DNA of 63,832 bases, the filler included. It is 6 parts of 6 records of this genome, joined end to end, with 100 filler letters (N's around TTAATTAATTAA, not from the genome) between each part and the next. Parts side by side here need not be neighbours in the genome. Positions count along the whole stretch, not along the records: positions 13,648 to 36,816 come from SRR22947727_3736; 5 more parts are not named here. The stretch is one strand, 5' to 3'. The notes below the pieces were generated by a model. The model was not told where the DNA came from and searched no databases. It saw only the letters and a program-made list of their open reading frames with translations. Within the stretch, counting starts at the first letter, position 1; every line of letters starts with the position of its first letter. The position numbers were made by a program, and so were the translations under genes. This document shows, in pieces, positions 1 to 63,832 of the stretch.

Positions 1-2
1 AA

Positions 3-3000
3 AACTCTTCTTTATCCAATAATGAAGGAACATCTGGACAAATTTCTAAAAATACATTTGAACCCATTCAGAGTTCAGAAGTTTTAGAATTTGAATTGGC
101 AGCAGCATCAAATTTACCAAATAACCAAATTGATAATTCAATTGATTATGAACTATTAGATTCAAATATCAAAAAAACAGGAAATCTTGTAACACTAAAT
201 TATCAAAATGTTGGTTGGTTGGAACAACCTTTGGCAACTAGGGTTGAAAACGTAAATCCTTTCCACGTTGTAACTTATAATGGAAGTGTTAAATTGTCAC
301 CTTCTAGTGATAGTTGGGTTAGAACTATAAGACTTTCAAACAGAGCAGTAAGCAATAATAGAAGAGTTGCAGATCCAAATCGTAGAGGATCAACAACAAC
401 TAATGTATCTTCTAGAGATGTTTTAGTTTCTTCTGGAACCGATGTTTATATGCGTTCTAGAGGAGTTGAGTTTTTTGCTAGAAATTTAAAACCACTTACC
501 AAGTTCTACCAATTTTTGGATGGAAATGGATCTGTCAATTACGTTCCAAAACTTTTAGAAATTGCCAACGATGATTCCTTACAAAACTATGGAGCATCAA
601 CAGCATTTGAAATTGGAGAAACTGTAATTGGATATTCTCAAAATAAGTCTTTAATAAGATTTAGAGTTGCTTCTCCAAATCACAAAAAAGGAAAATATAA
701 TGATCCTTCAGAGACATTCAATATAAATCCTTATGTTAAGACTGAGAATATTCCATCAGCATACAGTTCATCATCCAAGGTTCTCAACGTAGATACTTTT
801 TCCCTTGCAGATAAATCTCAAGGGGCGTATGATGGATATGTGACAAAAGGAATGCTATTGGTTGGTCAGTCTAGCGGTGCAATTGCATACGTAAAAGATC
901 TCCGATTAATTAGTGATAATTATGGCGACTTAATTGGATCATTTTTCTTAAAAGATCCATATGGTTCTCCAACCCCAACAGTAAGAATAAGAACAGGAAC
1001 AAAAACCTATAAATTAACAAATAGTTCGACAAACGCAACCCCACTCCCAGGAAGTAAATTAATTTCCTCCGCAGAAGCATCATATAAGTCTAGTGGAAGA
1101 TTTGAAGTTAGACAAAGAGTAACCACAAGATCTACAGTTGAATTTTACGATCCTCTTGCCCAATCATTTAGCGTGGGTGGAAATGTTGAAGCACCAAATT
1201 TACTTGGACAAAACAATGATGATAATGGTGCATTTTTGACAGCAGTAGATTTATACTTTGCAAATAAACCAACTGGAAATGATGAGTTAAAGGTTGAATT
1301 GAGAACAGTTGAATTGGGAACTCCAACTAGAACTGTTGTAGGAAATCCAGTTATATTGAAACCAAGTGATATTACAACCTCAACAAATGGAGAAGTTGCA
1401 ACTACAGCAACATTTGATTATCCAATTTATCTTGCTCCAGGTAATGAATACGCCATAGTTTTAGTTGCAGAAACAACTGATGAATATGAGGTTTGGATTG
1501 CTGAGATGGGAGAAAAGACCGTCAATACTCAATCTCTTCCAGATGCAGAATCTGTAAGATATACAAAACAATTTGCTCTTGGAAGTCTGTTTAAATCCCA
1601 AAATGGATCAATTTGGACAGCAGATCAATATCAAGATTTGAAGTTTAAACTCTATAAGGCAAACTTCACATCATCGAAAGGAACAGCATATTTCTACAAT
1701 CCACCATTAAATGAATATAATACTGAAATTTTATCAAATAATCCATTATTAACATTGCCAAAACAAGTTACTGTAGGAATTGACACTATCACAGATACCA
1801 GTTTAATTGGAATATTGACGACTGGAAGAAAAATTTCTGGTTCGGAACCATATGTATATGGAACAGTTATTGGAACTGGATCATCGGTAGGAACTGTTAG
1901 CATTGCTTTCAGTGGAACAAATTATGTTGCAGATTCTGATGTTGAAACTTATGCAATTACAGGAAAAGGTTCTGGTTTAAAATTAAGTATCAATACTGAT
2001 GATACAGGAAGAATTATTGGAGTTCCTACAGCAATTGTTGCTGGAAATGGTTACTCTATCGGTGATGTTGTTGGTATTGTAACCTCATCAGTATCTTCTA
2101 ACACTGGAAGAAATGCTGTCATATCAATTGACTCCATTTCAGGATTAGATACCCTATACTTATCAAATGTTCAGGGAGATACTTTTACAGTTGGAGCGGC
2201 TTTAAGTTATTATAATAACAGCGGAACAGTTGTTTCTCTTGCATCAACAACAATTAGATCATACAGCAAAGAAACAAATCAATACTCTGGAAATTATTTA
2301 CAAGTAAGTCATTTCAATCATGCAATGTATGCCAATAATAATAAATTGGTAATATATGGTGCCGAATCAAATACTGCTCCAACTACTCTTTCTGCAAGAT
2401 TAGATTCTTCAGAAGTTTCAACAATTAGCGTCGGAAGCACCGCAAATCTAAACACATTTGAAGGAGTTGCTGTTAGTGCATCAAATCCAGGGTACGTAAT
2501 TATCAAACCTGGAGATGAAATCGTATCATATGATTCGGTCGGATCTGGAACTCTTACGATCAGCTCTGGTGGTAGAGGAATTGGAACATCCGTTGTAATG
2601 CCTCATGAAATTGGTTCTGAAGTTTATAAGTATGAATTAAATGGAGTATCTCTAAGAAGAATTAACACATCTCATGATATTAGTGATCTGGACATAAGAA
2701 TGGATAATTATTATGTTGAAATTGATAGATCTTCGAATGGAACTGATAGATCTTCAGATGGATCTGTTTCTGGAGCACCAGAGTTATCATTCACCAACGA
2801 ATCTTCTTTGGCAGGCAATTCTTGTAAAGTAACTAAGAATATTCAATTTACTGAGATAGTTCCCAATTTTGAAGTGTTTACTCCAGGTTCTAATACTTCA
2901 GCAACTGCAAATATTAGAACTATAACAGGAACTAGCGTTGATGGTACTGAAGTATCATTCCAAGATAATGGTTTTGAATCTATTGAATTAAATTCTTCAA

Positions 3001-3647
3001 ACTCTTTAGATTCTGTAAGAGTTGTTTGCTCCAAAGCAAATGAGGATGAATATTTAAATGGTCTGCCAAGAAATAAATCACTTACTATTGGCGTAACAAT
3101 GAGTAGTGATGATCCAAATCTTTCACCTTATCTATTTACGGACACATCAAATGTTGAGTTGAAAGCATATAGATTTAATAATCCCATTTTAGATTTTTCT
3201 AAAGACAATAGAGTAAATTCCATTGAAAATGATCCCCACGAAACAACATATGTTTCTAATGACATCACTTTAGCAAATCCAGCAACATCATTGAAAGTTA
3301 TACTTTCAGCATATAGACATGAATCTGCAGATATTAGAGTTTTATATAAACTTTTGAGAGCAGATTCTCAAGAAGTTACTCAAGAATTTGAATTATTCCC
3401 TGGATATGATAATATGACTGATACTGATAATGATGGATTTGGAGATAACGTTATTGATCCATCCAAGAATAGCGGAAGATCAGATGCTTTTGTTAGATCC
3501 AGTCTTGATGGAGAATTCTTAGAGTATCAGTTTACTGCTGATAATCTAGACTTGTTCACTGGATATGCCATTAAGATTATTCTCGCAGGAACTAATCAGG
3601 CATATGCACCTAAAATAAAAGAATTGAGAACAATTGCATTAAGATGA
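3..3647 (+). CDS. Large T4-like cyanophage virion structural protein (VrlC/DUF4815-like), 5'-truncated
   Basis: Frame is open from base 3. Motifs DPLAQSF, LGSLFKSQNGSIW and DLKFKLYKANF are typical of this myovirus protein. Lies upstream of the neck genes. Confidence 0.75.
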   Translation, partial: NSSLSNNEGTSGQISKNTFEPIQSSEVLEFELAAASNLPNNQIDNSIDYELLDSNIKKTGNLVTLNYQNVGWLEQPLATRVENVNPFHVVTYNGSVKLSPSSDSWVRTIRLSNRAVSNNRRVADPNRRGSTTTNVSSRDVLVSSGTDVYMRSRGVEFFARNLKPLTKFYQFLDGNGSVNYVPKLLEIANDDSLQNYGASTAFEIGETVIGYSQNKSLIRFRVASPNHKKGKYNDPSETFNINPYVKTENIPSAYSSSSKVLNVDTFSLADKSQGAYDGYVTKGMLLVGQSSGAIAYVKDLRLISDNYGDLIGSFFLKDPYGSPTPTVRIRTGTKTYKLTNSSTNATPLPGSKLISSAEASYKSSGRFEVRQRVTTRSTVEFYDPLAQSFSVGGNVEAPNLLGQNNDDNGAFLTAVDLYFANKPTGNDELKVELRTVELGTPTRTVVGNPVILKPSDITTSTNGEVATTATFDYPIYLAPGNEYAIVLVAETTDEYEVWIAEMGEKTVNTQSLPDAESVRYTKQFALGSLFKSQNGSIWTADQYQDLKFKLYKANFTSSKGTAYFYNPPLNEYNTEILSNNPLLTLPKQVTVGIDTITDTSLIGILTTGRKISGSEPYVYGTVIGTGSSVGTVSIAFSGTNYVADSDVETYAITGKGSGLKLSINTDDTGRIIGVPTAIVAGNGYSIGDVVGIVTSSVSSNTGRNAVISIDSISGLDTLYLSNVQGDTFTVGAALSYYNNSGTVVSLASTTIRSYSKETNQYSGNYLQVSHFNHAMYANNNKLVIYGAESNTAPTTLSARLDSSEVSTISVGSTANLNTFEGVAVSASNPGYVIIKPGDEIVSYDSVGSGTLTISSGGRGIGTSVVMPHEIGSEVYKYELNGVSLRRINTSHDISDLDIRMDNYYVEIDRSSNGTDRSSDGSVSGAPELSFTNESSLAGNSCKVTKNIQFTEIVPNFEVFTPGSNTSATANIRTITGTSVDGTEVSFQDNGFESIELNSSNSLDSVRVVCSKANEDEYLNGLPRNKSLTIGVTMSSDDPNLSPYLFTDTSNVELKAYRFNNPILDFSKDNRVNSIENDPHETTYVSNDITLANPATSLKVILSAYRHESADIRVLYKLLRADSQEVTQEFELFPGYDNMTDTDNDGFGDNVIDPSKNSGRSDAFVRSSLDGEFLEYQFTADNLDLFTGYAIKIILAGTNQAYAPKIKELRTIALR

Positions 3648-3844
3648 TAAGAGTTGAAGGGCATCCAAATCTATATCGGGATGAAAAAACAGGTGCTATT
3701 ATTAATTGCGATAGCACTGGATATCAAAATTATGTCAAGTCTTTGCGAAAAAAAGATTCTCAAAGACTTGAATTGGATAACATAAAAAAAGATATTGATG
3801 AAATTAAATCTCTACTAAAGGAGTTAATAAATGAAAGAAAATGA
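3644..3844 (+). CDS. Conserved small T4-like phage protein with C-terminal coiled coil
   Basis: 66 aa, RVEGHPNLYRDEKTGAIIN. ATGA-type overlap with the upstream gene. Confidence 0.7.
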   Translation: MIRVEGHPNLYRDEKTGAIINCDSTGYQNYVKSLRKKDSQRLELDNIKKDIDEIKSLLKELINERK

Positions 3845-3959
3845 AAAAGATCAAGAAAGTATAAATGAGAGTGAAATAGATCAAGAAATTAACAATGAAT
3901 CTAAAAATGAGACTAATTTGAGTAATCAAAGTCTTATTGGATTACTCCTGGATATTTAA
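3831..3959 (+). CDS. Possible 42-aa acidic micro-ORF
   Basis: ATG 3831 to TAA 3959 (MKENEKDQESINESEIDQEINNESK...), fills the intergenic gap; preceded by AAGGAG. Confidence 0.35.
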   Translation: MKENEKDQESINESEIDQEINNESKNETNLSNQSLIGLLLDI

Positions 3960-3961
3960 GA

Positions 3962-3969
3962 TATAAATA
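3962..3969 (+). promoter_or_regulatory. T4-type late promoter TATAAATA
   Basis: Exact gp55 consensus 28 nt upstream of the ATG at 3998, in front of structural genes. Confidence 0.7.
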
Positions 3970-3997
3970 TCTAAAGGTATACTATTCTATTCTAATA

Positions 3998-4333
3998 ATG
4001 GCGGTTTATGTATCTAACATAGTAATTGAACAGGGATATGATTTTGATACATCATTTCAATTGGAAGATACTAGAACAAATTCCTTTTTAAATTTGACAA
4101 ACTACAGTACTGAAGCAAAATTGAGAAAGCATTATGAAAGTGCTACTGCAGTTTCGTTTGGTTCAACTGTTACGAGTCCAGAATTGGGCATTATTTCCAT
4201 TTCTTTAACCTCAACGCAATCTTTAGAATTAAAACCTGGAAGATATGTCTTTGACGTGAAAATCACTACTCAGGGAAAAGATTTTAAAGCTGTTGAAGGA
4301 GCAGCGTTAGTAAGAGCAGGGGTAACTAGGTAA
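3998..4333 (+). CDS. Small virion structural protein (baseplate/BppU-like Ig fold)
   Basis: 111 aa, IEQG..F, LKPGRYVFDV and AVEG.ALVR.GVTR pattern common in cyanomyoviruses. Confidence 0.6.
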   Translation: MAVYVSNIVIEQGYDFDTSFQLEDTRTNSFLNLTNYSTEAKLRKHYESATAVSFGSTVTSPELGIISISLTSTQSLELKPGRYVFDVKITTQGKDFKAVEGAALVRAGVTR

Positions 4334-5292
4334 TGCCTAACATAAACGACAGGATCGGTTCTCAAAACGTTATAAGGGTATTATCCAATGCCTCTGCACC
4401 ACCGACTCGATTAGTAAACCTTACTGATGTCAATTCAACATTAAAAGATCAAGATGGAATGATCCTGGTTTGGGATCTTCCAACTGAAACATTTATAATG
4501 ACAAGCGTCATTGATAGATCGCTTGAAGTAGTAGGAATAGTAACTTTTTCAGATACAACAAATTCTCAACTACCAACTAATGGAGCATTAGTTGTTAGTG
4601 GTGGCGTAGGAATTGGTAAAAATTTAAATATCGGCGGCGATGTAACTATTGCCGGTATATCAACATTTTCTTCTAGAGTAGATATAAATGCTGTTTTAGA
4701 AGTATTAAATGCAGCATCATTTGAAGATAATTTTTCCGTATCTGGTATAACGACTTTAGCATCTTCTGGAGGGATAACTACCACTGGAGGAGATTTATAT
4801 GTAAAGTCTGATCTAAGAGTTGGAAATAATTTATTAGTAGATGGAACTTCAGAATTTATTGGAAATGCCACTTTTAGGGGTGGAACAATTGGAATTGGTG
4901 ATTCTGTAACTGATGATATTAATGTTGGTGGTGAATTTGTATCCAATTTAGTTCCAAATGATGATGATACTTATGATATTGGCATTACCACTCAAAGGTG
5001 GAGAAATGCAAGATTCTCTGGATTAACTACAACAGGTACATTAAATGTTTCTGGAGTATCAACATTTCAAAATAATGTCAATGTAACTGGATTTGTAACT
5101 GTCACTGATGGATTGTATTATGAGACTGGAGATTTTGATGGTCCAAATGGAATTGCATACTTTGATAATACTGGAAAATTAATAGGAGCAGCAAGCACTG
5201 AAGCAGGTATTAGCACTAGTAACTACGTTCTAACAACTAATGCTAGTGGAATACCTGTTTGGACCACCACTATAGATGGAGGTGCATTCTAA
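4333..5292 (+). CDS. Tail fibre-like protein
   Basis: Gly/Thr-rich beta repeats (GALVVSGGVGIGKNLNIGG, VSGITT); ends in IDGGAF. Confidence 0.6.
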   Translation: MPNINDRIGSQNVIRVLSNASAPPTRLVNLTDVNSTLKDQDGMILVWDLPTETFIMTSVIDRSLEVVGIVTFSDTTNSQLPTNGALVVSGGVGIGKNLNIGGDVTIAGISTFSSRVDINAVLEVLNAASFEDNFSVSGITTLASSGGITTTGGDLYVKSDLRVGNNLLVDGTSEFIGNATFRGGTIGIGDSVTDDINVGGEFVSNLVPNDDDTYDIGITTQRWRNARFSGLTTTGTLNVSGVSTFQNNVNVTGFVTVTDGLYYETGDFDGPNGIAYFDNTGKLIGAASTEAGISTSNYVLTTNASGIPVWTTTIDGGAF

Positions 5293-6131
5293 TGGCAAAA
5301 CCAACAACAAAACAAGAGTTAATTGATTACTGTCTAAGGAGACTGGGGGCACCTGTTTTAGAAATTAATGTTTCCGATGAACAGATAGATGATTTAGTTG
5401 ATGATGCCGTTCAATACTTCAATGAAAGACACTTTGATGGTGTTGAAAGAATGTATCTGAAGTATAAAATTACGGCAGATGACATTGAAAGGGGAAGGGG
5501 AAGCGGAACAAATGGCGTTGGTATTGTGACAACAACTGGAGAATCTACAATTGTTGGAACAGCAACAACTTTTAATTTTTATGAAACTTCAAATTACATA
5601 CAAGTTCCAGACTCTGTAATTGGCATAGAAAGAATTTTTAAATTTGATACCAGTGACATTTCTGGGGGAATGTTTAGTATAAAATATCAATTATTTTTAA
5701 ACGATCTATATTATTTCAATTCTGTAGAACTTTTACAGTATTCTATGGTTAAATCGTATTTGGAAGATATTGATTTCTTATTAACTACAGATAAACAGAT
5801 TAGATTTAATAAGAGACAAAATAGATTATATTTAGATATTGATTGGAAATCTGAAAGAGCAGATCAATTTTTAATTATTGATTGTTATAGAGCATTAGAT
5901 CCAGCATCTTTCACCAAAGTATATAATGATAGTTTTCTTAAGAAATATTTGACTTCACTTATAAAAAGACAATGGGGTCAAAATCTAATTAAGTTCCAAG
6001 GTGTTAAACTGCCAGGCGGAATTGAGTTAAATGGTAGACAATTATATGAAGATGCAGAGAGAGAATTAGAAGCAATAAAACAAACAATGTCCCTAGAGTA
6101 TGAATTGCCTCCATTAGATTTTATTGGTTGA
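5292..6131 (+). CDS. Neck protein gp13 (T4-like)
   Basis: MAKPTTKQELIDYCLRRLGAPVLEINV and KRQWGQNLIKFQGVKLPGGIELNG. Likely start is ATG 5292. Confidence 0.92.
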   Translation: MAKPTTKQELIDYCLRRLGAPVLEINVSDEQIDDLVDDAVQYFNERHFDGVERMYLKYKITADDIERGRGSGTNGVGIVTTTGESTIVGTATTFNFYETSNYIQVPDSVIGIERIFKFDTSDISGGMFSIKYQLFLNDLYYFNSVELLQYSMVKSYLEDIDFLLTTDKQIRFNKRQNRLYLDIDWKSERADQFLIIDCYRALDPASFTKVYNDSFLKKYLTSLIKRQWGQNLIKFQGVKLPGGIELNGRQLYEDAERELEAIKQTMSLEYELPPLDFIG

Positions 6132-6136
6132 TAGTT

Positions 6137-6556
6137 ATGACATTAAATCCGTTTTTCTTACAAGGTAGCACTACTGAACAATTTTTGATTCAGGATTTAA
6201 TCAATGAGCAGCTAAAAATATATGGGATTGAAATATATTATCTACCAAGAAAAATATTTAAAACTGATAATATAATTGAAGAAATTCAATCTTCAAAATT
6301 TGATGATTCTTTTTTGATAGAAGCATATCTCAATAATTATGATGGATATGCTCCAGGAAGCGATCTGATGACAAAATTTGGATTGAGATTGCAAAATGAA
6401 GTTAGTTTAACAATTTCAAGGGAAAGATTTGAAGAATTTATTACACCATTTTTGGAAGGTATTTCATCAGGAATTAGAGAAGGTAGAATTACAGAATATG
6501 ACTTTGCAGATTTAATTACAAGACCAAAAGAAGGAGATTTGATTTATTTTCCTCTT
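6137..6556 (+). CDS. Neck protein gp14 (T4-like), 3'-truncated
   Basis: LNPFFLQGS..EQFLIQDLINEQLKIYG, KFGL and RPKEGDLIYFPL; follows gp13. Confidence 0.9.
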
Positions 6557-6656
6557 NNNNNNNNNNNNNNNNNNNNNNNNNNNNNNNNNNNNNNNNNNNN
6601 TTAATTAATTAANNNNNNNNNNNNNNNNNNNNNNNNNNNNNNNNNNNNNNNNNNNN
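6557..6656. other. Artificial contig linker (also at 13548-13647, 36817-36916, 44327-44426, 58387-58486)
   Basis: Identical N-run/TTAATTAATTAA/N-run with stops in all six frames. Gene content changes abruptly across each linker. Confidence 0.98.
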
Positions 6657-7250
6657 AATAATATTGAAAGCATAAAAGGTTTCATGCCGAGTCATGAGGG
6701 AGAGGCTCTATATAGTTGGGCTAATAAATTTTGTCTTAAAGGCCCTGTTATAGAAATAGGAACATACTGTGGCAAATCAACTATCTATCTAGCTCATGGT
6801 GCGCTTGAAGCTGATGAGATTGTTTATACAATTGATCATCATAGTGGTTCAGAAGAACATCAGATAAAGGAGGAATATTTTGATAGTGATGTTTATGATC
6901 AGTCAATTAATAGAGTCAATACATTTCCATTATTTTTAGAAAATATTAAAAATTATAATTTAGAAAATGTCGTACCAATAGTTGCTTCTTCTCTAATTAC
7001 TTCAAAATCATGGCAAACGTCAGCTGGTCTTATTTTTATTGATGGAGGCCATTCCATGGACTCAGCTCTAAGCGACTATAATTCATGGGCAAAGCATGTT
7101 GTTACTGGGGGAGCATTAGTTATTCATGATATTTATGAAGATCCAGAAAAAGGAGGTCAGGCTCCATATGAAATTTATAAAATAGCTTTGCAAAATGGAT
7201 TCGTAGAATACGAAAGAGTAGATACTATAGTTTGTCTAGTAAAGGTCTGA
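6657..7250 (+). CDS. Class I SAM methyltransferase (Methyltransf_24-like), 5'-truncated
   Basis: Frame open from 6657. KGFMP..EG, IEIGTYCGKST, IDHHSGSEEHQ, IFIDGGH, LVIHD. Confidence 0.85.
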   Translation, partial: NNIESIKGFMPSHEGEALYSWANKFCLKGPVIEIGTYCGKSTIYLAHGALEADEIVYTIDHHSGSEEHQIKEEYFDSDVYDQSINRVNTFPLFLENIKNYNLENVVPIVASSLITSKSWQTSAGLIFIDGGHSMDSALSDYNSWAKHVVTGGALVIHDIYEDPEKGGQAPYEIYKIALQNGFVEYERVDTIVCLVKV

Positions 7251-8291
7251 TTGATTTTCAAGAAAAAGGTTAAATCCTTTTGTGAATTCAAATATTGTAT
7301 CTGCTGCCAAGAGTACCGCAGCAGAGGTCCAGGTAGGCCTCTCATCTGGCCAAAAAATATTTTCAGAATGCTGCCATCCCATATATGGAATATTTTTTTC
7401 ATCAGATATTCTTAAGGACTCAGTAAAGATTTTTTTTGCTAATTTTTTATTCTTTGCCATAACAAGCGCAATAATAAATTCATTTGTCTCTGCAACAGTT
7501 ATCCATGGCTCCTCTTGCACACACCTTATTCCGAGACCTTCATCATAAAAATTATCTAAAGTATTTTTAATATGTTTTTCAATTTCATTACTAGAAAGAC
7601 ACCCTGACAATACTGGGTAGTATGAGTCCATTGAGAAATTTGATCGATCTTTCTGAAGGTCAAATAAGCCAAATGGCTTTCTAATAGCCTTTGATAATAA
7701 TTTATAAGAATTTATCCATTTATCTTGATTCTTGTAACCTAAAATCTTTCCTATAGCTATTGCACAATCAATGCCTTTAAGAATAGAGCTCGATCCGGTT
7801 AATAAATAGTCTCTTTCTATATTTCCACTATGATCGATAGACCAAGGTATGGTGCCATTTTTAATTTGGAATGAGAGTGAAAAGTTAATGGCTTTTTCTA
7901 AAGTAGGCCACAAAATTTTTAAAAACTCTTTATTAGAAAAAATCTTATAGTAATGCAAAAGCCCAATTGATATATAAGGTGAAAAATGGGTAGGTTTATT
8001 TTTTTCAAGTACGCTTCCATCATTTGCATACTTCGCATACCAACTTCCGTCCTTATTCTGATTCGATTTAAGCCATAGAAAAGCTTTTTCAGATTTCTCC
8101 ATATCTCCTATAAAATTTATAGCAGTTATTGATTCTATGAAATCCCATGGATCAAACGAGCCATCTGCATTTGATGGAATGGTGCCATTATCATTCTGTG
8201 ATTTAAGAACGTACTCTCCTATATGGTTAAAAAAAGACTTATCTTTTAAAGATTCGATCTCAAAGAGTTCTTTTGTTGGGAAAAATATCAT
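7236..8291 (-). CDS. Alpha/alpha-toroid protein (annotated as prenyltransferase-like; probable glycoside hydrolase, MmpH-like)
   Basis: QNDNGTIP, DPWDFIE, QNKDGSW, FSMDSYYPVL, WITVAET and WP.ERPTWTSAAV motifs; cluster context. Confidence 0.6.
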   Translation of the reverse strand: MIFFPTKELFEIESLKDKSFFNHIGEYVLKSQNDNGTIPSNADGSFDPWDFIESITAINFIGDMEKSEKAFLWLKSNQNKDGSWYAKYANDGSVLEKNKPTHFSPYISIGLLHYYKIFSNKEFLKILWPTLEKAINFSLSFQIKNGTIPWSIDHSGNIERDYLLTGSSSILKGIDCAIAIGKILGYKNQDKWINSYKLLSKAIRKPFGLFDLQKDRSNFSMDSYYPVLSGCLSSNEIEKHIKNTLDNFYDEGLGIRCVQEEPWITVAETNEFIIALVMAKNKKLAKKIFTESLRISDEKNIPYMGWQHSENIFWPDERPTWTSAAVLLAADTIFEFTKGFNLFLENQSDLY

Positions 8292-8998
8292 TCTTTTTTC
8301 TCGAAATACAAAGCCAAACTTTTTCCTAGGAATGGATTGAGGGCCTTATCAATTAAATCAATATAAAAAGGTTTCTGCAGTATATGTTTTTCTAAGATTC
8401 TCTTATAAATTTTAATAAAGAAATTATTGTCCTGATTTTTCCAGAATATGCATCTAAGCCACCAGTAAGGGCTATGAATAGAATGAAATCTTTCTGATCT
8501 TTTAAACACAAATCCTGCTTTTTTCACATCATCAATAATACCTTTTTTCTTGAATATTCTTACATGGCCTCCTGGCATATTCTGATACTCACCAGATATC
8601 ATCCAGCAAATTTTTTCTGGCCAATAAGATGGCACGCTAGCAAGAAATTTACCTCCAGGCTTTAAGACTCTATAAATTTCATCTAAAGCCAAATGATACT
8701 CATCAAGATGCTCAAGAACTTCTGAGCATATAACTAAGTCCAGAGAATTTGATGGAATAGGGAGTGAGTATGCTGATCCCTTTATGAAACTTGCGCCTTG
8801 ATTTGAAATTGATTTAAAAAATTCATACCCCTCCCTAGCCTTATCAAGTGATAGGTCATCCATATCCAAACCCATGCAAAAGGTATTATTAAAATTCTGC
8901 ATCACTCCAAAGACATGTCTGCCCTCGCCGCATCCAATATCGAGCATCGCACTGTTACCTTTAGGTAAGGTTATTTTGTTAAAGTTAAATGTGAGCAT
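8288..8998 (-). CDS. SAM-dependent methyltransferase (MeT1-like)
   Basis: MLTFNF, LDIGCGEGRH, CSEVLEH, GGHVRIF and HSPYWWL.C. Confidence 0.8.
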   Translation of the reverse strand: MLTFNFNKITLPKGNSAMLDIGCGEGRHVFGVMQNFNNTFCMGLDMDDLSLDKAREGYEFFKSISNQGASFIKGSAYSLPIPSNSLDLVICSEVLEHLDEYHLALDEIYRVLKPGGKFLASVPSYWPEKICWMISGEYQNMPGGHVRIFKKKGIIDDVKKAGFVFKRSERFHSIHSPYWWLRCIFWKNQDNNFFIKIYKRILEKHILQKPFYIDLIDKALNPFLGKSLALYFEKKE

Positions 8999-10253
8999 TT
9001 TGATTAAAATCTTTTATGTTATTAATTATTATGTCTTCGTATTGTTTTGATATCTTGCTCCAATTGAACTGACGAATTACATGCTCTCTTCCTTGAATAG
9101 CTTTATATTTATATTCCTCATAATTATTTAGTACGTCTTTTATAGAGTTGGCAAGAGAATTACTATTCCTAGCTTCTATTAAAGTAGCGTAATCATCAAC
9201 AAGCTCGGGTATAGAGGAGGTTTTAGCAGCAATTAATGGTGTTGCACAACTCATAGCCTCTATGACGGGGTAGCCGAACCCTTCGTATAATGAGCTAACT
9301 ATAGCTACTGAGCTTTTTGCGTACTCAATAGATATTTCTTCTTTTGTTAAGTTTGTCTTGAAATGTACTCTGCTATTAAGATTTAACTTCTTCATAAGCC
9401 TTGATGTATGACCGTCAACTCTCATTTTTCCAATAACAATTAATTCGATATCAATATCTTTCTTAAGCTCTGCAACTGCTTGAAGTGTAAAATCTAGTCC
9501 CTTGAGGGGAACATCTGCACTTGCAGTAGTGATTAGTCTATATTTATTACGTCTTATATTTTCATGTGGTCTAAATATATTTGTATCCAAGCCATTATGT
9601 ACAACAGAAATATTTCTTTCATCACAGTGAAAGTCGTTCACAATATCTCTCTTGGAACTCATAGAAACAGTTATAATTTTATTTATTTGTGGAGCTACTT
9701 TTTTTTGCATTTTTAGAAATGAGTACCACCTTTTCCTAGAAAGCCAATACAGGAATTTGCTGTTTGTCTCCAAATCATGCTTTAAATCCATTGTTATTGG
9801 ATGATGGATAATCTCTATAAAAGGAAATCTCTTTTGTATAGCTAGCATTCCATAGCTAAGAGACTGATTGTCGATAATAATATCGTAATGATTGTTTGCC
9901 TCAAGGAAGCTATCCACCCTCTTTCCAAATGAACGCATTTCAGGAAATCCTCCAAGAAGTGTGGATACAAACTCTTGAATATTAATAACACTTATAGGGT
10001 TTGTGACAAATTTCTTTAATCTATCCCTAAAACTAAATGTCTCAAAAAGATTCATACCGGGAAGTTTGATAAGTCTCACGCCTGAATAAAGTTCTGGGTA
10101 TGGCTCACCTGAAATAACATCTACTGTGTGGCCTAAAGAGGAAAGAGCTTGTGAAATATCTCTTACGTATATACCTTGACCTCCTCCAAATGGAGCAGAT
10201 CGATAACTTAAAATACCTATTTTAAGTTTAGTCACGAGCCAGTAGGTTTGCAT
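8985..10253 (-). CDS. GT4 glycosyltransferase (ManT-like)
   Basis: KIGILSYRS..GGGQGIYV, SG.PYP, ASADVPLKG and SLYEGFG.P..EAMSC. Confidence 0.85.
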   Translation of the reverse strand: MQTYWLVTKLKIGILSYRSAPFGGGQGIYVRDISQALSSLGHTVDVISGEPYPELYSGVRLIKLPGMNLFETFSFRDRLKKFVTNPISVINIQEFVSTLLGGFPEMRSFGKRVDSFLEANNHYDIIIDNQSLSYGMLAIQKRFPFIEIIHHPITMDLKHDLETNSKFLYWLSRKRWYSFLKMQKKVAPQINKIITVSMSSKRDIVNDFHCDERNISVVHNGLDTNIFRPHENIRRNKYRLITTASADVPLKGLDFTLQAVAELKKDIDIELIVIGKMRVDGHTSRLMKKLNLNSRVHFKTNLTKEEISIEYAKSSVAIVSSLYEGFGYPVIEAMSCATPLIAAKTSSIPELVDDYATLIEARNSNSLANSIKDVLNNYEEYKYKAIQGREHVIRQFNWSKISKQYEDIIINNIKDFNQNAHI

Positions 10254-11163
10254 ACGTCAACCATGAGCTGTATTTATCAGACTTTCCAGAAATAGCATCA
10301 GAATAAATAGTTTGAAGTTTTTCAGTAACATCACCTCTTTTACCTGACCCTATAGGTTTCATATCAAGGCTTGTTATTGGTGTTATCTCTACTGCTGTTC
10401 CTGTAAAGAATGCTTCATCAGAATTAGCCAAATCTTCATATGTAAGGTTTTTCTCAATAACTTCAAAGCCTTCATCGGAAGCAATTGTAATAACAGACTG
10501 TCTAGTTATACCATTCAGGCAATGATTGGTTGTTGGTGTAAAGATCTTATTGCCTTTGAGCATGAATATATTTTCGCCGCTTCCTTCGGATATAAATCCA
10601 TCTTTATCCATCAGCACTGCTTCATCTGCACCTTTTTTTAATGCTTCATGAAGCGCCATTGTAGAGTTGATGTATGTACCAATAATCTTATTTCCTGAAT
10701 GAAGTGGGTTTGAATATTGCTCATGAGAAGATTTTATAACTGAAATTCCATTTTCTTTTGCCTTGGGATCCATATAGGATGGCCATTCCCATGCAGCAAC
10801 TGCAACATTTACTGATAAGTTAAATGCTCTTATACCAAGGGACTCTGCTCCTAAATATACAATTGGTCTTATATAACCTTCTTCTAAATCATTCTTCTTA
10901 AAAATTTCTTTTTGGACGTTATTGAGGGTTTCTTTAGAAAATGGAATGTCAATATCGATCTTTTTAGCTGTATTAAAAAGTCTATCAGTATGGTCATTTA
11001 ACCTAAAAATTGCAGGGCCATTATTAGTCTTATAAGCTCTTACGCCTTCAAAAGCACCTGTACCATAATTGAGAGTATGTGACATTAGATGAACTAAGCT
11101 ATCATCCCATTTAACAAATTTTCCATTATTCCAGATTGATTTAGATTCGGTATTGTTAAACAT
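10228..11163 (-). CDS. ilvE: Branched-chain amino-acid aminotransferase
   Basis: YGTGAFEGVRAY, YIRP, EGSGENIF, LNGITR and FFTGTAVEITP. Likely start ATG 11163. Confidence 0.93.
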   Translation of the reverse strand: MFNNTESKSIWNNGKFVKWDDSLVHLMSHTLNYGTGAFEGVRAYKTNNGPAIFRLNDHTDRLFNTAKKIDIDIPFSKETLNNVQKEIFKKNDLEEGYIRPIVYLGAESLGIRAFNLSVNVAVAAWEWPSYMDPKAKENGISVIKSSHEQYSNPLHSGNKIIGTYINSTMALHEALKKGADEAVLMDKDGFISEGSGENIFMLKGNKIFTPTTNHCLNGITRQSVITIASDEGFEVIEKNLTYEDLANSDEAFFTGTAVEITPITSLDMKPIGSGKRGDVTEKLQTIYSDAISGKSDKYSSWLTYANLLARD

Positions 11164-11225
11164 ATATGCAAGGTTATAATTTACGCAGTTATTATGACAA
11201 ACAACCGGATATAACAAAAGAGAAA

Positions 11226-12602
11226 ATGGAAGTTAACAAATCAATTTTTAGAGAAAATGACATTAGAGGAACATATCCCGAGCAATTAAATGAATTCACT
11301 ATCGGTGAAATTGGAAAAGCAATTGCAATTAAGTGTAAAAAAGAAAATATAGGCTCTATATCAGTTGGGAGAGATGGAAGACTTTCAGGCGAATCGTTGC
11401 TAGATGCATTTTGTGAGAGCCTAGTGAACGCAGGTATAAATGTTACAAATATTGGTATGGTAACAAGTCCAATGCTTTATTTTGAAGCTAAAATAAATGA
11501 TACAAAAAGCGGAATCATCATCACTGGAAGTCATAACCCTAAGAATCATAATGGTCTTAAAATGGTTATTAACGACAAACCCATTTCCGGAACAGAAGTT
11601 CTTTCTTTGATTGAGGATATAAAAGATGAGATTGCTGAGAAAGGAACATTAAAAACGAAAGATATTAAAGAGGATTATTTAAATAAAGTTACTCAATCAG
11701 TTTCCATTTCAAACCCCTCAAGCTATAAAGTTGTCATTGATTGCGGCAATGGAGCTGCAGGGTGTATCGCTCCTGAGCTTTTTAAAAGAGTTGGTTGTGA
11801 GGTAATTGAGTTATTTAGTGAAGTTGATGGAAACTTCCCTAATCATCATCCGGATCCAAGTAAATTAGAGAATATGCAAGATCTGATTGAGAGCGTACTA
11901 AATAATAATGCTGATCTTGGACTCGCTTTTGATGGAGACGGTGATAGGGTTGGGCTAATAACAAATACTGGCGAAAATATATTTCCAGATAAATATATGA
12001 TGATGCTTTCTGAAAGAATTTTATCTAAGAAGTCTGGAGCAATAGTCTTTGATGTCAAATGTTCTAACCATCTTGATGAATTGATTATTAGGAATAATGG
12101 TGTGCCGGTAATGGCTCCAACTGGTCATTTTCATATTAAAAAAACAATCAAAGATAACAATGCTCTCTTGGGTGGTGAAATGAGTGGTCATATTTTTTTT
12201 AATGACAAGTGGTATGGTTTTGACGATGGTCCCTATTCAGGTGCAAGAATTATTGAAGCTTTATCTGAATACCCAGATGGCAAAAGCATATCAGATATTA
12301 TGAATACTTACCCCAAATCATTTTCAACTCCGGAATTAAATATTGATGTAACAGATGAAAATAAATTTCAAATTATCAAAGACTTTATTGATCAGAACAA
12401 TCTTGAGGGCGAAGAAAATACTATTGATGGTTTGAGAGTAAACTATGTAAATGGCTGGGGTCTAATTAGGGCATCTAATACCTCACCTAAATTAGTATTA
12501 AGATTTGAAGGTAATTCCATTGAAGATATGCATTATATACAAAATGAATTTCTTTCTGAGCTTGCTCGCATTTCACCTGATATTGTTATAAATTTAACCT
12601 AG
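11226..12602 (+). CDS. algC: Phosphomannomutase/phosphoglucomutase
   Basis: FRENDIRG, TGSHNP, FDGDGDR, GEMSGH and RASNT. Likely start ATG 11226. Confidence 0.92.
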   Translation: MEVNKSIFRENDIRGTYPEQLNEFTIGEIGKAIAIKCKKENIGSISVGRDGRLSGESLLDAFCESLVNAGINVTNIGMVTSPMLYFEAKINDTKSGIIITGSHNPKNHNGLKMVINDKPISGTEVLSLIEDIKDEIAEKGTLKTKDIKEDYLNKVTQSVSISNPSSYKVVIDCGNGAAGCIAPELFKRVGCEVIELFSEVDGNFPNHHPDPSKLENMQDLIESVLNNNADLGLAFDGDGDRVGLITNTGENIFPDKYMMMLSERILSKKSGAIVFDVKCSNHLDELIIRNNGVPVMAPTGHFHIKKTIKDNNALLGGEMSGHIFFNDKWYGFDDGPYSGARIIEALSEYPDGKSISDIMNTYPKSFSTPELNIDVTDENKFQIIKDFIDQNNLEGEENTIDGLRVNYVNGWGLIRASNTSPKLVLRFEGNSIEDMHYIQNEFLSELARISPDIVINLT

Positions 12603-12603
12603 T

Positions 12604-13173
12604 ATGGATAAAAACCGCAAAAACATTATTTTGCAATCATTAGCAGGGCTCCTTGAAGAAGCTTCATCTACTAAAATTACTACTGCTTTATTGGCAAAAA
12701 AATCAAACATAACTGAAGCAGCTCTTTATAGGCATTTTCCAAGCAAGAGATCTATCTATGCTGAGCTTTTTTCTTATTGTGATGAAGCTATTTTTTTAAA
12801 AAGTTCTGAATTAAAAAAATCTGATTTAAGCTCGAAAGAGAAAGTGATGAATATATTTAAATTTTTCATGCTCTTTGTTGAAAAAAATAAAGGCTTTGCT
12901 AGGCTTTTGTCCAGAGAGGCGCTGTCTCCTTCTGAAAAAAATGTATCTGACTCTGTGAATCAATTCTATGAAAGGTTTGAATTAACTATAAAACAAATTC
13001 TTGCTGAAGATAGTGACAAACTTATATCGCAACCAGGCATATCTGCTCAACTAATAACTACATATTTAGAAGGCAATGTTTCTAGGTATATAAGATCAAG
13101 ATTTAAAGATTCTCCAAGCAACTATATTGATAATGCTTGGGAGCTCTTATCAGTAAATTTATTTAAATCTTAA
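12604..13173 (+). CDS. slmA: Nucleoid occlusion factor SlmA (TetR family)
   Basis: KITTA.LA....TEAALYRHFPSK; follows algC as in other gammaproteobacteria. Confidence 0.8.
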   Translation: MDKNRKNIILQSLAGLLEEASSTKITTALLAKKSNITEAALYRHFPSKRSIYAELFSYCDEAIFLKSSELKKSDLSSKEKVMNIFKFFMLFVEKNKGFARLLSREALSPSEKNVSDSVNQFYERFELTIKQILAEDSDKLISQPGISAQLITTYLEGNVSRYIRSRFKDSPSNYIDNAWELLSVNLFKS

Positions 13174-13547
13174 TCCTCAATATTTTCGTCTAAAAATAAT
13201 TCAAAATATGTATTTTTTGCATTCTGAGATTTATCAATCTTGCCTGTTGTTCTGTCAACTTTGACATAACTGAGACTTGAAGGAATTTTTATTGGTTTTA
13301 TTTCTAAATCATCTAAGGCTACAGACATATAATCTAGCCATATAGGCATTGATATTGTTGATCCATATTCATTTTCTCCAAGAGATGTAAAATCATCAGT
13401 ACCCACCCAAACTGTTGTAACTAAATCATCATGGAATCCAGAAAACCAGGTACTTATTGCATCATTGGTAGTGCCTGTTTTGCCGCCAATATCATTTCGA
13501 TTTAAAAAAGCTGACTTTCTTCCGGCTGTCCCATTTTTCATGAAGTC
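13170..13547 (-). CDS. mrcA: Penicillin-binding protein 1A, C-terminal part (5'-truncated)
   Basis: GGKTGTTND..TWFSGF, VWVG.DD..SLG..EYG..MPIW. Confidence 0.85.
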   Translation of the reverse strand, partial: DFMKNGTAGRKSAFLNRNDIGGKTGTTNDAISTWFSGFHDDLVTTVWVGTDDFTSLGENEYGSTISMPIWLDYMSVALDDLEIKPIKIPSSLSYVKVDRTTGKIDKSQNAKNTYFELFLDENIED

Positions 13548-13647
13548 NNNNNNNNNNNNNNNNNNNNNNNNNNNNNNNNNNNNNNNNNNNNTTAATTAAT
13601 TAANNNNNNNNNNNNNNNNNNNNNNNNNNNNNNNNNNNNNNNNNNNN

Positions 13648-13693
13648 AAGTTTCCAGTTTCTTGCGCGAGTGTGGAGGAAACGCAAAAACTGG
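13648..13693 (+). ncRNA. Pseudoknot repeat, copy A (5'-truncated by the contig start)
   Basis: aag-ttt-ccagttt-cttg-c-gc-ga-gtgtggag-gaaacg-caa-aaactgg. Confidence 0.75.
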
Positions 13694-13721
13694 TTCTTAT
13701 TGAAATAAAACGTTAACATAT

Positions 13722-13783
13722 CTGTTCACAACGAAACCAAGTTTAGCCGGTCTTGAGTGAGTGAACAGCCCAGCCAAACCGGC
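13722..13783 (+). ncRNA. Pseudoknot repeat, copy B
   Basis: ctgttcac-aacgaa-ac-caag-ttta-gccggt-cttg-a-gt-ga-gtgaacag-cccagc-caa-accggc. P1 is a perfect 8 bp; pseudoknot gccggt/accggc. Confidence 0.8.
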
Positions 13784-13800
13784 ACTCTTACAAGAAAGAA

Positions 13801-15165
13801 ATGAAAATGAAAAAAGTTTTTGCAGGTTACTACACGCGGAATGCCAAGTTCTTTGGGATCAAGAAAAACCCTGAGTTTGAAAAGTCTTTAAAAGACACGA
13901 TTGCTTTTCAAAATAAGCTTTCTGTGTTCATTAAAAAAGAGTTGAACGATGGAGCAATTGTATATGTAAATAAGAGCAGTAAGGGTAAAGACAAACCAAA
14001 TACTGGTATCGTTGGATTCTCAGACGGAACAAGTATGACAGACAGTGGGTTCACAAAATATTACTGCGACCTCGTGAACGTAGACACTAATGGTAATAGC
14101 AACGCAATCAGAGCGGTGGTTCAATATGTATGCAACCGATATGCAGGATACAAAAGAAGGAACGGAGAAAAGATTCCGACAATACATTTCAAGGGTAAGG
14201 ATTATCATTTTAAAGACAATCAAATAAGACTTGACATTGAAAACAAAACCCTAGCTGTCAAAACCATGTACGGTAAATTTGACCTTGAGTACAAGGGATC
14301 TATCAAAGAACAGGAATTAAAAGATTATCTGGACGAGGCTGGAAAGTCAGATTTTGGGGGTAACTATATTGTAAAACAGAATTGTATCGTTGCCGGGATA
14401 AAGGTTCCATTCAAGCCGTCCTATGAGCCGGTTGGAGCATTAGGTACAGATTTCAATAAATCGGAAAAAGATAGAATTGTATTGTCGAATGGAGTTAAGT
14501 ATCCAGCAACAAAGAAACAGATCGACCTTGAGAAAGAGATCAAGAGATTAAAAGCAGTACTTGGAGAGAAGGATAAACCAGTCTCAGAACGTACAATCAG
14601 ATCAAAACAACGTAGAACCATACGTAAAAAGGACAAGAAGCTGCATAGTAAACAAAGGGTAGGATATCGTGAAACAGTTCTAGAAATTATAGAATATGTT
14701 AAGGAACACAGATTGTTGATGTGTATCGACAGTGTGGTAACTGGTCAAAGGAACGGAACTTTTGGTCATGACAAAATTAAAGAAATACTACTAACTGAAT
14801 GTCAAAATCAAGGTGTTCCATATTATATGGTTCCGTGTAAAAACACGTCGAGAAGATGTCCCGAATGTGGTCATATTCATTCAGACAATAGGCTTAGCAC
14901 TGATAACTTTTCATGTAAAAAGTGCGGCCATGTCGCAGACGCCCAATTAGTTGGTGCATTAAATGTGAAACATTACGGAGAACTGTTGTACAAGTCATGG
15001 GTTCCGTATGACAATTGGACCGCTGGGTCGAAAAAAAGGGCTGTTCCTACTTTATGTGAAGAATACGCAAAAGATGTCGATAGAAAATTCTCCTCACAAC
15101 AAAGCCAAGTTTTAGTAGTTTCTTGTGCGAGTGTGGAGAGTACACAAAAACTGCTTTTCACTTGA
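13801..15165 (+). CDS. TnpB/Cas12f-like RuvC + zinc-ribbon protein with altered catalytic triad
   Basis: 454 aa. RuvC-I GALGTDFN (D217), Arg/Lys-rich helix, RuvC-II MCIDSV (D310 where Glu is usual), TSRRCPECG...FSCKKCG, RuvC-III DAQLVGALNV (Q382 where Asp is usual). No tnpA nearby. Confidence 0.85.
   Translation: MKMKKVFAGYYTRNAKFFGIKKNPEFEKSLKDTIAFQNKLSVFIKKELNDGAIVYVNKSSKGKDKPNTGIVGFSDGTSMTDSGFTKYYCDLVNVDTNGNSNAIRAVVQYVCNRYAGYKRRNGEKIPTIHFKGKDYHFKDNQIRLDIENKTLAVKTMYGKFDLEYKGSIKEQELKDYLDEAGKSDFGGNYIVKQNCIVAGIKVPFKPSYEPVGALGTDFNKSEKDRIVLSNGVKYPATKKQIDLEKEIKRLKAVLGEKDKPVSERTIRSKQRRTIRKKDKKLHSKQRVGYRETVLEIIEYVKEHRLLMCIDSVVTGQRNGTFGHDKIKEILLTECQNQGVPYYMVPCKNTSRRCPECGHIHSDNRLSTDNFSCKKCGHVADAQLVGALNVKHYGELLYKSWVPYDNWTAGSKKRAVPTLCEEYAKDVDRKFSSQQSQVLVVSCASVESTQKLLFT
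15090..15155 (+). ncRNA. Pseudoknot repeat, copy C (inside the 3' end of the TnpB-like ORF)
   Basis: ctcctcac-aacaaa-gc-caag-tttt-agtagttt-cttg-t-gc-ga-gtgtggag-agtaca-caa-aaactgct. Confidence 0.78.
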
Positions 15166-15189
15166 CAATGTAAATATGTATGATATAAT
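15162..15189 (+). promoter_or_regulatory. Consensus sigma70 promoter with extended -10
   Basis: TTGACA (15162-67), 16 nt spacer ending TGA, TATAAT (15184-89). Confidence 0.8.
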
Positions 15190-15191
15190 GA

Positions 15192-15254
15192 CTGTACCAG
15201 ACAAAACCAAGTTTCCTGTTTCTTGAGTGATGGTGCAGCAGCTACAAAAACAGG
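15192..15254 (+). ncRNA. Pseudoknot repeat, copy D
   Basis: ctgtacca-gacaaa-ac-caag-ttt-cctgttt-cttg-a-gt-ga-tggtgcag-cagcta-caa-aaacagg. Confidence 0.8.
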
Positions 15255-15256
15255 TT

Positions 15257-15320
15257 CTTCACACAACAAAGCCAGGTTTCCAGTTTCTTGCGCGAGTATG
15301 GAGGGTTATCAAAAACTGGA
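15257..15320 (+). ncRNA. Pseudoknot repeat, copy E
   Basis: cttcacac-aacaaa-gc-cagg-ttt-ccagttt-cttg-c-gc-ga-gtatggag-ggttat-caa-aaactgga. Ends 23 nt before the dnaE ATG. Confidence 0.8.
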
Positions 15321-15343
15321 TTTTTACTCATTGAAAGAAAATC

Positions 15344-16948
15344 ATGAAATACCCACTTTGTAATTACACACACTACTCGTTGCTCAAGGGCTTCTCTAAG
15401 CCTAAACAGCTATCCAAGAAATGTGTTGAGAATGGATACGTTGCCTGCGGCATCTCTGACTACAAGTCAATATCGGGGGCGGTGTCGTTCCATAAGTCCT
15501 GTCAGGACAGTGGCATTAAACCCATCATCGGGTGTTCGTTTGATCACTACACCCTGTTCGCAAGAAATAAGCAGGGCTGGTTTGACTTGATTGAGATTGT
15601 GTCCTCGTTAAGCGCAGAGGGCAATGAGTATTTTCACATTACGAAAGAAATTTGCAAGCGTAACAATCTGATCTGTGTAACTATCGATCAGTCTCCGTGT
15701 GATGCCTCTCTAACATTCAAGCACACCTCTCTAACATCGCCCTCTCATTACGTTGAACAAGCAGACGCTCACCTTCATAGAATACTACTGTGTTCAGCCA
15801 TGAAGACAACCCTGCCAAAAGTTAATACCCTTTTGAGGTCCGGTGGTCTGAAACAAAATGAGGAATTCTTTTTAAAGGACACTTTTCATGTAAAGTCAAA
15901 AGATGAAATGTCCGATGATGAGAATGGTGAGAGATCCCTAGAGCAGATATACAACCTGTGTGAAGACTATGAAATCCTCAGCCCTCCAATGCTTCCGAAG
16001 TTCCCAACCCCAACAGGAGAGTCCGAAGAAGAGTATCTCAAAAGTCTAGCTAGAAAAGGATGGATAAAATTCCTACACAATACGGGAAAGATAGAGGAGA
16101 AAGAAGACAAGCAAAGATACCTCGATAGATTCACTATGGAATTTGATGTCATTAAGCAAGCAAACCTTTTTGGTTACTTTCTAATCGTTCAAGATATCAT
16201 ACGCTATGTAAAGAGCCAAGGGTGGCTTTCGGGGCCGGGTAGAGGTTCTGCTGCTGGATGTTTAATATCCTACATTGTTGAAATCACAGAGATAGACCCT
16301 ATAGAATTCGACCTATTATTTGAAAGGTTTTTTAATGCCGCAAGAACTGATGCTCTACCGGACATTGATATGGATGTCCCAGCTAACAAGCGTGATGATA
16401 TCATTGAATATCTTAAAAATACTTACGGAAAAGATAACGTGAGTCAGATGCTTACATTTGGCAGGCTACAGGGAAGAAGCGCAGTAAAAGAGGTTTTGAG
16501 AGCTAGTGACGTGTGTGGCTTTAGTGAAATGAATGAAATCACAAGCCATATAGCAGACGAAGCGGCGATCTCCGACCAGCTACAGGAAATGGACGAGGAA
16601 GACAGGTCCATTATCAGATGGTCTCTGGTTAATAATGCTGACGATCTGCGAGACTTTTGCTTTATTGACGAAGACGGTAATCTGGATGGCGACTATGCAG
16701 AATTCTTTGACCAAGCTATACAGATCGAGGGTACATTTAAAACACAGGGCAAACACCCTGCCGGGGTTGTTATTTCGGCAGAACCCCTTTACAAAGTTTG
16801 CCCAATGGTAAATCAAAAAAGCGGAGGAGAAAAAATTGCAGGACTAGAAATGGCTGATTTGGAAGCACTCGGACATGTTAAGTTTGATGTGCTTGGACTT
16901 ACCTTACTTGATAAAATTATGAAAATAGAGGATCTGATAAATGGCTAG
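15344..16948 (+). CDS. dnaE: DNA polymerase III alpha, N-terminal half (degenerate PHP + palm)
   Basis: THYSLLKG, GPGRGSAAG, LLFERF, PDIDMD, GKHPAGVVI and VKFDVLGL. Confidence 0.92.
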   Translation: MKYPLCNYTHYSLLKGFSKPKQLSKKCVENGYVACGISDYKSISGAVSFHKSCQDSGIKPIIGCSFDHYTLFARNKQGWFDLIEIVSSLSAEGNEYFHITKEICKRNNLICVTIDQSPCDASLTFKHTSLTSPSHYVEQADAHLHRILLCSAMKTTLPKVNTLLRSGGLKQNEEFFLKDTFHVKSKDEMSDDENGERSLEQIYNLCEDYEILSPPMLPKFPTPTGESEEEYLKSLARKGWIKFLHNTGKIEEKEDKQRYLDRFTMEFDVIKQANLFGYFLIVQDIIRYVKSQGWLSGPGRGSAAGCLISYIVEITEIDPIEFDLLFERFFNAARTDALPDIDMDVPANKRDDIIEYLKNTYGKDNVSQMLTFGRLQGRSAVKEVLRASDVCGFSEMNEITSHIADEAAISDQLQEMDEEDRSIIRWSLVNNADDLRDFCFIDEDGNLDGDYAEFFDQAIQIEGTFKTQGKHPAGVVISAEPLYKVCPMVNQKSGGEKIAGLEMADLEALGHVKFDVLGLTLLDKIMKIEDLING

Positions 16949-17618
16949 CAGAGATATAATTGTATTCGACTTTGAAACAGGTGGTAGAGACCCCAACGTG
17001 TGCCAACCGACACAGTTGGCGGCTATAGCCCTAGATGGTAGAAACTTTAGAATGAAAGGGTCTTTCAACAGCGAGATCCGCGCAGAAGTAGACGACGAAA
17101 AGGCCGTCAAGAAGGGTCTTGGACCCATTGAGGAAGGGGCGCTTAAAGTAACCGGAAAGACGCGGGCAGAAATTGCCAAAGCTCCGCACCTTAAAACCGT
17201 GTGGAAAAAGTTTACTCAGTTTGTAGACAAGTACAACTGGAAGGGTACGCCGTTCTTTGCTCCTATTCCAGCAGGATTTAATATCATTGGGTACGACATG
17301 GTCATCATTAATAGACTATGTAAAGAGTTTGGACCATACGATGATAAAAGAGAGCGTCAAAAACTATTTAGTGCAGTATACAAGATTGATGTTATGGATA
17401 ATGTTTTTATGTGGACAGAGGGCGACCCTAGCGTCAAATCTATTAGTATGGACGCGATGAGAGAAAGAATGGGTATGTCTACTGAAAACTCTCACGACGC
17501 CCTACAGGACGTTAAAGACACTGCAAACATAATGATTAAGTTTATGAAGACTCACCGCGCTGTATACAGAAATCTAAAAGTTGAAAACGCCTTTGCTAAC
17601 GGAGACCTGTATGTCTAA
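16941..17618 (+). CDS. DEDDh 3'-5' exonuclease (DnaQ/epsilon-like)
   Basis: FDFETGG, GFNIIGYD and HDALQDV. Confidence 0.88.
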   Translation: MASRDIIVFDFETGGRDPNVCQPTQLAAIALDGRNFRMKGSFNSEIRAEVDDEKAVKKGLGPIEEGALKVTGKTRAEIAKAPHLKTVWKKFTQFVDKYNWKGTPFFAPIPAGFNIIGYDMVIINRLCKEFGPYDDKRERQKLFSAVYKIDVMDNVFMWTEGDPSVKSISMDAMRERMGMSTENSHDALQDVKDTANIMIKFMKTHRAVYRNLKVENAFANGDLYV

Positions 17619-19161
17619 GGTCGATACAAACGACCAGAAAACGTGGGATCTATTCAATAAGGGGTACACAAAAGGTGTATTCCAACTTGAAAGTAATCAT
17701 GGAAGAAATTGGTCTAGAAAATTAGCCCCATCAAACCTTGAAGAGTTGTCGGCCTTGATAGCAATTATCAGGCCGGGAACCCAAAAGGAGCAGCGTCAGC
17801 AATTCGTTGATAGAAAACATGGGCGTGAAGAGGTTACTTACCTAGACAAGTCTCTAGAAGAGATCCTCAAAAAGACGTATGGTATTTTAGTTTATCAAGA
17901 GCAATCTATGCGTATAGCCCAGAAGCTAGCAGGGTTCGACCTTAAAGAAGCTGACGAGCTACGTAAAGCCATTGGTAAGAAAAAGGCCGACCTTATGGCT
18001 AAGATTAAGACTAAGTTTATCAAGGGCTGTATAAAGCAAAAGGTCGTAACGAAGGAAGCCTCAGAGGAGATATTTGGATGGATTGAAAAGTCGGCTCGCT
18101 ATGCGTTTAATAAGTCTCACAGTGTGGCATATGCTGTGAACGCTTATAATACAGCTTGGTACAAAGCGAACCATACAACGGAGTTTTTCCTGTCTTACCT
18201 ATACTATGCCGCTGACAAGCAAGATCCTCATCGGGAAGTCTACGAATTGGTTTCGGAAGCTAAACTATTTTCTATCGAAACAAAAATACCAAACCTGACA
18301 CAGTTTAGTCAAAAGTTTGTTACGGTTGGTAGAGATATTTACTTTGGGATTAAGGATGTCAAATCCCTGACTGGCGTTACTGGAGATAAAGTTATCTCAT
18401 CAATAGAAGGCGTTGAGGAAGAGACCAGGATAAAGTCTAAAAATCTAAAATGGCTAGACGTTTTGATCTATCTGTCTCCTAAAGTTAATGCTACGGCTTT
18501 TAAGGCTCTAGCGTCTATCGGGTTCTTTAGCACAAAGTCTACAAATGTCTCACGCAACAAAGCCTTATACGAGTATGAAATATTCAAAATGCTCACCAAG
18601 AAGGAAAAGGAGTGGGTCTTAAATAACTACTCAGATAAAAAGTGGACAACCCTAGAAGAGTGTATGATAGATCTATGCCCAACAAAGAAAAACGGTGGCG
18701 GAACACATAATGTAGCTCGCAGTCAATTGATTGAGAATGAATTAGAAATGATTCGCAATCCACCGTTCAGCCTGGACGACGACCCCTCTTGGATCGTAGC
18801 CCAAGAGGTTAAGTTTCTGGGGTGTCCAATTTCCCTCGCTAAAATTGATGCCGCCGATACGTCGGAAGCTACTACGACCTGTAAAGAAATTGTAGACGGC
18901 AAAAAAGGAAAGAACCTATGCGTAGCTGGAAACATAGTCAGAGAATCATCCTTCAAAACTAAAAACGGAAAGAGCGCGGGACAATTAATGTCATTTCTAA
19001 CAATTGAAGATGACACTTGCACCCTTGATGGCGTTGTTGTTTTTCCAGAGGCTCGGAAGCTACACGAGTATATGTTATACGAAGGAAACAACGCGCTTTT
19101 CTGCGGAGAGGTCAAAAAAGGGGACAATTCCTTTATTATTGAGAAAATTCACGAAATTTAA
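17611..19161 (+). CDS. dnaE: DNA polymerase III alpha, C-terminal half (fingers, HhH, OB fold)
   Basis: TKGVFQLES, AIIRPG, TYGILVYQEQ.M, ADELRKAIGKK, YAFNKSHSVAY and OB-fold MSFLTIEDD. Likely start ATG 17611. Confidence 0.92.
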   Translation: MSKVDTNDQKTWDLFNKGYTKGVFQLESNHGRNWSRKLAPSNLEELSALIAIIRPGTQKEQRQQFVDRKHGREEVTYLDKSLEEILKKTYGILVYQEQSMRIAQKLAGFDLKEADELRKAIGKKKADLMAKIKTKFIKGCIKQKVVTKEASEEIFGWIEKSARYAFNKSHSVAYAVNAYNTAWYKANHTTEFFLSYLYYAADKQDPHREVYELVSEAKLFSIETKIPNLTQFSQKFVTVGRDIYFGIKDVKSLTGVTGDKVISSIEGVEEETRIKSKNLKWLDVLIYLSPKVNATAFKALASIGFFSTKSTNVSRNKALYEYEIFKMLTKKEKEWVLNNYSDKKWTTLEECMIDLCPTKKNGGGTHNVARSQLIENELEMIRNPPFSLDDDPSWIVAQEVKFLGCPISLAKIDAADTSEATTTCKEIVDGKKGKNLCVAGNIVRESSFKTKNGKSAGQLMSFLTIEDDTCTLDGVVVFPEARKLHEYMLYEGNNALFCGEVKKGDNSFIIEKIHEI

Positions 19162-19190
19162 TTGGTTTTTTTGCGTTTGTAGACTATAAT
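19162..19190 (+). promoter_or_regulatory. Probable sigma70 promoter for ssb
   Basis: TTGGTT (19162-67), 17 nt spacer, TATAAT (19185-90). Confidence 0.5.
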
Positions 19191-19303
19191 AGAGTGTTGT
19201 TAAATGTTACAGCGGACCTAGATTCAAAGGATTATTTAAATCAATCTAAATTCACAATCTTATCTAGGCCGCTTTTCAAATTGCACTCTGTTGAGGACTA
19301 AGA

Positions 19304-19621
19304 ATGAATGTTTGTACTTTTACTGGATTTGTAGTTGACGCACCAGAGCTTTCGGTAGAGGATGGAGCCAGCGTAGTTGAACTAACCATCGTGTCGTATA
19401 CATACCGCCGATCTAAAGCTACAGGCGAAAAAACCAGAATACCAACCTATATTAATTTAGAGGCTTGGGCTTCAGGAGCAGAGACTATAGAAAAGTTAGT
19501 AGACAAGGGTACAAAGATAACGGTGTACTGCTCTGCTAGAAACGTATCTCAGGATGACTGCTCCATAGTCTTCAGGATTAATGAATTTGACATTTGTCAG
19601 CCTGACTGTCAGCAAGAATAG
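19304..19621 (+). CDS. ssb: Single-stranded DNA-binding protein (short, OB fold only)
   Basis: MNVCTFTGFVVDAPEL, TYINLEAW..GAETIEKLVDKGTKITV; RBS GAGG. Confidence 0.75.
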   Translation: MNVCTFTGFVVDAPELSVEDGASVVELTIVSYTYRRSKATGEKTRIPTYINLEAWASGAETIEKLVDKGTKITVYCSARNVSQDDCSIVFRINEFDICQPDCQQE

Positions 19622-19639
19622 CAGTTGTAAAGGATTAAT

Positions 19640-21322
19640 ATGAGAAAAAAGCGTATACTTTTTTGTAGCGAAGCGACCTTCCTAAATACGGGCTATGCTA
19701 CTTATACTAGAGAAATTCTCAATTACCTGCACTCTACTGGCAAGTATGAGATTGCAGAAATGGCATCTTACGGTCAACGTAACGACCCACGGGCAGCAAA
19801 CATACCGTGGAAGTATTATGGCGTTATGCCCAATGGAGACTGTGAACCAAAAGCCTCGGAAGAAGAACGCAGACAGTATGACTCAAAGGGTACTAACCAA
19901 TTTGGCGAGTGGATTTTTGAACACGTCTGTTTAGATTTTTTACCAGATATCGTCTGTGATATACGTGACTTCTGGATGTTAGATTTTGCAGAAAGGTCAC
20001 CATTCCGACCTTACTTTAAGTGGGCTATCATGCCTACTGTAGATGCGAGACCACAGGCTAGACAGTGGATCGCTACATACGCCTCTGCCGATGCCTGTTT
20101 TACATACTCAGATTGGGCGGGTGGTGTCTTGACGGACCAGTCGGGAGGAAAGATTAATTATCTAGGAAGCGCCCCGCCGTCAGCCCACCCCGCCTATCAT
20201 CCTGTTGAAGATAAGAAGGCTCATAAGCAAAAGTATGGGATAGACCCCGATTATAATATCATCGGAATGGTAGCGAGAAACCAACGTCGTAAGCTGTATC
20301 CTGATCTGTTTGAGGCTTTCAAAAAGTTCTTAGATCAAGCAAAGAGTAAAAAATACTACCTCTATTGCCATACTAGCTATCCAGACTTGGGCTGGGATAT
20401 TCCAGAACTCCTACAGCAGCACGAGCTATCGTCTCATGTGCTATTTACATACATATGCAACGAAACACAAAAGCCGTTCCCTTCGCTGTTTAAGGGGGCA
20501 GTGGCCCAATCCCCATTTACGGGCAAGTGGTGTGCCACACTATCAAACGTTAAAAACGGCGCGTCTTATGAGGATCTTTCCGAAATTGTAAATCTTTTTG
20601 ACCTCTATACTCAGTATGCCAACTGTGAGGGTTTTGGCTTGCCGTATGTAGAAGCTGCGGCTTGTGGCATACCAGTGTGCGGCACTGACTACTCCGCTAT
20701 GGAGAGTGAGATTAGAAAACTGGAAGGTTATCCTCTTAAACCAGCAGCCTTGTATAAGGAACTAGAGACGGGTTGTTTACGTGCAGTTCCCGACAACGAT
20801 GCGGCAGCTAAATTCTTTTTAAGTTTCTTCCAGGATAAAGACGACGAGGAACGTGCCAACGAGGGCAAATGGACGAGGGAAAACTTTGAGAAGCATTTCC
20901 AGTGGCATCTCAGTGGTAAAAAATGGGAAGACTATTTCGATAGCGTAGATCTGCCACCTACGGAGAGAAGTTGGGGCGCTCCACCAAGAATACACCAGCC
21001 AGAGCCGATGCCCCAGGACATGCCCGAAGGTATAGAACCCGCTCAATTAGCTAAGTGGCTGATAGCAAAAGTTCTTGGAGAGCCAGAGAAACTGAATACG
21101 TTCCTCGAAATGAGACTCACCAGAGACCTGATGTATAAAACTACAACCTCTATGACCGGAGGTATGTATTTTAATGAAGCTTCGGCAGCATTCGACAATC
21201 CAAATACTAGACAGCCCTTTAGCCTGGAAGATGCCTACAATAATTTTGCAGGGATGTGCGACAGAAGAAACCAATGGGAACAGGCTAGAGCCAATAGAAT
21301 GAAGCAACATAGTAATGCTTAA
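19640..21322 (+). CDS. GT4 (GT-B) glycosyltransferase
   Basis: TGYA.Y, RNQRRK.YPDLF and EGFGLPYVEAAACG. Confidence 0.85.
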   Translation: MRKKRILFCSEATFLNTGYATYTREILNYLHSTGKYEIAEMASYGQRNDPRAANIPWKYYGVMPNGDCEPKASEEERRQYDSKGTNQFGEWIFEHVCLDFLPDIVCDIRDFWMLDFAERSPFRPYFKWAIMPTVDARPQARQWIATYASADACFTYSDWAGGVLTDQSGGKINYLGSAPPSAHPAYHPVEDKKAHKQKYGIDPDYNIIGMVARNQRRKLYPDLFEAFKKFLDQAKSKKYYLYCHTSYPDLGWDIPELLQQHELSSHVLFTYICNETQKPFPSLFKGAVAQSPFTGKWCATLSNVKNGASYEDLSEIVNLFDLYTQYANCEGFGLPYVEAAACGIPVCGTDYSAMESEIRKLEGYPLKPAALYKELETGCLRAVPDNDAAAKFFLSFFQDKDDEERANEGKWTRENFEKHFQWHLSGKKWEDYFDSVDLPPTERSWGAPPRIHQPEPMPQDMPEGIEPAQLAKWLIAKVLGEPEKLNTFLEMRLTRDLMYKTTTSMTGGMYFNEASAAFDNPNTRQPFSLEDAYNNFAGMCDRRNQWEQARANRMKQHSNA

Positions 21323-22043
21323 GCTAGATAACGTTACACTACTAACGCTGTTCTGGGGAGATAATGACCACTCCTTGAATTCGATAAAATCCATGCAAAA
21401 TTGTATGAATAAAATCTCATTTGGTGAGAAGGTTATTATAACAGACGGCGATTCGGCAAAAAGACATGACGAATTTATACAAAAACACGACATCAAATAT
21501 ATCCCCATGCAGGACTCGATCTCATCGAACCTAAAGGATGACACACAACGAGAAAACTTTTCAAACACCTTTCTGCAAAAGTTAAAAGACAGTGTCGAGA
21601 CAGAGTTTTGTTTGAACATACAGTCCGACTCTACAATAATAGATGAAGAAAAATGGACAGACGATTTTCTTGAGTATGACTATATAGGTGCTCCTTGGCC
21701 CGAATATATTTTAAGGACAAGTGATATGTGTCAGGATAAAATCAAATGGTTTCCCAACGTCGTGGGAAATGGAGGGTTTTCCATAAGGAGCAAGCGGTTC
21801 ATAGACTCTTGTTTTAACTTAGAGACTTTTCATAAGAACGAGGATCTTAACGTTTGCATCTTCAATTATTACAATATGGTAAACAGGGGTGTAAAATTTG
21901 CGCCAAAAGAGTTAGCATACAAGTTCTCTGTTGAGCACCCAATAAACACCCTGGGATCTTATGACAGGAATATTTTGTCTACGTATAAGTCATTTGGTTT
22001 TCACGGAGACTTTAACCCGGCTGGGATGGAAAAGATACTATGA
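21315..22043 (+). CDS. DUF5672-like putative glycosyltransferase
   Basis: IQSDS, FLEYDYIGAPW, VGNGGFSIRSK, NED and FGFHG. Confidence 0.75.
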   Translation: MLKLDNVTLLTLFWGDNDHSLNSIKSMQNCMNKISFGEKVIITDGDSAKRHDEFIQKHDIKYIPMQDSISSNLKDDTQRENFSNTFLQKLKDSVETEFCLNIQSDSTIIDEEKWTDDFLEYDYIGAPWPEYILRTSDMCQDKIKWFPNVVGNGGFSIRSKRFIDSCFNLETFHKNEDLNVCIFNYYNMVNRGVKFAPKELAYKFSVEHPINTLGSYDRNILSTYKSFGFHGDFNPAGMEKIL

Positions 22044-22603
22044 AAACACTTAGAGAGCTTATTGATACAGGCGACTACAAGACGGACAAGGATACTACCC
22101 ATGCTTACATATTTCCGTATGATAAAGCTTTTGAAAAGTATAGAGACAAAACAGTCTCTCTTCTAGAAATAGGAAACAACGGGGGAGAATCTATTAAGCT
22201 GTGGAACGACTACTTTAACGAGTCGCAGATCTTCGGCATAGAAATCAATGACCTAAAAGAGTTAGACGAAATAAATGCACAGCATGAAAATATAAACCTT
22301 TACACAAAAACAGACGCCTATTGCGATGAAACGGTAGACCTTTTCCGTAAAGATGATCATAAATTTGACATTATAATAGATGACGGTTCTCACAGACCAG
22401 AACATCAGGCTTTTGCTGTTATCAAATGGCTTCCATTCTTAAAAGAGGGTGGTGTTTTTATTATTGAAGATGTACAGTCATTCGAAATAGCCCAATACCT
22501 GATGTCGCTTATACCAGAAGAACTACTAGACCGATCAATGGTAGTAGACAGAAGACACGTAAAGGGCAGATACGACGACGTAATGATTATTGTAGAAGGA
22601 TAA
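22040..22603 (+). CDS. Sugar O-methyltransferase (MycE-like class I SAM MTase)
   Basis: TDK..THAY, LLEIG, FDIIIDDGSH and GGVFIIEDV. Confidence 0.8.
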   Translation: MKTLRELIDTGDYKTDKDTTHAYIFPYDKAFEKYRDKTVSLLEIGNNGGESIKLWNDYFNESQIFGIEINDLKELDEINAQHENINLYTKTDAYCDETVDLFRKDDHKFDIIIDDGSHRPEHQAFAVIKWLPFLKEGGVFIIEDVQSFEIAQYLMSLIPEELLDRSMVVDRRHVKGRYDDVMIIVEG

Positions 22604-22626
22604 AAACACACTTAGAAGGGTTGATT

Positions 22627-23754
22627 ATGAAAGTTCTCTACATTAGCTACTACAAAGAAGACAACTCAGATTGGGCTGCTTCTGCAATTAATAATATGCT
22701 AGCCTTAGACAGGGCTGGAGTTGACGTTGTTGCTAGAAACGTGACAATAACATCAGACGGTAAAAACCTACTACCCAAGATAAAACAGCTTCAAGCAAAA
22801 TCCACAGAAGGTTGTGACATCTGTATCCAACATGTGCTTCCACATCACCTAGTGGGTACGGATAAATTCAAAAAGAATATAGCGTACTTTTCTTCGGAAT
22901 CCACAAGTATTAAACATCTACCTTGGTTTAATAACCTCCAACTGGTAGATGAAGTATGGGTTCCTAACGAGCAAAGTAAACAGTCCCTGCTGGACGACAA
23001 GGTCGGAGTACGAGTAAGGGTAGCTCCTAACTCCTTTAATATCGAGAACTACACCAAGAAGTATGAAGACATCCAAATACCACAGGCAAAAGATAAGTTC
23101 AAGTTTTACCATATTGGAGACCTGAATGAAAGACAGAATATTGACGCCGTAATAAGATGCTTTCATGCAGAATTTGACAAGTCCGAGCAGGCATGTTTAA
23201 TACTCAAAGTAAAGAAGGCAGGGTATAACTCAGAGCAAGTCCAACACTCCGTAGATCAAAAGATAGTTGCTATTAAAAATTCATTAAGGATTTACAGGGA
23301 CGTTTCTGAGTATAACAAAGATATCATTATTTCAGAAGATGTAGATTCAGAAAAAATATATGCACTTCACCAAAATTGTGACTGCTTTGTAAACCCTTCT
23401 CGTGGCGAGGCGTGGTCTACTCCTTCATTCGAAGCGATGGCATTCGGCAATACACCTATCTGTTCAGACTTTGGTGGCCCTAGAGACTTCATAGATAAAC
23501 AGGATCACCTTACTGGAAAACTGGTAGGAGGATCTTATGCTACTTGCCAGTGTTCAGACTCAGCTTTTCCTGATATGTTTACGGGCAGAGAGTACTGGTT
23601 CAGCCCATGCGATATGGAGACCAGGAAGGCGATGAGGTTTTACTATGAGAACCAAGATAAAAAGAGAGACAAAAAGATTGGCGGATTGACGAGAGCGAAA
23701 GTATTCTCATACGAAAACGTTGGCGGTCTAATGAAGGGTTTTTTAAATGAGTAA
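22627..23754 (+). CDS. GT4-like glycosyltransferase
   Basis: DEVWVP and CDCFVNPSRGEAWSTPSFEAMAFG. Confidence 0.8.
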   Translation: MKVLYISYYKEDNSDWAASAINNMLALDRAGVDVVARNVTITSDGKNLLPKIKQLQAKSTEGCDICIQHVLPHHLVGTDKFKKNIAYFSSESTSIKHLPWFNNLQLVDEVWVPNEQSKQSLLDDKVGVRVRVAPNSFNIENYTKKYEDIQIPQAKDKFKFYHIGDLNERQNIDAVIRCFHAEFDKSEQACLILKVKKAGYNSEQVQHSVDQKIVAIKNSLRIYRDVSEYNKDIIISEDVDSEKIYALHQNCDCFVNPSRGEAWSTPSFEAMAFGNTPICSDFGGPRDFIDKQDHLTGKLVGGSYATCQCSDSAFPDMFTGREYWFSPCDMETRKAMRFYYENQDKKRDKKIGGLTRAKVFSYENVGGLMKGFLNE

Positions 23755-24745
23755 CAATCAGGTGGCATCGATTATAAGCAAAAGTACCTGTAAGAAAAAG
23801 ACTTATAATATTCTTACGTTTAACACTCATGAAAGATACCAAACCCAGCTAGCAAAAACGGGGCATAACTTCTATGCTTTTAACGCTGATGGTATGAAAG
23901 AGTGGATTCCGGGTCATGGAGGTATCCCCGAGAATTACTATAACTTGCCCAAGAATTCAATCTACACTGGTCTTGATTTTGATTTTATATTAGCCCAGAG
24001 TAAATTTGGACAAATGCAAGCTGCTCACCAAATAAACCAAATGCTAAACCTGCCGATTGTAGCCTTAGAGCATACCCTACCCGTCCAGAATTGGACAAAC
24101 GAGCAACTCTCACAGATGAAGCAGATGACTGGAGATGTCAACGTTTTTATCTCTGAATACTCTGCAAAACAATGGGGACCAACAGGGTCACGAGAAGTTG
24201 TCTTACACTCGATAGATACAGAACTTTTTAAACCACAGGAGGGGCTAGAAAGAAAACCTCAAGTCTTAAGTGTTGTTCATAATTTTATAGATAGGGACTA
24301 CTGCTGCAATTACAGCGGTTGGCAAAGAATAACAAAGCCCGATGAAATAAAAACAAGAGTCGTTGGAGATACTCCGGGGTTATCAAAGCAGTCTGACTCT
24401 ATACAGGATCTAGTAAGTGAATATCAATCCTCCCAAATATTTCTAAACACCTCTACACTGAGTCCTATACCTATGGCGCTGCTAGAAGCTATGGCTTGTG
24501 GCTGTGCGGTTGTAACAACGGCTACCTGCATGATCCCAGAGATAATTGAAGATGGAGTTAATGGATACATTTCTAACGACGAAGATCAACTACAGTCTAG
24601 CATACAGAACCTATTAAACAATCCCGGCCTTGCCAAAGAACTTGGTGAAAATGCCAGACAAACAATAATAGAAAAGTTCAATGAAGATTCATTTGTAGGT
24701 AACTGGAACAATATCTTTAACAAGGCATATGGACTTAAAAAATGA
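23747..24745 (+). CDS. GT4-like glycosyltransferase
   Basis: FNTHERYQ and FLNTS..SPIPMALLEAMACG..VV....IPEIIEDGVNG. Confidence 0.82.
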   Translation: MSNNQVASIISKSTCKKKTYNILTFNTHERYQTQLAKTGHNFYAFNADGMKEWIPGHGGIPENYYNLPKNSIYTGLDFDFILAQSKFGQMQAAHQINQMLNLPIVALEHTLPVQNWTNEQLSQMKQMTGDVNVFISEYSAKQWGPTGSREVVLHSIDTELFKPQEGLERKPQVLSVVHNFIDRDYCCNYSGWQRITKPDEIKTRVVGDTPGLSKQSDSIQDLVSEYQSSQIFLNTSTLSPIPMALLEAMACGCAVVTTATCMIPEIIEDGVNGYISNDEDQLQSSIQNLLNNPGLAKELGENARQTIIEKFNEDSFVGNWNNIFNKAYGLKK

Positions 24746-25164
24746 AAATACATATTATAAAGCAGGGCGAGACGGCCATCGAAGGCTATAAAAAGATAGA
24801 ATTACTTCCTGGGTTTATGCTGCTTGGGCTGGATGAGGTCTCAGATAATGAGGCTGATGTGATCTTCGCAAACGACATACTAGACGCATTACCGGCCAAT
24901 GTCATCCAACAAACTGTATCCCAGCTAGCTACCAAGCTAAGACTTGGGGGAACCCTCACTGTAGGTGGAACAGAGTTAAGAACATTCACAAAAAATGTAA
25001 CCAATCAAACGATACCAGAAGAACAAGCGGTAGACATTATAAGGAATAGTCAATCTATGGTAAACGTAAACAAGCTATCTGATCTAATGCGTTCAATGGG
25101 ACTAGAGATAGAGACTACAACCATTAACGGGTTGCACTGTGAGGTGAAATGTGTCAGAAACTAA
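24742..25164 (+). CDS. Hypothetical protein, possible methyltransferase-fold fragment
   Basis: 140 aa, ADVIFANDILD and KLRLGGTL; translationally coupled. Confidence 0.45.
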   Translation: MKIHIIKQGETAIEGYKKIELLPGFMLLGLDEVSDNEADVIFANDILDALPANVIQQTVSQLATKLRLGGTLTVGGTELRTFTKNVTNQTIPEEQAVDIIRNSQSMVNVNKLSDLMRSMGLEIETTTINGLHCEVKCVRN

Positions 25165-25951
25165 AACAGAAGCAACAACATTGCATACAGACTGTCGGCA
25201 TTGTCTCTGGGCGATAGAAGACAAAAAAGACGACCAAAAAGGATGTCTTGCGAATAGACTAAATACATTTAGAAAAGCTGGGCTGGGTGTAAAAAAAACA
25301 GACGGCTACTACCAGATAGATAGAATCTGCAATCTACACAGGACTAAGGATTGGTCCCATTACGACGAGGACTTCGAGGATGCAAACTTATTTGATAAGG
25401 ACGATCTTTACCTAACCAAAGCTTCTAATGAAATTAAAACGACTTTTGGTATCGTTATATACGACTCTGAAAAGACACACGAAAAACTAGAACAGACAGC
25501 GTCATCTATAGCAGACACGACATACGATAAAACAAAGATCAATATTGTTATATCAGCAACAGAACGCAAAGAAGGGGTTCATGAATATATTAGGATTGTA
25601 GAATCGTTAAAAGCAGACGGGTTTAGTGTTGAACTAATCCTAAACTCAGATTTTAGCCCTAAAAACCTAAGAGACTTCGAAGCTTTTAACAGGTGTGCGA
25701 ATTATGACTATCTTGCAGCCTGTGACAGCGGAGCTACAATTGCTGCGGGCACACTATCTAGAATAGAAGAGACACTAAATGGAAATCTAGAAAAGGTAGT
25801 AACGTTCTCTCAGAATTCCCTATTCGGAAGGGTGGACTTTGTTATGAAGTCTATAGCAAGTTCGGAGTACCTAAAATATAACGACTTTCAAAAAATGCTA
25901 GACTCAGTTAAAGAACTATGTATTGAAAACAAAATGCATAGGGAACTTTAA
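25151..25951 (+). CDS. Hypothetical protein (N-terminal Cys cluster; possible degenerate GT-A fold)
   Basis: 266 aa, CRHC...GC...C; coupled within the operon. Confidence 0.45.
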   Translation: MSETKTEATTLHTDCRHCLWAIEDKKDDQKGCLANRLNTFRKAGLGVKKTDGYYQIDRICNLHRTKDWSHYDEDFEDANLFDKDDLYLTKASNEIKTTFGIVIYDSEKTHEKLEQTASSIADTTYDKTKINIVISATERKEGVHEYIRIVESLKADGFSVELILNSDFSPKNLRDFEAFNRCANYDYLAACDSGATIAAGTLSRIEETLNGNLEKVVTFSQNSLFGRVDFVMKSIASSEYLKYNDFQKMLDSVKELCIENKMHREL

Positions 25952-26694
25952 TGAGAAAAAAGTCCAACTTCATAACAACACCAAGATCTTCACCTAAAAA
26001 AAACAAGAAACACTTTATCACAGTAGTCTTGTTGAGTGAAAATCACGGCTATAGAATGAAGTCAAAAGGGGCTATACCACTAGTAGATATAAACGGGACT
26101 ACGCTTTTAGATAGGCAAATAAATGCAATAAAGGCCGTATTCCAGAACTTTGAAATAATCCTGTGCTGCGGGTACGACTCAGGAGCCGTATTCCAACACG
26201 TAAAAGAAAAATATAAAACACTTAACATTAGAATAGTAGAGAACCAAGTATATGAAAATTCTAACTGCTGTGAGAGCGCAAGACTGGCAATTAACAACAC
26301 CCTGAACAATAAGATCATTTTATGTAGTGGCAGCGTGCTACTACTAGCAGAGCACTTGAGAGCAATAGACTTAGACCAAAGCTCCATACTGATTCAGCCA
26401 GCGAGTAAAAAGCTGGAAGATTTTAACATAGGCGTAGTAAGTCAAGACGAAAAAGTTAAAAATATGTCCCTTGGGGTAAAAGAAAAAAAGTGGTTAGAGC
26501 TTTGTTACCTATCCGTCAAACATGACGTAAGAGCATTTCATAGTATAGTAGAGTCAATTGAGTTTAAAAATAAATTTCTGTTCGAGGCTATCAACGAGTT
26601 TATAAAGTCAAAGAGTCTGACAACAACAGAAGTCGAAAAAATCAAAAGTTATAAGATACACAGTATTAAATCCCTAAAGAAGGTGGACATATGA
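25951..26694 (+). CDS. Nucleotidyltransferase-fold protein (LicC/MobA-like, degenerate)
   Basis: VVLL...GYRMKSKG..PL..ING..LLDRQI, CCGY and IVEN. Confidence 0.65.
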   Translation: MRKKSNFITTPRSSPKKNKKHFITVVLLSENHGYRMKSKGAIPLVDINGTTLLDRQINAIKAVFQNFEIILCCGYDSGAVFQHVKEKYKTLNIRIVENQVYENSNCCESARLAINNTLNNKIILCSGSVLLLAEHLRAIDLDQSSILIQPASKKLEDFNIGVVSQDEKVKNMSLGVKEKKWLELCYLSVKHDVRAFHSIVESIEFKNKFLFEAINEFIKSKSLTTTEVEKIKSYKIHSIKSLKKVDI

Positions 26695-27545
26695 GAGTTC
26701 TAATAGACAACTACTCCTCTAGAACAAGCACTGAACCGATCTACTTTGAACAAACGATGAAGAGGGTTGGAATCGAGGCTGTTGTATGGAACAGAAATCA
26801 GATCAGTACCTACGACGTATTCGACAGGGTTCAGCCAGACCTCTTTATTACCCATCACAACCACCTAGATAACGATGTTATAAAATACTTGTTCGGCTCT
26901 ACAAAACCGTTGAACCTAGTGCTAAATGTAACCGGCCTCGATGAAGAAAAATCAGTAGCACTAAACCAACTACTGCAAGACCTGAAAACAAAGAAAGTAA
27001 ACGCACCCTTTGTTTTTTCAAACACTCCAGAGGGAATACCAGAAGCTAGATTGAAAGATTTTAAGACTCATAGTATACTACCTGGGGCCGATCTCTTTAT
27101 TCCTAACCATTCCGGCTTAGATTTCGAAATAGATGCAGCCAGGGTTTATATGAGCGAGCTAGACCACGACTTCAACGGGGAACACGATACGTACCACAAT
27201 ATAGAGATAGGAGAGAAAACTGAATTCTCTGACTTCTCTGCTACGGCGGTGGACATGATGCCTCTCTACTTAAAGTACAAACAGGTATGCTTTATCGGAA
27301 AACCGGAACATCTTGTTTCTCAGCTTTTGTTTGACGCTAAAATACGACACGACAACGTAACGCTATTGTCAGACGACCAGGAAAGGCTCGATACCATTCT
27401 GGAGGGCGTGTACAAAACCGACCTTGCGTCCCCTCAAGATATAAAAACTAGACACACCTGTCTACATAGAACAAAAAGATTGCTATCTAAGTTAAAAGTA
27501 GATTTCAACCAGCAGGCTCTAGAACAAATGATAGGGAGCTTATAG
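26691..27545 (+). CDS. Hypothetical protein (possible degenerate GT-B/CgeB-like)
   Basis: 284 aa; C-terminal HTCLHRTKRLL resembles CgeB-type ends. Confidence 0.45.
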   Translation: MRVLIDNYSSRTSTEPIYFEQTMKRVGIEAVVWNRNQISTYDVFDRVQPDLFITHHNHLDNDVIKYLFGSTKPLNLVLNVTGLDEEKSVALNQLLQDLKTKKVNAPFVFSNTPEGIPEARLKDFKTHSILPGADLFIPNHSGLDFEIDAARVYMSELDHDFNGEHDTYHNIEIGEKTEFSDFSATAVDMMPLYLKYKQVCFIGKPEHLVSQLLFDAKIRHDNVTLLSDDQERLDTILEGVYKTDLASPQDIKTRHTCLHRTKRLLSKLKVDFNQQALEQMIGSL

Positions 27546-28261
27546 TGAAGCTGCTAATACAATTTCCAACACTAGCTAGACCAGAAAAGTTCTTGAAGTG
27601 TCTCGATAAATACGTAGACATGGCGAGCACTCGTCATCAATTGTTTTTTAACGTAAACTGTGACGCCGACGACCTCAGTATGAACAGTAGCGGTACGAAG
27701 AGAATGATCGCGGGCATTATCTATGGCTATCACTACACAGACGGCCAGATCAACTTTGACAAGAACACCGAGAAGATTAGTGCCATAAATTCCCACATTG
27801 ATGACTGTCATTTCGATTTTGACATTGTAATCTGCGCTTCAGATGATATGATACCACTTGAATACGGCTGGGACGATGAGATAGCTTCGGCTATGACTAA
27901 AAATTTTCCCGACCTTGACGGATGTACCCACTTTAACGATGGGTATACTCACAATAAACTAATCACCTTTTCTATACTAGGCAGAAAGCTTTATGAACAC
28001 TTTGGATATGTGTATCACCCAGACTATAAGAGTCTGTACTGCGACAACGAATTCACACAAGAGGTTATTAGACTTGGAAAAGTTGCCTACATAAACAAGG
28101 TTATTATCAGACATGAACACTACGGCGAAGAGGGGAATAGCAATACTGGCGATGTAGATTTTGCAGCGCAGAAAACCCTACATTACGCAGGTAGGGACGG
28201 GGCGGTATTTAGGAGCAGAGAAGAAAGAGGGTTTCCTAGAGGGAGAATAACAAGTGACTAA
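27545..28261 (+). CDS. GT-A (GT2-like) glycosyltransferase
   Basis: FPTLARP, ASDDM.P..GWD, YHPDYKSLYCDNE and IRHEH. Confidence 0.7.
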   Translation: MKLLIQFPTLARPEKFLKCLDKYVDMASTRHQLFFNVNCDADDLSMNSSGTKRMIAGIIYGYHYTDGQINFDKNTEKISAINSHIDDCHFDFDIVICASDDMIPLEYGWDDEIASAMTKNFPDLDGCTHFNDGYTHNKLITFSILGRKLYEHFGYVYHPDYKSLYCDNEFTQEVIRLGKVAYINKVIIRHEHYGEEGNSNTGDVDFAAQKTLHYAGRDGAVFRSREERGFPRGRITSD

Positions 28262-28880
28262 AATAATATCCTTTAGCCTGTGGGGTCACGACCCAAAGTA
28301 TACAGTTGGCGCAATAAGGAATTCAGAGCTATCCAAGGAGATTTATCCGAGTTGGACTTGTAGGTTTTATGTGGGAGAAAATGTAACCGAAGAAATAAAA
28401 ACCCAACTTTTAGATAATGGGGCAGAGGTTAAAGAAATGGGAGGAGCAGACTGGAACGGTATGCTTTGGAGATTCTTTGCCGCTGAAAATGCAGACATAA
28501 TGATTTCTAGAGATACAGATTCTCGCCTTAGCCTTAGAGAAAGGGCTGCTGTCGATGAGTGGCTTGCTAGCGATAAGGACTTTCACATAATGAGAGACCA
28601 CCCCTACCACAAGACAGAGATTCTTGGTGGTATGTGGGGCTGTAGGAATGGTATTCTTGACAATATCAAGGAAATGATTCACGATTACGATATGGGTGAA
28701 TATAGTAATAAGTATCAAGTCGATCAAAACTTTCTAAGAGAGGCCGTTTACCCAATAGTAAAAGACAACTCTATGATTCATGACGAATTTTTTGAAAAGA
28801 AACCATTTCCAACATCAAGGATTAACTCGCAGGATTTTGTTGGTCAAGTTTACGACGAAAATGAGGTTACACAATTTTGA
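28254..28880 (+). CDS. Conserved putative glycosyltransferase
   Basis: ISFSLWG...Y..GA, WRF, SRDTDSR, HIMRDHP.H..ILGGMWG and DQ.FL. Confidence 0.6.
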   Translation: MTKIISFSLWGHDPKYTVGAIRNSELSKEIYPSWTCRFYVGENVTEEIKTQLLDNGAEVKEMGGADWNGMLWRFFAAENADIMISRDTDSRLSLRERAAVDEWLASDKDFHIMRDHPYHKTEILGGMWGCRNGILDNIKEMIHDYDMGEYSNKYQVDQNFLREAVYPIVKDNSMIHDEFFEKKPFPTSRINSQDFVGQVYDENEVTQF

Positions 28881-29437
28881 ATATATTTCAAATAGGAACG
28901 TGCAAGGGTAATGACGACGTTACAGAACTTGTCAGACAATGCGACCCAGAATTAATCGTGCTAGTGGAACCAAACTCGTTCCACAACGAAGATATTTTAA
29001 AATGCTACGAAGGTGTTGGAGGTGTACACTTAGAGAATATTGTAATCACCAACAATGAGTTCCAAGATAAAGCGTATTTTTACTACCATGAAAAAGATGG
29101 GCCTTTGTACGAAGTCGCGTCTCTTGACTTGTACCACATACTAAAACATGGATATAGCCGAGGAGGCATCAAAGCAAATGAAATACCAGCCATGACAGCA
29201 CGTCAGCTTTTTGATAAGTATAATTGTTCAGATATTGACATTCTTTTTGTGGACGCCGAAGGTTTCGATGATGCCATCGTTAGATCGATTGATTTAAGTA
29301 AGTATAATATTAATAAAATATATTATGAAAACCTACACTTAAAAACAGATCTAAATCAGTATTTGAGTATAAATGGTTATGAAGTTACTATCGGAGTGGG
29401 TTATAACCAATGGTCAAACATGGCGGTTAAAAAATGA
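28877..29437 (+). CDS. FkbM-family methyltransferase
   Basis: FQIG...G.D, LVEPN and IDILFVDAEGFD. Confidence 0.8.
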   Translation: MNIFQIGTCKGNDDVTELVRQCDPELIVLVEPNSFHNEDILKCYEGVGGVHLENIVITNNEFQDKAYFYYHEKDGPLYEVASLDLYHILKHGYSRGGIKANEIPAMTARQLFDKYNCSDIDILFVDAEGFDDAIVRSIDLSKYNINKIYYENLHLKTDLNQYLSINGYEVTIGVGYNQWSNMAVKK

Positions 29438-30270
29438 AAGTTATAATTATACAAGAAAACGGCCATCATGATCTAAACAGGGGCTTTAGAGAGTGCTTTT
29501 GCCTCAAGCGTGGTTTTGAGCATCACGGTGCTACAGTAGAAATTTGGGGTAAGGGTCACGATGGTTTCGATCCAAATCCAGACCAGCGAATGTATGACCA
29601 ATATTTCAGCCACTTCGATCTAGTGATTGCTATTGAAAACTGGGACTGGATGCCAGATATGAGTAGGATACACACCAAGAAATTTATCTGGGCAATTGAC
29701 GCACACTGCAAGGGGCCGCGAGTCTACGAACAGTACGGATTTGATAAGGTTCTACATGCTACCAAACAGTTCGCAGACGAGGGATGTTGGCTTCCAAACT
29801 GCTACGATGACACAAAAATTAAACCCCTAGAAGGTGGCAATTACAAACAGTACGACGTTGGGTTTTGTGGAAATACTGTAAACAGGGAGTCGTGGATAAA
29901 ATATTTGCAACACCACTTTAACATGCGTCATGACGAAATGGTTCTTGGAAATGATATGGTGAGAGCTATTAATTCCTACAAATTACATTGGAATGCAAAT
30001 ATCAGCGTGGATGTAAACTACCGAAATTTTGAGACTATGGGCTGTCAAACTTGTTTGCTTACGTCTTGGCATTCAGACTATCAAGAGCTTGGATTTGTGA
30101 ACGAAGAAAACTGCCTAATGTATAAAAGCGATACAGAGTGTGGAGATTATATCAAGCTTGCCCTCAGCGTGGACGACCTGAGAGATCGAGTGGCTAAATC
30201 TGGGTACGAGTTGGTCAAAAACAACCATACCTATAAACATAGAGCGAAACAGATACTGGAGATATTATGA
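29434..30270 (+). CDS. CgeB-like (Glyco_trans_1_2) glycosyltransferase
   Basis: YDVGFCG, NYRNFETMGC and HTYKHRAKQIL. Confidence 0.78.
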   Translation: MKVIIIQENGHHDLNRGFRECFCLKRGFEHHGATVEIWGKGHDGFDPNPDQRMYDQYFSHFDLVIAIENWDWMPDMSRIHTKKFIWAIDAHCKGPRVYEQYGFDKVLHATKQFADEGCWLPNCYDDTKIKPLEGGNYKQYDVGFCGNTVNRESWIKYLQHHFNMRHDEMVLGNDMVRAINSYKLHWNANISVDVNYRNFETMGCQTCLLTSWHSDYQELGFVNEENCLMYKSDTECGDYIKLALSVDDLRDRVAKSGYELVKNNHTYKHRAKQILEIL

Positions 30271-30953
30271 TAGATGTTATTGTACCTGCTTATATACCAA
30301 CGGAAAGAAACTTAAATTTTTTCTATGAAGCAATGAATTCACTAAGAAGGCAAACTCTCAAAGATTTTAACGTAAAGATCATACTCAACGGTTCAGATCT
30401 CTACAAATCAGAAATAGAAGAATCAATTCAAAGTGACGACAGGTTTGAAGCACTTCATTTTAAAAAAAAGAGTTCTGCTGCAATCGCTAGAAACTACGGC
30501 ATTAGAAATACAAGCTCTAAATATGTAGCCCAACTGGACGCAGATGATCTCTACCATGAAGAAAAGCTAGAAAAGCAGCTAAAGTTTATGGAGTCGAATA
30601 CACATTGTAGCTTACTTGGAACATCAAACTATGTAATAAGAAACGGTAGAAATGTTGACTCATGTTACGGAACCCACCACGAGTATCAAACACACGAACA
30701 GATCAAAGAAAATATAGACATAAACCATAACGTTATTGTTTGCGGTAGTGTAATGTTCAGACGTTCCGAGGTGTTCGATGACAATTTATTTTATGATGAA
30801 GAAAATACACCCGGTCAGTATTGGCCTTCGTATGGAAAAATAATGTATGAAGATTTAGATATGTGGACCCGGTGCATAAACAGGGGTAAAAAAATTAACA
30901 TTATTCCAGAGCGATTGTATTACTGGAGAGAAGGATCAAGAGTAGAAAGATAA
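30267..30953 (+). CDS. GT2 glycosyltransferase
   Basis: VIVPAY, ARNYGI, LDADD, KLEKQ and EDLDMW. Confidence 0.88.
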   Translation: MIDVIVPAYIPTERNLNFFYEAMNSLRRQTLKDFNVKIILNGSDLYKSEIEESIQSDDRFEALHFKKKSSAAIARNYGIRNTSSKYVAQLDADDLYHEEKLEKQLKFMESNTHCSLLGTSNYVIRNGRNVDSCYGTHHEYQTHEQIKENIDINHNVIVCGSVMFRRSEVFDDNLFYDEENTPGQYWPSYGKIMYEDLDMWTRCINRGKKINIIPERLYYWREGSRVER

Positions 30954-31069
30954 TTGAGGAAATGATGTTAGCATAGATGAAACTTTTAGACACAAAAAAA
31001 TAGAAGCACATGTAGAAAAACCGCTGACAGGAAAAGGAAATCTTGAAATATACTGGAGGACTTAATCAG

Positions 31070-31873
31070 ATGTTAATTACAAGACTGTATGGTGGACTGG
31101 GTAATCAAATTTTTCAATGGGCTGCTGGTCAATCAATAGCAGATAGACATAACACACAATGTCTTTTTGACCTGTCTCATTTTGGTGGAGAGGTATCTAC
31201 CGAAGAAAGAATTGAAAAACATGGAAACCAAGAAGGCCCGACCCCTTGGGGGCTTGAGCTTAATAAGCTAGATCTAGAATTAAAATTTGTACAGGGAAAC
31301 ACCCTTGGGCTACCAAGCGTTTCTGATAATCATGTCTATAAGCCTCTTGGTGACAACTTATTCTTAGATGGTTATTGGCAATCAGAAAAATACTTTTTGT
31401 ACAACGAAGAAAACATAAGAAGCAAGCTCAGGATGGGAGATCAGGTCAGAGACGATATATACAGAATGTATCCATTTTTAAAAGATGAAACCGTATCACT
31501 TCACGTTAGAAGGGGTGACTATGTTAGATTACAACAGGTTCACCCCTGTCAAACACTAGAGTATTACGATGTAGCGTTAGATATCGTTGAGGGTAAAGGG
31601 TCAAATATCTTGGTTTTCTCTGACGACCTAGAGTGGTGCAAGCAGAATTTTAAATATGATAATATCTATTTCGCAGAGGGTCAATCGAATGTCATAGATA
31701 TGTATACCATGTCTCTATGTTCGAATCACATAATGTCAAACTCTACATTTGGCTGGTGGGGTTCTTGGCTAAATGAAAGTAAGGATAAGAAAATTGTAGC
31801 TCCTAAAAACTGGTTTGGTAACGGTTCGTATAATGCAGAAGATATTATACCTAGCAAATGGATTAAGCTATGA
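31070..31873 (+). CDS. GT11 alpha-1,2-fucosyl/colitosyltransferase
   Basis: GGLGNQIFQWA, GYWQSEKYF, HVRRGDY, FSDD and NSTFGWWG. RBS GGAGGA before ATG 31070. Confidence 0.9.
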   Translation: MLITRLYGGLGNQIFQWAAGQSIADRHNTQCLFDLSHFGGEVSTEERIEKHGNQEGPTPWGLELNKLDLELKFVQGNTLGLPSVSDNHVYKPLGDNLFLDGYWQSEKYFLYNEENIRSKLRMGDQVRDDIYRMYPFLKDETVSLHVRRGDYVRLQQVHPCQTLEYYDVALDIVEGKGSNILVFSDDLEWCKQNFKYDNIYFAEGQSNVIDMYTMSLCSNHIMSNSTFGWWGSWLNESKDKKIVAPKNWFGNGSYNAEDIIPSKWIKL

Positions 31874-33024
31874 TAAAACTATGTTCAGACATCATTGGAG
31901 AGCAAGATATTACTCTTCTAAGAGGGTGGTTAGCAGATATGCCAAGGCTCACAAAGGGGGACAGAACACTTGAGTTTGAAAGCAAGTTTTCTGAATTGCT
32001 GGGCTGTAACCATGCTGTATTTTGTAACTCGGGATCTTCTGCAAATCTTCTTATTGTGTCAGCCTTAAAGCAATCGGGCAAACTTAAAAATAATAAAGTG
32101 GTTGTCCCCCAGCTATCTTGGGCCACAACGGTATTTCCGGTCATGCAGTTGGGACTAGAGCCAATACTGTGTGATTGCGATATGGGAAATTTAGGAATAG
32201 ATATTGAAAACTTTAAAAGAATAATCAAGGAAGAAAATCCGGCAGCAATTATACTTGTTCATGTTCTTGGTTTTGATTCTAACATCAAGCAGATATCAGA
32301 ACTGTGTAAAGAAAACGATATAATTTTAATAGAAGACACGTGTGAGAGCCTTGGGTCTCAAACGGACAAGCAAAACTTGGGAACGTTTGGCTTAGCTAGC
32401 TCTTTTTCTTTCTACTTTGGGCATCACATCTCTACAATTGAAGGTGGCATGGTCTGTACAGACGACGATCATTTTGCAGACATCATAAAAATGATTAGGA
32501 GTCACGGGTGGGATAGAGATCTAACCAAACAAAAGAAAGAACAACTCCGAGTAAAGAATGGTAATTCTGATATAGACAACTTATACACATTCTATTACGC
32601 TGGATTTAACTTGCGGTCTACGGATTTGCAAGCATTTATAGGCATTAATCAGCTTGACAAGCTGCCAGACATAATCCAAAAAAGACAGACAAATTATTTA
32701 CTATACAGGGAATTGTTAAACGAAAAGTTTTGGCTACCAAGACTAACAGCAGATCAAAACGTAGTATCAAACATGGGATATCCAATAATCTTAGATAATC
32801 GAGACGCTTTTTACGAATCTTTAGTCTCTAATGGCGTTGAATGTAGACCTTTAATTTCTGGCAGCATGGGGCTACAACCAGCTTGGAAAAAGGCTTATGG
32901 CTCATGTAGAATGCCGAATGCAGATATAATAGATAGAAACGGCATGTACGTTCCAAATCATCAAGATTTAACAACTGACGATATCGAAAAAGTATGCAAT
33001 ATCATAAACAGGGAGTCATTATGA
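31870..33024 (+). CDS. DegT-family PLP enzyme, ColD-like 3-dehydratase
   Basis: NSGSSANL, EDTCES and SFYFGHHISTIEGG (His in place of the PLP Lys). No Fe-S Cys cluster. Confidence 0.8.
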   Translation: MIKLCSDIIGEQDITLLRGWLADMPRLTKGDRTLEFESKFSELLGCNHAVFCNSGSSANLLIVSALKQSGKLKNNKVVVPQLSWATTVFPVMQLGLEPILCDCDMGNLGIDIENFKRIIKEENPAAIILVHVLGFDSNIKQISELCKENDIILIEDTCESLGSQTDKQNLGTFGLASSFSFYFGHHISTIEGGMVCTDDDHFADIIKMIRSHGWDRDLTKQKKEQLRVKNGNSDIDNLYTFYYAGFNLRSTDLQAFIGINQLDKLPDIIQKRQTNYLLYRELLNEKFWLPRLTADQNVVSNMGYPIILDNRDAFYESLVSNGVECRPLISGSMGLQPAWKKAYGSCRMPNADIIDRNGMYVPNHQDLTTDDIEKVCNIINRESL

Positions 33025-33941
33025 AGGTTTTACTAACAGGCGCAACTGGTTTTCTAGGACAAAATTTAGAGCCGGTTTTGTCGGAAGATTATGAGGTGGT
33101 TGGGTATGGGTCCGAACCGTGGGATTTGAGAAAACAGTCTTTAGTTGAGTATATCGTTCAAAAAAATAGGCCAGATGTTATTGTTCATGCTGCTGGTTCA
33201 GTTGGTGGTATCCTTGCCAATAAAGAAAACCCTGGTAAGTTTATGTACGAAAATCTTATCATGGGAACTAATTTAATCCACCAAGCGATGAAATACAGGG
33301 TTCCAAAATTTATACTTTTAGGAACCGTTTGTTCATACCCAAAACACACGCCTGTTCCCTTTAAAGAAGAAGATATCTGGAATGGATATCCAGAAGAAAC
33401 AAATGCTCCTTACGGCATAGCTAAAAAAACCCTCATGAGACTCGTAGAGGATTATCACGAACAATACGATTTTAATGGTGTTAATCTAGTCCCCGTTAAT
33501 ATGTACGGGCCTCACGACCATTTCAATCTGGCATCCGGCCACGTAATACCAGCACTGATTTTAAAGTTCTACGAAGCAATGAAATCTGGAAAAGATGTTA
33601 CGGTGTGGGGTACAGGTGAAGCATCTCGTGAGTTTTTATACGCTCCAGACTGTGCCGAGGCAATTAAGCTAGCAGTACAAAAGGACGTGGGTCCAGAACC
33701 GATAAACATTGGGACGGGTAAAGAAATTAAGATTATCGATCTTGCTGAGACAATAGCTGACCTTATGGGTTTTAATGGAACTATTTTCTTTGATAGCTCT
33801 AAACCTGACGGACAGCCTCGTCGCTGTTTAGATACAACTAGAGCCAAAGAAAGGCTAGGGTTCGAGGCTACAACGGACTTAAAAACCGGGCTTAACAGTA
33901 CCATAGAATGGTTTTGGAAACAGGTTATAAGGGGCGTATAA
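33021..33941 (+). CDS. GDP-L-fucose/GDP-colitose synthase (Fcl/ColC)
   Basis: TGATGFLG, VGGILAN, CSYPK, PEETNAPYGIAKK, HVIPALI, WGTG..SREFLY and KPDGQPRR. Confidence 0.9.
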   Translation: MKVLLTGATGFLGQNLEPVLSEDYEVVGYGSEPWDLRKQSLVEYIVQKNRPDVIVHAAGSVGGILANKENPGKFMYENLIMGTNLIHQAMKYRVPKFILLGTVCSYPKHTPVPFKEEDIWNGYPEETNAPYGIAKKTLMRLVEDYHEQYDFNGVNLVPVNMYGPHDHFNLASGHVIPALILKFYEAMKSGKDVTVWGTGEASREFLYAPDCAEAIKLAVQKDVGPEPINIGTGKEIKIIDLAETIADLMGFNGTIFFDSSKPDGQPRRCLDTTRAKERLGFEATTDLKTGLNSTIEWFWKQVIRGV

Positions 33942-34355
33942 ATGAAATATGGATTTGTAGCAAGCTGTTTTGACGTATTACACCCAGGATACATACGCAT
34001 GTTGATAGACGCAAAAGATCAATGTGACTATTTGATAATTGGATTGCAGGACGATCCATCCGTCGAGAGGCCGGAAATAAAAAACGCGCCTATTTTTCCT
34101 TTCCAAGATAGGTTTATGATAATGTCTTCGATAGTGTATGTAGATGAAATACGACGCTACAATTCCGAAAGTGAACTTTATCAATTGCTACAGGGGCTAA
34201 TTTCTGAAAAAAAGATAGATGTCAGGATACTCGGAACGGACTACATTGGAAAGAGATTTACCGGAGACGATTTAAACATACCGTTACACTTTCACAAAAG
34301 AGACCACTCTTGGTCAAGCAGTGAAACAAGAAAAATAATAAAGGAAAACGCATGA
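33942..34355 (+). CDS. Cytidylyltransferase (TagD-like)
   Basis: FDVLHPGY, LIIGLQ.DP, RILGTDY and WSSS. Confidence 0.8.
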   Translation: MKYGFVASCFDVLHPGYIRMLIDAKDQCDYLIIGLQDDPSVERPEIKNAPIFPFQDRFMIMSSIVYVDEIRRYNSESELYQLLQGLISEKKIDVRILGTDYIGKRFTGDDLNIPLHFHKRDHSWSSSETRKIIKENA

Positions 34356-34783
34356 ACATTGGATTTTATGTAAACACCCTCAAGGGCGAACCGGAAACAG
34401 TAGACCTATACCAATCCCTGAATAGACTAACAGAAAGCGATGAGGTTTCAGATGTTAGCCTCTTTTATAACGCCGCCGACTTTAACCCAGAACAGCCTAA
34501 GTTTGGCCTGTTTAATTCTACGGACATTTGGTGCTTTACGGGAGCGTTGATTGCTACGTCTCTATCAAACGCTATTACGGCCAATAACGTGATAAACAAG
34601 TTTAAGCTATACTATCTCTACGACAAAAACGACAAGGATGTATTCCAACTGATCTCGCTTCCGAAAACCGTACCCATCTTAGCAAAAACAGAAGAGGACG
34701 CTAAGTATATATTCAGAGTATCAGGCAAACCAGTCCACTCAGTCGTTAACAATATAGAAGAAATCATAGGGGCCGTAAAATGA
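34352..34783 (+). CDS. Hypothetical protein
   Basis: 143-aa ORF coupled to both neighbours. Confidence 0.6.
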   Translation: MNIGFYVNTLKGEPETVDLYQSLNRLTESDEVSDVSLFYNAADFNPEQPKFGLFNSTDIWCFTGALIATSLSNAITANNVINKFKLYYLYDKNDKDVFQLISLPKTVPILAKTEEDAKYIFRVSGKPVHSVVNNIEEIIGAVK

Positions 34784-35553
34784 ACGATTTAGAACAAACA
34801 GTAATATCTATGTACGACGATCAGGATCTCAGTACGTACCAAATAGCAAAAGAATTAGAAACCTATCCCAACAAGATACGGCGAATTCTTATAAAACACG
34901 GGAAGGAACTAAAATCTAAGAGCGAGGCCCAGAAGGTTGCCCTCAAGACTGGCAGATCTAAACATCCCACAGAAGGTAGAGAGCGATCCCACGTGGAAAA
35001 GCTAAGTATTAGCAGATCCATGTCAAGCTATTGGGATGAAATGGATGAATCCGACAGGCAAGCAAGGGTTGAGGATTCTAAAGAGCGATGGTCGAAGATG
35101 ACACCGGATAAAAGAAAAGAAATGCAGGCTTTAGCCATTGAGGGGATTCGCCGCGCATCCACAGAAGGGTCAAAAATCGAAAACTTTGTAGTCAAAACCG
35201 TATCAGGAGGCGGCTACAGGGTACAGTTCCATAAAAAAGATCTAATTCCGAACCAAAATCTCGAAATAGATCTGTATATTCCCTCTCTAAAGACTATAAT
35301 AGAGGTAGACGGTCCCTCTCACTTCCTGCCCGTTTGGGGGGAAGACCGCTTGAAAAAACAGATGAAGGCCGACCTAGACAAGAACGGTCTAATCCTAGCT
35401 AAAGGGTTCGTCATGATTAGGATAAAAGCCCTAAAAACACGACTTTCCCTTGTAGACGAGGAGGATTTAAAAGATCTTGTATTGAAACATTTGAATCGTA
35501 TTGAAAGTAAATTTCCAAAAGAATCAGAAAGGTACATTGAGGTAGAATTATGA
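34780..35553 (+). CDS. HTH + Vsr/DUF559-like endonuclease (homing-endonuclease-like)
   Basis: N-terminal HTH (LSTYQIAKEL), NUMOD-like helices and EIDLYIP....IIEVDGPSH...D..KN. Confidence 0.7.
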   Translation: MNDLEQTVISMYDDQDLSTYQIAKELETYPNKIRRILIKHGKELKSKSEAQKVALKTGRSKHPTEGRERSHVEKLSISRSMSSYWDEMDESDRQARVEDSKERWSKMTPDKRKEMQALAIEGIRRASTEGSKIENFVVKTVSGGGYRVQFHKKDLIPNQNLEIDLYIPSLKTIIEVDGPSHFLPVWGEDRLKKQMKADLDKNGLILAKGFVMIRIKALKTRLSLVDEEDLKDLVLKHLNRIESKFPKESERYIEVEL

Positions 35554-36317
35554 ACGATTTGTTTAGTGATGTTGAGCTTGAAGAAGAGGTTTCCCTTCAA
35601 TCTCCAGTGGATGGAAACTACGGCACTACAGATGTTGTCGTAGGTGCTACACCAGAGATTACAGACCCAGAATGGAATGATTATGTAATATCCTTATTTC
35701 AGGATAATGAACTTATGGACGGTATGCCTCTGGCCGCAGGTTTACGGCGAGTGGCAGAACTTGTGCTTGGGCCAATTGTGTTCAGCGGTCCTGTACAGGT
35801 GTTCCCTCCAGCTAACGACAATGCACACGGCAGAGCCACCGTAGTGTTTAAAGTGGAGTTTAAAAGCGGCATGTGTTACTCTGAGGTGGCTGACTGCTGG
35901 GAGGGTAACACAGACGATGCCTTCTGTGCCTACGCGGTTGCTACAGCTAGTACGAGGGCAGAGGCTCGCGCTCTAAGAAAAGCCCTTAGACTGCGTGCTG
36001 TGGCCGCTGAGGAGATCACCAAAAAGAACACGGCTCAGATAGTTAGAGACATCAGTAAGTCCCAGGGTGCAGACAAAACAGGAGGTGAGTATGAAGATTC
36101 AGCAAGAATGAGTGATGCACAAGCTAACTTTATCAGTGTGAAGTGCAGGCAGTTAAATGTCAACGCAAAAACCCTCATTGGGGAGGTTTTAAAGGTCAAA
36201 GGGAAGGTAACAAAGAAGAAGGCGAGTGAAGCTATCGAGGTGCTAAACAAGTACCAAAGAGAGCCGGTTAATATTCCAAGTTCAGTTCTAGGTTATGTAG
36301 AGGAGTGGCAGTCTTGA
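35550..36317 (+). CDS. Putative single-strand annealing protein (Rad52/Sak-like)
   Basis: ATVVFKV...A.TRAEARALRKAL core and C-terminal SDAQ..FI / KKKASEAIE.L helical motif. Confidence 0.5.
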   Translation: MNDLFSDVELEEEVSLQSPVDGNYGTTDVVVGATPEITDPEWNDYVISLFQDNELMDGMPLAAGLRRVAELVLGPIVFSGPVQVFPPANDNAHGRATVVFKVEFKSGMCYSEVADCWEGNTDDAFCAYAVATASTRAEARALRKALRLRAVAAEEITKKNTAQIVRDISKSQGADKTGGEYEDSARMSDAQANFISVKCRQLNVNAKTLIGEVLKVKGKVTKKKASEAIEVLNKYQREPVNIPSSVLGYVEEWQS

Positions 36318-36649
36318 AAATCACATATACGACTAAAAATGGTAGAATTTCCGCAGAAATAGAGGGAGAGTCGCAAAGAGACCTGTTTGAGAACGTAAAT
36401 AAGTTCCAAGACGTTTTCGAAGAACTCAACTGCGGCAAGTGTGGCTCTGACGATGTTAGATTTGTCGTCAGAAACGTGGATGACAACCTTTACTACGAAT
36501 TAAGATGTAAGGGTTGTGGTGGTCGCCTTAACTTTGGAGCAAATAAGTCAGGAGGTGGTTTATTTCCCAAGCGAAAGGATGGAGAGGGTAACTGGTTACC
36601 CGATAACGGTTGGGTAAAGTGGAACCCTAAGACAGAGAAGAATGAATGA
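36314..36649 (+). CDS. Zinc-ribbon phage protein
   Basis: CGKCG...CKGCG. Likely TTG start at 36314 after AGGAG. Confidence 0.65.
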   Translation: MKITYTTKNGRISAEIEGESQRDLFENVNKFQDVFEELNCGKCGSDDVRFVVRNVDDNLYYELRCKGCGGRLNFGANKSGGGLFPKRKDGEGNWLPDNGWVKWNPKTEKNE

Positions 36650-36655
36650 ATCTAT

Positions 36656-36720
36656 CTGTACCAAACAAAACCAAGTTTTTCCTGTTTCTTGCGTGATGGT
36701 GCAGCATCTACAAAAACAGG
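36656..36720 (+). ncRNA. Pseudoknot repeat, copy F
   Basis: ctgtacca-aacaaa-ac-caag-ttttt-cctgttt-cttg-c-gt-ga-tggtgcag-catcta-caa-aaacagg. Confidence 0.8.
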
Positions 36721-36722
36721 TT

Positions 36723-36781
36723 CTTACCTCAACAAAGTTATGTTTTCGGTCATACGCGAGAGGTAAGATCCACCAAACCGA
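36723..36781 (+). ncRNA. Pseudoknot repeat, copy G (most divergent; all helices compensated)
   Basis: cttacctc-aacaaa-gt-tatg-ttt-tcggt-cata-c-gc-ga-gaggtaag-atccac-caa-accga. Confidence 0.8.
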
Positions 36782-36782
36782 T

Positions 36783-36816
36783 CTTCACACAACAAAGCCA
36801 AGTTTCCAGTTTCTTG
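36783..36816 (+). ncRNA. Pseudoknot repeat, copy H (3'-truncated by the contig end)
   Basis: cttcacac-aacaaa-gc-caag-ttt-ccagttt-cttg. Confidence 0.75.
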
Positions 36817-36918
36817 NNNNNNNNNNNNNNNNNNNNNNNNNNNNNNNNNNNNNNNNNNNNTTAATTAATTAANNNNNNNNNNNNNNNNNNNNNNNNNNNN
36901 NNNNNNNNNNNNNNNNAT

Positions 36919-37386
36919 CGTTTAGGGTTAAATGATTTAAAACGTAAAAACCCTAATGAAGAATTAATTATTGAAAACATTAAGCGTAAGCGTACTAAAA
37001 TGACTGTAGGTGAATTAGTTAAATTTATTGAAAAGAATGAATGGTCTATTTCAGCTAATGGTGTATTTTTTGATACAAATAGAGAATCAGTATTGTCTAC
37101 TATTTTAAAAAAATGGTTTGATGAGCGTGTTTTATATAAAAATGAAATGAAAAGGGCTTATCAGTCAGGAAATAAAGAAGCAGGTGCGGGTTTCCATATG
37201 AAACAATACACTATGAAAATTTTGCTTAACTCACTTTATGGTGCCACAGCGTTGGGTTCGTTTAGATACGGTAACGTAATTTTATCTGAAGCGATTACTC
37301 TTAGTGGGCAACGAATTATCCAAGAATCTGCTTTGACAGCAAATAGACACATGAATAAAGTTTTAAAAGGAGAAGTAATATTATGA
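36919..37386 (+). CDS. Family B DNA polymerase, fragment with motif B (5'-truncated)
   Basis: ISANG, KKWFDERV.YK and QYTMKILLNSLYG...ITLSGQ. Frame is open from 36919. Confidence 0.88.
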   Translation, partial: RLGLNDLKRKNPNEELIIENIKRKRTKMTVGELVKFIEKNEWSISANGVFFDTNRESVLSTILKKWFDERVLYKNEMKRAYQSGNKEAGAGFHMKQYTMKILLNSLYGATALGSFRYGNVILSEAITLSGQRIIQESALTANRHMNKVLKGEVIL

Positions 37387-38024
37387 GAAGCTTTCTAGAA
37401 ATAGGCCAAGACCTTACAGATAAAGTACACCACCACCGTTACGATAGATTTTATCCTACATTTTTAGAACCCTTGAGAAATCAAGAATTTAATATGTTAG
37501 AAATAGGAATTCATGAAGGGGGTTCTTTTTTACTTTGGGAAGAATACTTTCCAAAAGCTAATCTTTATGGGATAGATATTAATTCTGAGTGGAAAAACGA
37601 TAGGTGTAAAACCTACAAATTTGACCAGAGTAATCCTGAGGATTTAAAAGAGATAACTAGGATTATCCCTAAATGTAAGTTTATCATTGATGATGGTTCA
37701 CATATCCCCCAACATCAATTAATTACATTTTTAGAGTTATTTGATAATCTACTTGATTATGGGGGTATTTATATTATTGAAGATATAGAATGTAATTATT
37801 GGAATCCTATAGTTGAATTATATGGTTATCCTTCAGGACATTTTAATGTTGTAGATTACTTAAAGCATGTTCCTGACCAAATTAATAGTGAATTTAGTCA
37901 ACGTAAAAATGACCTAAATATTTCAACTATTACATTTGCTCACAATTGCATTATTATTACTAAAAAAACAAAAGAAGAAGTAGAATTTACTAAAAGAGAA
38001 TATAGGTTTTTAAACGCTTTGTAG
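37383..38024 (+). CDS. Sugar O-methyltransferase (MycE-like)
   Basis: TDKVHHH.Y, MLEIGI, FIIDDGSH and GGIYIIED. Confidence 0.8.
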   Translation: MRSFLEIGQDLTDKVHHHRYDRFYPTFLEPLRNQEFNMLEIGIHEGGSFLLWEEYFPKANLYGIDINSEWKNDRCKTYKFDQSNPEDLKEITRIIPKCKFIIDDGSHIPQHQLITFLELFDNLLDYGGIYIIEDIECNYWNPIVELYGYPSGHFNVVDYLKHVPDQINSEFSQRKNDLNISTITFAHNCIIITKKTKEEVEFTKREYRFLNAL

Positions 38025-38025
38025 T

Positions 38026-38241
38026 ATGAGCACTTTAGATTTGCACGGGGCTAGGCACACCGAGGTAGAAGATAAATTAACCAGTTACTTTTTTTGGGAA
38101 GCCCCTGGACATAAACAATATACCATTATTACAGGTAATTCTAAAAAAATGCAAAAACTTGTGTTTGAATGGCTTAATAAATACGAATACAAGTATTACA
38201 TTCCATCTCATAATTTAGGTGAAATAAAAATAGTTGAATGA
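38026..38241 (+). CDS. Stand-alone Smr-domain protein
   Basis: LDLHG...IITGNS...NLG, 71 aa. Confidence 0.75.
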   Translation: MSTLDLHGARHTEVEDKLTSYFFWEAPGHKQYTIITGNSKKMQKLVFEWLNKYEYKYYIPSHNLGEIKIVE

Positions 38242-39170
38242 AACATATAGAAGATACTCCTTGGTGGATTTGTGACCCTGAAGATACTAATTTTGTAGCA
38301 TATTCAGATACAGATTCTATTTATATTCATGCTGAACCTTTGCTTAGACACTTATATCCTAATTTTGATGAATTATCAAGTGAAGAAAAAGATGATAAGT
38401 TAGAGGAAGTTGCTCTTAAATATCAAGATATTATTACTGATTCATATGATGTTTTAGCTACAGATTGTTTCAATGCTAAGGGAAAACATAGGTTAGAAAT
38501 GAAAACCGAATGTGTTATCCGTTCAGCATATTTTAGAGCAACTCGTCGTTATGCTCAGTGGATCACAAAGCAAGAGGGTATTGTAAAAGAGTCACTTGAT
38601 GTTAAAGGTTTAGAATTTAAAAAAGCTAATTTCCCTCCAATATTAGGTAAGTTTTTTAAACAAGCATTAATTGATGTATTGAAAGGAGCCCAACAAAAGG
38701 AAATTGATGCTCGTGTTAAGGAATTTAAACAACAGATTTTAGATGGTTCTATCCCTCTTACAGCTTTAGGCAATCCAACATCTGTAAAAACCTTAAACAA
38801 GTATATTACTCGTAAAGCTAAAGCCGGAGAAATATTTTCAGTTATAGCTAAAGGTGCTCCTGCTTCGGTTCGTTCTACAATCGTTTATAATGATTTATTA
38901 AAGTTTTGGGGGTTAAATAAAGAACATAGTTACATTGTTCAAGGTGATAAAGTAAAATGGATTTACTTAAAACCAAACCCTTATCAAATTGAAGCTATTT
39001 CATTTTTAGATTTTGATTTACCTGAAAAAATAAACTTATTTATAGAAGAATACGCAGACAGAAAAAAGATTTTCGAATCTATTTTATTAAACAAATTGGA
39101 AGGGTTTTATAATGATTTAGGCTGGACTTTAAATCTAAACCCTTACCAAGAAATATTTTTTAATTTTTAA
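38238..39170 (+). CDS. Family B DNA polymerase, C-terminal fragment (motif C + thumb)
   Basis: YSDTDSIY, RRYAQW, LDVKGLE and GDKVKWIYLK.NPY. Confidence 0.9.
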   Translation: MKHIEDTPWWICDPEDTNFVAYSDTDSIYIHAEPLLRHLYPNFDELSSEEKDDKLEEVALKYQDIITDSYDVLATDCFNAKGKHRLEMKTECVIRSAYFRATRRYAQWITKQEGIVKESLDVKGLEFKKANFPPILGKFFKQALIDVLKGAQQKEIDARVKEFKQQILDGSIPLTALGNPTSVKTLNKYITRKAKAGEIFSVIAKGAPASVRSTIVYNDLLKFWGLNKEHSYIVQGDKVKWIYLKPNPYQIEAISFLDFDLPEKINLFIEEYADRKKIFESILLNKLEGFYNDLGWTLNLNPYQEIFFNF

Positions 39171-39172
39171 TT

Positions 39173-40816
39173 ATGGCAGTTATTTACGGAATTCACTTTG
39201 GGGGACACAGTTATTCAGTTTCTCAAATTGTGGATGGAAAAATTACTTACGCAATAGAAGATGAAAAAATCCGAGGAAAAAAACAACATACCCTTTGGGA
39301 AATTGCTCCTCTATCAACATTACAGGCTATTGAAAAGGCATCAGGCATTAAAATTAAAGATGCTGACTACATTGCTATAGGGGATAGAGGATTAACTGCT
39401 AACCATTATACTACTAATTTTGATGGTTGGGGAGAATTTGCTCAAATGTCTAGAGACAATTATTTAGGAGTTTTAGATTTAATTAAAGGAACTAAAGCTA
39501 AATGGTTTTTTTCTGAACATCACAAACAACACGCCTCAACAGCTTACTACCTTTCAGGGTTTAAAAAGGCTATTATAATTACTTCAGATGGAGGTTCCTC
39601 AGATAATGAGGTAGGTACTATTTGGTTAGCTGATAAAGGTAAATTAACTAAAGTTCATTCCATCAATGATAGAATTAATGGAGGTTCTATAAGCAATTTA
39701 TTCTTCTTGGCATGTCATTGGTTTGGTTTTATACCTTTAAAAGATGAAGGTAAAATTATGGGGATGGCTGGTCATGGTAAGTATGATGAATATATTTACA
39801 ACCATTTTAAAAATATGGTTCATTATCAAGGTGATTTAAACTGGACCCCTAATCTTACCTCAGAAAGAACTACATGGTTGTTTGAAAAATTAGATAAAGA
39901 AGGATATTTTTCAACTCAAGAAAAAAAACAAGATGTTGCTTATAATCTTCAACTTTATGTAGAAGATGAATTTTTAAAATATGTAGCCGATATAGCTAAA
40001 AAATATCCTGATTATAAAAACTTAGGATGTGCTGGGGGGATTTTTGCTAATGTAAAAATGAACCAAAAAATAAACGAATCAGGATATTTTAATCAAATGT
40101 TTGTCGCTCCTTGTATGGGTGATGAAGGTTTATCTTTAGGAGCAGCTATTTTAGCTTCTGTAGAAGCGGGTGATTGGAAACCTTATAAATTAGAAAATGC
40201 CTTTTTAGGTTTAGAATCTACTGAAGAAGAAATTCATACTGAGGCAGCTAAATACCCTGATTTAAAAAGATTAGATTTTGATTATAAAACCATTGCTAAA
40301 CTTTTACATGAAGGAAACATTGTAGCTTTATTTAATGGTAGATTTGAGTTTGGTCCTAGAGCACTGGGTGCTCGTTCTATTATGGTTAGAGCAACTGATA
40401 AAGGTACTCATGAATTATTAAATGAAAGGTTAAATAGACATGAGATAATGCCTTTTGCTCCTTTCGTACTATCAGAAGAAGCTCATAATGTTTTTAATAT
40501 CCCATCTTCAGAACACTCAGCTGAATTTATGACATTATGTTATACAGCTAAAGATGAATGGGCTGATAAAATTCCAGCAGTAATTCATAGGGTAGATAAT
40601 ACAGGACGACCTCAAATTGTATATAAACATAATAACCCTGTATTCTGGAATATTTTAAATGAATATTATAAAGTATCGGGGATCCCTGTTATGTTAAATA
40701 CCTCATTTAATGGTCACGGAGAACCTATTATAGCATTTCCCGATAGAGCATTTGCTCACTTAGATAAAGGAACTATTGATTATTTAGTAATTGGAAATAA
40801 TATTTACTTCAAATGA
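39173..40816 (+). CDS. O-carbamoyltransferase (NodU/CmcH/TobZ family)
   Basis: EHH..HA, DEGKIMGMAGHG, AGGIFANVKMN, EFGPRALGARSI, MPFAP and NTSFN.HGEPI. Confidence 0.9.
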   Translation: MAVIYGIHFGGHSYSVSQIVDGKITYAIEDEKIRGKKQHTLWEIAPLSTLQAIEKASGIKIKDADYIAIGDRGLTANHYTTNFDGWGEFAQMSRDNYLGVLDLIKGTKAKWFFSEHHKQHASTAYYLSGFKKAIIITSDGGSSDNEVGTIWLADKGKLTKVHSINDRINGGSISNLFFLACHWFGFIPLKDEGKIMGMAGHGKYDEYIYNHFKNMVHYQGDLNWTPNLTSERTTWLFEKLDKEGYFSTQEKKQDVAYNLQLYVEDEFLKYVADIAKKYPDYKNLGCAGGIFANVKMNQKINESGYFNQMFVAPCMGDEGLSLGAAILASVEAGDWKPYKLENAFLGLESTEEEIHTEAAKYPDLKRLDFDYKTIAKLLHEGNIVALFNGRFEFGPRALGARSIMVRATDKGTHELLNERLNRHEIMPFAPFVLSEEAHNVFNIPSSEHSAEFMTLCYTAKDEWADKIPAVIHRVDNTGRPQIVYKHNNPVFWNILNEYYKVSGIPVMLNTSFNGHGEPIIAFPDRAFAHLDKGTIDYLVIGNNIYFK

Positions 40817-41508
40817 GCACACAAGTAAAAGTAGAATATAATATTAAAGGATCTGGTCCTAAAATAACTATTAATGGTGACCAAGATAGAAAGTATTTAG
40901 TTAATTATTTAGTAACTTACGATGGTATTGATTATGTAATTCAATCGTTTACTTTAGGAGTAAATTGTTGGTATATTTTTAATAGAAGCTTTTTTACTAA
41001 TTGGAAAATTGAAGTTTTTGAAGCTAATAAAGATAAAGTATTTAAAGTACATGAAGAATGTTTTATGCCTTATTATAAACTTACTCATATTTATCTAGAT
41101 TCAAATAAATCATTTGAGACTCATCAAAATTGGGTCAAAGTAGCTTTAGAATATAGTAAAAAATATGAAACTCCACTAGTAATAGAAACACCTTATGCTT
41201 CCCAATTTAAAAATATTTATCCTGAAATTGATTTTAGAGAAATAATTGAAAATGAAGGAGATTGTTATGTAAACTATGTTATTAGTGATTTTAGTAACCT
41301 ACCACGAGAAACTCTAATTCCCTACTTCTTTAACCAACAAGAAGTCTTCCCAGATTCATACCAATATCCCAAATGTTATTCAAAAGTAGATGAAATTGAA
41401 TTTGCTAGAGGAATTCTGTTTGGAGTTGATTTAAATGATTCATATTATTTTAAAAGTATACCTTTTTCCAAAACAGAAGATATACTAAATTTGTATCTTC
41501 AAGATTAA
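40813..41508 (+). CDS. Hypothetical protein
   Basis: 231-aa ORF coupled to the carbamoyltransferase. Confidence 0.55.
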   Translation: MSTQVKVEYNIKGSGPKITINGDQDRKYLVNYLVTYDGIDYVIQSFTLGVNCWYIFNRSFFTNWKIEVFEANKDKVFKVHEECFMPYYKLTHIYLDSNKSFETHQNWVKVALEYSKKYETPLVIETPYASQFKNIYPEIDFREIIENEGDCYVNYVISDFSNLPRETLIPYFFNQQEVFPDSYQYPKCYSKVDEIEFARGILFGVDLNDSYYFKSIPFSKTEDILNLYLQD

Positions 41509-41521
41509 TTTCGTATCTTTA
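41490..41521 (+). promoter_or_regulatory. Bacteroidota-type promoter (TTTG-N20-TAnnTTT)
   Basis: TTTG 41490-93, TATCTTTA 41514-21, preceded by TTTCG. Same layout at 42775-42806. Confidence 0.6.
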
Positions 41522-41525
41522 TATT

Positions 41526-42263
41526 ATGATAAATAAAGCAGTTATACAAAGTATTATCGACAAATATTATTTAGGAGTCGAAGAACAAAAAGTAAAATGG
41601 GTTATTGAAAATAATAATCTATCTATTAATTTTGTAACACCTACAAAAGATGTTATAGGACGTGTTACTTATAATAATTTTCAACTTGAAGATAGCCAAT
41701 TAGCTATCTATGATACTAAAAAATTACAAAACCTTATTAGTATCTGTAATGGTGATTTACTTCTAGAATTAGAAAAAATAAACCAAGTATGTACTAAGTT
41801 AAATATCTCAGATATGAACTTTAATTTAGTATATGCTCTATCTAATCCCTTACTTATTGGAAAAGTAGGTACTGTAAATATTCCTGAATGGGTTGTAAAA
41901 TTAGACCTAGCTTCTGAAGATATAGATAATATTATCAAAGCTAAAAGTGCTTTATCTAAAGTAGATAATATGTTAGTTACTACAACTCAAAACTTAGATG
42001 GTCAAGATGTAGTTGAATTTGTTTTTGGAGATGAAAACGGACACAATAATAAAATCACATACCAGGTAACAGGTGATATCCAAGAACAAGATCTAAAAAT
42101 TCCATATAACTCAGATATGTTTAAAACTATTTTATCATCAAATAAAGATATGGATGGTGGCGTGCTATATTTAAGTAGTATGGGACTTATGAAATTAGAA
42201 TTTTCAAATGATGGGATGAATAGCGAATACTTTATTTTAAGAAAAGCAGAAACTATCTTTTAA
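41526..42263 (+). CDS. Putative sliding clamp (gp45-like)
   Basis: 245 aa near PolB. AIYDTKKL..L and C-terminal SSMGLMKLEF....SEYFI match the phage clamp pattern. Confidence 0.6.
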   Translation: MINKAVIQSIIDKYYLGVEEQKVKWVIENNNLSINFVTPTKDVIGRVTYNNFQLEDSQLAIYDTKKLQNLISICNGDLLLELEKINQVCTKLNISDMNFNLVYALSNPLLIGKVGTVNIPEWVVKLDLASEDIDNIIKAKSALSKVDNMLVTTTQNLDGQDVVEFVFGDENGHNNKITYQVTGDIQEQDLKIPYNSDMFKTILSSNKDMDGGVLYLSSMGLMKLEFSNDGMNSEYFILRKAETIF

Positions 42264-42353
42264 TATATGTATAACCGAATACGAAAGACCTTAGGGCACG
42301 TAATTTTTTTATTAACAACGCTGATCTTAGTGACAGCATAAATTTAAAGTGAT

Positions 42354-42767
42354 ATGAGTACACTATTTCCTTATGATCTCTTATTTAGAGATTTCTTCAA
42401 GTCTGAACTAGACTTCCAACCGGCTACACAAGCCAAATTCACCCACCCAGTAGATATTTTTGAGAATAAGCACGGGCTACATTTTGATATTGCCTGTACT
42501 GGTCTTTCTAAAGAAGATGTTGAAATCAATATCGAAGGGGATGTCCTTAAAGTTTCTTATACTAAACCTCAAGACGAAGAATGCTGTGAGGTAAACGATT
42601 GTACCTACATCCACAGAGGTGTAGCTAAACGTTCATTCAATTTAGGTTATAAAATTGCTCCTAAATTTAATCTCTCAAAAGCAGAGGCAATGATGGAGAA
42701 TGGTTTATTGGGAATTAGAATCCCATTTGCTGATGAAGCTAAACCAAAAACAATTAAAATTAAATAA
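42354..42767 (+). CDS. Hsp20 small heat-shock protein
   Basis: HPVDI, IACTGLSKEDV.I, YIHRGVAKRSF and A.MENGLL.I.IP. Confidence 0.92.
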   Translation: MSTLFPYDLLFRDFFKSELDFQPATQAKFTHPVDIFENKHGLHFDIACTGLSKEDVEINIEGDVLKVSYTKPQDEECCEVNDCTYIHRGVAKRSFNLGYKIAPKFNLSKAEAMMENGLLGIRIPFADEAKPKTIKIK

Positions 42768-42774
42768 GTTATAA

Positions 42775-42806
42775 TTTGGTGCCCCAAGGCATCTTTCGTA
42801 TATTCA
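42775..42806 (+). promoter_or_regulatory. Bacteroidota-type phage promoter upstream of the ORF-groES-groEL unit
   Basis: TTTG-N20-TATATTCA with a TTTCGTAT core shared with 41490-41521. Confidence 0.55.
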
Positions 42807-42828
42807 AGTCAAATAAATAAAAACAGTT

Positions 42829-43089
42829 ATGCCAAATTTTATTACAGATCCACAACTGGATCCTTACATGATTCAAATTGATGAAAGCAATTATGCTGTG
42901 GTTAAAAACGTCACAGCTGATAGCGGAAAAGTTTATCAACAAACCTTAGGTTTCTTTTCTAAACTAGGATCCGCTATTAGAAAAATTGCTAAAGATGATT
43001 TATCAAGTAAGAATTATAGTTCATTGGAAGAGTATGTTACAGAATTTAACAAAATTGAAGAAAGATTAAATAATATTGTAAATTTATGA
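42829..43089 (+). CDS. Hypothetical phage protein
   Basis: 86 aa, coupled to groES. Confidence 0.6.
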   Translation: MPNFITDPQLDPYMIQIDESNYAVVKNVTADSGKVYQQTLGFFSKLGSAIRKIAKDDLSSKNYSSLEEYVTEFNKIEERLNNIVNL

Positions 43090-43376
43090 GTTTAGAAGCA
43101 TTGTACAATGCCGTTGTTGTAAAACCGGTAGAATTAGAAGAAACCATGTATGGTAATATCGTTGTTCCTGATATGGGGAATGATGTAAACAAATCAGCTG
43201 AAGTAGTAGCAGTAGGTCCTGGTCAAACAATCGCAGGAGGTAATTTTGTAGCTACCCAGTTACACCCAGGTGATATTGTAGTACTTCCTACTATGGGATT
43301 TACTAAGTTTACCTATGAAGGTGAAGAATATTGGATTGGTAAAGAAAATGAAGTTTTAGCAAAAATTAATAAGTAA
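43086..43376 (+). CDS. groES: Co-chaperonin GroES
   Basis: VVVKP..EE..YGNIVVPD, VVAVGPG and GEEY....E.EVLA. Confidence 0.9.
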   Translation: MSLEALYNAVVVKPVELEETMYGNIVVPDMGNDVNKSAEVVAVGPGQTIAGGNFVATQLHPGDIVVLPTMGFTKFTYEGEEYWIGKENEVLAKINK

Positions 43377-44326
43377 TGAGTAAAATAATTAATTACGGTT
43401 CAGAATCTAGAGAAAAACTAGTAAAAGGTATTGATAAATTAGCAAACGCTGTGGTTACTACATTAGGTCCTCACGGTCGTAATGTTGTAATTTCAAAACC
43501 TGGGGATTATCCACAATCAACTAAGGATGGGGTAACCGTTGCTAAAAGCATTTCCCTACAAGACCCAGTTGAGGAACTAGGGGTACAAATGGTAAAACAA
43601 GCCTCAATTAAAACCGCAGATAAAGCAGGTGATGGTACCACTACTTCTACTTTGTTAGCAAGTGAAATGGTAAAAGCAAGTTTACAACACCTTAACAATG
43701 GGGCCAATGCTGTTGAAATTAAACGAGGTGTAGATATTGCTGTAAAACAAGTAACTCACCTTCTTAGATCTAATGCTGAGGATATTACCTCAGAAGAACA
43801 ACTAGAACAAATTGCTACTATTTCAGCTAATAATGATCCTGAAATTGGGAAACTTATTACTGAAGCTATTAACAAAGTAGGTCGTGAAGGTGTAGTAACA
43901 ATTGAAGCTTCTAAAGCAGGTGACACTTATCTTGAGACTGTAGAAGGTATGCAGTTTGATAGAGGTTACAAGTCACACTATTTTGTTACTAATAACAGTA
44001 CAATGACTTCTACTTTAGATAAACCTTTTATTTTGATTGCAGATCAAAAATTCACACAGGTAAAAGAGTTACTACCTGTACTAGAAGGGGTCTCAAATCA
44101 AAATCGCTCTCTTCTTATCATTGCTGAAGACATTGATAATGAAGCACTCGCTACTTTAATTGTAAACAAAATGCGTGGTACAATTAATGTGTGTGCAGTT
44201 AAAGCCCCTGATTTTGGGGATCGTAGAAAACTAATTCTAGATGATATTGCTGTATTAACAGGTGGTCAAGTATTCTCTAAAGAAAAAGGAATGAAACTTG
44301 ATAAATTTAGTTGGGATTGGTTTGGT
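43376..44326 (+). CDS. groEL: Chaperonin GroEL, 3'-truncated
   Basis: TLGP.GRNV, TKDGVTVAK, AGDGTTT, EGMQFDRGY and KAPDFGDRRK. Confidence 0.96.
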
Positions 44327-44426
44327 NNNNNNNNNNNNNNNNNNNNNNNNNNNNNNNNNNNNNNNNNNNNTTAATTAATTAANNNNNNNNNNNNNNNNNN
44401 NNNNNNNNNNNNNNNNNNNNNNNNNN

Positions 44427-44810
44427 GCTGACGGTGTAGGTAGCATAGTTGTATACGTAGACGGAGACGAAGGAAGTAGTACTGATGAAGGCTCTGCAGG
44501 AACTTACGCAGGTATGAATATCTCGGGCACCCCGATACAAATAGGGCAGACATCAGATGAGATGAATATGAATGGTGTTACATTCTTTAACAGGGTACTA
44601 ACAGGCTGTGAGGTACGTGAGCTTTATAATAGTGGTTCGCCAATTAGTATTAGTAACTTTACTGCGTCAGCTACTGCAATAAGTCATTGGAGAATGGATG
44701 CGACAGATGACCCTACAGGGACGGTAACAGACACAGTCGGGTCTAACAATGGTACTGCGATAAGTATGACAACAGGTAGCCTAGAAACAGATAACTACCC
44801 AACAAATTAA
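44427..44810 (+). CDS. LamG/concanavalin A-like tail protein C-terminus (5'-truncated)
   Basis: Frame open from 44427; VVYVDG, FNRVLT..EV.ELYN.G and HWRM. Confidence 0.7.
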   Translation, partial: ADGVGSIVVYVDGDEGSSTDEGSAGTYAGMNISGTPIQIGQTSDEMNMNGVTFFNRVLTGCEVRELYNSGSPISISNFTASATAISHWRMDATDDPTGTVTDTVGSNNGTAISMTTGSLETDNYPTN

Positions 44811-44814
44811 AAAT

Positions 44815-45033
44815 ATGAATTATTATATTATACCACAAGATAAAATAGAAAGTTATTTGCCCTTAATGAAGGAAAGTTTTAAACATGACAATGTTTGGAT
44901 TAGAATGAATTTAAGAAATACAGAAGGTTTAATGGAATTTACAGATGATCTTGCACCTAGAGGATATACTGCTTATTCTCATGAAGAAATACAAGAAATT
45001 TTAGTAACAGATGATTGGCAACAAACTATATAA
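44815..45033 (+). CDS. Small phage protein
   Basis: 72 aa, YSHEEI.EIL.T..W ending. Confidence 0.6.
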   Translation: MNYYIIPQDKIESYLPLMKESFKHDNVWIRMNLRNTEGLMEFTDDLAPRGYTAYSHEEIQEILVTDDWQQTI

Positions 45034-45061
45034 ATATTAATTATAAATAAAAAATATTCAA

Positions 45062-45421
45062 ATGTCAACAATAAAAACAATATTAGTATTTTTTTTCATC
45101 GCATTAGCTCTAAATGTTTTTCCACAAGCAGATGCTTTAGTAGAGGCGGCTCAAAATGTAACTAAAGAAGAGGGTGGTTATACTTTTTCTGTTTTATTAT
45201 TAACTGCAATGTTAGTAATTTCTACAGCCGTAAATGCTTATCTTTATAAAGAAGATGGTAAAAAAAATCAATATATTATGAATATTACTAAGGAGGCTAT
45301 TACTGCAGTATCAGGAATTGAAAGTATTTTATCTACAGTAAAACAAAGTCAGGATAGGTTGGAATCAGATCATGAAAAAATTAAAGACGGAATTGTAGAC
45401 ATTAAGTCAAGTATAAAGTAA
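45062..45421 (+). CDS. Membrane protein, holin-like candidate
   Basis: Signal-like N-terminus, a second hydrophobic helix and a coiled-coil tail. Confidence 0.45.
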   Translation: MSTIKTILVFFFIALALNVFPQADALVEAAQNVTKEEGGYTFSVLLLTAMLVISTAVNAYLYKEDGKKNQYIMNITKEAITAVSGIESILSTVKQSQDRLESDHEKIKDGIVDIKSSIK

Positions 45422-45924
45422 TGGAACTTGAACAAAAATATAAAGTATTAAAATGTTTTAGTGAATTAAAGGCAGCTATGACTGATTTTAATTTAGATTG
45501 GAAATTTACTCCATGTGATTCTTTTAATAATATTGTAAATAAAATAAAAAAAGAATACAAAGACAATAAAAAAGAAATTTACCATATTACTAAATCAGAA
45601 GTAAATTTAAATACATTAAAAAATTTAAAAAATAATGAAATTTTAGATTTTGGTTGTGAAACTACTTTAGAAAAAATTGAAGACGAGAATAAATATACTT
45701 ATTTATATAAAAATAAAAAAGCAGTAATTTTTGGACTACATATGCATATATATAATACAGAAACAATTGTTCCTATTGAACATGATATAACTATGTATTT
45801 AGTAAAAAATAATAATATTGAACAAATAGAGGTAAAAGTTGGGCAGGAATTTACAGTACCTAGTAAAGTACAGCATGCTACGTTGTTTAGCAAGCCCAAT
45901 ACAATTAAAATAACTTGGAAATAA
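45421..45924 (+). CDS. Hypothetical protein with C-terminal cupin-like motif
   Basis: H.H....E...GQEFTVP..VQH pattern. Confidence 0.5.
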   Translation: MELEQKYKVLKCFSELKAAMTDFNLDWKFTPCDSFNNIVNKIKKEYKDNKKEIYHITKSEVNLNTLKNLKNNEILDFGCETTLEKIEDENKYTYLYKNKKAVIFGLHMHIYNTETIVPIEHDITMYLVKNNNIEQIEVKVGQEFTVPSKVQHATLFSKPNTIKITWK

Positions 45925-45930
45925 AAAAAC

Positions 45931-46527
45931 ATGGCTTTAGAATTAAAATTTAAAATTAGTAAAAATGCAGATTGCAATACTTTTGTATTTGAGCAAAATA
46001 CAGGTGCATATGATGCAACTACAAATCCTACAGGATGGCAAACTAGTGAGTTGTCAACCCATCAAGACTCATATGTAACAATTACTAATATTACAGATAG
46101 TATTGAATATAATTTAATAGAAGTAACGTCAACAAATGTAGTAGGAAATACTACTAATTTAACTTACGCTGATTTAATTGTAAAAGGAACTACTTTAGCA
46201 ATTGGTACTAAACAAATAGTAGATGGAGTGTATTGTTTTGAATATAGAATATTATTACCAGGAACAAGTACAATAGTAAGTACTACTAACTACTTTATGT
46301 CTTTATGTGCTTTAGAATGTCAATTAAAAAAATTAGCTGTAAAATATGCAACTAATACAAGTAGTTGTTCCCCTTGTGAAGATACTTTATTAAATACATT
46401 TGTAGAAGCAATGGCCCTATATGATGTACTAAAATTTAGTTTTAGATGTGGAAACTTTACAGACTTTAAAAAAATATTAACAAATTTACAAGAATTACTT
46501 ACAATATTAGATTGCAGTAATTGTTAA
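45931..46527 (+). CDS. Cys-rich virion/tail protein
   Basis: TGAYDATTNPTGW, DGVY and C-terminal Cys clusters. Confidence 0.5.
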   Translation: MALELKFKISKNADCNTFVFEQNTGAYDATTNPTGWQTSELSTHQDSYVTITNITDSIEYNLIEVTSTNVVGNTTNLTYADLIVKGTTLAIGTKQIVDGVYCFEYRILLPGTSTIVSTTNYFMSLCALECQLKKLAVKYATNTSSCSPCEDTLLNTFVEAMALYDVLKFSFRCGNFTDFKKILTNLQELLTILDCSNC

Positions 46528-46547
46528 CAACTTAAAAATAAAAAAAA

Positions 46548-47330
46548 ATGTGTATAAACAATTGTATAAATGACTGTGAGTGTGATATGTTCACCACAGT
46601 AGGAGCACAAGGTCCAGCAGGACCAGCAGGACCAACTGGGGCTACTGGTGCTACAGGAGCAACTGGAGCAACAGGACCAGCAGGTGCTACAGGTGCAGCA
46701 GGGGCTACTGGTGCAACTGGAGCTGCAGGCGCAAATGGTACAGATGGAGCTGCTGTTTTGTATCATTACTCTACTTTATTTGGTGCAGGAGATGTAACTA
46801 CTACAAAAAATGCATGGTATACTATGCATAGTTACGCTTTACCTGCAGCAACTGTTACAGGAGAAGGTAGCTATTTAGATATAGATATAAAACTTAGTTG
46901 TAATGGTATAGCTAATACTAATGGAGATGGTTATTCTGCATTTATGATGATACTTCAGGGGTTAAAAATATCAGCTAAGTACCCAAGAGTTTCTCTTACA
47001 GGAGTTAACGAATTAATTGATTTATCAGGAGACATTGCGTCTACTGGTGCTCGCTATAGAGAATATAATATAAATGTTAAGTTGTTTAGAAGAACTACTA
47101 ATAGTACTCAAATTACTGCTTCTTATACTTGTGAAGAGTTTATAGAAGAAAGAGGAGTAGTGTCTTCAGGAAGAACTATACAAGTAGATACAGCTTCTGG
47201 TGTTGGAAGTTTAGATTTAAGTACTGGTGGAAATATTGACTTTAATGTGGTTGACTATTCTTCATCAGGTACGGCAGACACTATAAAATTAGAATTAATT
47301 TCAATAACACATATTAAAAAAACAACATAA
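46548..47330 (+). CDS. Collagen-like tail fibre protein
   Basis: Cys-rich N-terminus followed by 17 Gly-X-Y triplets. Confidence 0.75.
   Translation: MCINNCINDCECDMFTTVGAQGPAGPAGPTGATGATGATGATGPAGATGAAGATGATGAAGANGTDGAAVLYHYSTLFGAGDVTTTKNAWYTMHSYALPAATVTGEGSYLDIDIKLSCNGIANTNGDGYSAFMMILQGLKISAKYPRVSLTGVNELIDLSGDIASTGARYREYNINVKLFRRTTNSTQITASYTCEEFIEERGVVSSGRTIQVDTASGVGSLDLSTGGNIDFNVVDYSSSGTADTIKLELISITHIKKTT
46602..46754 (+). repeat. 9-bp-period collagen (Gly-X-Y)17 repeat
   Basis: GAQGPAGPAGPTGATGAT...GTDGAA. Confidence 0.9.
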
Positions 47331-47331
47331 A

Positions 47332-48132
47332 ATGCCTAATCATAACTTTACAAACGAAATAATATTAACTGCAATAGGTGGAACCTCGCAGTTAGATACA
47401 AGTTCAAGTGCAACTATTTATTTTATAACTGGTAGTGCTACACTTGCTGCAAGTTGGACTATTTCATCTACTGGAACAGCCTACAAGGGACAAGAATTTA
47501 GATTAAAATATACTGCAAATATAAATTTAGGTGGAAATACTATTACTATTTTTGGACAAACAGTAGATAGCGTACTAGCAGGAAAAGATTTTGAAATAAA
47601 AGCTATTTATAATGGAGCCACTTGGGATGTTAACTTTATAGAGCCTTATACTGCGTTAACAACGACAACTGATTTAACAGTTACTGGAGATTTAACTATA
47701 GCAGATGACGGCTTATTTGGTGCGTCTAACACTGCTGGAAGTGTTTGGGTAGCAGATGGTACTAATTTTAATGCTGTTGTTTTAGGTGGTGATGCTAGTA
47801 TTGATCTTGCAGGATCACTTTCTTTAAAAAATCAAGTAATTAAAACTCCTTCTACATCTGGAGCAGGAGCTTACACAGTTTTACTTACTGATTATATGAT
47901 ACACAAAACTGGTATTACTGGTGGAGGAGATACAGTAACTTTACCGTCAGGAGCAGCAAATGGTCAAATTTTTAGAATACTTGATAAATCAGGTACAGCA
48001 GGAACTAATAATATTACAGTAGCTACTGCAGGAAGTGAAACAGTAAATGGATCTGCTTCAACAGTAATTTCATCACATTACGGGTACGTATCAGTACAAT
48101 TTGATGGTGCTAACTATTTTATAATCGGATAA
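47332..48132 (+). CDS. Tail fibre/spike protein
   Basis: Gly/Thr-rich; TVTLPS...GQIF.I.D..G....NNITV...ETVNG module. Confidence 0.6.
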   Translation: MPNHNFTNEIILTAIGGTSQLDTSSSATIYFITGSATLAASWTISSTGTAYKGQEFRLKYTANINLGGNTITIFGQTVDSVLAGKDFEIKAIYNGATWDVNFIEPYTALTTTTDLTVTGDLTIADDGLFGASNTAGSVWVADGTNFNAVVLGGDASIDLAGSLSLKNQVIKTPSTSGAGAYTVLLTDYMIHKTGITGGGDTVTLPSGAANGQIFRILDKSGTAGTNNITVATAGSETVNGSASTVISSHYGYVSVQFDGANYFIIG

Positions 48133-48143
48133 AATTACTAATA

Positions 48144-48416
48144 ATGGTAACTCAAACATATTTAGATTCAATGAAACAAGGCCTTGCTTGTAAACTATCT
48201 TGTTTAGCTGTTAAGTACACAGACGCTTTACACATAGGTAATTCTTGTGCAGATAAAATTAAATGTGACATGGTAATAGCTAACAATCTTTTAAAAATAC
48301 TAGCATTAGTAAGGGGAGATGATTTAGATACTTGTGTAACAGGAGATGAAATATGTACAATAATGGAAAAAATAAAATTAATAATTAAACTTAATGACTG
48401 TGCTTGCGGCTGTTAG
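48144..48416 (+). CDS. Small Cys-rich protein
   Basis: 90 aa with 9 Cys, ends CACGC. Confidence 0.55.
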   Translation: MVTQTYLDSMKQGLACKLSCLAVKYTDALHIGNSCADKIKCDMVIANNLLKILALVRGDDLDTCVTGDEICTIMEKIKLIIKLNDCACGC

Positions 48417-48774
48417 ACAATTTGGTATTGCTATAGGTGTAGTAACAATTGGAGTTATTTTAATTTATTTTTTTAATTTTTTTATGGAAAATATTTCTGG
48501 TAAAAAAATAACTAATGAGTATACTAACATAGAAAAGTATAGAAAAACAATTAAAGAATACGAAAATATTATAATTGAATTAAAAAGCAATACGTTACAA
48601 CAAGACAGTTTAATTAATTCTTTATCAAATACTAATGATTCTTTAGAGTACACTATAGTAAATTTAGAAAAAATAAAAATTATAAAAAAAGATGGGACTG
48701 CTGTTAAATTACAAGTTATTGACAATTTATCTATTAATGAGCTTGACAGCTTTTTCACAAGTAGATTTAACTAG
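48394..48774 (+). CDS. Membrane-anchored coiled-coil protein (spanin-like candidate)
   Basis: N-terminal TM plus coiled coil, upstream of the endolysin. Confidence 0.45.
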   Translation: MTVLAAVRQFGIAIGVVTIGVILIYFFNFFMENISGKKITNEYTNIEKYRKTIKEYENIIIELKSNTLQQDSLINSLSNTNDSLEYTIVNLEKIKIIKKDGTAVKLQVIDNLSINELDSFFTSRFN

Positions 48775-49159
48775 TTACCCAAAAACAGTAATACTAAATA
48801 ATGATACTGTTACTCAGTTTTATTCTTGGCAAGCTAGAAAGTTAGCTACGCAATTAGTAGAGGGAGATATGTATAAGTCTTTGTACGAGACTACAGAAAT
48901 TCAATTAGCTACTTGTAATTTAGTTGCAAATAATAAAGATAGTATAATGGCTTTAAAAGAAAAAAAAATTAATTCTTTTGAAGATATAATTTTATATAAG
49001 GATTCAATAAGCAATTCTCAAAAAAATATAATTACTAGTCAAACTGTAATTATAAAACAAATAAATAAAAAAGCTAAATTTAGAAAAATTAGAAATTGGC
49101 TCAGTGCAATAGGTGGTATTGTCGTAACAGGATTTGTAGTAAATCGTATAAACAAATAA
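48692..49159 (+). CDS. Secreted/membrane coiled-coil protein (spanin-like candidate)
   Basis: Signal-like ...TAFSQ, coiled coil and C-terminal hydrophobic helix; overlaps the previous ORF. Confidence 0.45.
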   Translation: MGLLLNYKLLTIYLLMSLTAFSQVDLTSYPKTVILNNDTVTQFYSWQARKLATQLVEGDMYKSLYETTEIQLATCNLVANNKDSIMALKEKKINSFEDIILYKDSISNSQKNIITSQTVIIKQINKKAKFRKIRNWLSAIGGIVVTGFVVNRINK

Positions 49160-49160
49160 G

Positions 49161-49628
49161 ATGAGAAATATAAAAAAAATATTTATTCATTGTACTGCTG
49201 GGTATGGCAACGTAGAGTCATTAAAAAGATACTGGAAATCTATAGGATGGAAAAATCCTGGATACCATAGAGTAGTAGCACAAGATGGCGAGGTTTTTTG
49301 TTTAGCAGACTATGAGCAAGTTACTAATGGTGTAAAATATCATAATTCTACAAGTATACATATAAGCTACATTGGAGGTGTCAGTAAAGAAAATTATAAT
49401 GTTGCTAAAGATACACGTACAGATAAACAAAAAGAAGCTATATTATGCGAAATTGATAATGCTTTAAACTTTCTAAAGGATTATCAAGAAATAAGCGACA
49501 TAAAAATACTTGGTCATAGAGACATTTCACCCGATAAAAATCTTAATGGAAAAGTAGATAGTTGGGAAAGAATTAAGGAATGTCCAAGTTTTGATGCAAT
49601 AGAAGAATATGCGCACATAATTAAGTAA
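49161..49628 (+). CDS. N-acetylmuramoyl-L-alanine amidase endolysin (T7 lysozyme-like)
   Basis: IFIHCTA, GYH, NGV..HN..SIHISYIGG, GHRD and KECPSF. Confidence 0.9.
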   Translation: MRNIKKIFIHCTAGYGNVESLKRYWKSIGWKNPGYHRVVAQDGEVFCLADYEQVTNGVKYHNSTSIHISYIGGVSKENYNVAKDTRTDKQKEAILCEIDNALNFLKDYQEISDIKILGHRDISPDKNLNGKVDSWERIKECPSFDAIEEYAHIIK

Positions 49629-49672
49629 ATATTATAAAAAAATTAAACTGAGACTAAAAAAAATCTTATTTT

Positions 49673-49710
49673 ATTATAATAATTAATATTTTTTAGTTAT
49701 ATTTGTAATA
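49673..49710 (+). promoter_or_regulatory. Bacteroidota -7 promoter within a repeated motif
   Basis: ATTATAATAATTAAT-N10-TATATTTGTAATA; the same layout occurs at 57541-57578. Confidence 0.65.
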
Positions 49711-50681
49711 TGAACAAATTAAAAAAGGAACATTATTATACAGAAGCAGTAGAAATGTTTAATGATGTAAAGATAGCTACACAAGTAGCAAAAGATCTAT
49801 GTGCCAAATATAACATAGAATATAATGAAGCTGAGGGTAGAAAAGTTAGAAACTGGCTTAACCCGACAGTAAATTTAAAATTAAGAGAAGGAGATTATAC
49901 TCCTAAGATATTAATATATGACATTGAAACATCACAAGCTGAATTTAAATTTAAAAAATGGTGGACTGGTAAATTTAATGGGTACTTAGGTACAAAACAA
50001 ATGACAAAAGAACCACAAATTATAACTATAGCATATAAGTGGTACGGAGAAGACAAAGTACACGCAATAGAGTGGGAAACTTGGTCAGATAAAAACTTAA
50101 TAGAAGAGTTCGCAAAAGTGTATAACGAAGCGGATATGGTAATGGGCATTAATAATAATTCTTTTGATAATAGATGGATTAATGCAAGAGCTGCTAAATA
50201 TGGTTTTGATATAAATACAAATGTTAAATCATTTGATATACAAAGAAAAGCTAAAAGTAAATTTAGATTACCAGGGCATAGTATGGAATTTATGTGTGAG
50301 TACTTTGGAGTACCTACTAAAAAATATAAACATTCTGGCATTAACATGTGGAATGCCATAGAAGACACAGAGGGAGAATACTCTGAGAAAGAAAAAAAAC
50401 AAGCCATGGAAGAAATGGTTCATTATAATAAAATTGATGTATTAGCTACAGAAGATTTATATAATAGACTAAGACCTTATTTTGACCATGTAGTTCATAT
50501 GGGAGTTTTAAAAGGAAGTAGTAAATTATCTTGCCCCGAATGTGGAGGACATAATTTTGAACTATACAAAACAACTGTAACGTCATCGGGAACTATCCAA
50601 AGAATAATGAGATGCAAAGACGATGGCATTAAGTTTAAAATTAGTAACAGAGAGTACTTAAAATTAAAAATAAATGCTTAA
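49710..50681 (+). CDS. RNase H-like (DnaQ/RNase_H_2) exonuclease with C-terminal zinc ribbon
   Basis: ILIYDIET, N..SFD, YNKIDV..TE and CPECG. Confidence 0.75.
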   Translation: MNKLKKEHYYTEAVEMFNDVKIATQVAKDLCAKYNIEYNEAEGRKVRNWLNPTVNLKLREGDYTPKILIYDIETSQAEFKFKKWWTGKFNGYLGTKQMTKEPQIITIAYKWYGEDKVHAIEWETWSDKNLIEEFAKVYNEADMVMGINNNSFDNRWINARAAKYGFDINTNVKSFDIQRKAKSKFRLPGHSMEFMCEYFGVPTKKYKHSGINMWNAIEDTEGEYSEKEKKQAMEEMVHYNKIDVLATEDLYNRLRPYFDHVVHMGVLKGSSKLSCPECGGHNFELYKTTVTSSGTIQRIMRCKDDGIKFKISNREYLKLKINA

Positions 50682-50753
50682 AAGGGCTTGGAAAAAATTT
50701 TTAGATTGGTTAGCAGCTGATGGTTCAGAAGATAACTCAAAAAGAATATAATA

Positions 50754-51449
50754 ATGACATTAAATGAACACATATCACATTTACAAAGCATAGCTAACAA
50801 AGGCCTTGCTTCAGATGATAAAAGATTACAAGATGAACACTTGTACCACCTTTTAAAGATATATAGAGCCAGATTAATATGGGAGAAACAGAATAAATTT
50901 CATAAGCTTTCTCCCTTTAATTATCAAACAATAGATTGTATGCCTTTAGAACTAGCAGAGTTAAATGACTGTGCTTGTTACAAAACAGGATGTGTCACTT
51001 TAAAATCTAAATGTGATTTACCTAAAATATTATCTTACAGAAATAACATGCTAATTAAAGTAACTCTTTTAGATGGTACTCCAGTTAGTCAAACAAGTAT
51101 TGCAAAAGTTAATATGGCTAAGTACAGAAAAACAAAATTAGCTAAATATGGTTGGTTTATTCACGATAATAAATTGGTAGTTGTAGGAGACAAAAGATTA
51201 AAAGTAGTTACAGTTACAGCTATTTTTGAAGACCCTACAGCACTAATAGATATGTGCCAATGCACAATAAGTGGAGAAGAAACAGCAGCACCTTGTTATG
51301 ATGTACTAGACCAAGACTTTCCAATAGATGCTGAAATGGTGCCTATGCTGTATAAGTTAGCTATAGAAGATTTAGGAATATTTTATAAGTTCCCACAAGA
51401 TGATGAAAATAACGCAAAATCTGTTGAGGTTTCGCAAGATAAAGAGTAA
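50754..51449 (+). CDS. crAss-like ring/tail tubular protein
   Basis: QTIDC..LE, AIFEDP and DFPID; position before the IHF-like gene. Confidence 0.55.
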   Translation: MTLNEHISHLQSIANKGLASDDKRLQDEHLYHLLKIYRARLIWEKQNKFHKLSPFNYQTIDCMPLELAELNDCACYKTGCVTLKSKCDLPKILSYRNNMLIKVTLLDGTPVSQTSIAKVNMAKYRKTKLAKYGWFIHDNKLVVVGDKRLKVVTVTAIFEDPTALIDMCQCTISGEETAAPCYDVLDQDFPIDAEMVPMLYKLAIEDLGIFYKFPQDDENNAKSVEVSQDKE

Positions 51450-51913
51450 TGGCAAAAAGACATACGTTAGTAAATATATATAATAACTATTTACAAGATA
51501 ATCTTCCTAATAGCACTAATTATGTAACTAAAGAAGATTTTAAAGAAATTAATTTATTATTTTTTAAATTATTATCAAAAGAAATTATAGAAAATGGGTA
51601 CGTTTATAAAGTACCTTCGGGGTTAGGTGAAATATTTATAAAGAAATTTAAACCAAGCAAAAAAAGGGCAATAGATTTTAAAATGACAAATGCATTATAT
51701 GCAGAACATAATCTAAAAAATCCTGATAATAAAAAAATAATATACCACAAAAATAACCATTCATTTGGTTATGCTGGTAGATGGTATTGGAAAAAAACAA
51801 AAGCTATTTTGCCTAATAAAAGTTTATATAAGTTGCAACCAGTTAGAAGCAATAAAAGAGCTTTGGCGAAATCAATAAAAAATAATAATACAATAAATAA
51901 ATATATAGGATAA
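51449..51913 (+). CDS. IHF/HU-like protein (crAss-type)
   Basis: KVPSGLGEIFIKK, IDFK.T, N.HS.GY..RWYW and R..KRALAK.I. Confidence 0.7.
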   Translation: MAKRHTLVNIYNNYLQDNLPNSTNYVTKEDFKEINLLFFKLLSKEIIENGYVYKVPSGLGEIFIKKFKPSKKRAIDFKMTNALYAEHNLKNPDNKKIIYHKNNHSFGYAGRWYWKKTKAILPNKSLYKLQPVRSNKRALAKSIKNNNTINKYIG

Positions 51914-52773
51914 TGAAAACAGATAATTGGATAAGTATTAAGTCCGTACTTCCTTTCGTATATGACTCAATTGATGAGGCATTGTTAGACGAAGGGATTT
52001 TGTATGAATGGTGCTATAGTGCATGGGATAAAATGGAAATTCATACTTTTACCATAGACAAAACTATGTTATTGGGAATAAAAGATTATAAAACTAAACT
52101 ACCATGTGACTTGCAAAAGTTAGAAATGGTGTTAGCTAAAACTAATTTAAAAGATGGGTTAGAAGATGTAAGAACATGCTCTAGCGCATATGAAGGTACT
52201 GATTTAAATTGGTATAAAAATAATCCAGATGCTAGTCTATACAGCTATTTCTATAATAGAAATTGGTTACCTATGAAAAGACCAACTGGGAAATTTCAAT
52301 TATCATTTGATCAATGTAGTGGTGACATAATTAACTTTGAAAACTCATGTAGACGTAGATGTAATCATGAGTATAGATTACTACCTAACGGTACTTTTAA
52401 TTACCTACAGACAAGTTTTAAAGAAGGTGTAATAGCAATAGCATACAGAGCTAAATTAATGGAAGGAGACGACTATTTAATACCTGATGATACTCACATT
52501 AAAGAAGCTATAAAATCATACTGTATGATGCGTTTATGGGAATCTAGATGGAACTCTAAAGAAGAGGGAGCAGGGGAAAGATTTAGATTTTACAGTACAG
52601 ATTGGCCTTTGAAAAAAGCAATAGCACAAGGCAAATATAAAATGCCAGACCTAGAAGAATTAGAGCAGTTACGAATTCAGGAAACAAAGATGATTAGAAC
52701 TACAGAACAGTTTAATAATCATTTTGCTGATTTAGCATCTCCTGAACTAATTAATTTATTAAACTTACATTAA
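51913..52773 (+). CDS. crAss-like ring/tail tubular protein
   Basis: LPCDL, YLQTSFKEG...IAY and LIPD....KEAI..Y. Confidence 0.6.
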   Translation: MKTDNWISIKSVLPFVYDSIDEALLDEGILYEWCYSAWDKMEIHTFTIDKTMLLGIKDYKTKLPCDLQKLEMVLAKTNLKDGLEDVRTCSSAYEGTDLNWYKNNPDASLYSYFYNRNWLPMKRPTGKFQLSFDQCSGDIINFENSCRRRCNHEYRLLPNGTFNYLQTSFKEGVIAIAYRAKLMEGDDYLIPDDTHIKEAIKSYCMMRLWESRWNSKEEGAGERFRFYSTDWPLKKAIAQGKYKMPDLEELEQLRIQETKMIRTTEQFNNHFADLASPELINLLNLH

Positions 52774-55700
52774 TGGCCAAAAAGAAAGACAAAGACTACG
52801 AAGACTTTAAAAAGTTTATGTCATCAAAAAAAAGTAGTTCAGGCAGGGGTTTTAATACTAACAATATTACTCCTGTAGGGGGAGCTCTTTACACAGATAG
52901 TTCTTTATCTAGTCAACCTTCAAATACTAATAGATTTGCTTTAAATGCTGTTAGTGAAACTGAAGATGGAGATTTAGGTTTTACATCTAATGAAAGAGGC
53001 ACTAGCGTATGTGCAGCCTTACCTGAAGCTTGGAATAATAATCATGTTGTTGTCGGACACATTAATTTATTAAATGATGAAGCTATATTATTTTTAGCCC
53101 CAAAGTCAAATGCTCTTGGTAATGATTTTTCTATAATTGCAAAACAAACAAAAGATTGCAAAATAGAAGTTTTAATAAAGGCTAAATGTTTAAGTTTTTC
53201 CCCACATAAGCATATAAAAGGAAAATGGAGATTACTAAATGGTTGCGAAACTGTTATTTACTTTGTTGACGGAGTTAATACTGACAAAGCTATTAATCTT
53301 TCAAGATTAGAAAATTATACATTAATAAATCCTCTTACTCAAGAGCCTTACACTGCAGTAGAAGCAAATTTAAGTAATTTATGGAATTGCAATTTAATGA
53401 AGCTAGAGGCAGACTATTTGCATCCTTGCATAGAATTGCAACAAGTTAATCCAAGTGGTGGAAAATTAGAAATGGGAATGTATCAGTTTGCTGTGCAGTA
53501 TTCTGATAACAGTCAAAATTTATCTAATTTTACTGCTGTTAGTGATAATATTCCTATTACAGAATATATCTCCAATGGAATATCTACAGATAATTATAAT
53601 CAAATAGAAGGTGGAGATTCTACTTTAGAAAATGCCACTAATAATAGTATATCTATTACTATTAAAGATTTAGATCCAAATTATCCTTTTTTTAACCTTG
53701 CAGTTATAGAAACTATAAATGGAACATCTAATGCTTATCAAATAGCGACACTAGAGACTCAAAATACTATTAATTACACTTATAGAGGTACTACTAATAA
53801 CTCTATTCCTATTTTACTTACTGATATATCAATTAATAATGTAACGTATGAATCTTCGGAAACTTTAGAAATAGCAGAAAACAGACTATTTAGAGCTAAC
53901 TTAAAAGAGAAAAATATTAATTGGGGCAAGTTTCAACAACAAGCAAACAACATAAGAAGTTATTATTTTACTAAACCTTTGTGGTGGAGTAAAGGGGATG
54001 TTTATAGGGGGGCAAAAGATGCTAATGTTTATTTTGATACTAAATCATATATGCGTGACGAAGTGTATGCTTTTGCAGTAGTATGGATATTTAATGATGG
54101 TACAGAGTCTCCTGCATTCCATATTCCAGGTAGAGAAAAAAATAAATACCCTACAGGAGTAGAAATTCCTTTTACAAGTGAGCCATGTATACATAATAGA
54201 TTTGCGTCACTTTTACCAGGACAATGGGACAGTTCAGCTTTATCAGATTCTCATGATGAAGTAAGTTTAATAAACACAGATGAAAGGTGGCAAATATATA
54301 ATACTGCAATTAGAACCTACCCAGACACTACTACAACTAGTTTAGATACTCCTGGATATGATATATATGCTCCATCAGAAGATAGAGACCACTTGCCTAC
54401 AAATGATTATACAAAGGGAGTTTTAGCTTATTTTGAAAGTGAATTAAACTATCCTGATGATTCATGTGATGGTAAAAGAATTTACCCTGAAGGTAAAATT
54501 AGATTTCACAAAATGCCAGACACTACATTAGAGCCACACTTTACAACAGTAGCTGTAAGTAGCGAAGTTTTTGGTGACTATAATGACCAGTTTACTTTGC
54601 AACTAGGTGTGGATTTTGAAAATATAATTCCACCTTCTGACTATGCTGACCAAATACAAGGTTACTATATAGTAAGAAGCCAAAGAGATGGTACTAATAA
54701 GACTGTAATTGATAAAGGAATTGTATATCATAATGTTAAACATCATTATAATTTTGCAACTTCTGCAAAAAGTTCACAACCAGTAACTTATAATAAACCT
54801 ACTGATGTATCTAGTTTAACAACTACTTTTGATACTCAAAATTGGACAATGGAACCATATGCATTCCATACACAAACTTGTTTAGGAAATAGACATTGGT
54901 GGCATGATAGTGTAGAAAAACCTGCTGCAGATGGCTCTCTTGCAACTAATTATGGAACAACATTAGCTTATGATACTTTAGCTGGAAATAGAATTTATAT
55001 TGCGCATGAAGGACATACTGCACCTCATAGCTTTTCTAATAACAATTCTCACCCAGTATCATCACAGTATTATGATGTATTTAATGTTAGTTTTCACTCT
55101 CCTATATCTAAATTTCAAACACAAGACCTTAGCGCAAGTTATTTAAAAGTAGAAAATAAATTATCAGGTAAATATGTTGGGAAAAGGGCGCATAGAGCAA
55201 ATGTGGCCTCTAGAAGAAGAATGTCTCAACAACTTATTGACTATACTTTTATTGATACAAATAGACAATATAAAACTAATTATTTAATAGACCAACATTT
55301 TTCTGTAGATGCTCATAATATTGCAGTAAAAAATTCAATTAATTTTGTAAATAAACAACAACAGGAAGCTTTTGTATTAATACCTAATATAGAAAATCCT
55401 ATTCCACATTTTGATAGGTCAGAAGAAGCAACAATTGAGTACTCTAAAGAAGGTGATATAGAGGGGACTCTTTTAGATAATAATTCTACTTGTATATACG
55501 GCTCTTTAAAAATAGAAAATCCATCTATATATGGAGCAGTTACTAGTATTAATTATATTAAAACTTCTAAATGTATAGAAGAATTATCAAGCACAAGTAC
55601 TAGAGTATTTGGGGGAGATATTTTTATATCTAAATTTGCACCTATTAGAAATTATACTAGTTTTCAATTACATGATACAAATGATGAAACTTTGTGGAAA

Positions 55701-57524
55701 CAAATTCCATATTTCTTTGTGGAGTCTGAGATTAATACAGAACTTAGACATGAGTTTAGAGCTAGTGAAGTTACAGAAGCAGATACTAATTTCCCTTGTA
55801 CTACTTACTTTCCAAAAGAATCTTCTAATAATTTACTATTTGAATGGGATTTTGAAAGGTGGACTGCCATAAATTGGGACAATGCTAGTAGTGATCAAAT
55901 AAAGACTGTAATTGATAAATACATAGATAACTCATATTGTAAAAACTATTACCAATATAATTCAGATTTTTCAAGAGAAAATGTAGTTAAGCCTTATTTC
56001 CCTTTACAACTAGGATATAGTTATTGTTCAGATTGTAATAACCATTACCCACACAGAATAGTTTATTCTCAAATAGGAAATCAAGAACAATCTACAGATT
56101 TCTTTAAAAACTTTTTAGCTAACTCTTATGAAGATTTAGAAGGTAACAATGGGTTTATTACAGATATATTTTATTTTAGGGATGTATTTTATATGCATAC
56201 TGAGCAGAATTTATTTGCTAGAAAATTACAAACACAGCAATTAGAAACTATTGATGGGGACTTAATTAATTTAGGAGATGCTACAGTATTTGCTGCACCT
56301 GTGCAAAATTTAAATTCAGTACCTACAGGATACGCAGGTAATCAACATAAGCAAGCACTAGCTATATCAGAATCAGGTGTATTTTTTCCTGATGCAGATT
56401 CTGGAAAAATATTTTTATTATCTAAAAGTTTAACAGAATTATCAGATCAAGGTGAAAGAAACTTTTTTGAAGAAAACTTACCTAGTAATTTCTTAAAACA
56501 ATTTTATGAGTTAACAGGTAAAGAATGGCCTTATGAAGGAGTTACATCTAATTTGTCTGTAGGTTTGCAGTCTGCATATGATACAAGACACAAAAGATGG
56601 ATAATCACTAAAAAAGATTATAACATTATAAGTAATAAGATTACATATAATACTATGGATACTTTGCAAAACCTATATGAAGATATAGAAAATGGAAATG
56701 TACCATTTGATGAGTTAATTTTTAACCCTACTTTATATGATACCTTCTTTACAGTATCTGGAGATACTTCTTTATTTACTATAATAGACGGAATTGATTT
56801 TACTAATGCAACATATTTTGAAAATAAATCATGGACAAAATCATATTGTAATTTAATTCAAGGTTGGAAATCTTACCACAGTTATTTACCTAACTACATA
56901 TATGGAACGCAATCTAAATTATTTAGTTCTGTTATTCCTAATAGTAACCTATGGGAACATAATATAGGCGAATTCCAAACTTATTATGGTGTTAGAAGTC
57001 CTTTTATAGTAGAGCCAGTTACTACGTTAGACCAAGTAAATACATATACATCACCTGTTGTTGGGTACTTAGCGAATGTATTAGAGTTTGACTCTACTCA
57101 TGAGCAATGGCTTGAAATAGATTTTGATACTTTTAATAAAGGAGTATTTTATTCAACAAATCAATCTTCAGGATTAGTTAACTTAACTATTAAAAATAAT
57201 AACACACCGTTTGCTTCTATTAATAATACTCCAGGAAGCTTACTAGTAAATAAAGAAGAAAAAAATTGGAGTATAAACAATATAAGAAATAACGTAACAG
57301 ATAATACACAGCCATTGTTTACTAAAAATTGGTCCGTCTTGCAAGGAGGGTACTTTATTGATAAAGAAGTAAATAACAATGTTATAGACTTTAACAAATC
57401 TTTATTTACAAAAGAGAAGTTAAGAGACAAATTTATGGTGTGTAGATTTATATATGATAACCCACAGAATAGAAAATTTAATTTTAAATATATGATAGAT
57501 AAATCTAAAGTTAGTTACAGATAA
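52773..57524 (+). CDS. crAss-like tail stabilisation (muzzle) protein
   Basis: 1583 aa. FALNAV, IYFVDG.N, NRLF.ANL, SYMRDEVYAF.VVW...DG.ES..FHIPG and W.SYHSYLP. Confidence 0.75.
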   Translation: MAKKKDKDYEDFKKFMSSKKSSSGRGFNTNNITPVGGALYTDSSLSSQPSNTNRFALNAVSETEDGDLGFTSNERGTSVCAALPEAWNNNHVVVGHINLLNDEAILFLAPKSNALGNDFSIIAKQTKDCKIEVLIKAKCLSFSPHKHIKGKWRLLNGCETVIYFVDGVNTDKAINLSRLENYTLINPLTQEPYTAVEANLSNLWNCNLMKLEADYLHPCIELQQVNPSGGKLEMGMYQFAVQYSDNSQNLSNFTAVSDNIPITEYISNGISTDNYNQIEGGDSTLENATNNSISITIKDLDPNYPFFNLAVIETINGTSNAYQIATLETQNTINYTYRGTTNNSIPILLTDISINNVTYESSETLEIAENRLFRANLKEKNINWGKFQQQANNIRSYYFTKPLWWSKGDVYRGAKDANVYFDTKSYMRDEVYAFAVVWIFNDGTESPAFHIPGREKNKYPTGVEIPFTSEPCIHNRFASLLPGQWDSSALSDSHDEVSLINTDERWQIYNTAIRTYPDTTTTSLDTPGYDIYAPSEDRDHLPTNDYTKGVLAYFESELNYPDDSCDGKRIYPEGKIRFHKMPDTTLEPHFTTVAVSSEVFGDYNDQFTLQLGVDFENIIPPSDYADQIQGYYIVRSQRDGTNKTVIDKGIVYHNVKHHYNFATSAKSSQPVTYNKPTDVSSLTTTFDTQNWTMEPYAFHTQTCLGNRHWWHDSVEKPAADGSLATNYGTTLAYDTLAGNRIYIAHEGHTAPHSFSNNNSHPVSSQYYDVFNVSFHSPISKFQTQDLSASYLKVENKLSGKYVGKRAHRANVASRRRMSQQLIDYTFIDTNRQYKTNYLIDQHFSVDAHNIAVKNSINFVNKQQQEAFVLIPNIENPIPHFDRSEEATIEYSKEGDIEGTLLDNNSTCIYGSLKIENPSIYGAVTSINYIKTSKCIEELSSTSTRVFGGDIFISKFAPIRNYTSFQLHDTNDETLWKQIPYFFVESEINTELRHEFRASEVTEADTNFPCTTYFPKESSNNLLFEWDFERWTAINWDNASSDQIKTVIDKYIDNSYCKNYYQYNSDFSRENVVKPYFPLQLGYSYCSDCNNHYPHRIVYSQIGNQEQSTDFFKNFLANSYEDLEGNNGFITDIFYFRDVFYMHTEQNLFARKLQTQQLETIDGDLINLGDATVFAAPVQNLNSVPTGYAGNQHKQALAISESGVFFPDADSGKIFLLSKSLTELSDQGERNFFEENLPSNFLKQFYELTGKEWPYEGVTSNLSVGLQSAYDTRHKRWIITKKDYNIISNKITYNTMDTLQNLYEDIENGNVPFDELIFNPTLYDTFFTVSGDTSLFTIIDGIDFTNATYFENKSWTKSYCNLIQGWKSYHSYLPNYIYGTQSKLFSSVIPNSNLWEHNIGEFQTYYGVRSPFIVEPVTTLDQVNTYTSPVVGYLANVLEFDSTHEQWLEIDFDTFNKGVFYSTNQSSGLVNLTIKNNNTPFASINNTPGSLLVNKEEKNWSINNIRNNVTDNTQPLFTKNWSVLQGGYFIDKEVNNNVIDFNKSLFTKEKLRDKFMVCRFIYDNPQNRKFNFKYMIDKSKVSYR

Positions 57525-57540
57525 ACTTTATTTTAAACAT

Positions 57541-57578
57541 ATTATAATAATTAATTTTTATTCACTATATTTGTAATA
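57541..57578 (+). promoter_or_regulatory. Second copy of the Bacteroidota -7 promoter motif
   Basis: ATTATAATAATTAAT-N10-TATATTTGTAATA. Confidence 0.65.
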
Positions 57579-57580
57579 CA

Positions 57581-58386
57581 ATGAAAAAAAGAAAAGATAA
57601 AAAAAAGAAACTAGCCATGCCAAAGTATAATCTTGGTGGGCCTTTAGACTTATCAGCATACGGCGACTCTACTGGAGGCAGTACAAGAGACCAAGCAGTA
57701 GAAGATAAAAACGTACAATATGCTAAAGATAATACCCCTATGGCGTTAAAAGTGCTAACTGGTATAGGAAATACAGTAGGCTCTGCTATTGAAAAAGTAG
57801 TTCCTGGAGTAGGGAACTTTATGGATTTAACTAAAGCAGGAGATAATGTAGGATTATCTGGCGTAATGGATGTTAGTGATAAAGTAGGTGGTGCTTTAGG
57901 CACTGCGGCTAATTTAACAGCTAATGTAATGACTGGGGGCACTAGTGGTGCAGCAGGAGCAGCTATGGGAGCTTTGGGTAATATGGGAAATAAAGAACCA
58001 GATTTACCTATTGCAGAATATGGTATGAAGTTACCTAACGCAGAGTATGGTAGAGTTACAAATATAAATGGACCTGGTCATGAAAATGGTGGAGTTCCTT
58101 TAGATATAGATGGAGATGGTTCAGCTGATATAGAAGCTGAAGGTGGTGAGGCTATGACAAAAGATTTTATTTTTTCAGATACTTTAAAAGATCCAGAAAC
58201 TAAAAAAACATTTGCAGATATGGCAAAATCAATTGAAAATAAATTTAAAGGAGTAGAAGATTCTTTATCTGATAAAACTAAAGATTTTGAATTATCTATG
58301 GTAAAAGAAAAAAATAGAAAAGCTAAAGAAACTAAAGAATTTCAAGAAAAATTATTACAACTGCAAGAACTTGAAAAAGCTGCTAT
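57581..58386 (+). CDS. crAss-like cargo/ejection protein, 3'-truncated
   Basis: Gly/Ala-rich helices and GPGHENGGV...EAEGGE...IFSD motif, directly after the muzzle gene. Confidence 0.55.
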
Positions 58387-58486
58387 NNNNNNNNNNNNNN
58401 NNNNNNNNNNNNNNNNNNNNNNNNNNNNNNTTAATTAATTAANNNNNNNNNNNNNNNNNNNNNNNNNNNNNNNNNNNNNNNNNNNN

Positions 58487-59254
58487 ATTTGTTTTGCCGC
58501 TAGATAAAAGTGATTCACCGATTAGAAAGTTTTTAATACCGGTATTATCATAAATAAATTGAGCATCCTTCTTAGTCTTAATGCCGCTCTCAGAAATCAA
58601 AGGATTATTATGAGAAGCTAATTTTTTTGAAATTTTAATAGTATTATTTAATGACACATTTAATGTTTTAAGGTCTCTATTATTTATTCCAATTAAAGCT
58701 TCTTTATAATCTAATGATTTTTCTGCTTCATATTCATCATGAACTTCAACAATAACACTTAAATTATATTTAATAGCCTCATCATAAATTTCTTTTGCTT
58801 GACTATCAGAAAGAGCTGACAAAATAATCAAGATACAATCACAACCAAAACTTTTAGAGTAAGCAATTTGAAAAGGATCAATAAAAAAATCTTTAGCTAA
58901 TATAGGTAATTTAATATCTTTTTTTATATCTTTTATAAATTCTAAATTACCTAAAAAAAACTTTTCCTCAGTTAATACAGATAGACAAGCAGCATCATTA
59001 TCAGAATAGATATTTGCAATTTTTTTATGATCAAAATTTTCAATTATAATACCTGCAGATGGACTTGCTTTTTTAATCTCAGCTATTAAAGAAATTTTAT
59101 TATTTTTTTCTCGTTGAATTATAGTATTTTTAAAGTCAAAAAAATTATTAAAGTTTTTAATATTATTTTGAATTTCAGAAGATGAGATATTTTTTTTAAT
59201 TTTATTTACATCTTCTTTTTTTTGCTTAATAATTTTTTCAAGAACATTCTCCAT
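58487..59254 (-). CDS. trpC: Indole-3-glycerol-phosphate synthase, 3'-truncated
   Basis: IAEIKKASPSAG, SVLTE, KDF, GINNRDL and SESGI. Confidence 0.95.
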
Positions 59255-60249
59255 TAAATAGCCTGAATTTTAAGTAAATGTTCATAAGTTTTTCCACTCT
59301 TGAGATGTTGTTTTGCTTTTAAAAAACTTTCTTTTATATTTTTTTCTTTATCAGCAACGATAAGTCCTGCTGCACAATTAAGAGCTACAGCATCAGAAAA
59401 TTCATTATCCTCACCTTTTAAAATATCAATTATTTTATTGGCATTAAATTCAGCATTTTTCCCTTTTAAGTTTTCTTTATTTTTTTTTAAGATACCAAGT
59501 TCAACTGGATTAATTTCAAATTCTCTAATCTTACAGTCATTAAGCTCTATTATTTTTGATTTTGCAAAAGGGGAAATTTCATCCATTCCATCTTCCCCGT
59601 GAACGATAAAAGCTTTTTTAACATTGTTTTCTTTCAACGCTTCCGCAAAAGGCATCATCCATTTTTTATCAAAAACACCAACAACTTGCCTTTTAACTTT
59701 TGCCGGGCTACTTAATGGACCAATTAAATTAAATATTGTTTTTTTGCCCATTTTTTTCCTAGCACCTGCAACATATTTCATTGCTTGGTGATAATTTGGA
59801 GCAAACATAAATGCAAAATGGACTTTATTAATTGAGTTTTCAGCTTCTTGTGCATTTAAATTAATTTTGATTTTTAAAGCTTCTAATACATCAGCGGATC
59901 CGCAGTTAGAGGATACTGCTTTGTTACCGTGTTTAGCTACTTTAATTCCTAAACTAGCTAGAACTATGGCTGAAGCTGTTGAAATATTTAAAGAATTTTG
60001 ACCGTCTCCTCCAGTTCCGCATGTATCAATTGTTCCATCAGGTGAATTAACATGAGTGGCTTTATCTCTTAGAACAAAAATACCTCCAGCAAGCTCATCT
60101 TTAGTTTCACCTTTTACCGAAAGAGCTTCTAAAATTTTAATGATATTGTCCTCATTATATTTACCTTCCATAATTTCATTAAAAAGATTTTTACTTTCAT
60201 CAAATGAAAGATTTTGATTAGACTCTAATTTATTAATCAAATTTGACAT
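59254..60249 (-). CDS. trpD: Anthranilate phosphoribosyltransferase
   Basis: DTCGTGGDG, NIST and KHGNKAVSSNCGSAD. Confidence 0.96.
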   Translation of the reverse strand: MSNLINKLESNQNLSFDESKNLFNEIMEGKYNEDNIIKILEALSVKGETKDELAGGIFVLRDKATHVNSPDGTIDTCGTGGDGQNSLNISTASAIVLASLGIKVAKHGNKAVSSNCGSADVLEALKIKINLNAQEAENSINKVHFAFMFAPNYHQAMKYVAGARKKMGKKTIFNLIGPLSSPAKVKRQVVGVFDKKWMMPFAEALKENNVKKAFIVHGEDGMDEISPFAKSKIIELNDCKIREFEINPVELGILKKNKENLKGKNAEFNANKIIDILKGEDNEFSDAVALNCAAGLIVADKEKNIKESFLKAKQHLKSGKTYEHLLKIQAI

Positions 60250-60252
60250 TAA

Positions 60253-60819
60253 TTAAAATTTTATAAAATTTTGAATTATTTTCATACCAACTTTTGTATT
60301 AATACTTTCTGGATGAAATTGTACACCATGTAGCTCGAATTCTTTATGTTTTATACCCATAATTGTTTTATTTCTTGTCTCAGCTGTTATCTCCAAACAG
60401 CTAGGTAAAGTTTTTTTTTCGATTATAAGACTATGGTATCTTGTGGCATTAAATGGTGAATTAAAATTTTTAAACAATCCTATTTTTTTGAAATAAATTT
60501 TACTCATTTTTCCATGCATTAGATTTTTAGCTTTTACAATTCTACCACCAAAGACTTGGCCAATAATTTGGTGACCTAAGCACACACCTAAAATTGGTAT
60601 TTCTTTATGTAGGTCTTTAACAATTTTTAAACAATTTCCAGCTTGAGAAGGATTTCCTGGACCCGGGGATATTACAATTTTTTTATATTTTTTTCTTTTT
60701 ATATCTTTAGAATTTATTTTATCATTTCTAATAACATCAACTTTACATCTCAATTTTGAGATATAATGGAATAAATTATAGGTAAAGCTATCATAATTAT
60801 CTATTAATAAAATTTTCAT
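60253..60819 (-). CDS. trpG: Anthranilate synthase component II
   Basis: IDNYDSFTYN, SPGPG, GVCLGHQ and QFHPES. Confidence 0.95.
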   Translation of the reverse strand: MKILLIDNYDSFTYNLFHYISKLRCKVDVIRNDKINSKDIKRKKYKKIVISPGPGNPSQAGNCLKIVKDLHKEIPILGVCLGHQIIGQVFGGRIVKAKNLMHGKMSKIYFKKIGLFKNFNSPFNATRYHSLIIEKKTLPSCLEITAETRNKTIMGIKHKEFELHGVQFHPESINTKVGMKIIQNFIKF

Positions 60820-62277
60820 TTAATCCACCGCTTTCATTAATGCTTTAGCTTTATTTATCGTTTCTTGATATTCTTTTTCAGGAACGCTATCGGCAACAAT
60901 TCCTGCACCAGCTTGAACATAAAATTTGTTATCCTTAATTAATGCTGTCCTAAGTGCAATGCAGGTATCAAACTCCTTATTTGAAGTGAAATATCCAACA
61001 GCTCCAGCGTATAATTTTCTTTTGTTTTTCTCTAATTCATCAATTATTTCCATTGCTCTAATTTTAGGCGCACCACTAACAGTTCCAGCTGGAAAACCAG
61101 ATAACAAAGTTTCAAAAATTGAATTTTTTTGATCATGTTTACCAACAACATTAGAAACAATATGCATAACGTGTGAATATTTTTCAACATTAAATCTTTC
61201 AGTTACTTTAACGGAATTAATTTTTGATACTTTGCCCACATCATTTCTGCCTAAATCAAGTAACATTAAATGTTCTGCTAATTCTTTTTTGTCTTTCATT
61301 AAATCATTCTTAAATTTTTGATCTTGTTTAAAAGTTTTGCCCCTCGGCCTTGTCCCCGCAATTGGCCTTATTGTTACTTGTTGATCTCGTAAACGAACTA
61401 ATATTTCAGGGCTACTTCCAAGAATTTTAAAATCCTCGAAGTTAAAATAAAACATAAATGGAGAAGGATTAGATATTCTTAAATAATTATATATTTCTAT
61501 GGGGGTTTTGTTAAATTTTCTCTCAAATCTTTGGCTTAAAACGACCTGAAAAATATCTCCTTTAGAAATATATTTTTTGGCTTTAATTACGTTATCTTTA
61601 AATTTTTTCTTTGAGATATTACTTTTAATTTTATTAATATTTAGTTTATGAGAAAATTTTATTGGTAATTTTATATTACTATAGTCATCAAACTTTTGAA
61701 AATTTTCTTTAATTGAATGATATTTTTCAAAATAATTATTTATTTTTGTTTCAGAATAAATGTTTTCAATAAAAAAAATTTTTTTTTTAAAATTATCGTA
61801 TATGATTAAGTTTTTGGGACGCATTAATCTGACGTCTGGGATATTTAAATCATCAAAACAATTATCAGGTATATTTTCAATATATCTAATTATATCATAA
61901 GAAAAGTAGCCTACTAACATAGTACACATTTTTGGCAGAGCTTTTGGAGTATTGATATTAAATTTATTAATTAATTTATTAAGAAAAATTAATGGCTTTT
62001 CTTTAATAAATATTTTTTTTCCCTCAAAGTTTTCGATAATTAAATTTTTATTTATATTCCATATTTTATCGGGATTAAGTCCTATAATAGTGTAGCGACT
62101 TCTAATTGTACCTTTTTCAACAGACTCAAAAATGAAACTATTTTTTTCAGCTAAAATAAAATTAAAAAGATTTTCTACTTTTGTATAGTCTTTACAATTT
62201 TTAACACTATAAATGATTTGATTTTTCTTCTTTTTGTGATTTGATTTGAAAGAGTTTAGATCAACACTAAGTCTCAT
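60820..62277 (-). CDS. trpE: Anthranilate synthase component I
   Basis: GDIFQVVLSQ, NPSPFM, PIAGTRPRG, EHLMLLDLGRND and GTVSGAPKIRAM. Confidence 0.96.
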   Translation of the reverse strand: MRLSVDLNSFKSNHKKKKNQIIYSVKNCKDYTKVENLFNFILAEKNSFIFESVEKGTIRSRYTIIGLNPDKIWNINKNLIIENFEGKKIFIKEKPLIFLNKLINKFNINTPKALPKMCTMLVGYFSYDIIRYIENIPDNCFDDLNIPDVRLMRPKNLIIYDNFKKKIFFIENIYSETKINNYFEKYHSIKENFQKFDDYSNIKLPIKFSHKLNINKIKSNISKKKFKDNVIKAKKYISKGDIFQVVLSQRFERKFNKTPIEIYNYLRISNPSPFMFYFNFEDFKILGSSPEILVRLRDQQVTIRPIAGTRPRGKTFKQDQKFKNDLMKDKKELAEHLMLLDLGRNDVGKVSKINSVKVTERFNVEKYSHVMHIVSNVVGKHDQKNSIFETLLSGFPAGTVSGAPKIRAMEIIDELEKNKRKLYAGAVGYFTSNKEFDTCIALRTALIKDNKFYVQAGAGIVADSVPEKEYQETINKAKALMKAVD

Positions 62278-63728
62278 TAAAGAGTATTTTTTATTCTTGT
62301 TAAAACTTTCTCATTAATCTTGACATCATATCTCTTATTTATCGCAGCATCAAATGTACCATAGATTTGATTTGAAAATCCTAACTTAGCTTTTGTTTCG
62401 TATTCAGTGAATTTTTTATTATTTTTATCAAACGGAGGAAACTCAGTTTTAACTGAGTATATAATATAGTTTTTTGTAAGTGTGCTATCTGTGATCAATT
62501 GAAGCTCGTTATCTTTAACTTTAAAAATTTCTCTTATGATGTCTTTGTTAAATATAGTTTCATCTTCTAAATTTTTTAAAGCTGTATTCTTAATTGATAT
62601 GTTATTCTCTTTACTAAAGTTATCAAATTGTTCTTTTTTAAATTTACCTTCTGATAATTGTTTAACTATTTTGATGTTGTTTTCAGCAATATATTTTATT
62701 TTTAATTGTGATGTAATTGCATCTCTAATTTCTTTATCTTCTAAATTTCGAGTTATTTGATTTATGCTTTCTACTTCACTTAAAAAATATTTATTATTTA
62801 AATTTATAAGAGATACTTTATTGACCTCAACATTAAACATTCTCTCAAATAATCCATCTTCAAGCTTTATGATATCTTGGCCTAATTTATTTTTTTTATT
62901 TCGATCGGTTTCATTTATGGTTTTTAAGCTTAGATTGAATTCTTGAGTAAAATCATTAATTTTTTTTCCATCTAAAATTCCATTTTCTATTTCATCAATT
63001 CTTTTAAAATATGCCTCATTATATTCCGCTTGACCCGTTAAATTACTTGGTAACAATTCTACAAAATTTATTTTTTTAAACTCCCTAACAAGAAATTGTT
63101 TATTTTCATCATATATTTTTTTGATTTCTTCATCGGTAAATTTTTTATTTTTATACAAATCATCTAATTCAATATATTGAATTGTCTTGTTTTGATTTTC
63201 ATTTTGAAATTCTTTATTTATTAAAAAATTTGGCAGATTTATTCCTTCTGATAGATAAGTTAGAAGCTGTCTTTTTTTTTCCTGTTCAGAAATATTTTGC
63301 TCAAACATCGTTGGGCTCATTCGATTTTCTAATAAAAATTTCTCATATTCAGTTCTTGAAAATTGATTATCCTTTTTAAACGTTTCATCTGAAGTTATGA
63401 TTTCTTTTAGCGAACTATTTGATAGCTTTACTCCACCAGTCTCTATTTCCATTGCGATAATTTTTTTTCCAATGTAATCTGATAGTATTCTGTCTAATAA
63501 ATCAGTTTTAGATAAGCTTTTTCTTTGCTCATCAGTTAAATTAAGCTGAGAAAGGTAATTAACAAAATTTTGCACACCTATCCTTTCAGCATCAATATTT
63601 ACTAAGACATTTTGATTACCAGTTCTAAAAATATCTCCCATACCCCAAAAAACAAAAGGTAAAATAATTAAGCCTATTAATACTTTTGTAAAAAATGATG
63701 ATGTTGCTTTTTTTATTGATGTAAGCAT
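62277..63728 (-). CDS. SurA N-terminal domain / PpiD-like chaperone
   Basis: KVLIGLIILPFVFWGMGD anchor; usual position upstream of trpE in alphaproteobacteria. Confidence 0.8.
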   Translation of the reverse strand: MLTSIKKATSSFFTKVLIGLIILPFVFWGMGDIFRTGNQNVLVNIDAERIGVQNFVNYLSQLNLTDEQRKSLSKTDLLDRILSDYIGKKIIAMEIETGGVKLSNSSLKEIITSDETFKKDNQFSRTEYEKFLLENRMSPTMFEQNISEQEKKRQLLTYLSEGINLPNFLINKEFQNENQNKTIQYIELDDLYKNKKFTDEEIKKIYDENKQFLVREFKKINFVELLPSNLTGQAEYNEAYFKRIDEIENGILDGKKINDFTQEFNLSLKTINETDRNKKNKLGQDIIKLEDGLFERMFNVEVNKVSLINLNNKYFLSEVESINQITRNLEDKEIRDAITSQLKIKYIAENNIKIVKQLSEGKFKKEQFDNFSKENNISIKNTALKNLEDETIFNKDIIREIFKVKDNELQLITDSTLTKNYIIYSVKTEFPPFDKNNKKFTEYETKAKLGFSNQIYGTFDAAINKRYDVKINEKVLTRIKNTL

Positions 63729-63787
63729 TAAATTAATTTAATAGATCGTTTTTATTATTAACACACCTATAAATTAAAACATCGAAT

Positions 63788-63832
63788 ATGGCAAACAACA
63801 TAAGATATTTTATTGGAAATTGGAAAATGTTT
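63788..63832 (+). CDS. tpiA: Triosephosphate isomerase N-terminus (runs off the window)
   Basis: MANNIRYFIGNWKMF contains the GNWKM signature; divergent from the SurA-like gene. Confidence 0.8.
   Translation, partial: MANNIRYFIGNWKMF

What the first reader, a model, noticed from the sequence alone, without database searches (positions are those of the whole stretch)
13648..36816. Eight-copy covarying pseudoknot RNA motif in tandem arrays in a large phage-like contig
Seen in sequence: copies at 13648, 13722, 15090, 15192, 15257, 36656, 36723 and 36783 share one architecture. It is P1 (8 bp, CT...AG) - (A/G)AC(A/G)AA - RY - 4-bp stem - TTT + pseudoknot strand - 4-bp stem' - N - GY - GA - P1' - N6 - CAA - pseudoknot strand'. 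Every helix covaries. P1: ctgttcac/gtgaacag, ctgtacca/tggtgcag, cttacctc/gaggtaag, ctcctcac/gtgtggag (one mismatch), cttcacac/gtatggag (one mismatch). 2-bp step: gc/gc versus ac/gt. 4-bp stem: caag/cttg, cagg/cttg, tatg/cata. Pseudoknot: ccagttt/aaactgg, cctgttt/aaacagg, gccggt/accggc, agtagttt/aaactgct, tcggt/accga. The wobble pairs read as G-U only on the + strand, which fixes the strand. Inference: the AACAAA/GA loop is kink-turn-like (closest to canonical in copy B) and would let the apical loop reach the 3' tail. The loop UUU next to U-A pairs could form U.A-U triples. I do not recognise it as a named riboswitch, ribozyme or CRISPR repeat.
Basis: partly seen in the sequence, partly recalled or inferred. 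Interest (0 to 1): 0.95.

Follow-up and report, generated by a model that had tools for sequence, protein, structure and literature searches.

The report
Pseudoknot RNA arrays flanking phage TnpB
Marine phages carry many copies of a small, tightly folded RNA, packed like tRNA genes around a miniature Cas12-like (TnpB-type) gene, and each copy holds a six-letter stretch that changes far faster than its surroundings, which points to a new kind of RNA-protein system whose job is still unknown.

Summary
The window holds six complete copies and two copies cut by contig ends of a 60-67 nt RNA with an 8-bp stem P1, a 2+4-bp stem P2 and a loop-to-tail pseudoknot. All three helices covary, on the + strand only. 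No Rfam family matches.

1. The arrays flank a 454-aa TnpB/Cas12f-fold gene (13801-15165). Copy C overlaps its 3' end.
2. The pairing recurs. Models built here find units, on the gene's strand, in 24 of 25 viral loci and 38 of 43 metagenome loci that encode homologues. They find none in 48 loci with distant TnpBs.
3. In relatives the units sit 0-4 nt from each other, from tRNA genes, and inside a permuted tmRNA. Many start 7 nt after consensus promoters.

The six unpaired bases after P1' (N6) and one bulged base are saturated with change (about 70%) between units that are otherwise 97% identical. Neighbouring synonymous sites differ by 3-18%.

Best reading (0.45): these are miniature omegaRNA-type partner RNAs of a TnpB-like protein with an altered RuvC site, and N6 sets specificity. 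Rivals are independent processing or stability RNAs, a ribozyme, or a decoy. Function is untested.

The parts
13648..13697 (+). Unit A', 3' part only (cut by a contig end). N6 lies at 13678-13683.
   Evidence: 37 bits. The homologous position in L122 holds a complete unit.
13722..13786 (+). Unit B, 15 nt upstream of the TnpB-like start codon. Bulge at 13756, N6 at 13769-13774. Its internal loop has the canonical AAC-GA form.
   Evidence: (64.2 bits).
13801..15165 (+). TnpB/Cas12f-fold gene, 454-aa ORF. The conserved protein ends near 15089; the ORF tail is read from unit C.
   Evidence: Pfam PF07282 at 4.3e-13 and NCBIfam NF040570 at 5.4e-13, below cutoff. AF2 model with pLDDT 90; full-length Foldseek hits to AsCas12f, ISFba1 TnpB and ISDra2 TnpB. 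Alignment A2.
15090..15156 (+). Unit C, overlapping the 3' end of the ORF. N6 at 15139-15144.
   Evidence: 72.4 bits. Identical in L122, including N6.
15162..15189 (+). Consensus sigma-70 promoter, TTGACA-16-TATAAT with a TG extension, directly before unit D.
   Evidence: 12 of 12 matches. Similar promoters lie 7 nt before first units in at least 6 other loci.
15192..15256 (+). Unit D. Bulge at 15226, N6 at 15239-15244.
   Evidence: (79 bits).
15257..15321 (+). Unit E, 22 nt upstream of the dnaE-like start codon. N6 at 15304-15309.
   Evidence: (76.1 bits).
36656..36722 (+). Unit F, a close copy of D, starting 7 nt after the stop of ORF 36305-36649. N6 at 36705-36710.
   Evidence: 78.8 bits.
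36723..36782 (+). Unit G, the short-pseudoknot type. N6 at 36768-36773.
   Evidence: 66.9 bits.
36783..36816 (+). Unit H, 5' part only (cut by a contig end); a close copy of E.
   Evidence: 22.2 bits.

Best explanation
Each unit is a separate small RNA of about 60-67 nt. It is transcribed from strong host-type promoters or as part of tRNA-like operons, and it starts at the first base of P1.

The units are the cognate RNA partners of the phage's TnpB/Cas12f-like protein. They are miniature descendants of the omegaRNA scaffold: a terminal stem, a kink-turn-like loop, a hairpin, and the 3'-terminal pseudoknot that all TnpB/Cas12 guide RNAs share.

Unlike omegaRNAs and crRNAs, they have no room for a 16-20 nt 3' guide. 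Instead, the constant fold displays a six-base unpaired stretch (N6) and one bulged base, and both change very fast. I take these as the part that sets specificity, either for a nucleic-acid target or for a partner that is itself evolving.

The protein has lost the canonical third RuvC aspartate, so binding or RNA processing is more likely than canonical DNA cutting. The gene plus its nearest unit moves between phages by recombination within the flanking units.

Shown: the fold, the strand, the promoters, the association, the mobility and the hypervariability. Inferred: binding to the protein, unit-length processing, and any role of N6.
For: 1. Association. R1, a model built from the window's own 8 copies only, finds units with E <= 1e-5 beside gene homologues of 36-43% identity in 9 of 25 viral loci. 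The enlarged model R2 finds them in 24 of 25 viral loci at E <= 0.01 and in 25 of 25 at E <= 0.1. It finds none in 11 loci with distant TnpBs. In metagenome loci it finds them in 38 of 43 family loci and 0 of 37 distant loci, and 154 of 154 hits lie on the gene's strand. Some metagenome loci are the same contigs as viral ones.

2. Layout as for TnpB. A unit overlaps or abuts the 3' end of the ORF and another sits 15-30 nt before its start codon.

3. The protein is a full TnpB/Cas12f fold. The model has pLDDT 90. Foldseek gives AsCas12f 8j12_A at E 4.6e-15, ISFba1 TnpB 8iaz_A at 6.5e-15 and ISDra2 TnpB 8h1j_A at 1.4e-11, over 417-434 alignment columns. Proteins of this fold work with an adjacent RNA.

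4. The pseudoknot lies at the extreme 3' end of the unit. [quoted passage not shown] A kink-turn and pseudoknots are also reported for the RAGATH-18 reRNA of IS607 TnpB (PMC11061315, passages read).

5. Expression signals. There is a 12/12 promoter before unit D. TTGACA-17-TATAAT promoters lie 7 nt before the first base of units in at least 6 other loci. Contigs from an RNA library lie on A'-B, C-D-E and F-G, though DNA carry-over is not excluded.

6. Hypervariable N6 plus bulge. In 79 close unit pairs, only the bulge column (0.62) and the six N6 columns (0.67-0.82) are hot; every other column is <= 0.19. In 39 pairs with <= 3 other differences, N6 differs at 164 of 234 positions. Third codon positions of the adjacent gene differ by 17.6% (L002/L158) and 3.2% (L016/L140). 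In L160, five tandem units share their helices and their 12-nt spacers but carry different N6.

7. Mobility. Between the window and L122, the gene differs at 3 of 1289 positions and unit C at 0 of 67, against 43 of 1605 in dnaE. L127 has the same flanks at 82-84% identity but a gene allele of only 42% aa identity.
Against: No binding or processing was tested.

There is no canonical guide. Of 61 short unit-to-unit gaps, 49 are 0-2 nt. Other units abut tRNAs or run into a T tract.

Units also occur far from the gene (7, 13, 5, 3 and 8 per record). They occur at a site that is 'empty' of the gene, upstream of dnaE in G003 and G004. Two partial genomes, 61% and 34% complete, show units but no gene.

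No target for N6 was found:
- It covaries with no other column (MI <= 0.2 bits, against 1.4 for true pairs).
- It has no local complement.
- Joined neighbouring hexamers show no excess of matches (11 against 10.8 in the control).
- The hexamers are neither avoided nor enriched in the phage's own genome (344 against 332-346; 313 against 315-335), and extended matches are not enriched.

Six bases is very short for a guide. The N6 and the bulge may simply be the only unconstrained positions of a locally hypermutable, highly transcribed gene.

The RuvC state is inferred from an alignment only. In Q-type members an Asp two residues upstream ('DAQ') might substitute for the lost aspartate.
Confidence: 0.45

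Rival explanations
1. The units are an independent family of phage small RNAs or transcript 'punctuation' elements. They would act as 5'-end stabilisers, processing signals or 3'-end structures placed between genes and tRNAs. The TnpB-like gene would be a selfish cassette that lands in, or recombines through, unit arrays, using at most the one adjacent unit as its own RNA.
For: Units lie in many intergenic places: after stop codons, 15-30 nt before start codons, between tRNAs, inside the spacer of a permuted tmRNA, and before intrinsic terminators. The dnaE-upstream site in G003 and G004 has one unit and no gene. Another gene is also bracketed by units in L112. The gene cassette shows recent spread and allele replacement. 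P1 pairs the very first transcribed bases, which is what a 5' stabiliser does.
Against: The association with the gene family is very tight, and distant TnpB loci have none. Tandem runs of up to 5 near-identical units are not needed for punctuation. The hypervariable N6 and the elaborate conserved fold are unexplained. The only complete genome examined has both units and gene.
Confidence: 0.25
2. The unit is a new class of self-cleaving ribozyme. It would cut at its own 5' or 3' edge, releasing tRNAs, neighbouring units and mRNAs from polycistronic transcripts, as proposed for theta ribozymes beside phage tRNAs.
For: Units abut each other and tRNAs by 0-4 nt. The unpaired bases AAYAAA, GA and CAAA are invariant or nearly so, and the C1-G closing pair is invariant in 146 of 146 units. 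G is almost never found at position -1 (2 of 141). Theta ribozymes are a precedent for ribozymes next to phage tRNA genes (PMC10879173, passages read).
Against: No Rfam ribozyme model matches, even at E <= 10. The topology differs from HDV-like ribozymes, because the 3' tail pairs with the hairpin loop and not with the strand between P1 and the hairpin. First units begin at +1 of promoters, so there is nothing upstream to cut off. This reading does not explain the tie to the TnpB-like gene or the fast N6.
Confidence: 0.1
3. The units are decoys or sponges. They would be abundant structured RNAs that soak up a host factor or defence protein, for example a host RNA-guided nuclease or a tRNA-directed nuclease, or that act as an RNA antitoxin-like inhibitor. 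N6 would change under an arms race.
For: Copy number is high, promoters are strong, and the units are placed in tRNA operons. Diversification is fast and confined to the exposed bases. Phage RNA mimics of CRISPR repeats and of ToxI are known (recalled, not read here).
Against: No ToxN-like gene or other toxin was noticed among the ORFs next to the window's arrays; no toxin family was searched for, so this rests on reading ORF lists. Unlike ToxI-type repeats, the units differ in their helices. The tight link to a phage-encoded TnpB-like protein is not explained. No host partner is known.
Confidence: 0.1
4. The unit is a cis-acting leader, such as a riboswitch or a protein-binding translational operator, that controls the gene downstream.
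For: The last unit of an array often ends 15-30 nt before a start codon, with a T tract and a ribosome-binding site in between. The compact pseudoknot fold resembles small riboswitches.
Against: Many units are followed by another unit, a tRNA or a terminator rather than a gene. No expression platform covaries with the fold. No Rfam riboswitch matches.
Confidence: 0.05
5. The element acts as DNA. It would be a folded single-strand recombination or transposition site, like integron attC sites or IS200/IS605 ends, with N6 as the crossover or junction region.
For: The unit in L122 at the A' position is a chimera of a D-type 5' part and an E-type tail, joined at N6. Whole units are gained or lost precisely (F-G-H against D-E). 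Within a record the units share one orientation.
Against: G-U cells outnumber A-C cells 99 to 3, and a covarying pseudoknot points to RNA. Promoters are placed at +1. No Y1 transposase, serine recombinase, Cas1 or reverse transcriptase was found in 5 phage records, including one complete genome.
Confidence: 0.05

Closest known systems
TnpB omegaRNA / IS607 reRNA (RAGATH-18) and Cas12f guide RNAs
   Same: The RNA is encoded on the same strand next to, and overlapping, the 3' end of a TnpB-fold gene. The scaffold ends in a pseudoknot formed with an upstream loop. A kink-turn-like loop is present, as reported for RAGATH-18.
   Different: The unit is 60-67 nt, against 116-187 nt for those scaffolds. 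It has no 16-20 nt 3' guide. It is present in 3-13 copies per genome, in tandem and dispersed, and embedded in tRNA operons. It carries an internal hypervariable hexamer. No Rfam match exists.
TldR (TnpB-like nuclease-dead repressors) and other RuvC-inactive TnpB/Cas12 derivatives
   Same: This is a phage-borne TnpB homologue in which the canonical third RuvC Asp is replaced by Q or H. For TldR I saw only abstracts and listings.
   Different: It is a different lineage, found in marine uncultured phages. It has no single guide RNA with a recognisable guide, and instead has arrays of guide-less units. RuvC inactivity is inferred here, not shown.
CRISPR arrays of type V systems
   Same: Tandem structured repeats sit beside a Cas12-family gene, and each repeat unit carries a variable insert. 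In L160 the repeats are near-identical and only the insert differs.
   Different: The insert is 6 nt, not 20-40 nt, and lies inside the fold. Repeats usually differ in their helices. No Cas1 was found in 5 records. Units are also scattered singly through the genome.
TIGR-Tas arrays (and VIPR repeats)
   Same: Both are phage-borne tandem arrays of short guide-bearing units that lack CRISPR-like repeat conservation, and both use short or split specificity segments (abstracts seen).
   Different: The effector there has a Nop (Tas) or RAMP (Vipr) domain. No Nop domain was found in 5 phage records. The unit structure and length differ.
Theta (minimal HDV-like) ribozymes beside phage tRNAs
   Same: Both are small pseudoknotted RNAs placed directly next to phage tRNA genes.
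   Different: The pseudoknot topology differs, there is no match to Rfam HDV-type models, the units form tandem arrays, and they are linked to a TnpB-like gene.
REP elements with their RAYT transposase (recalled, not read here)
   Same: A domesticated IS200/IS605-family gene is flanked by, and co-occurs with, short structured repeats scattered in intergenic regions.
   Different: The partner here is TnpB-like, not TnpA-like. The repeats are RNA-type pseudoknots with G-U pairs on one strand only.

Membership tests
Any Rfam 15 family (including IS605-orfB-I/II, RAGATH-18, SAM-II/V, preQ1, ToxI, HDV-like, pistol, hatchet) | A covariance-model match at the family's gathering score. | tested here: not met
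   There were 0 matches at gathering score in the whole window. At E <= 10 on both array regions only miRNA/lncRNA noise appeared. In 6 related loci only tRNA and tmRNA matched.
TnpB omegaRNA / reRNA | Encoded on the gene's strand at or overlapping the 3' end of a TnpB-family ORF. | tested here: met
   Unit C (15090-15156) lies inside ORF 13801-15165. The same layout is seen in L001, L002, L008, L009, L012 and L016.
TnpB omegaRNA / reRNA | The scaffold's 3' end forms a pseudoknot with an upstream loop. | tested here: met
   A loop-tail helix of >= 6 bp occurs in 70% of 146 units against 16% in the control, with 87 distinct strands. The comparison is with ISDra2.
TnpB omegaRNA / reRNA | A 3' guide of about 16-20 nt follows the scaffold. 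| tested here: not met
   The next unit starts 0-2 nt later in 49 of 61 short gaps. Others abut tRNAs or T tracts. The sequences after units A' and C have no second match in the window.
TnpB omegaRNA / reRNA | Bound by the TnpB protein and required for its activity. | not testable with these tools
   The complex predictor takes no RNA, so no experiment was possible.
TnpB/Cas12f protein family (the neighbouring gene) | WED-REC-RuvC-zinc-finger fold and a TNB domain. | tested here: met
   PF07282 at 4.3e-13, above cutoff. Full-length Foldseek matches to Cas12f and TnpB structures.
TnpB/Cas12f protein family (the neighbouring gene) | Intact D-E-D RuvC triad. | tested here: not met
   D217 and D310 are invariant in 50 of 50 sequences (D in place of E; this assignment is inferred). 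The residue aligned with AsCas12f D401 is Q in 22, H in 17 and D in 11 of 50; the window has Q382. The catalytic role of D401 is recalled.
CRISPR array | Near-identical repeats of 23-50 nt separated by 20-40 nt spacers, usually with cas1/cas2. | tested here: not met
   Units are 60-67 nt with differing helices and a 6-nt variable insert. Cas1 is absent from 5 records.
Type III toxin-antitoxin RNA (ToxI/CptI/TenpI) | Tandem, nearly identical 34-45 nt repeats directly upstream of a ToxN-type endoribonuclease gene. | tested here: not met
   Unit length and diversity differ. The neighbouring gene is TnpB-like. There is no Rfam ToxI match.
HDV-like / theta ribozyme | A nested double pseudoknot in which the 3' end pairs with the strand between P1 and the P3 hairpin. 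| tested here: not met
   Here the 3' tail pairs with the hairpin loop. The strand between P1 and the hairpin is the conserved AAYAAA. Self-cleavage itself is not testable here.
TIGR-Tas | A Nop-domain Tas protein next to the array. | tested here: not met
   PF01798 is absent from 5 phage records, including one complete genome. The neighbour is TnpB-like.
Kink-turn | C-stem, 3-nt bulge, then tandem sheared G.A / A.G pairs. | tested here: inconclusive
   The 3' strand GA is conserved. The 5' strand has GA after a 3-nt bulge only in copy B and the second subtype, while most units have AA. No L7Ae-family gene was found in 5 records.

The most novel reading that the evidence does not exclude
The arrays are a CRISPR-like library that arose without Cas1/Cas2. 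Each about 60-nt pseudoknot scaffold is cut out by tRNA-processing enzymes or begun at its own promoter. Each presents a six-base (plus one bulged base) fast-evolving specificity element to a RuvC-altered TnpB-like effector. The phage would use this for short-seed recognition of nucleic acids in conflicts with its host or with rival phages. That would make it the smallest guide RNA known for the TnpB/Cas12 family, and a new way of encoding specificity inside the scaffold instead of at its 3' end.
Probability: 0.25. Interest if true: 0.95.

Novelty: new variant of a known kind. Interest (0 to 1): 0.82.

Why it matters
TnpB and Cas12 proteins are the most compact RNA-guided enzymes known, and their RNAs set the limits for engineering them. 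This lineage, found only in uncultured marine phages, pairs a 410-450-aa TnpB-fold protein with a 60-67 nt RNA. That RNA is multiplied in arrays, matured like a tRNA, and carries its only fast-evolving bases inside the fold.

If the RNA is the protein's partner, three things follow:
- It is the smallest scaffold of the family.
- It shows a route from a single transposon guide RNA to a multi-unit array that does not use the CRISPR adaptation machinery.
- It offers a way to study how short exposed segments can carry specificity.

If the RNA is not the partner, it is still a widespread, strongly conserved new phage RNA class with an unexplained mutation hot spot.

I found no description of it in six of my eight literature searches. 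Supplements of papers were not available and might list such loci.

Tried and rejected
- The window's own genome is not held, so it could not be searched.
- An exact-peptide search of viral contigs with the single protein found no relative. The alignment-based search did.
- No cultured phage in the INPHARED collection has the gene; there were only zinc-finger-level hits. Only 1 genome contig in 185,579 species genomes has it.
- Single-sequence MFE folds are not exceptional (z from -2.4 to +0.6). The evidence for structure is comparative.
- I looked for a larger scaffold upstream of the gene-proximal unit. RNAalifold on 15 loci gave 0 pairs on a poor alignment, which is uninformative.
- I looked for protospacer-like matches of the sequences after units A' and C in the window and found none beyond themselves.
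- For N6 I found no covarying partner, no local complement, no 12-mer targets, no avoidance or enrichment in the phage's own genome, and no enrichment of AG-N6-CAAA-type extended matches.
- Laid RNA-library contigs leave parts of the stretch uncovered: in run X19 the gene body between the arrays, in runs X16 and X18 the arrays. Contigs cannot rank expression, and two other RNA runs cover only pieces of the gene.
- The DNA contig in run X6 runs 67 nt past the left contig end, but its letters were not shown. The A'/H question was settled only indirectly, through L122.
- Four more unit-bearing viral records are fragments that are 4-10% complete. They lack the gene, which says nothing. L251's record is not held.
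- PADLOC gives only Cas12f/Cas12u-type C-terminal hits. PHROGs gives 'transposase'.
- The VIPR paper (abstract) concerns a RAMP protein and GGY/NN repeats and is not this system.
- I did not use complex prediction, because it takes no RNA.

Full report
**What is in the window.** The 63,832-base window is six contigs joined by N44-TTAATTAATTAA-N44 linkers. The motif lies only in the 23-kb contig 13648-36816, which encodes phage-type replication proteins. These include a DnaE-like protein (PF07733 at 1.8e-68) and an exonuclease subunit and an HNH endonuclease (PHROGs).

All eight reported positions carry the motif on the + strand. Six copies are complete: B 13722, C 15090, D 15192, E 15257, F 36656 and G 36723. 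A' (13648) and H (36783) are cut by the two ends of the contig. A model scan of the whole window with filters off finds nothing else; the next hit has E = 0.87.

**The structure is real.** Double-sided changes occur in 14 of 21 pairs, no shuffle in 500 reaches this, and slid partners give 34-52%.

I built a covariance model from these 8 rows (R1) and a second from 46 hits (R2). I then collected 150 units, 146 of them distinct, from 43 sources.
- The nested helices pair in 98.2% of cells, with 4-6 pair types at most positions. Again 0 of 500 shuffles reach this, and slid controls give 29-49%. That alignment is fitted to the model.
- The pseudoknot was not in the model and so serves as an independent check. 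In 70% of units the hairpin loop and the 3' tail form a contiguous helix of at least 6 bp, against 16% when loops are combined with tails from other loci. There are 87 different pseudoknot strands, and the 3' strand starts at tail position 9 in 121 of 146 units.
- There are 99 G-U cells against 3 A-C cells, so the RNA is read from the + strand.
- Rfam has no match at gathering score, and only noise at E <= 10, for the window's arrays and for six related loci.

Between units B and C lies a 454-aa ORF (13801-15165).
- It carries the Cas12f1-like TNB domain (PF07282 at 4.3e-13).
- It hits the TnpB NCBIfam model below cutoff.
- Its AlphaFold2 model has pLDDT 90 and pTM 0.83.
- The model matches Cas12f and TnpB cryo-EM structures over its whole length: 8j12_A at E 4.6e-15, 8iaz_A at 6.5e-15 and 8h1j_A at 1.4e-11.

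Unit C lies inside the 3' end of the ORF, and the non-conserved C-terminal tail is simply read from it. Unit B ends 15 nt before the start codon.

In an alignment of 50 family members, D217 and D310 are invariant. The residue that aligns with Asp401 of AsCas12f (the 'ANAD' motif) is Q in 22, H in 17 and D in 11; the window has Q382. That D401 is catalytic is recalled knowledge. The D-bearing members are the most distant ones, so the clade around this gene has lost the canonical third RuvC carboxylate. Q-type members mostly keep an Asp two residues earlier, so some activity cannot be excluded.

**The association recurs.** The protein family is small and comes from metagenomes only:
- 17 clusters at 90% identity;
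- 42 clusters at 50% identity with E <= 1e-30;
- no cultured phage;
- one contig among 185,579 species genomes.

R1, trained on the window alone, finds units at E <= 1e-5 next to homologues of only 36-43% identity in 9 of 25 viral loci. R2 finds them in 24 of 25 viral loci at E <= 0.01 and in all 25 at E <= 0.1. It finds none in 11 loci of distant TnpBs. In metagenome contigs it finds them in 38 of 43 family loci; the misses are L148, L156, L157, L159 and L162. It finds none in 37 distant loci, and all 154 hits lie on the gene's strand. Some metagenome loci are the same contigs as viral ones, so these counts are not fully independent.

**Context in relatives.**
- Units are spaced like tRNA genes. 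Among 61 short unit-to-unit gaps, 31 are 0 nt, 8 are 1 nt and 10 are 2 nt.
- In L002, L008, L009, L012, L016 and L021, units lie 1-4 nt from tRNA genes on either side.
- In the complete 173,842-bp phage record G005, two units fill the spacer of a permuted tmRNA gene (ARAGORN; RF04321 at 91 bits).
- First units of arrays often start 7 nt after a TTGACA-17-TATAAT promoter, in at least 6 distinct loci. In the window a 12/12 promoter with a TG extension sits before unit D.
- Last units are commonly followed by a T tract and then, within 15-30 nt, a start codon. Others are followed by a tRNA or an intrinsic terminator.
- Units are also scattered through phage genomes on one strand: 7, 13, 5, 3 and 8 matches in five records.
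- Contigs from one metatranscriptome library lie on A'-B, C-D-E and F-G. DNA carry-over is not excluded, and contigs cannot show RNA ends.

**Units without the gene, and a mobile gene.** Two partial genomes have units but no detectable gene: G003 (61% complete) and G004 (34% complete). Their site upstream of dnaE holds one unit, where the window holds units, gene and units. Their arrays after a homologue of window ORF 36305-36649 hold one or two units followed by a terminator.

Contig L122 carries the same locus as the window.
- The gene differs at 3 of 1289 positions and unit C at 0 of 67, while dnaE differs at 43 of 1605. The cassette has therefore spread recently.
- L122 shows a full unit at the A' position, preceded by two more units and a different upstream gene. 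A' and H are thus probably separate copies.

Contig L127 has the same flanks at 82-84% identity but a gene allele of only 42% protein identity. In L123 the cassette sits among unrelated genes.

No Y1 transposase, serine recombinase, reverse transcriptase, Cas1, L7Ae or Nop domain is found in the five records.

**The unexpected feature.** The six bases between P1' and the invariant CAAA are always six (145 of 146 units). Their composition is near uniform, and 142 of 150 hexamers are different. They are saturated with change even between units that are otherwise identical.
- Three pairs with no other difference differ at 6, 6 and 5 of 6 positions.
- In 39 pairs with at most 3 other differences, N6 differs at 164 of 234 positions, while the other roughly 58 positions differ 74 times in all.
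- Column by column, in 79 close pairs, only the N6 columns (0.67-0.82) and the single bulged base of P2 (0.62) are hot. Everything else is <= 0.19.

The neutral yardstick is much lower. Third codon positions of the adjacent gene differ at 45 of 255 (L002/L158) and 13 of 401 (L016/L140). In L160, five tandem units share helices and even their 12-nt spacers but have different N6. The variants seen in the laid contigs also fall on the bulge and N6 of B and D.

N6 covaries with nothing and has no local complement. Joined neighbours give no excess of matches. The hexamers are neither avoided nor enriched in the phage's own genome.

**Interpretation.** The tight, strand-specific link to a TnpB-fold gene, the overlap with its 3' end, and the 3'-terminal pseudoknot are the hallmarks of TnpB/Cas12 guide-RNA scaffolds (PMC10097598, passages; PMC11061315, passages). 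They make a partner RNA the most likely reading (0.45).

It departs from every described member. There is no room for a 3' guide, the scaffold is half the usual size, it is multiplied and matured like tRNA, and its only fast-evolving bases are internal. I take N6 plus the bulge as a candidate specificity element, but this is inference.

The main rival (0.25) is that the units are an independent class of phage processing or stability RNAs into which a selfish TnpB-like cassette homes. A new ribozyme (0.10), a decoy RNA (0.10), a cis-regulatory leader (0.05) and a DNA-level site (0.05) are less likely, for the reasons given under each.

**Novelty.** I found no description in six full-text searches. 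The closest published systems are TnpB/omegaRNA, TldR, TIGR-Tas, VIPR and theta ribozymes; each shares some features and fails on defining ones (see the membership table). For TldR, TIGR-Tas and VIPR I saw only abstracts or listings.

Noticed in passing
window 1-13547 versus 13648-63832: The window is a scaffold of six contigs. The contig 6657-13547 encodes a phosphomannomutase-like ORF (my reading of the translation, not searched), a TetR-like ORF and a penicillin-binding-protein-like fragment. It looks bacterial, whereas 13648-36816 is phage-like, so the bin may mix host and phage.
   Followed up: no
window 36305-36649: A 114-aa ORF with two CxxC pairs has no Pfam or PHROG family. It ends 7 nt before unit F. 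Its homologues in G003 and G004 are likewise followed directly by one or two units and then a terminator.
   Followed up: partly
L118 (G005:52500-54500), 688-1085: The complete 174-kb phage record encodes a permuted (two-piece) tmRNA with tag AKPSFALAA. Its intervening segment consists of two pseudoknot units.
   Followed up: partly
L112 4007-5071; L122 1-862; L123 5711-6277 (- strand): Related phage contigs carry genes that look, from the sequence motifs I recall, like planctomycete-type families: a prepilin-type N-terminal motif with DUF1559, and DUF1501. No family search was run. One is bracketed by units. This may hint at the host group.
   Followed up: no
window 15344-16948 and 16941-17618: The DnaE-like ORF stops after 534 aa (PHP plus NTPase domains) and is followed by an overlapping exonuclease-subunit ORF. 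The polymerase may be split or shortened.
   Followed up: no
window 34780-35553: An HNH/homing-endonuclease-like ORF (PHROG 559 at 3.8e-15) lies about 1.1 kb upstream of the F-G-H array. It is another mobile-type gene in the same region.
   Followed up: no
L209 (same contig as L002), 3350-3415 (-) and 9280-9342 (+): Two units in one 92-kb phage contig lie on opposite strands, so orientation probably follows local transcription rather than the whole genome.
   Followed up: no
L010, L004, L003, L014, L015 (for example L010 1889-1959, 3748-3959, 5201-5268): A second unit subtype has the same architecture but a different internal loop: CCCGAA..CAG on the 5' strand and CGAA(G) on the 3' strand. This is closer to a canonical kink-turn. 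It sits beside a subfamily of the gene.
   Followed up: partly
window 15344 (run X19, record 7): A contig from an RNA library matches the start of dnaE but carries a different sequence upstream. It is a related phage with another arrangement at this site.
   Followed up: no

What the first reader, a model, noticed from the sequence alone, without database searches (positions are those of the whole stretch)
13722..15320. TnpB/Cas12f-like protein with an altered RuvC triad embedded in the pseudoknot array: candidate new RNA-protein system
Seen in sequence: the 454-aa ORF has copies A and B upstream (B ends 17 nt before the ATG), C inside its 3' end, and D and E downstream. No transposase, cas1/cas2 or CRISPR spacers occur in the contig. 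Established: TnpB/Cas12f use a D-E-D RuvC triad, and nuclease-dead derivatives (TldR, dCas12f) have been repurposed as RNA-guided regulators. Here the triad reads D217 / D310 / Q382 by manual motif alignment, while the CxxC-CxxC zinc ribbon is intact. Inference: this is a domesticated, probably nuclease-weak or dead TnpB whose RNA partners are multiple ~65-nt pseudoknots rather than one omegaRNA or a CRISPR array. It might control phage replication genes or counter host defence.
Basis: partly seen in the sequence, partly recalled or inferred. Interest (0 to 1): 0.9.

Follow-up and report, generated by a model that had tools for sequence, protein, structure and literature searches.

The report
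Phage TnpB-like gene embedded in pseudoknot RNAs
A marine phage carries a relative of the RNA-guided nuclease TnpB with an altered cutting site, and in the phage relatives examined this gene sits inside strings of a small, uncatalogued knotted RNA, though whether protein and RNA work together is not yet shown.

Summary
ORF 13801-15165 (454 aa) has a full-length TnpB/Cas12f fold. Its RuvC triad reads D217/D310/Q382 and the C4 zinc ribbon is intact. The repeats are real: a ~62-nt three-helix H-type pseudoknot with 97% of cells paired, against 43-48% in slid controls. It is absent from Rfam. The contig has eight copies, three of them at its far end.

Relatives at 36-43% identity show the same layout: units directly upstream, one over the ORF's 3' end, all on the gene's strand, often mixed with tRNA genes.

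Two corrections. First, position 382 is D, H or Q in 154 of 156 family proteins, which points to a constrained, altered site, not a decayed one. Second, the pseudoknot also occurs kilobases from the gene, and in phage fragments of 97 and 54 kb that lack it.

Best reading (about 0.4): the pseudoknots are the protein's RNA ligands, descended from the omegaRNA scaffold and lacking guides. Main rival (about 0.3): they are a general phage leader RNA, and the gene merely sits among them.

The parts
13648..13692 (+). Pseudoknot unit A; its 5' part (S1a, L1) is cut off by the contig start
   Evidence: R2 37.8 bits, model positions 18-62; N-linker ends at 13647
13722..13783 (+). Pseudoknot unit B; ends 17 nt before the ATG of the TnpB-like ORF
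   Evidence: R2 66 bits, R3 61 bits; S1 CTGTTCAC/GTGAACAG pairs perfectly
13801..15165 (+). TnpB/Cas12f-fold protein, 454 aa; RuvC D217/D310/Q382; zinc ribbon C353, C356, C372, C375
15090..15154 (+). Pseudoknot unit C inside the ORF's 3' end; it encodes the poorly conserved C-terminal tail, which has low model confidence
   Evidence: R2 70.2 bits; pLDDT below 50 for residues 446-454; variable C-termini
15162..15189 (+). Consensus sigma-70-type promoter TTGACA-16-TATAAT with TG, between units C and D
   Evidence: 12 of 12 hexamer matches; a consensus match only
15192..15253 (+). Pseudoknot unit D
   Evidence: R2 62.9 bits, R3 61.3 bits
15257..15319 (+). Pseudoknot unit E; ends about 25 nt before the ATG of the DnaE N-terminal ORF (15344)
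   Evidence: R2 70 bits; distance +25 from the R3 end 15318
15344..19161 (+). Downstream operon: DnaE-like polymerase in two ORFs (15344-16948, 17581-19161) with an RNase T-type exonuclease ORF (16941-17618) between them
36656..36719 (+). Pseudoknot unit F (close to D by eye), after ORF 36305-36649
   Evidence: R2 64.6 bits; sequence
36723..36782 (+). Pseudoknot unit G; S1 CTTACCTC/GAGGTAAG
   Evidence: R2 54.2 bits, R3 62 bits
36783..36816 (+). Pseudoknot unit H, cut by the contig end; its last 17 nt equal the first 17 nt of the contig (unit A)
   Evidence: R2 23.5 bits; a G-like then A-like order is seen intact in L092

Best explanation
SHOWN. The ORF encodes a full-length, divergent TnpB/Cas12f-fold protein of an almost purely viral clade whose RuvC site reads D-D-(D/H/Q). 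In the near relatives examined the gene is embedded, on the same strand, in strings of a ~62-nt RNA. That RNA folds as a hairpin of two stacked helices (S1, S3) whose loop pairs with the 3' tail (S2), an H-type pseudoknot. One unit lies just upstream of the start codon and one overlaps the ORF's 3' end, the place where tnpB genes encode the start of their omegaRNA.

INFERRED. The pseudoknots are the protein's cognate RNA ligands, descended from an omegaRNA scaffold that was duplicated and lost individual guides. The protein acts on transcripts that carry them. It binds the units and possibly cuts RNA at unit borders with its altered but conserved RuvC site. In this way it sets the processing, stability or translation of what follows each string: its own cistron and the DnaE operon here, and tRNA-cluster transcripts in relatives. 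The catalytic site is more likely altered than dead.
For: Fold and clade:
- The AF2 model has pLDDT 91.7. Top Foldseek hits are AsCas12f 8j12 (E 2e-14), ISFba1 TnpB 8iaz and ISDra2 TnpB 8h1j, over about 420-440 aligned columns.
- The site is constrained: DDD 61, DDH 59, DDQ 34, DDG 1 and one gapped row, of 156 proteins.

The RNA is real:
- 18 pairs in 3 helices; 97.2% of 799 cells paired against 42.7-47.6% when slid.
- Covariation score 0.654 against 0.09-0.17; 15 of 18 pairs change on both sides; 0 of 500 shuffles reach the score.
- S1 and S3 were not part of the model that made the alignment.
- 54 of 54 (R2) and 62 of 62 (R3) units lie on the gene's strand. 37 G-U cells would be A-C on the other strand.

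Association with the gene:
- Units occur in the window and in 17 of 24 near-family loci by R3, and in 0 of 29 distant TnpB loci.
- Variant units are seen by eye upstream in L013 and L018 and at the 3' end in all 10 H-type loci aligned.
- Two loci fetched after model building also fit: L092 has 7 units and L093 has 2 flanking units.
- Whole records: G001, 11 of 11 units within about 1.1 kb of the gene; G002, 9 of 10; G003, 2 of 2. The complete 173.8-kb G004 has 4 of 8 within about 320 nt and the other 4 about 8 kb to either side, none elsewhere.

Other:
- The protein's C-terminal tail is variable and is encoded by the overlapping unit.
- From established knowledge: known TnpB, Cas12, Fanzor and TldR proteins work as RNPs with an adjacently encoded RNA whose core is a pseudoknot next to the guide.
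- Precedent for duplicated omegaRNA arrays and for conserved RuvC-III D-to-H branches judged active: PMC10691335, passages read.
Against: - The unit is not exclusive to the gene. There are 5 units in a 97-kb record (61% complete) and 3 in a 54-kb record without any family member, with a positive control for the protein search. Single units or pairs also sit 3.5-10 kb from the gene in L021, G002 and G004, and in small fragments without it.
- Units abut, with gaps of 0-3 nt, so there is no spacer or guide.
- The 18 nt after each of 25 string-terminal units (as listed in that script) have no convincing second site in the 0.94 Mb held.
- Of 40 terminal units not followed by a tRNA, 22 end within 61 nt of an ORF start and 22 are followed by a T-rich run. 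That suits a general leader or terminator element.
- A more distant H-type branch (L094) has no unit.
- No binding or processing data exist. RNA-library evidence is contigs only.
Confidence: 0.4

Rival explanations
1. The pseudoknot is a general cis-acting RNA module of this group of marine phages. It would be a leader or intercistronic element that protects message ends, terminates or punctuates transcripts, or serves as a translational operator just before the ribosome-binding site. The TnpB-like gene would be a resident or once-mobile gene lodged in the phage's RNA-gene hub (tRNA cluster), with no specific protein-RNA partnership.
For: - Units occur between ordinary protein genes and in records without the gene.
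- Of 40 terminal units not followed by a tRNA, 22 end within 61 nt of an ORF start and 22 are followed by at least 5 T in 10 nt. A further 5 are followed by a tRNA within 12 nt.
- Promoters sit directly before units (L001 by eye).
- In H-type phages the same leader sequence follows a unit before two different genes.
- tRNA genes are interleaved with units in L002, L008 and L016 and lie beside them in four further loci, 7 of 10 scanned.
- Similar unit blocks on both sides of the gene (D/F and A/E, by eye) would allow cassette shuffling by recombination.
- Earlier notes of this scan report strings of small pseudoknots in phage leaders; these are leads only.
Against: - Units are strongly concentrated at this one gene: G001 11 of 11, G002 9 of 10, G004 4 of 8.
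- The layout, with a unit before the ATG and a unit over the stop, is kept across clades that share only 36-43% protein identity with the window's protein and differ in unit subtype.
- No other conserved non-coding RNA that could serve this obligate-RNP protein family was noticed beside the gene in the flanks read or aligned.
Confidence: 0.3
2. The protein is a still-active RNA-guided DNA endonuclease of the homing type. Each terminal pseudoknot (or pair) would be a minimal omegaRNA scaffold, and the sequence that follows it would be the guide. The RNP would cut related phage genomes that lack the insertion and spread the units and the gene by recombination.
For: - A unit overlaps the ORF's 3' end, as omegaRNAs do.
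- In the pseudoknot the 3' tail closes the fold directly before the flanking sequence, as in the guide-proximal pseudoknot of TnpB/Cas12 RNAs (recalled from structures such as 8h1j and 8exa, which are listed).
- The catalytic position is constrained.
- Solo units at scattered intergenic sites resemble orphan guide genes.
- At 99% protein identity the left-hand context differs between L092 (a DUF1501 gene) and the window.
Against: - Most units abut the next unit or a tRNA, so their 'guide' would be constant structured RNA.
- No second-site match to any putative guide was found.
- There is one gene copy per record.
- Placement beside tRNA genes recurs across diverged phages, which suggests long residence, not recent mobility.
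- There is no TnpA and no transposon ends.
Confidence: 0.15
3. The protein is a nuclease-dead, RNA-guided DNA-binding regulator in the manner of TldR or dCas12f, with the pseudoknots as guide-RNA scaffolds.
For: - Only one of the three DED residues is identical, which meets the operational filter used to find TldRs (fewer than two conserved DED residues; 10.1101/2023.11.30.569447, Methods passage read).
- There is no transposase.
- A consensus promoter lies within the array.
Against: - TldRs show deteriorating sites and often lose the zinc finger and RuvC C-terminus (same paper, passages read). Here the zinc ribbon is invariant and the three positions are D, D and D/H/Q in 154 of 156 proteins.
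- No guide and no target were found.
Confidence: 0.08
4. The repeats act as DNA: iterons of a replication origin, or recombination or packaging sites next to the polymerase genes.
For: In the window they lie next to replication genes.
Against: - In relatives they lie in tRNA clusters and between unrelated genes.
- Sequence varies while pairing is kept, with 37 G-U cells and 100% strand bias.
- Units are too diverged for TRF.
Confidence: 0.03

Closest known systems
TnpB-omegaRNA of IS200/IS605 and IS607 elements (e.g. ISDra2 8h1j/8exa, ISFba1 8iaz) and miniature Cas12f (e.g. AsCas12f 8j12/7wju)
   Same: Full-length fold match; TNB zinc ribbon; a structured RNA gene that overlaps the ORF's 3' end on the same strand; the RNA core is a pseudoknot.
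   Different: The RuvC triad is D-D-Q, not D-E-D. It scores 49 bits against a cut-off of 100 for NCBIfam guided_TnpB. There is no TnpA, no transposon ends and no CRISPR array. The RNA is a 62-nt unit repeated 2 to about 13 times on both sides of the gene without recognisable guides.
Catalytically rearranged TnpB branches (RIIr/RIIIr classes, e.g. RIIIr-4 with RuvC-III D-to-H; virus-specific branches RIIr-4, Y1-5, RIIIr-4) in PMC10691335
   Same: A conserved, non-canonical residue at a RuvC position, read by those authors as retained activity. Some such branches are virus-specific (passages read).
   Different: [quoted passage not shown] Whether this clade is one of their named branches could not be checked, because figures and supplements were not available to me. 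The pseudoknot strings and the tRNA context do not appear in the passages I read.
TldR (TnpB-like nuclease-dead repressors) and sigma-factor-associated dCas12f/TnpB with omegaRNA arrays
   Same: A TnpB descendant outside a transposon and encoded by phages. For the sigma-associated group there are duplicated omegaRNA arrays and irregular arrays with repeats longer than 60 bp (PMC10691335, passages read).
   Different: The site is constrained, not decayed, and the zinc ribbon is intact. No guide segments, no sigma factor, and no fliC or oppF neighbours were seen in the flanks examined.
Leader or 3'-end pseudoknots that act in cis (phage T4 gene 32 autoregulatory leader pseudoknot; small exoribonuclease-resistant pseudoknots of plant viruses); named from recall and from earlier notes of this scan
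   Same: Same topology: a hairpin whose loop pairs with downstream sequence. Units are placed at message starts, or just before an A/U-rich stretch and a ribosome-binding site. They occur in tandem.
   Different: No sequence or Rfam relation. The units are concentrated around one gene of an RNA-binding protein family. No functional test exists.
Type III toxin-antitoxin systems (ToxIN: tandem repeats cut by the protein into pseudoknot units that bind it); recalled, not tested
   Same: Tandem pseudoknot-forming RNA repeats next to the gene of a nuclease-family protein that could cut them into units.
   Different: ToxI repeats are near-identical 36-nt units that lie only upstream of an unrelated endoRNase. 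Here the units are 62 nt, strongly diverged with compensatory changes, lie on both sides of the gene, and also occur elsewhere in the genome.

Membership tests
TnpB/Cas12f superfamily (fold) | Bilobed WED/REC plus RuvC fold with an inserted zinc-ribbon (TNB) domain | tested here: met
   AF2 pLDDT 91.7. Foldseek: probability 1.00 and E 2e-14 to 3e-11 against Cas12f and TnpB chains over about 415-440 columns. PF07282 at 49.7 bits, above the cut-off of 26.3.
TnpB/Cas12f superfamily (canonical nuclease) | RuvC catalytic triad D-E-D | tested here: not met
   D217/D310/Q382. The same family HMM places D-E-D of 13 ordinary TnpBs on these columns.
TnpB/Cas12f superfamily | C4 zinc finger between RuvC-II and RuvC-III | tested here: met
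   C353, C356, C372 and C375 are invariant in 17 sequences. C353, C372 and C375 are invariant in 72.
Transposon-borne TnpB (IS200/IS605, IS607) | Neighbouring TnpA (Y1 or serine recombinase), transposon ends, several copies per genome | tested here: not met
   No such Pfam domain in the ORFs of the contig that were scanned. One family gene per record in G001, G002 and G004. Transposon ends were not searched for directly.
Transposon-borne TnpB | omegaRNA consisting of a scaffold that overlaps the ORF 3' end, followed by a guide | tested here: inconclusive
   A structured unit overlaps the 3' end. No guide segment or target was found.
NCBIfam NF040570 guided_TnpB | Score at or above the curated cut-off of 100 bits | tested here: not met
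   49 bits, C-terminal 72 residues only.
TldR (nuclease-dead repressors) | Fewer than two conserved DED residues (operational filter of 10.1101/2023.11.30.569447) | tested here: met
   Only D217 is identical; E is replaced by D and D by Q. Filter text read.
TldR (nuclease-dead repressors) | Deteriorating active site and/or loss of the C-terminal ZnF/RuvC segment | tested here: not met
   Positions are D, D and D/H/Q in 154 of 156 proteins. The zinc ribbon is invariant.
TldR (nuclease-dead repressors) | Adjacent guide RNA complementary to a promoter flanked by a TAM | tested here: inconclusive
   No second-site match for 25 candidate guides in 0.94 Mb. Host genomes were not available.
Type V CRISPR-Cas (Cas12f) | CRISPR array of near-identical repeats with variable spacers; often cas1/cas2 | tested here: not met
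   TRF finds nothing. Units abut with 0-3 nt between them and differ from one another. No Cas1/Cas2.
Any Rfam RNA family (including IS605-orfB, RAGATH-18 and HEARO omegaRNA-type families, names recalled) | Match at the gathering score | tested here: not met
   0 matches in the whole window at gathering score. Only chance-level miRNA/lncRNA hits at E 0.9-8 in 13648-15400.
H-type pseudoknot RNA (structural class) | A hairpin loop base-paired to sequence 3' of the hairpin, kept by compensatory change | tested here: met
   S1 8 pairs (7 with double changes), S3 4 pairs (3), S2 6 pairs (5); 97% of cells paired; controls.

The most novel reading that the evidence does not exclude
A phage-resident descendant of TnpB has been moved from RNA-guided DNA cutting to the RNA level. 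With a D-D-Q/H RuvC site it would recognise, and perhaps cleave at, guide-less 62-nt pseudoknots derived from its own omegaRNA scaffold. These pseudoknots have spread through the phage's tRNA cluster and gene leaders. The result would be a protein-plus-dispersed-RNA-element regulon that punctuates and tunes phage transcripts, including those of its replication genes.
Probability: 0.2. Interest if true: 0.9.

Novelty: new variant of a known kind. Interest (0 to 1): 0.66.

Why it matters
TnpB is the ancestor of Cas12, and its exaptations (Cas12 subtypes, TldR, sigma-linked dCas12f) are under active study. This locus is a virus-restricted clade: only 1 hit in 185,579 species genomes. It has a conserved non-canonical catalytic residue, and a conserved link to a new, strongly covarying small RNA that comes in strings, lacks guides and mixes with tRNA genes.

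If the two are partners, this would be a TnpB-family RNP with a new kind of RNA and probably a new job. It would also give a compact protein-RNA recognition pair for tools. If they are not partners, the pseudoknot is still a new and widespread phage RNA element worth a family entry. The D/H/Q toggling at RuvC-III is also a natural experiment on what the third catalytic residue does.

Tried and rejected
Searches that found nothing or led nowhere:
- Rfam at gathering score and at permissive thresholds: nothing.
- blastn of the locus, and of a relative's flank, against cultured phages: nothing useful. tblastn of the protein found only the TNB domain of 5 phage transposases.
- The window's own genome is not held.
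- My first collection pattern had a wrong gap length and gave only chance hits. It was corrected.
- A sub-profile of the RuvC-I/II region against PDB sequences found no TnpB. RuvC-I/II mapping therefore rests on the family HMM aligned to ordinary TnpBs and on strand-end positions in the model.
- Guide hypothesis: the 18 nt after 25 terminal units found only re-fetched or orthologous copies, or low-complexity near-matches, in 0.94 Mb.
- Attempts to fetch loci of family members that keep D at RuvC-III: the alignment was too diverse; the single protein P0047 found nothing; a four-protein alignment gave one H-type locus, L094, without units. Whether D-type relatives carry units is known only for L025, where R3 finds none. 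L025 has an upstream non-coding stretch with a similar short word, not followed up.
- Laid runs were Logan contigs only. RNA-library contigs cover 13657-13840, 15105-15301, an F-G-like relative, and parts of the ORF. This shows presence in RNA libraries, not transcription, ends or levels. Uncovered parts say nothing.
- Earlier notes of this scan by place and by sequence: nothing relevant.
- The metagenome scan gave a single close locus.

Readings rejected:
- CRISPR array: there are no spacers.
- DNA iterons: contradicted by G-U pairs and strand bias.
- tRNA-like element: ARAGORN finds only the flanking tRNAs.
Full report
WHAT THE WINDOW IS. The window is not one molecule. Ten N-runs in five pairs split it into six contigs: 1-6556, 6657-13547, 13648-36816, 36917-44326, 44427-58386 and 58487-63832. 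The finding lies at the start of the third contig. That contig has about 40% G+C against about 30% for its neighbours. It encodes a DnaE-type polymerase in two ORFs with an RNase T-type exonuclease ORF between them, an SSB, and a long run of glycosyltransferase, methyltransferase and sugar-nucleotide genes. No tRNA gene is found in the window. The same DNA is held by seawater and marine metagenome runs of several studies.

THE PROTEIN. ORF 13801-15165 encodes 454 aa. Pfam sees only the Cas12f1-like TNB zinc-ribbon domain (E 4.3e-13). NCBIfam's guided_TnpB model scores 49 bits, below its cut-off of 100. PHROGs calls it a transposase. An AlphaFold2 model built on 72 relatives is confident (pLDDT 91.7, pTM 0.86). 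Foldseek matches it over about 415-440 columns to Cas12f and TnpB ternary complexes: AsCas12f 8j12 at E 2e-14, ISFba1 TnpB 8iaz, ISDra2 TnpB 8h1j, and Fanzor2. So it is a full-length member of the fold.

Profile alignment puts the family's Q under D401 of AsCas12f. hhalign puts Q382 under the D of 'ANADQNAA' in a TnpB with the canonical three-domain Pfam architecture, probability 98.1. When TnpBs from 29 unrelated viral loci are aligned to the family HMM, 13 of them place D-E-D exactly on positions 217/310/382. The four zinc cysteines are invariant.

IS THE SITE DEAD? Probably not. Among 156 family proteins of at least 300 aa, the three positions read DDD in 61, DDH in 59, DDQ in 34 and DDG in 1, and one row is gapped. 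These proteins are cluster representatives from a search of 1.84 billion proteins, plus close homologues. RuvC-II is always Asp in this family. The third position toggles only among three residues that can all ligate a metal. A decaying site would drift more widely, and TldRs are described as having deteriorating sites and often truncated C-termini (10.1101/2023.11.30.569447, passages read). The survey of TnpB diversity argues the same way for conserved rearrangements, including a D-to-H branch (PMC10691335, passages read).

THE RNA. A first covariance model found seven matches in the window, all on the + strand. Five are around the ORF and two are at the far end of the same contig; a third, G, lies between those two. 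The contig's last 17 nt equal its first 17 nt, so copy H at the end and copy A at the start may be one unit broken by assembly. A G-like then A-like order is seen intact in a 99%-identical relative.

The unit is about 62 nt. With 54 units from the window and relatives (alignment A6), it has three helices. S1 has 8 pairs, between the first 8 nt and a segment after a conserved YGAG. S3 has 4 pairs (CAAG/CTTG, TAAG/CTTA, TGAG/CTCA). S2 has 6 pairs, between the hairpin loop and the 3' tail after a conserved CAAA. That makes an H-type pseudoknot.

Pair counts: 97.2% of 799 cells are standard pairs, against 42.7-47.6% with partners slid by 1-3 columns. The covariation score is 0.654 against 0.09-0.17. 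Fifteen of 18 pairs show changes on both sides, and 0 of 500 shuffles reach the observed score. S1 and S3 were not in the model that made the alignment, so they are independent of it. Thirty-seven cells are G-U, and every unit found lies on the gene's strand: 54 of 54 and 62 of 62. The element is therefore an RNA read from the + strand. Rfam has nothing like it.

ASSOCIATION WITH THE GENE. The protein has a small near family, known only from marine metagenomes and viral contigs. In 185,579 species genomes there is a single hit, on a 3.4-kb contig of a Flavobacteriales MAG.

With model R3, units are found in the window and in 17 of 24 near-family loci (36-43% identity), and in 0 of 29 loci of distant TnpBs. 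The loci missed by the model belong to an H-type subgroup. This subgroup carries two or three variant units directly upstream, seen in L013 and L018. All 10 H-type loci aligned carry two more at the 3' end, the first overlapping the stop codon, with compensatory differences between loci (by eye). Two loci fetched after the models were built fit as well. L092 has 7 units around a 99%-identical gene, and L093 has one unit just before and one just after the gene.

Whole-record scans show concentration at the gene. G001 (56.9 kb) has 11 of 11 units within about 1.1 kb of it, G002 (92 kb) has 9 of 10, and G003 has 2 of 2. The complete 173.8-kb G004 has 4 of 8 within about 320 nt and two further pairs about 8 kb to either side, with none elsewhere. 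A more distant H-type branch (L094) has none.

WHAT SPEAKS AGAINST AN EXCLUSIVE PARTNERSHIP. The unit is not confined to the gene. A pattern search of viral contigs, followed by the model, found units in records with no family member: G006 (97 kb, 61% complete, 5 units spread over 27 kb), G007 (54 kb, 3 units) and several 10-17-kb fragments. The protein search rang on three positive controls. In L062 the units lie between ordinary protein genes. In L021 three further units lie 3.5-4.2 kb from the gene.

Units abut one another, with gaps of 0-3 nt, so there are no spacers. In 7 of 10 relatives scanned, tRNA genes (Ile-TAT, Arg-TCT, Leu-TAA, Met, Asp) lie among or beside the units on the same strand. 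Of 45 string-terminal units, 5 are followed by a tRNA within 12 nt. Of the other 40, 22 end within 61 nt of an ATG-started ORF of at least 50 aa, and 22 are followed by at least 5 T in 10 nt. In the window a perfect sigma-70 consensus promoter with an extended -10 lies between C and D. D and E would therefore head the DnaE message.

HOW IT MOST LIKELY WORKS. Shown: the fold, the altered but constrained site, the pseudoknot, its strand, its strings, the conserved embedding of the gene, and the existence of units elsewhere. Inferred: any contact between protein and RNA.

I favour, at about 0.4, that the pseudoknots are the protein's RNA ligands. Proteins of this family are obligate RNPs (established knowledge). 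The only conserved structured RNA seen beside the gene in the flanks I read or aligned is this unit. One unit always sits where omegaRNAs begin, and the variable, low-confidence C-terminal tail of the protein is simply the translation of that unit. Duplicated omegaRNA arrays have precedent (PMC10691335). Because the units carry no guides, the likeliest action is on the RNAs themselves: binding, perhaps RuvC-dependent cutting at unit borders, and through that control of the cistron or tRNA that follows.

The main rival, at about 0.3, is that the pseudoknot is a general leader or punctuation element of these phages and the gene merely lives in the RNA-gene hub. A homing nuclease with flank-encoded guides (about 0.15) and a TldR-like dead repressor (about 0.08) are less likely, for the reasons listed with each. 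A DNA-level role is unlikely (about 0.03).

COMPARISON AND NOVELTY. As a protein it is a divergent member of the TnpB/Cas12f fold that fails the canonical triad and the curated TnpB model. It may correspond to one of the rearranged, virus-specific branches of the published tree, which I could not check without figures or supplements. As an RNA it is an uncatalogued family. No search I ran turned up this combination in print: guide-less pseudoknot strings on both sides of a TnpB-family gene, mixed with tRNAs. Those searches were full-text searches for TnpB + phage + pseudoknot + tandem (7 papers), TnpB + cyanophage (11), TnpB + RuvC + histidine + catalytic + phage-encoded (48), and bacteriophage + exoribonuclease-resistant + pseudoknot (17). 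I saw listings and abstracts only, except for the two papers cited above. I rate it a new variant of a known kind, with interest 0.66.

Noticed in passing
window 6557-6656, 13548-13647, 36817-36916, 44327-44426, 58387-58486: Five N-linkers of the form N44-TTAATTAATTAA-N44 join six contigs. The contig with the finding has about 40% G+C and the others about 26-35%, so they may not come from one organism.
   Followed up: partly
window 15344-19161: The DnaE-type polymerase is split into two ORFs (534 and 526 aa), with a 225-aa RNase T-type 3'-5' exonuclease ORF overlapping both ends. Cellulophaga phages also show DnaE in two pieces in the tblastn listing.
   Followed up: partly
window 19640-35553: A 16-kb run of same-strand genes for glycosyltransferases (GT1, GT2, GT11), methyltransferases, a DegT aminotransferase, an epimerase and a cytidylyltransferase follows the replication genes. 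This is unusual cargo for a phage contig.
   Followed up: no
L092 3-863 and 869-1153: In a metagenome contig whose TnpB-like protein is 99% identical, the unit string is preceded by a DUF1501 gene (Pfam E 5e-63), and the string has a different unit order (G-like, A-like, D-like, B-like). This suggests recombination among units, or a different left-hand genomic context.
   Followed up: partly
L001 5110-5126 compared with L002 5153-5226: L001 keeps only what looks like the last 16 nt or so of a tRNA, right after a unit, at the place where L002 has an intact tRNA-Ile(TAT) between units. In L001 an 81-aa ORF follows.
   Followed up: no
L004 2152-2260 and 4140-4257; the same in L006 and L014: In the H-type phages nearly the same leader (T-run, then a CAAAACTTATTTTAAGGAG-type ribosome-binding region) follows a unit before two different genes, like a reused expression cassette.
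   Followed up: no
L073 2295-2675 and L075 359-739: A phage-encoded tmRNA (tag ANESLALAA) overlaps a tRNA-Val call, about 1.4 kb from a solo pseudoknot unit.
   Followed up: no
L025 5810-5960: The nearest outgroup with a D-D-D site has, upstream of its gene, a roughly 150-nt non-coding stretch. It starts with a word like the unit's L1/S3a (TTAAAACCAAGTC) and ends in a terminator hairpin, followed by a promoter-like site. R3 does not match it.
   Followed up: no
window 15192-15319 compared with 36656-36816 and 13648-13692: Units D and F, and units E and A/H, are close to each other by eye. The cassette of unit B, the ORF, unit C and the promoter is therefore bracketed by similar unit blocks. 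L001 and L002 show the same bracketing by similar blocks.
   Followed up: partly
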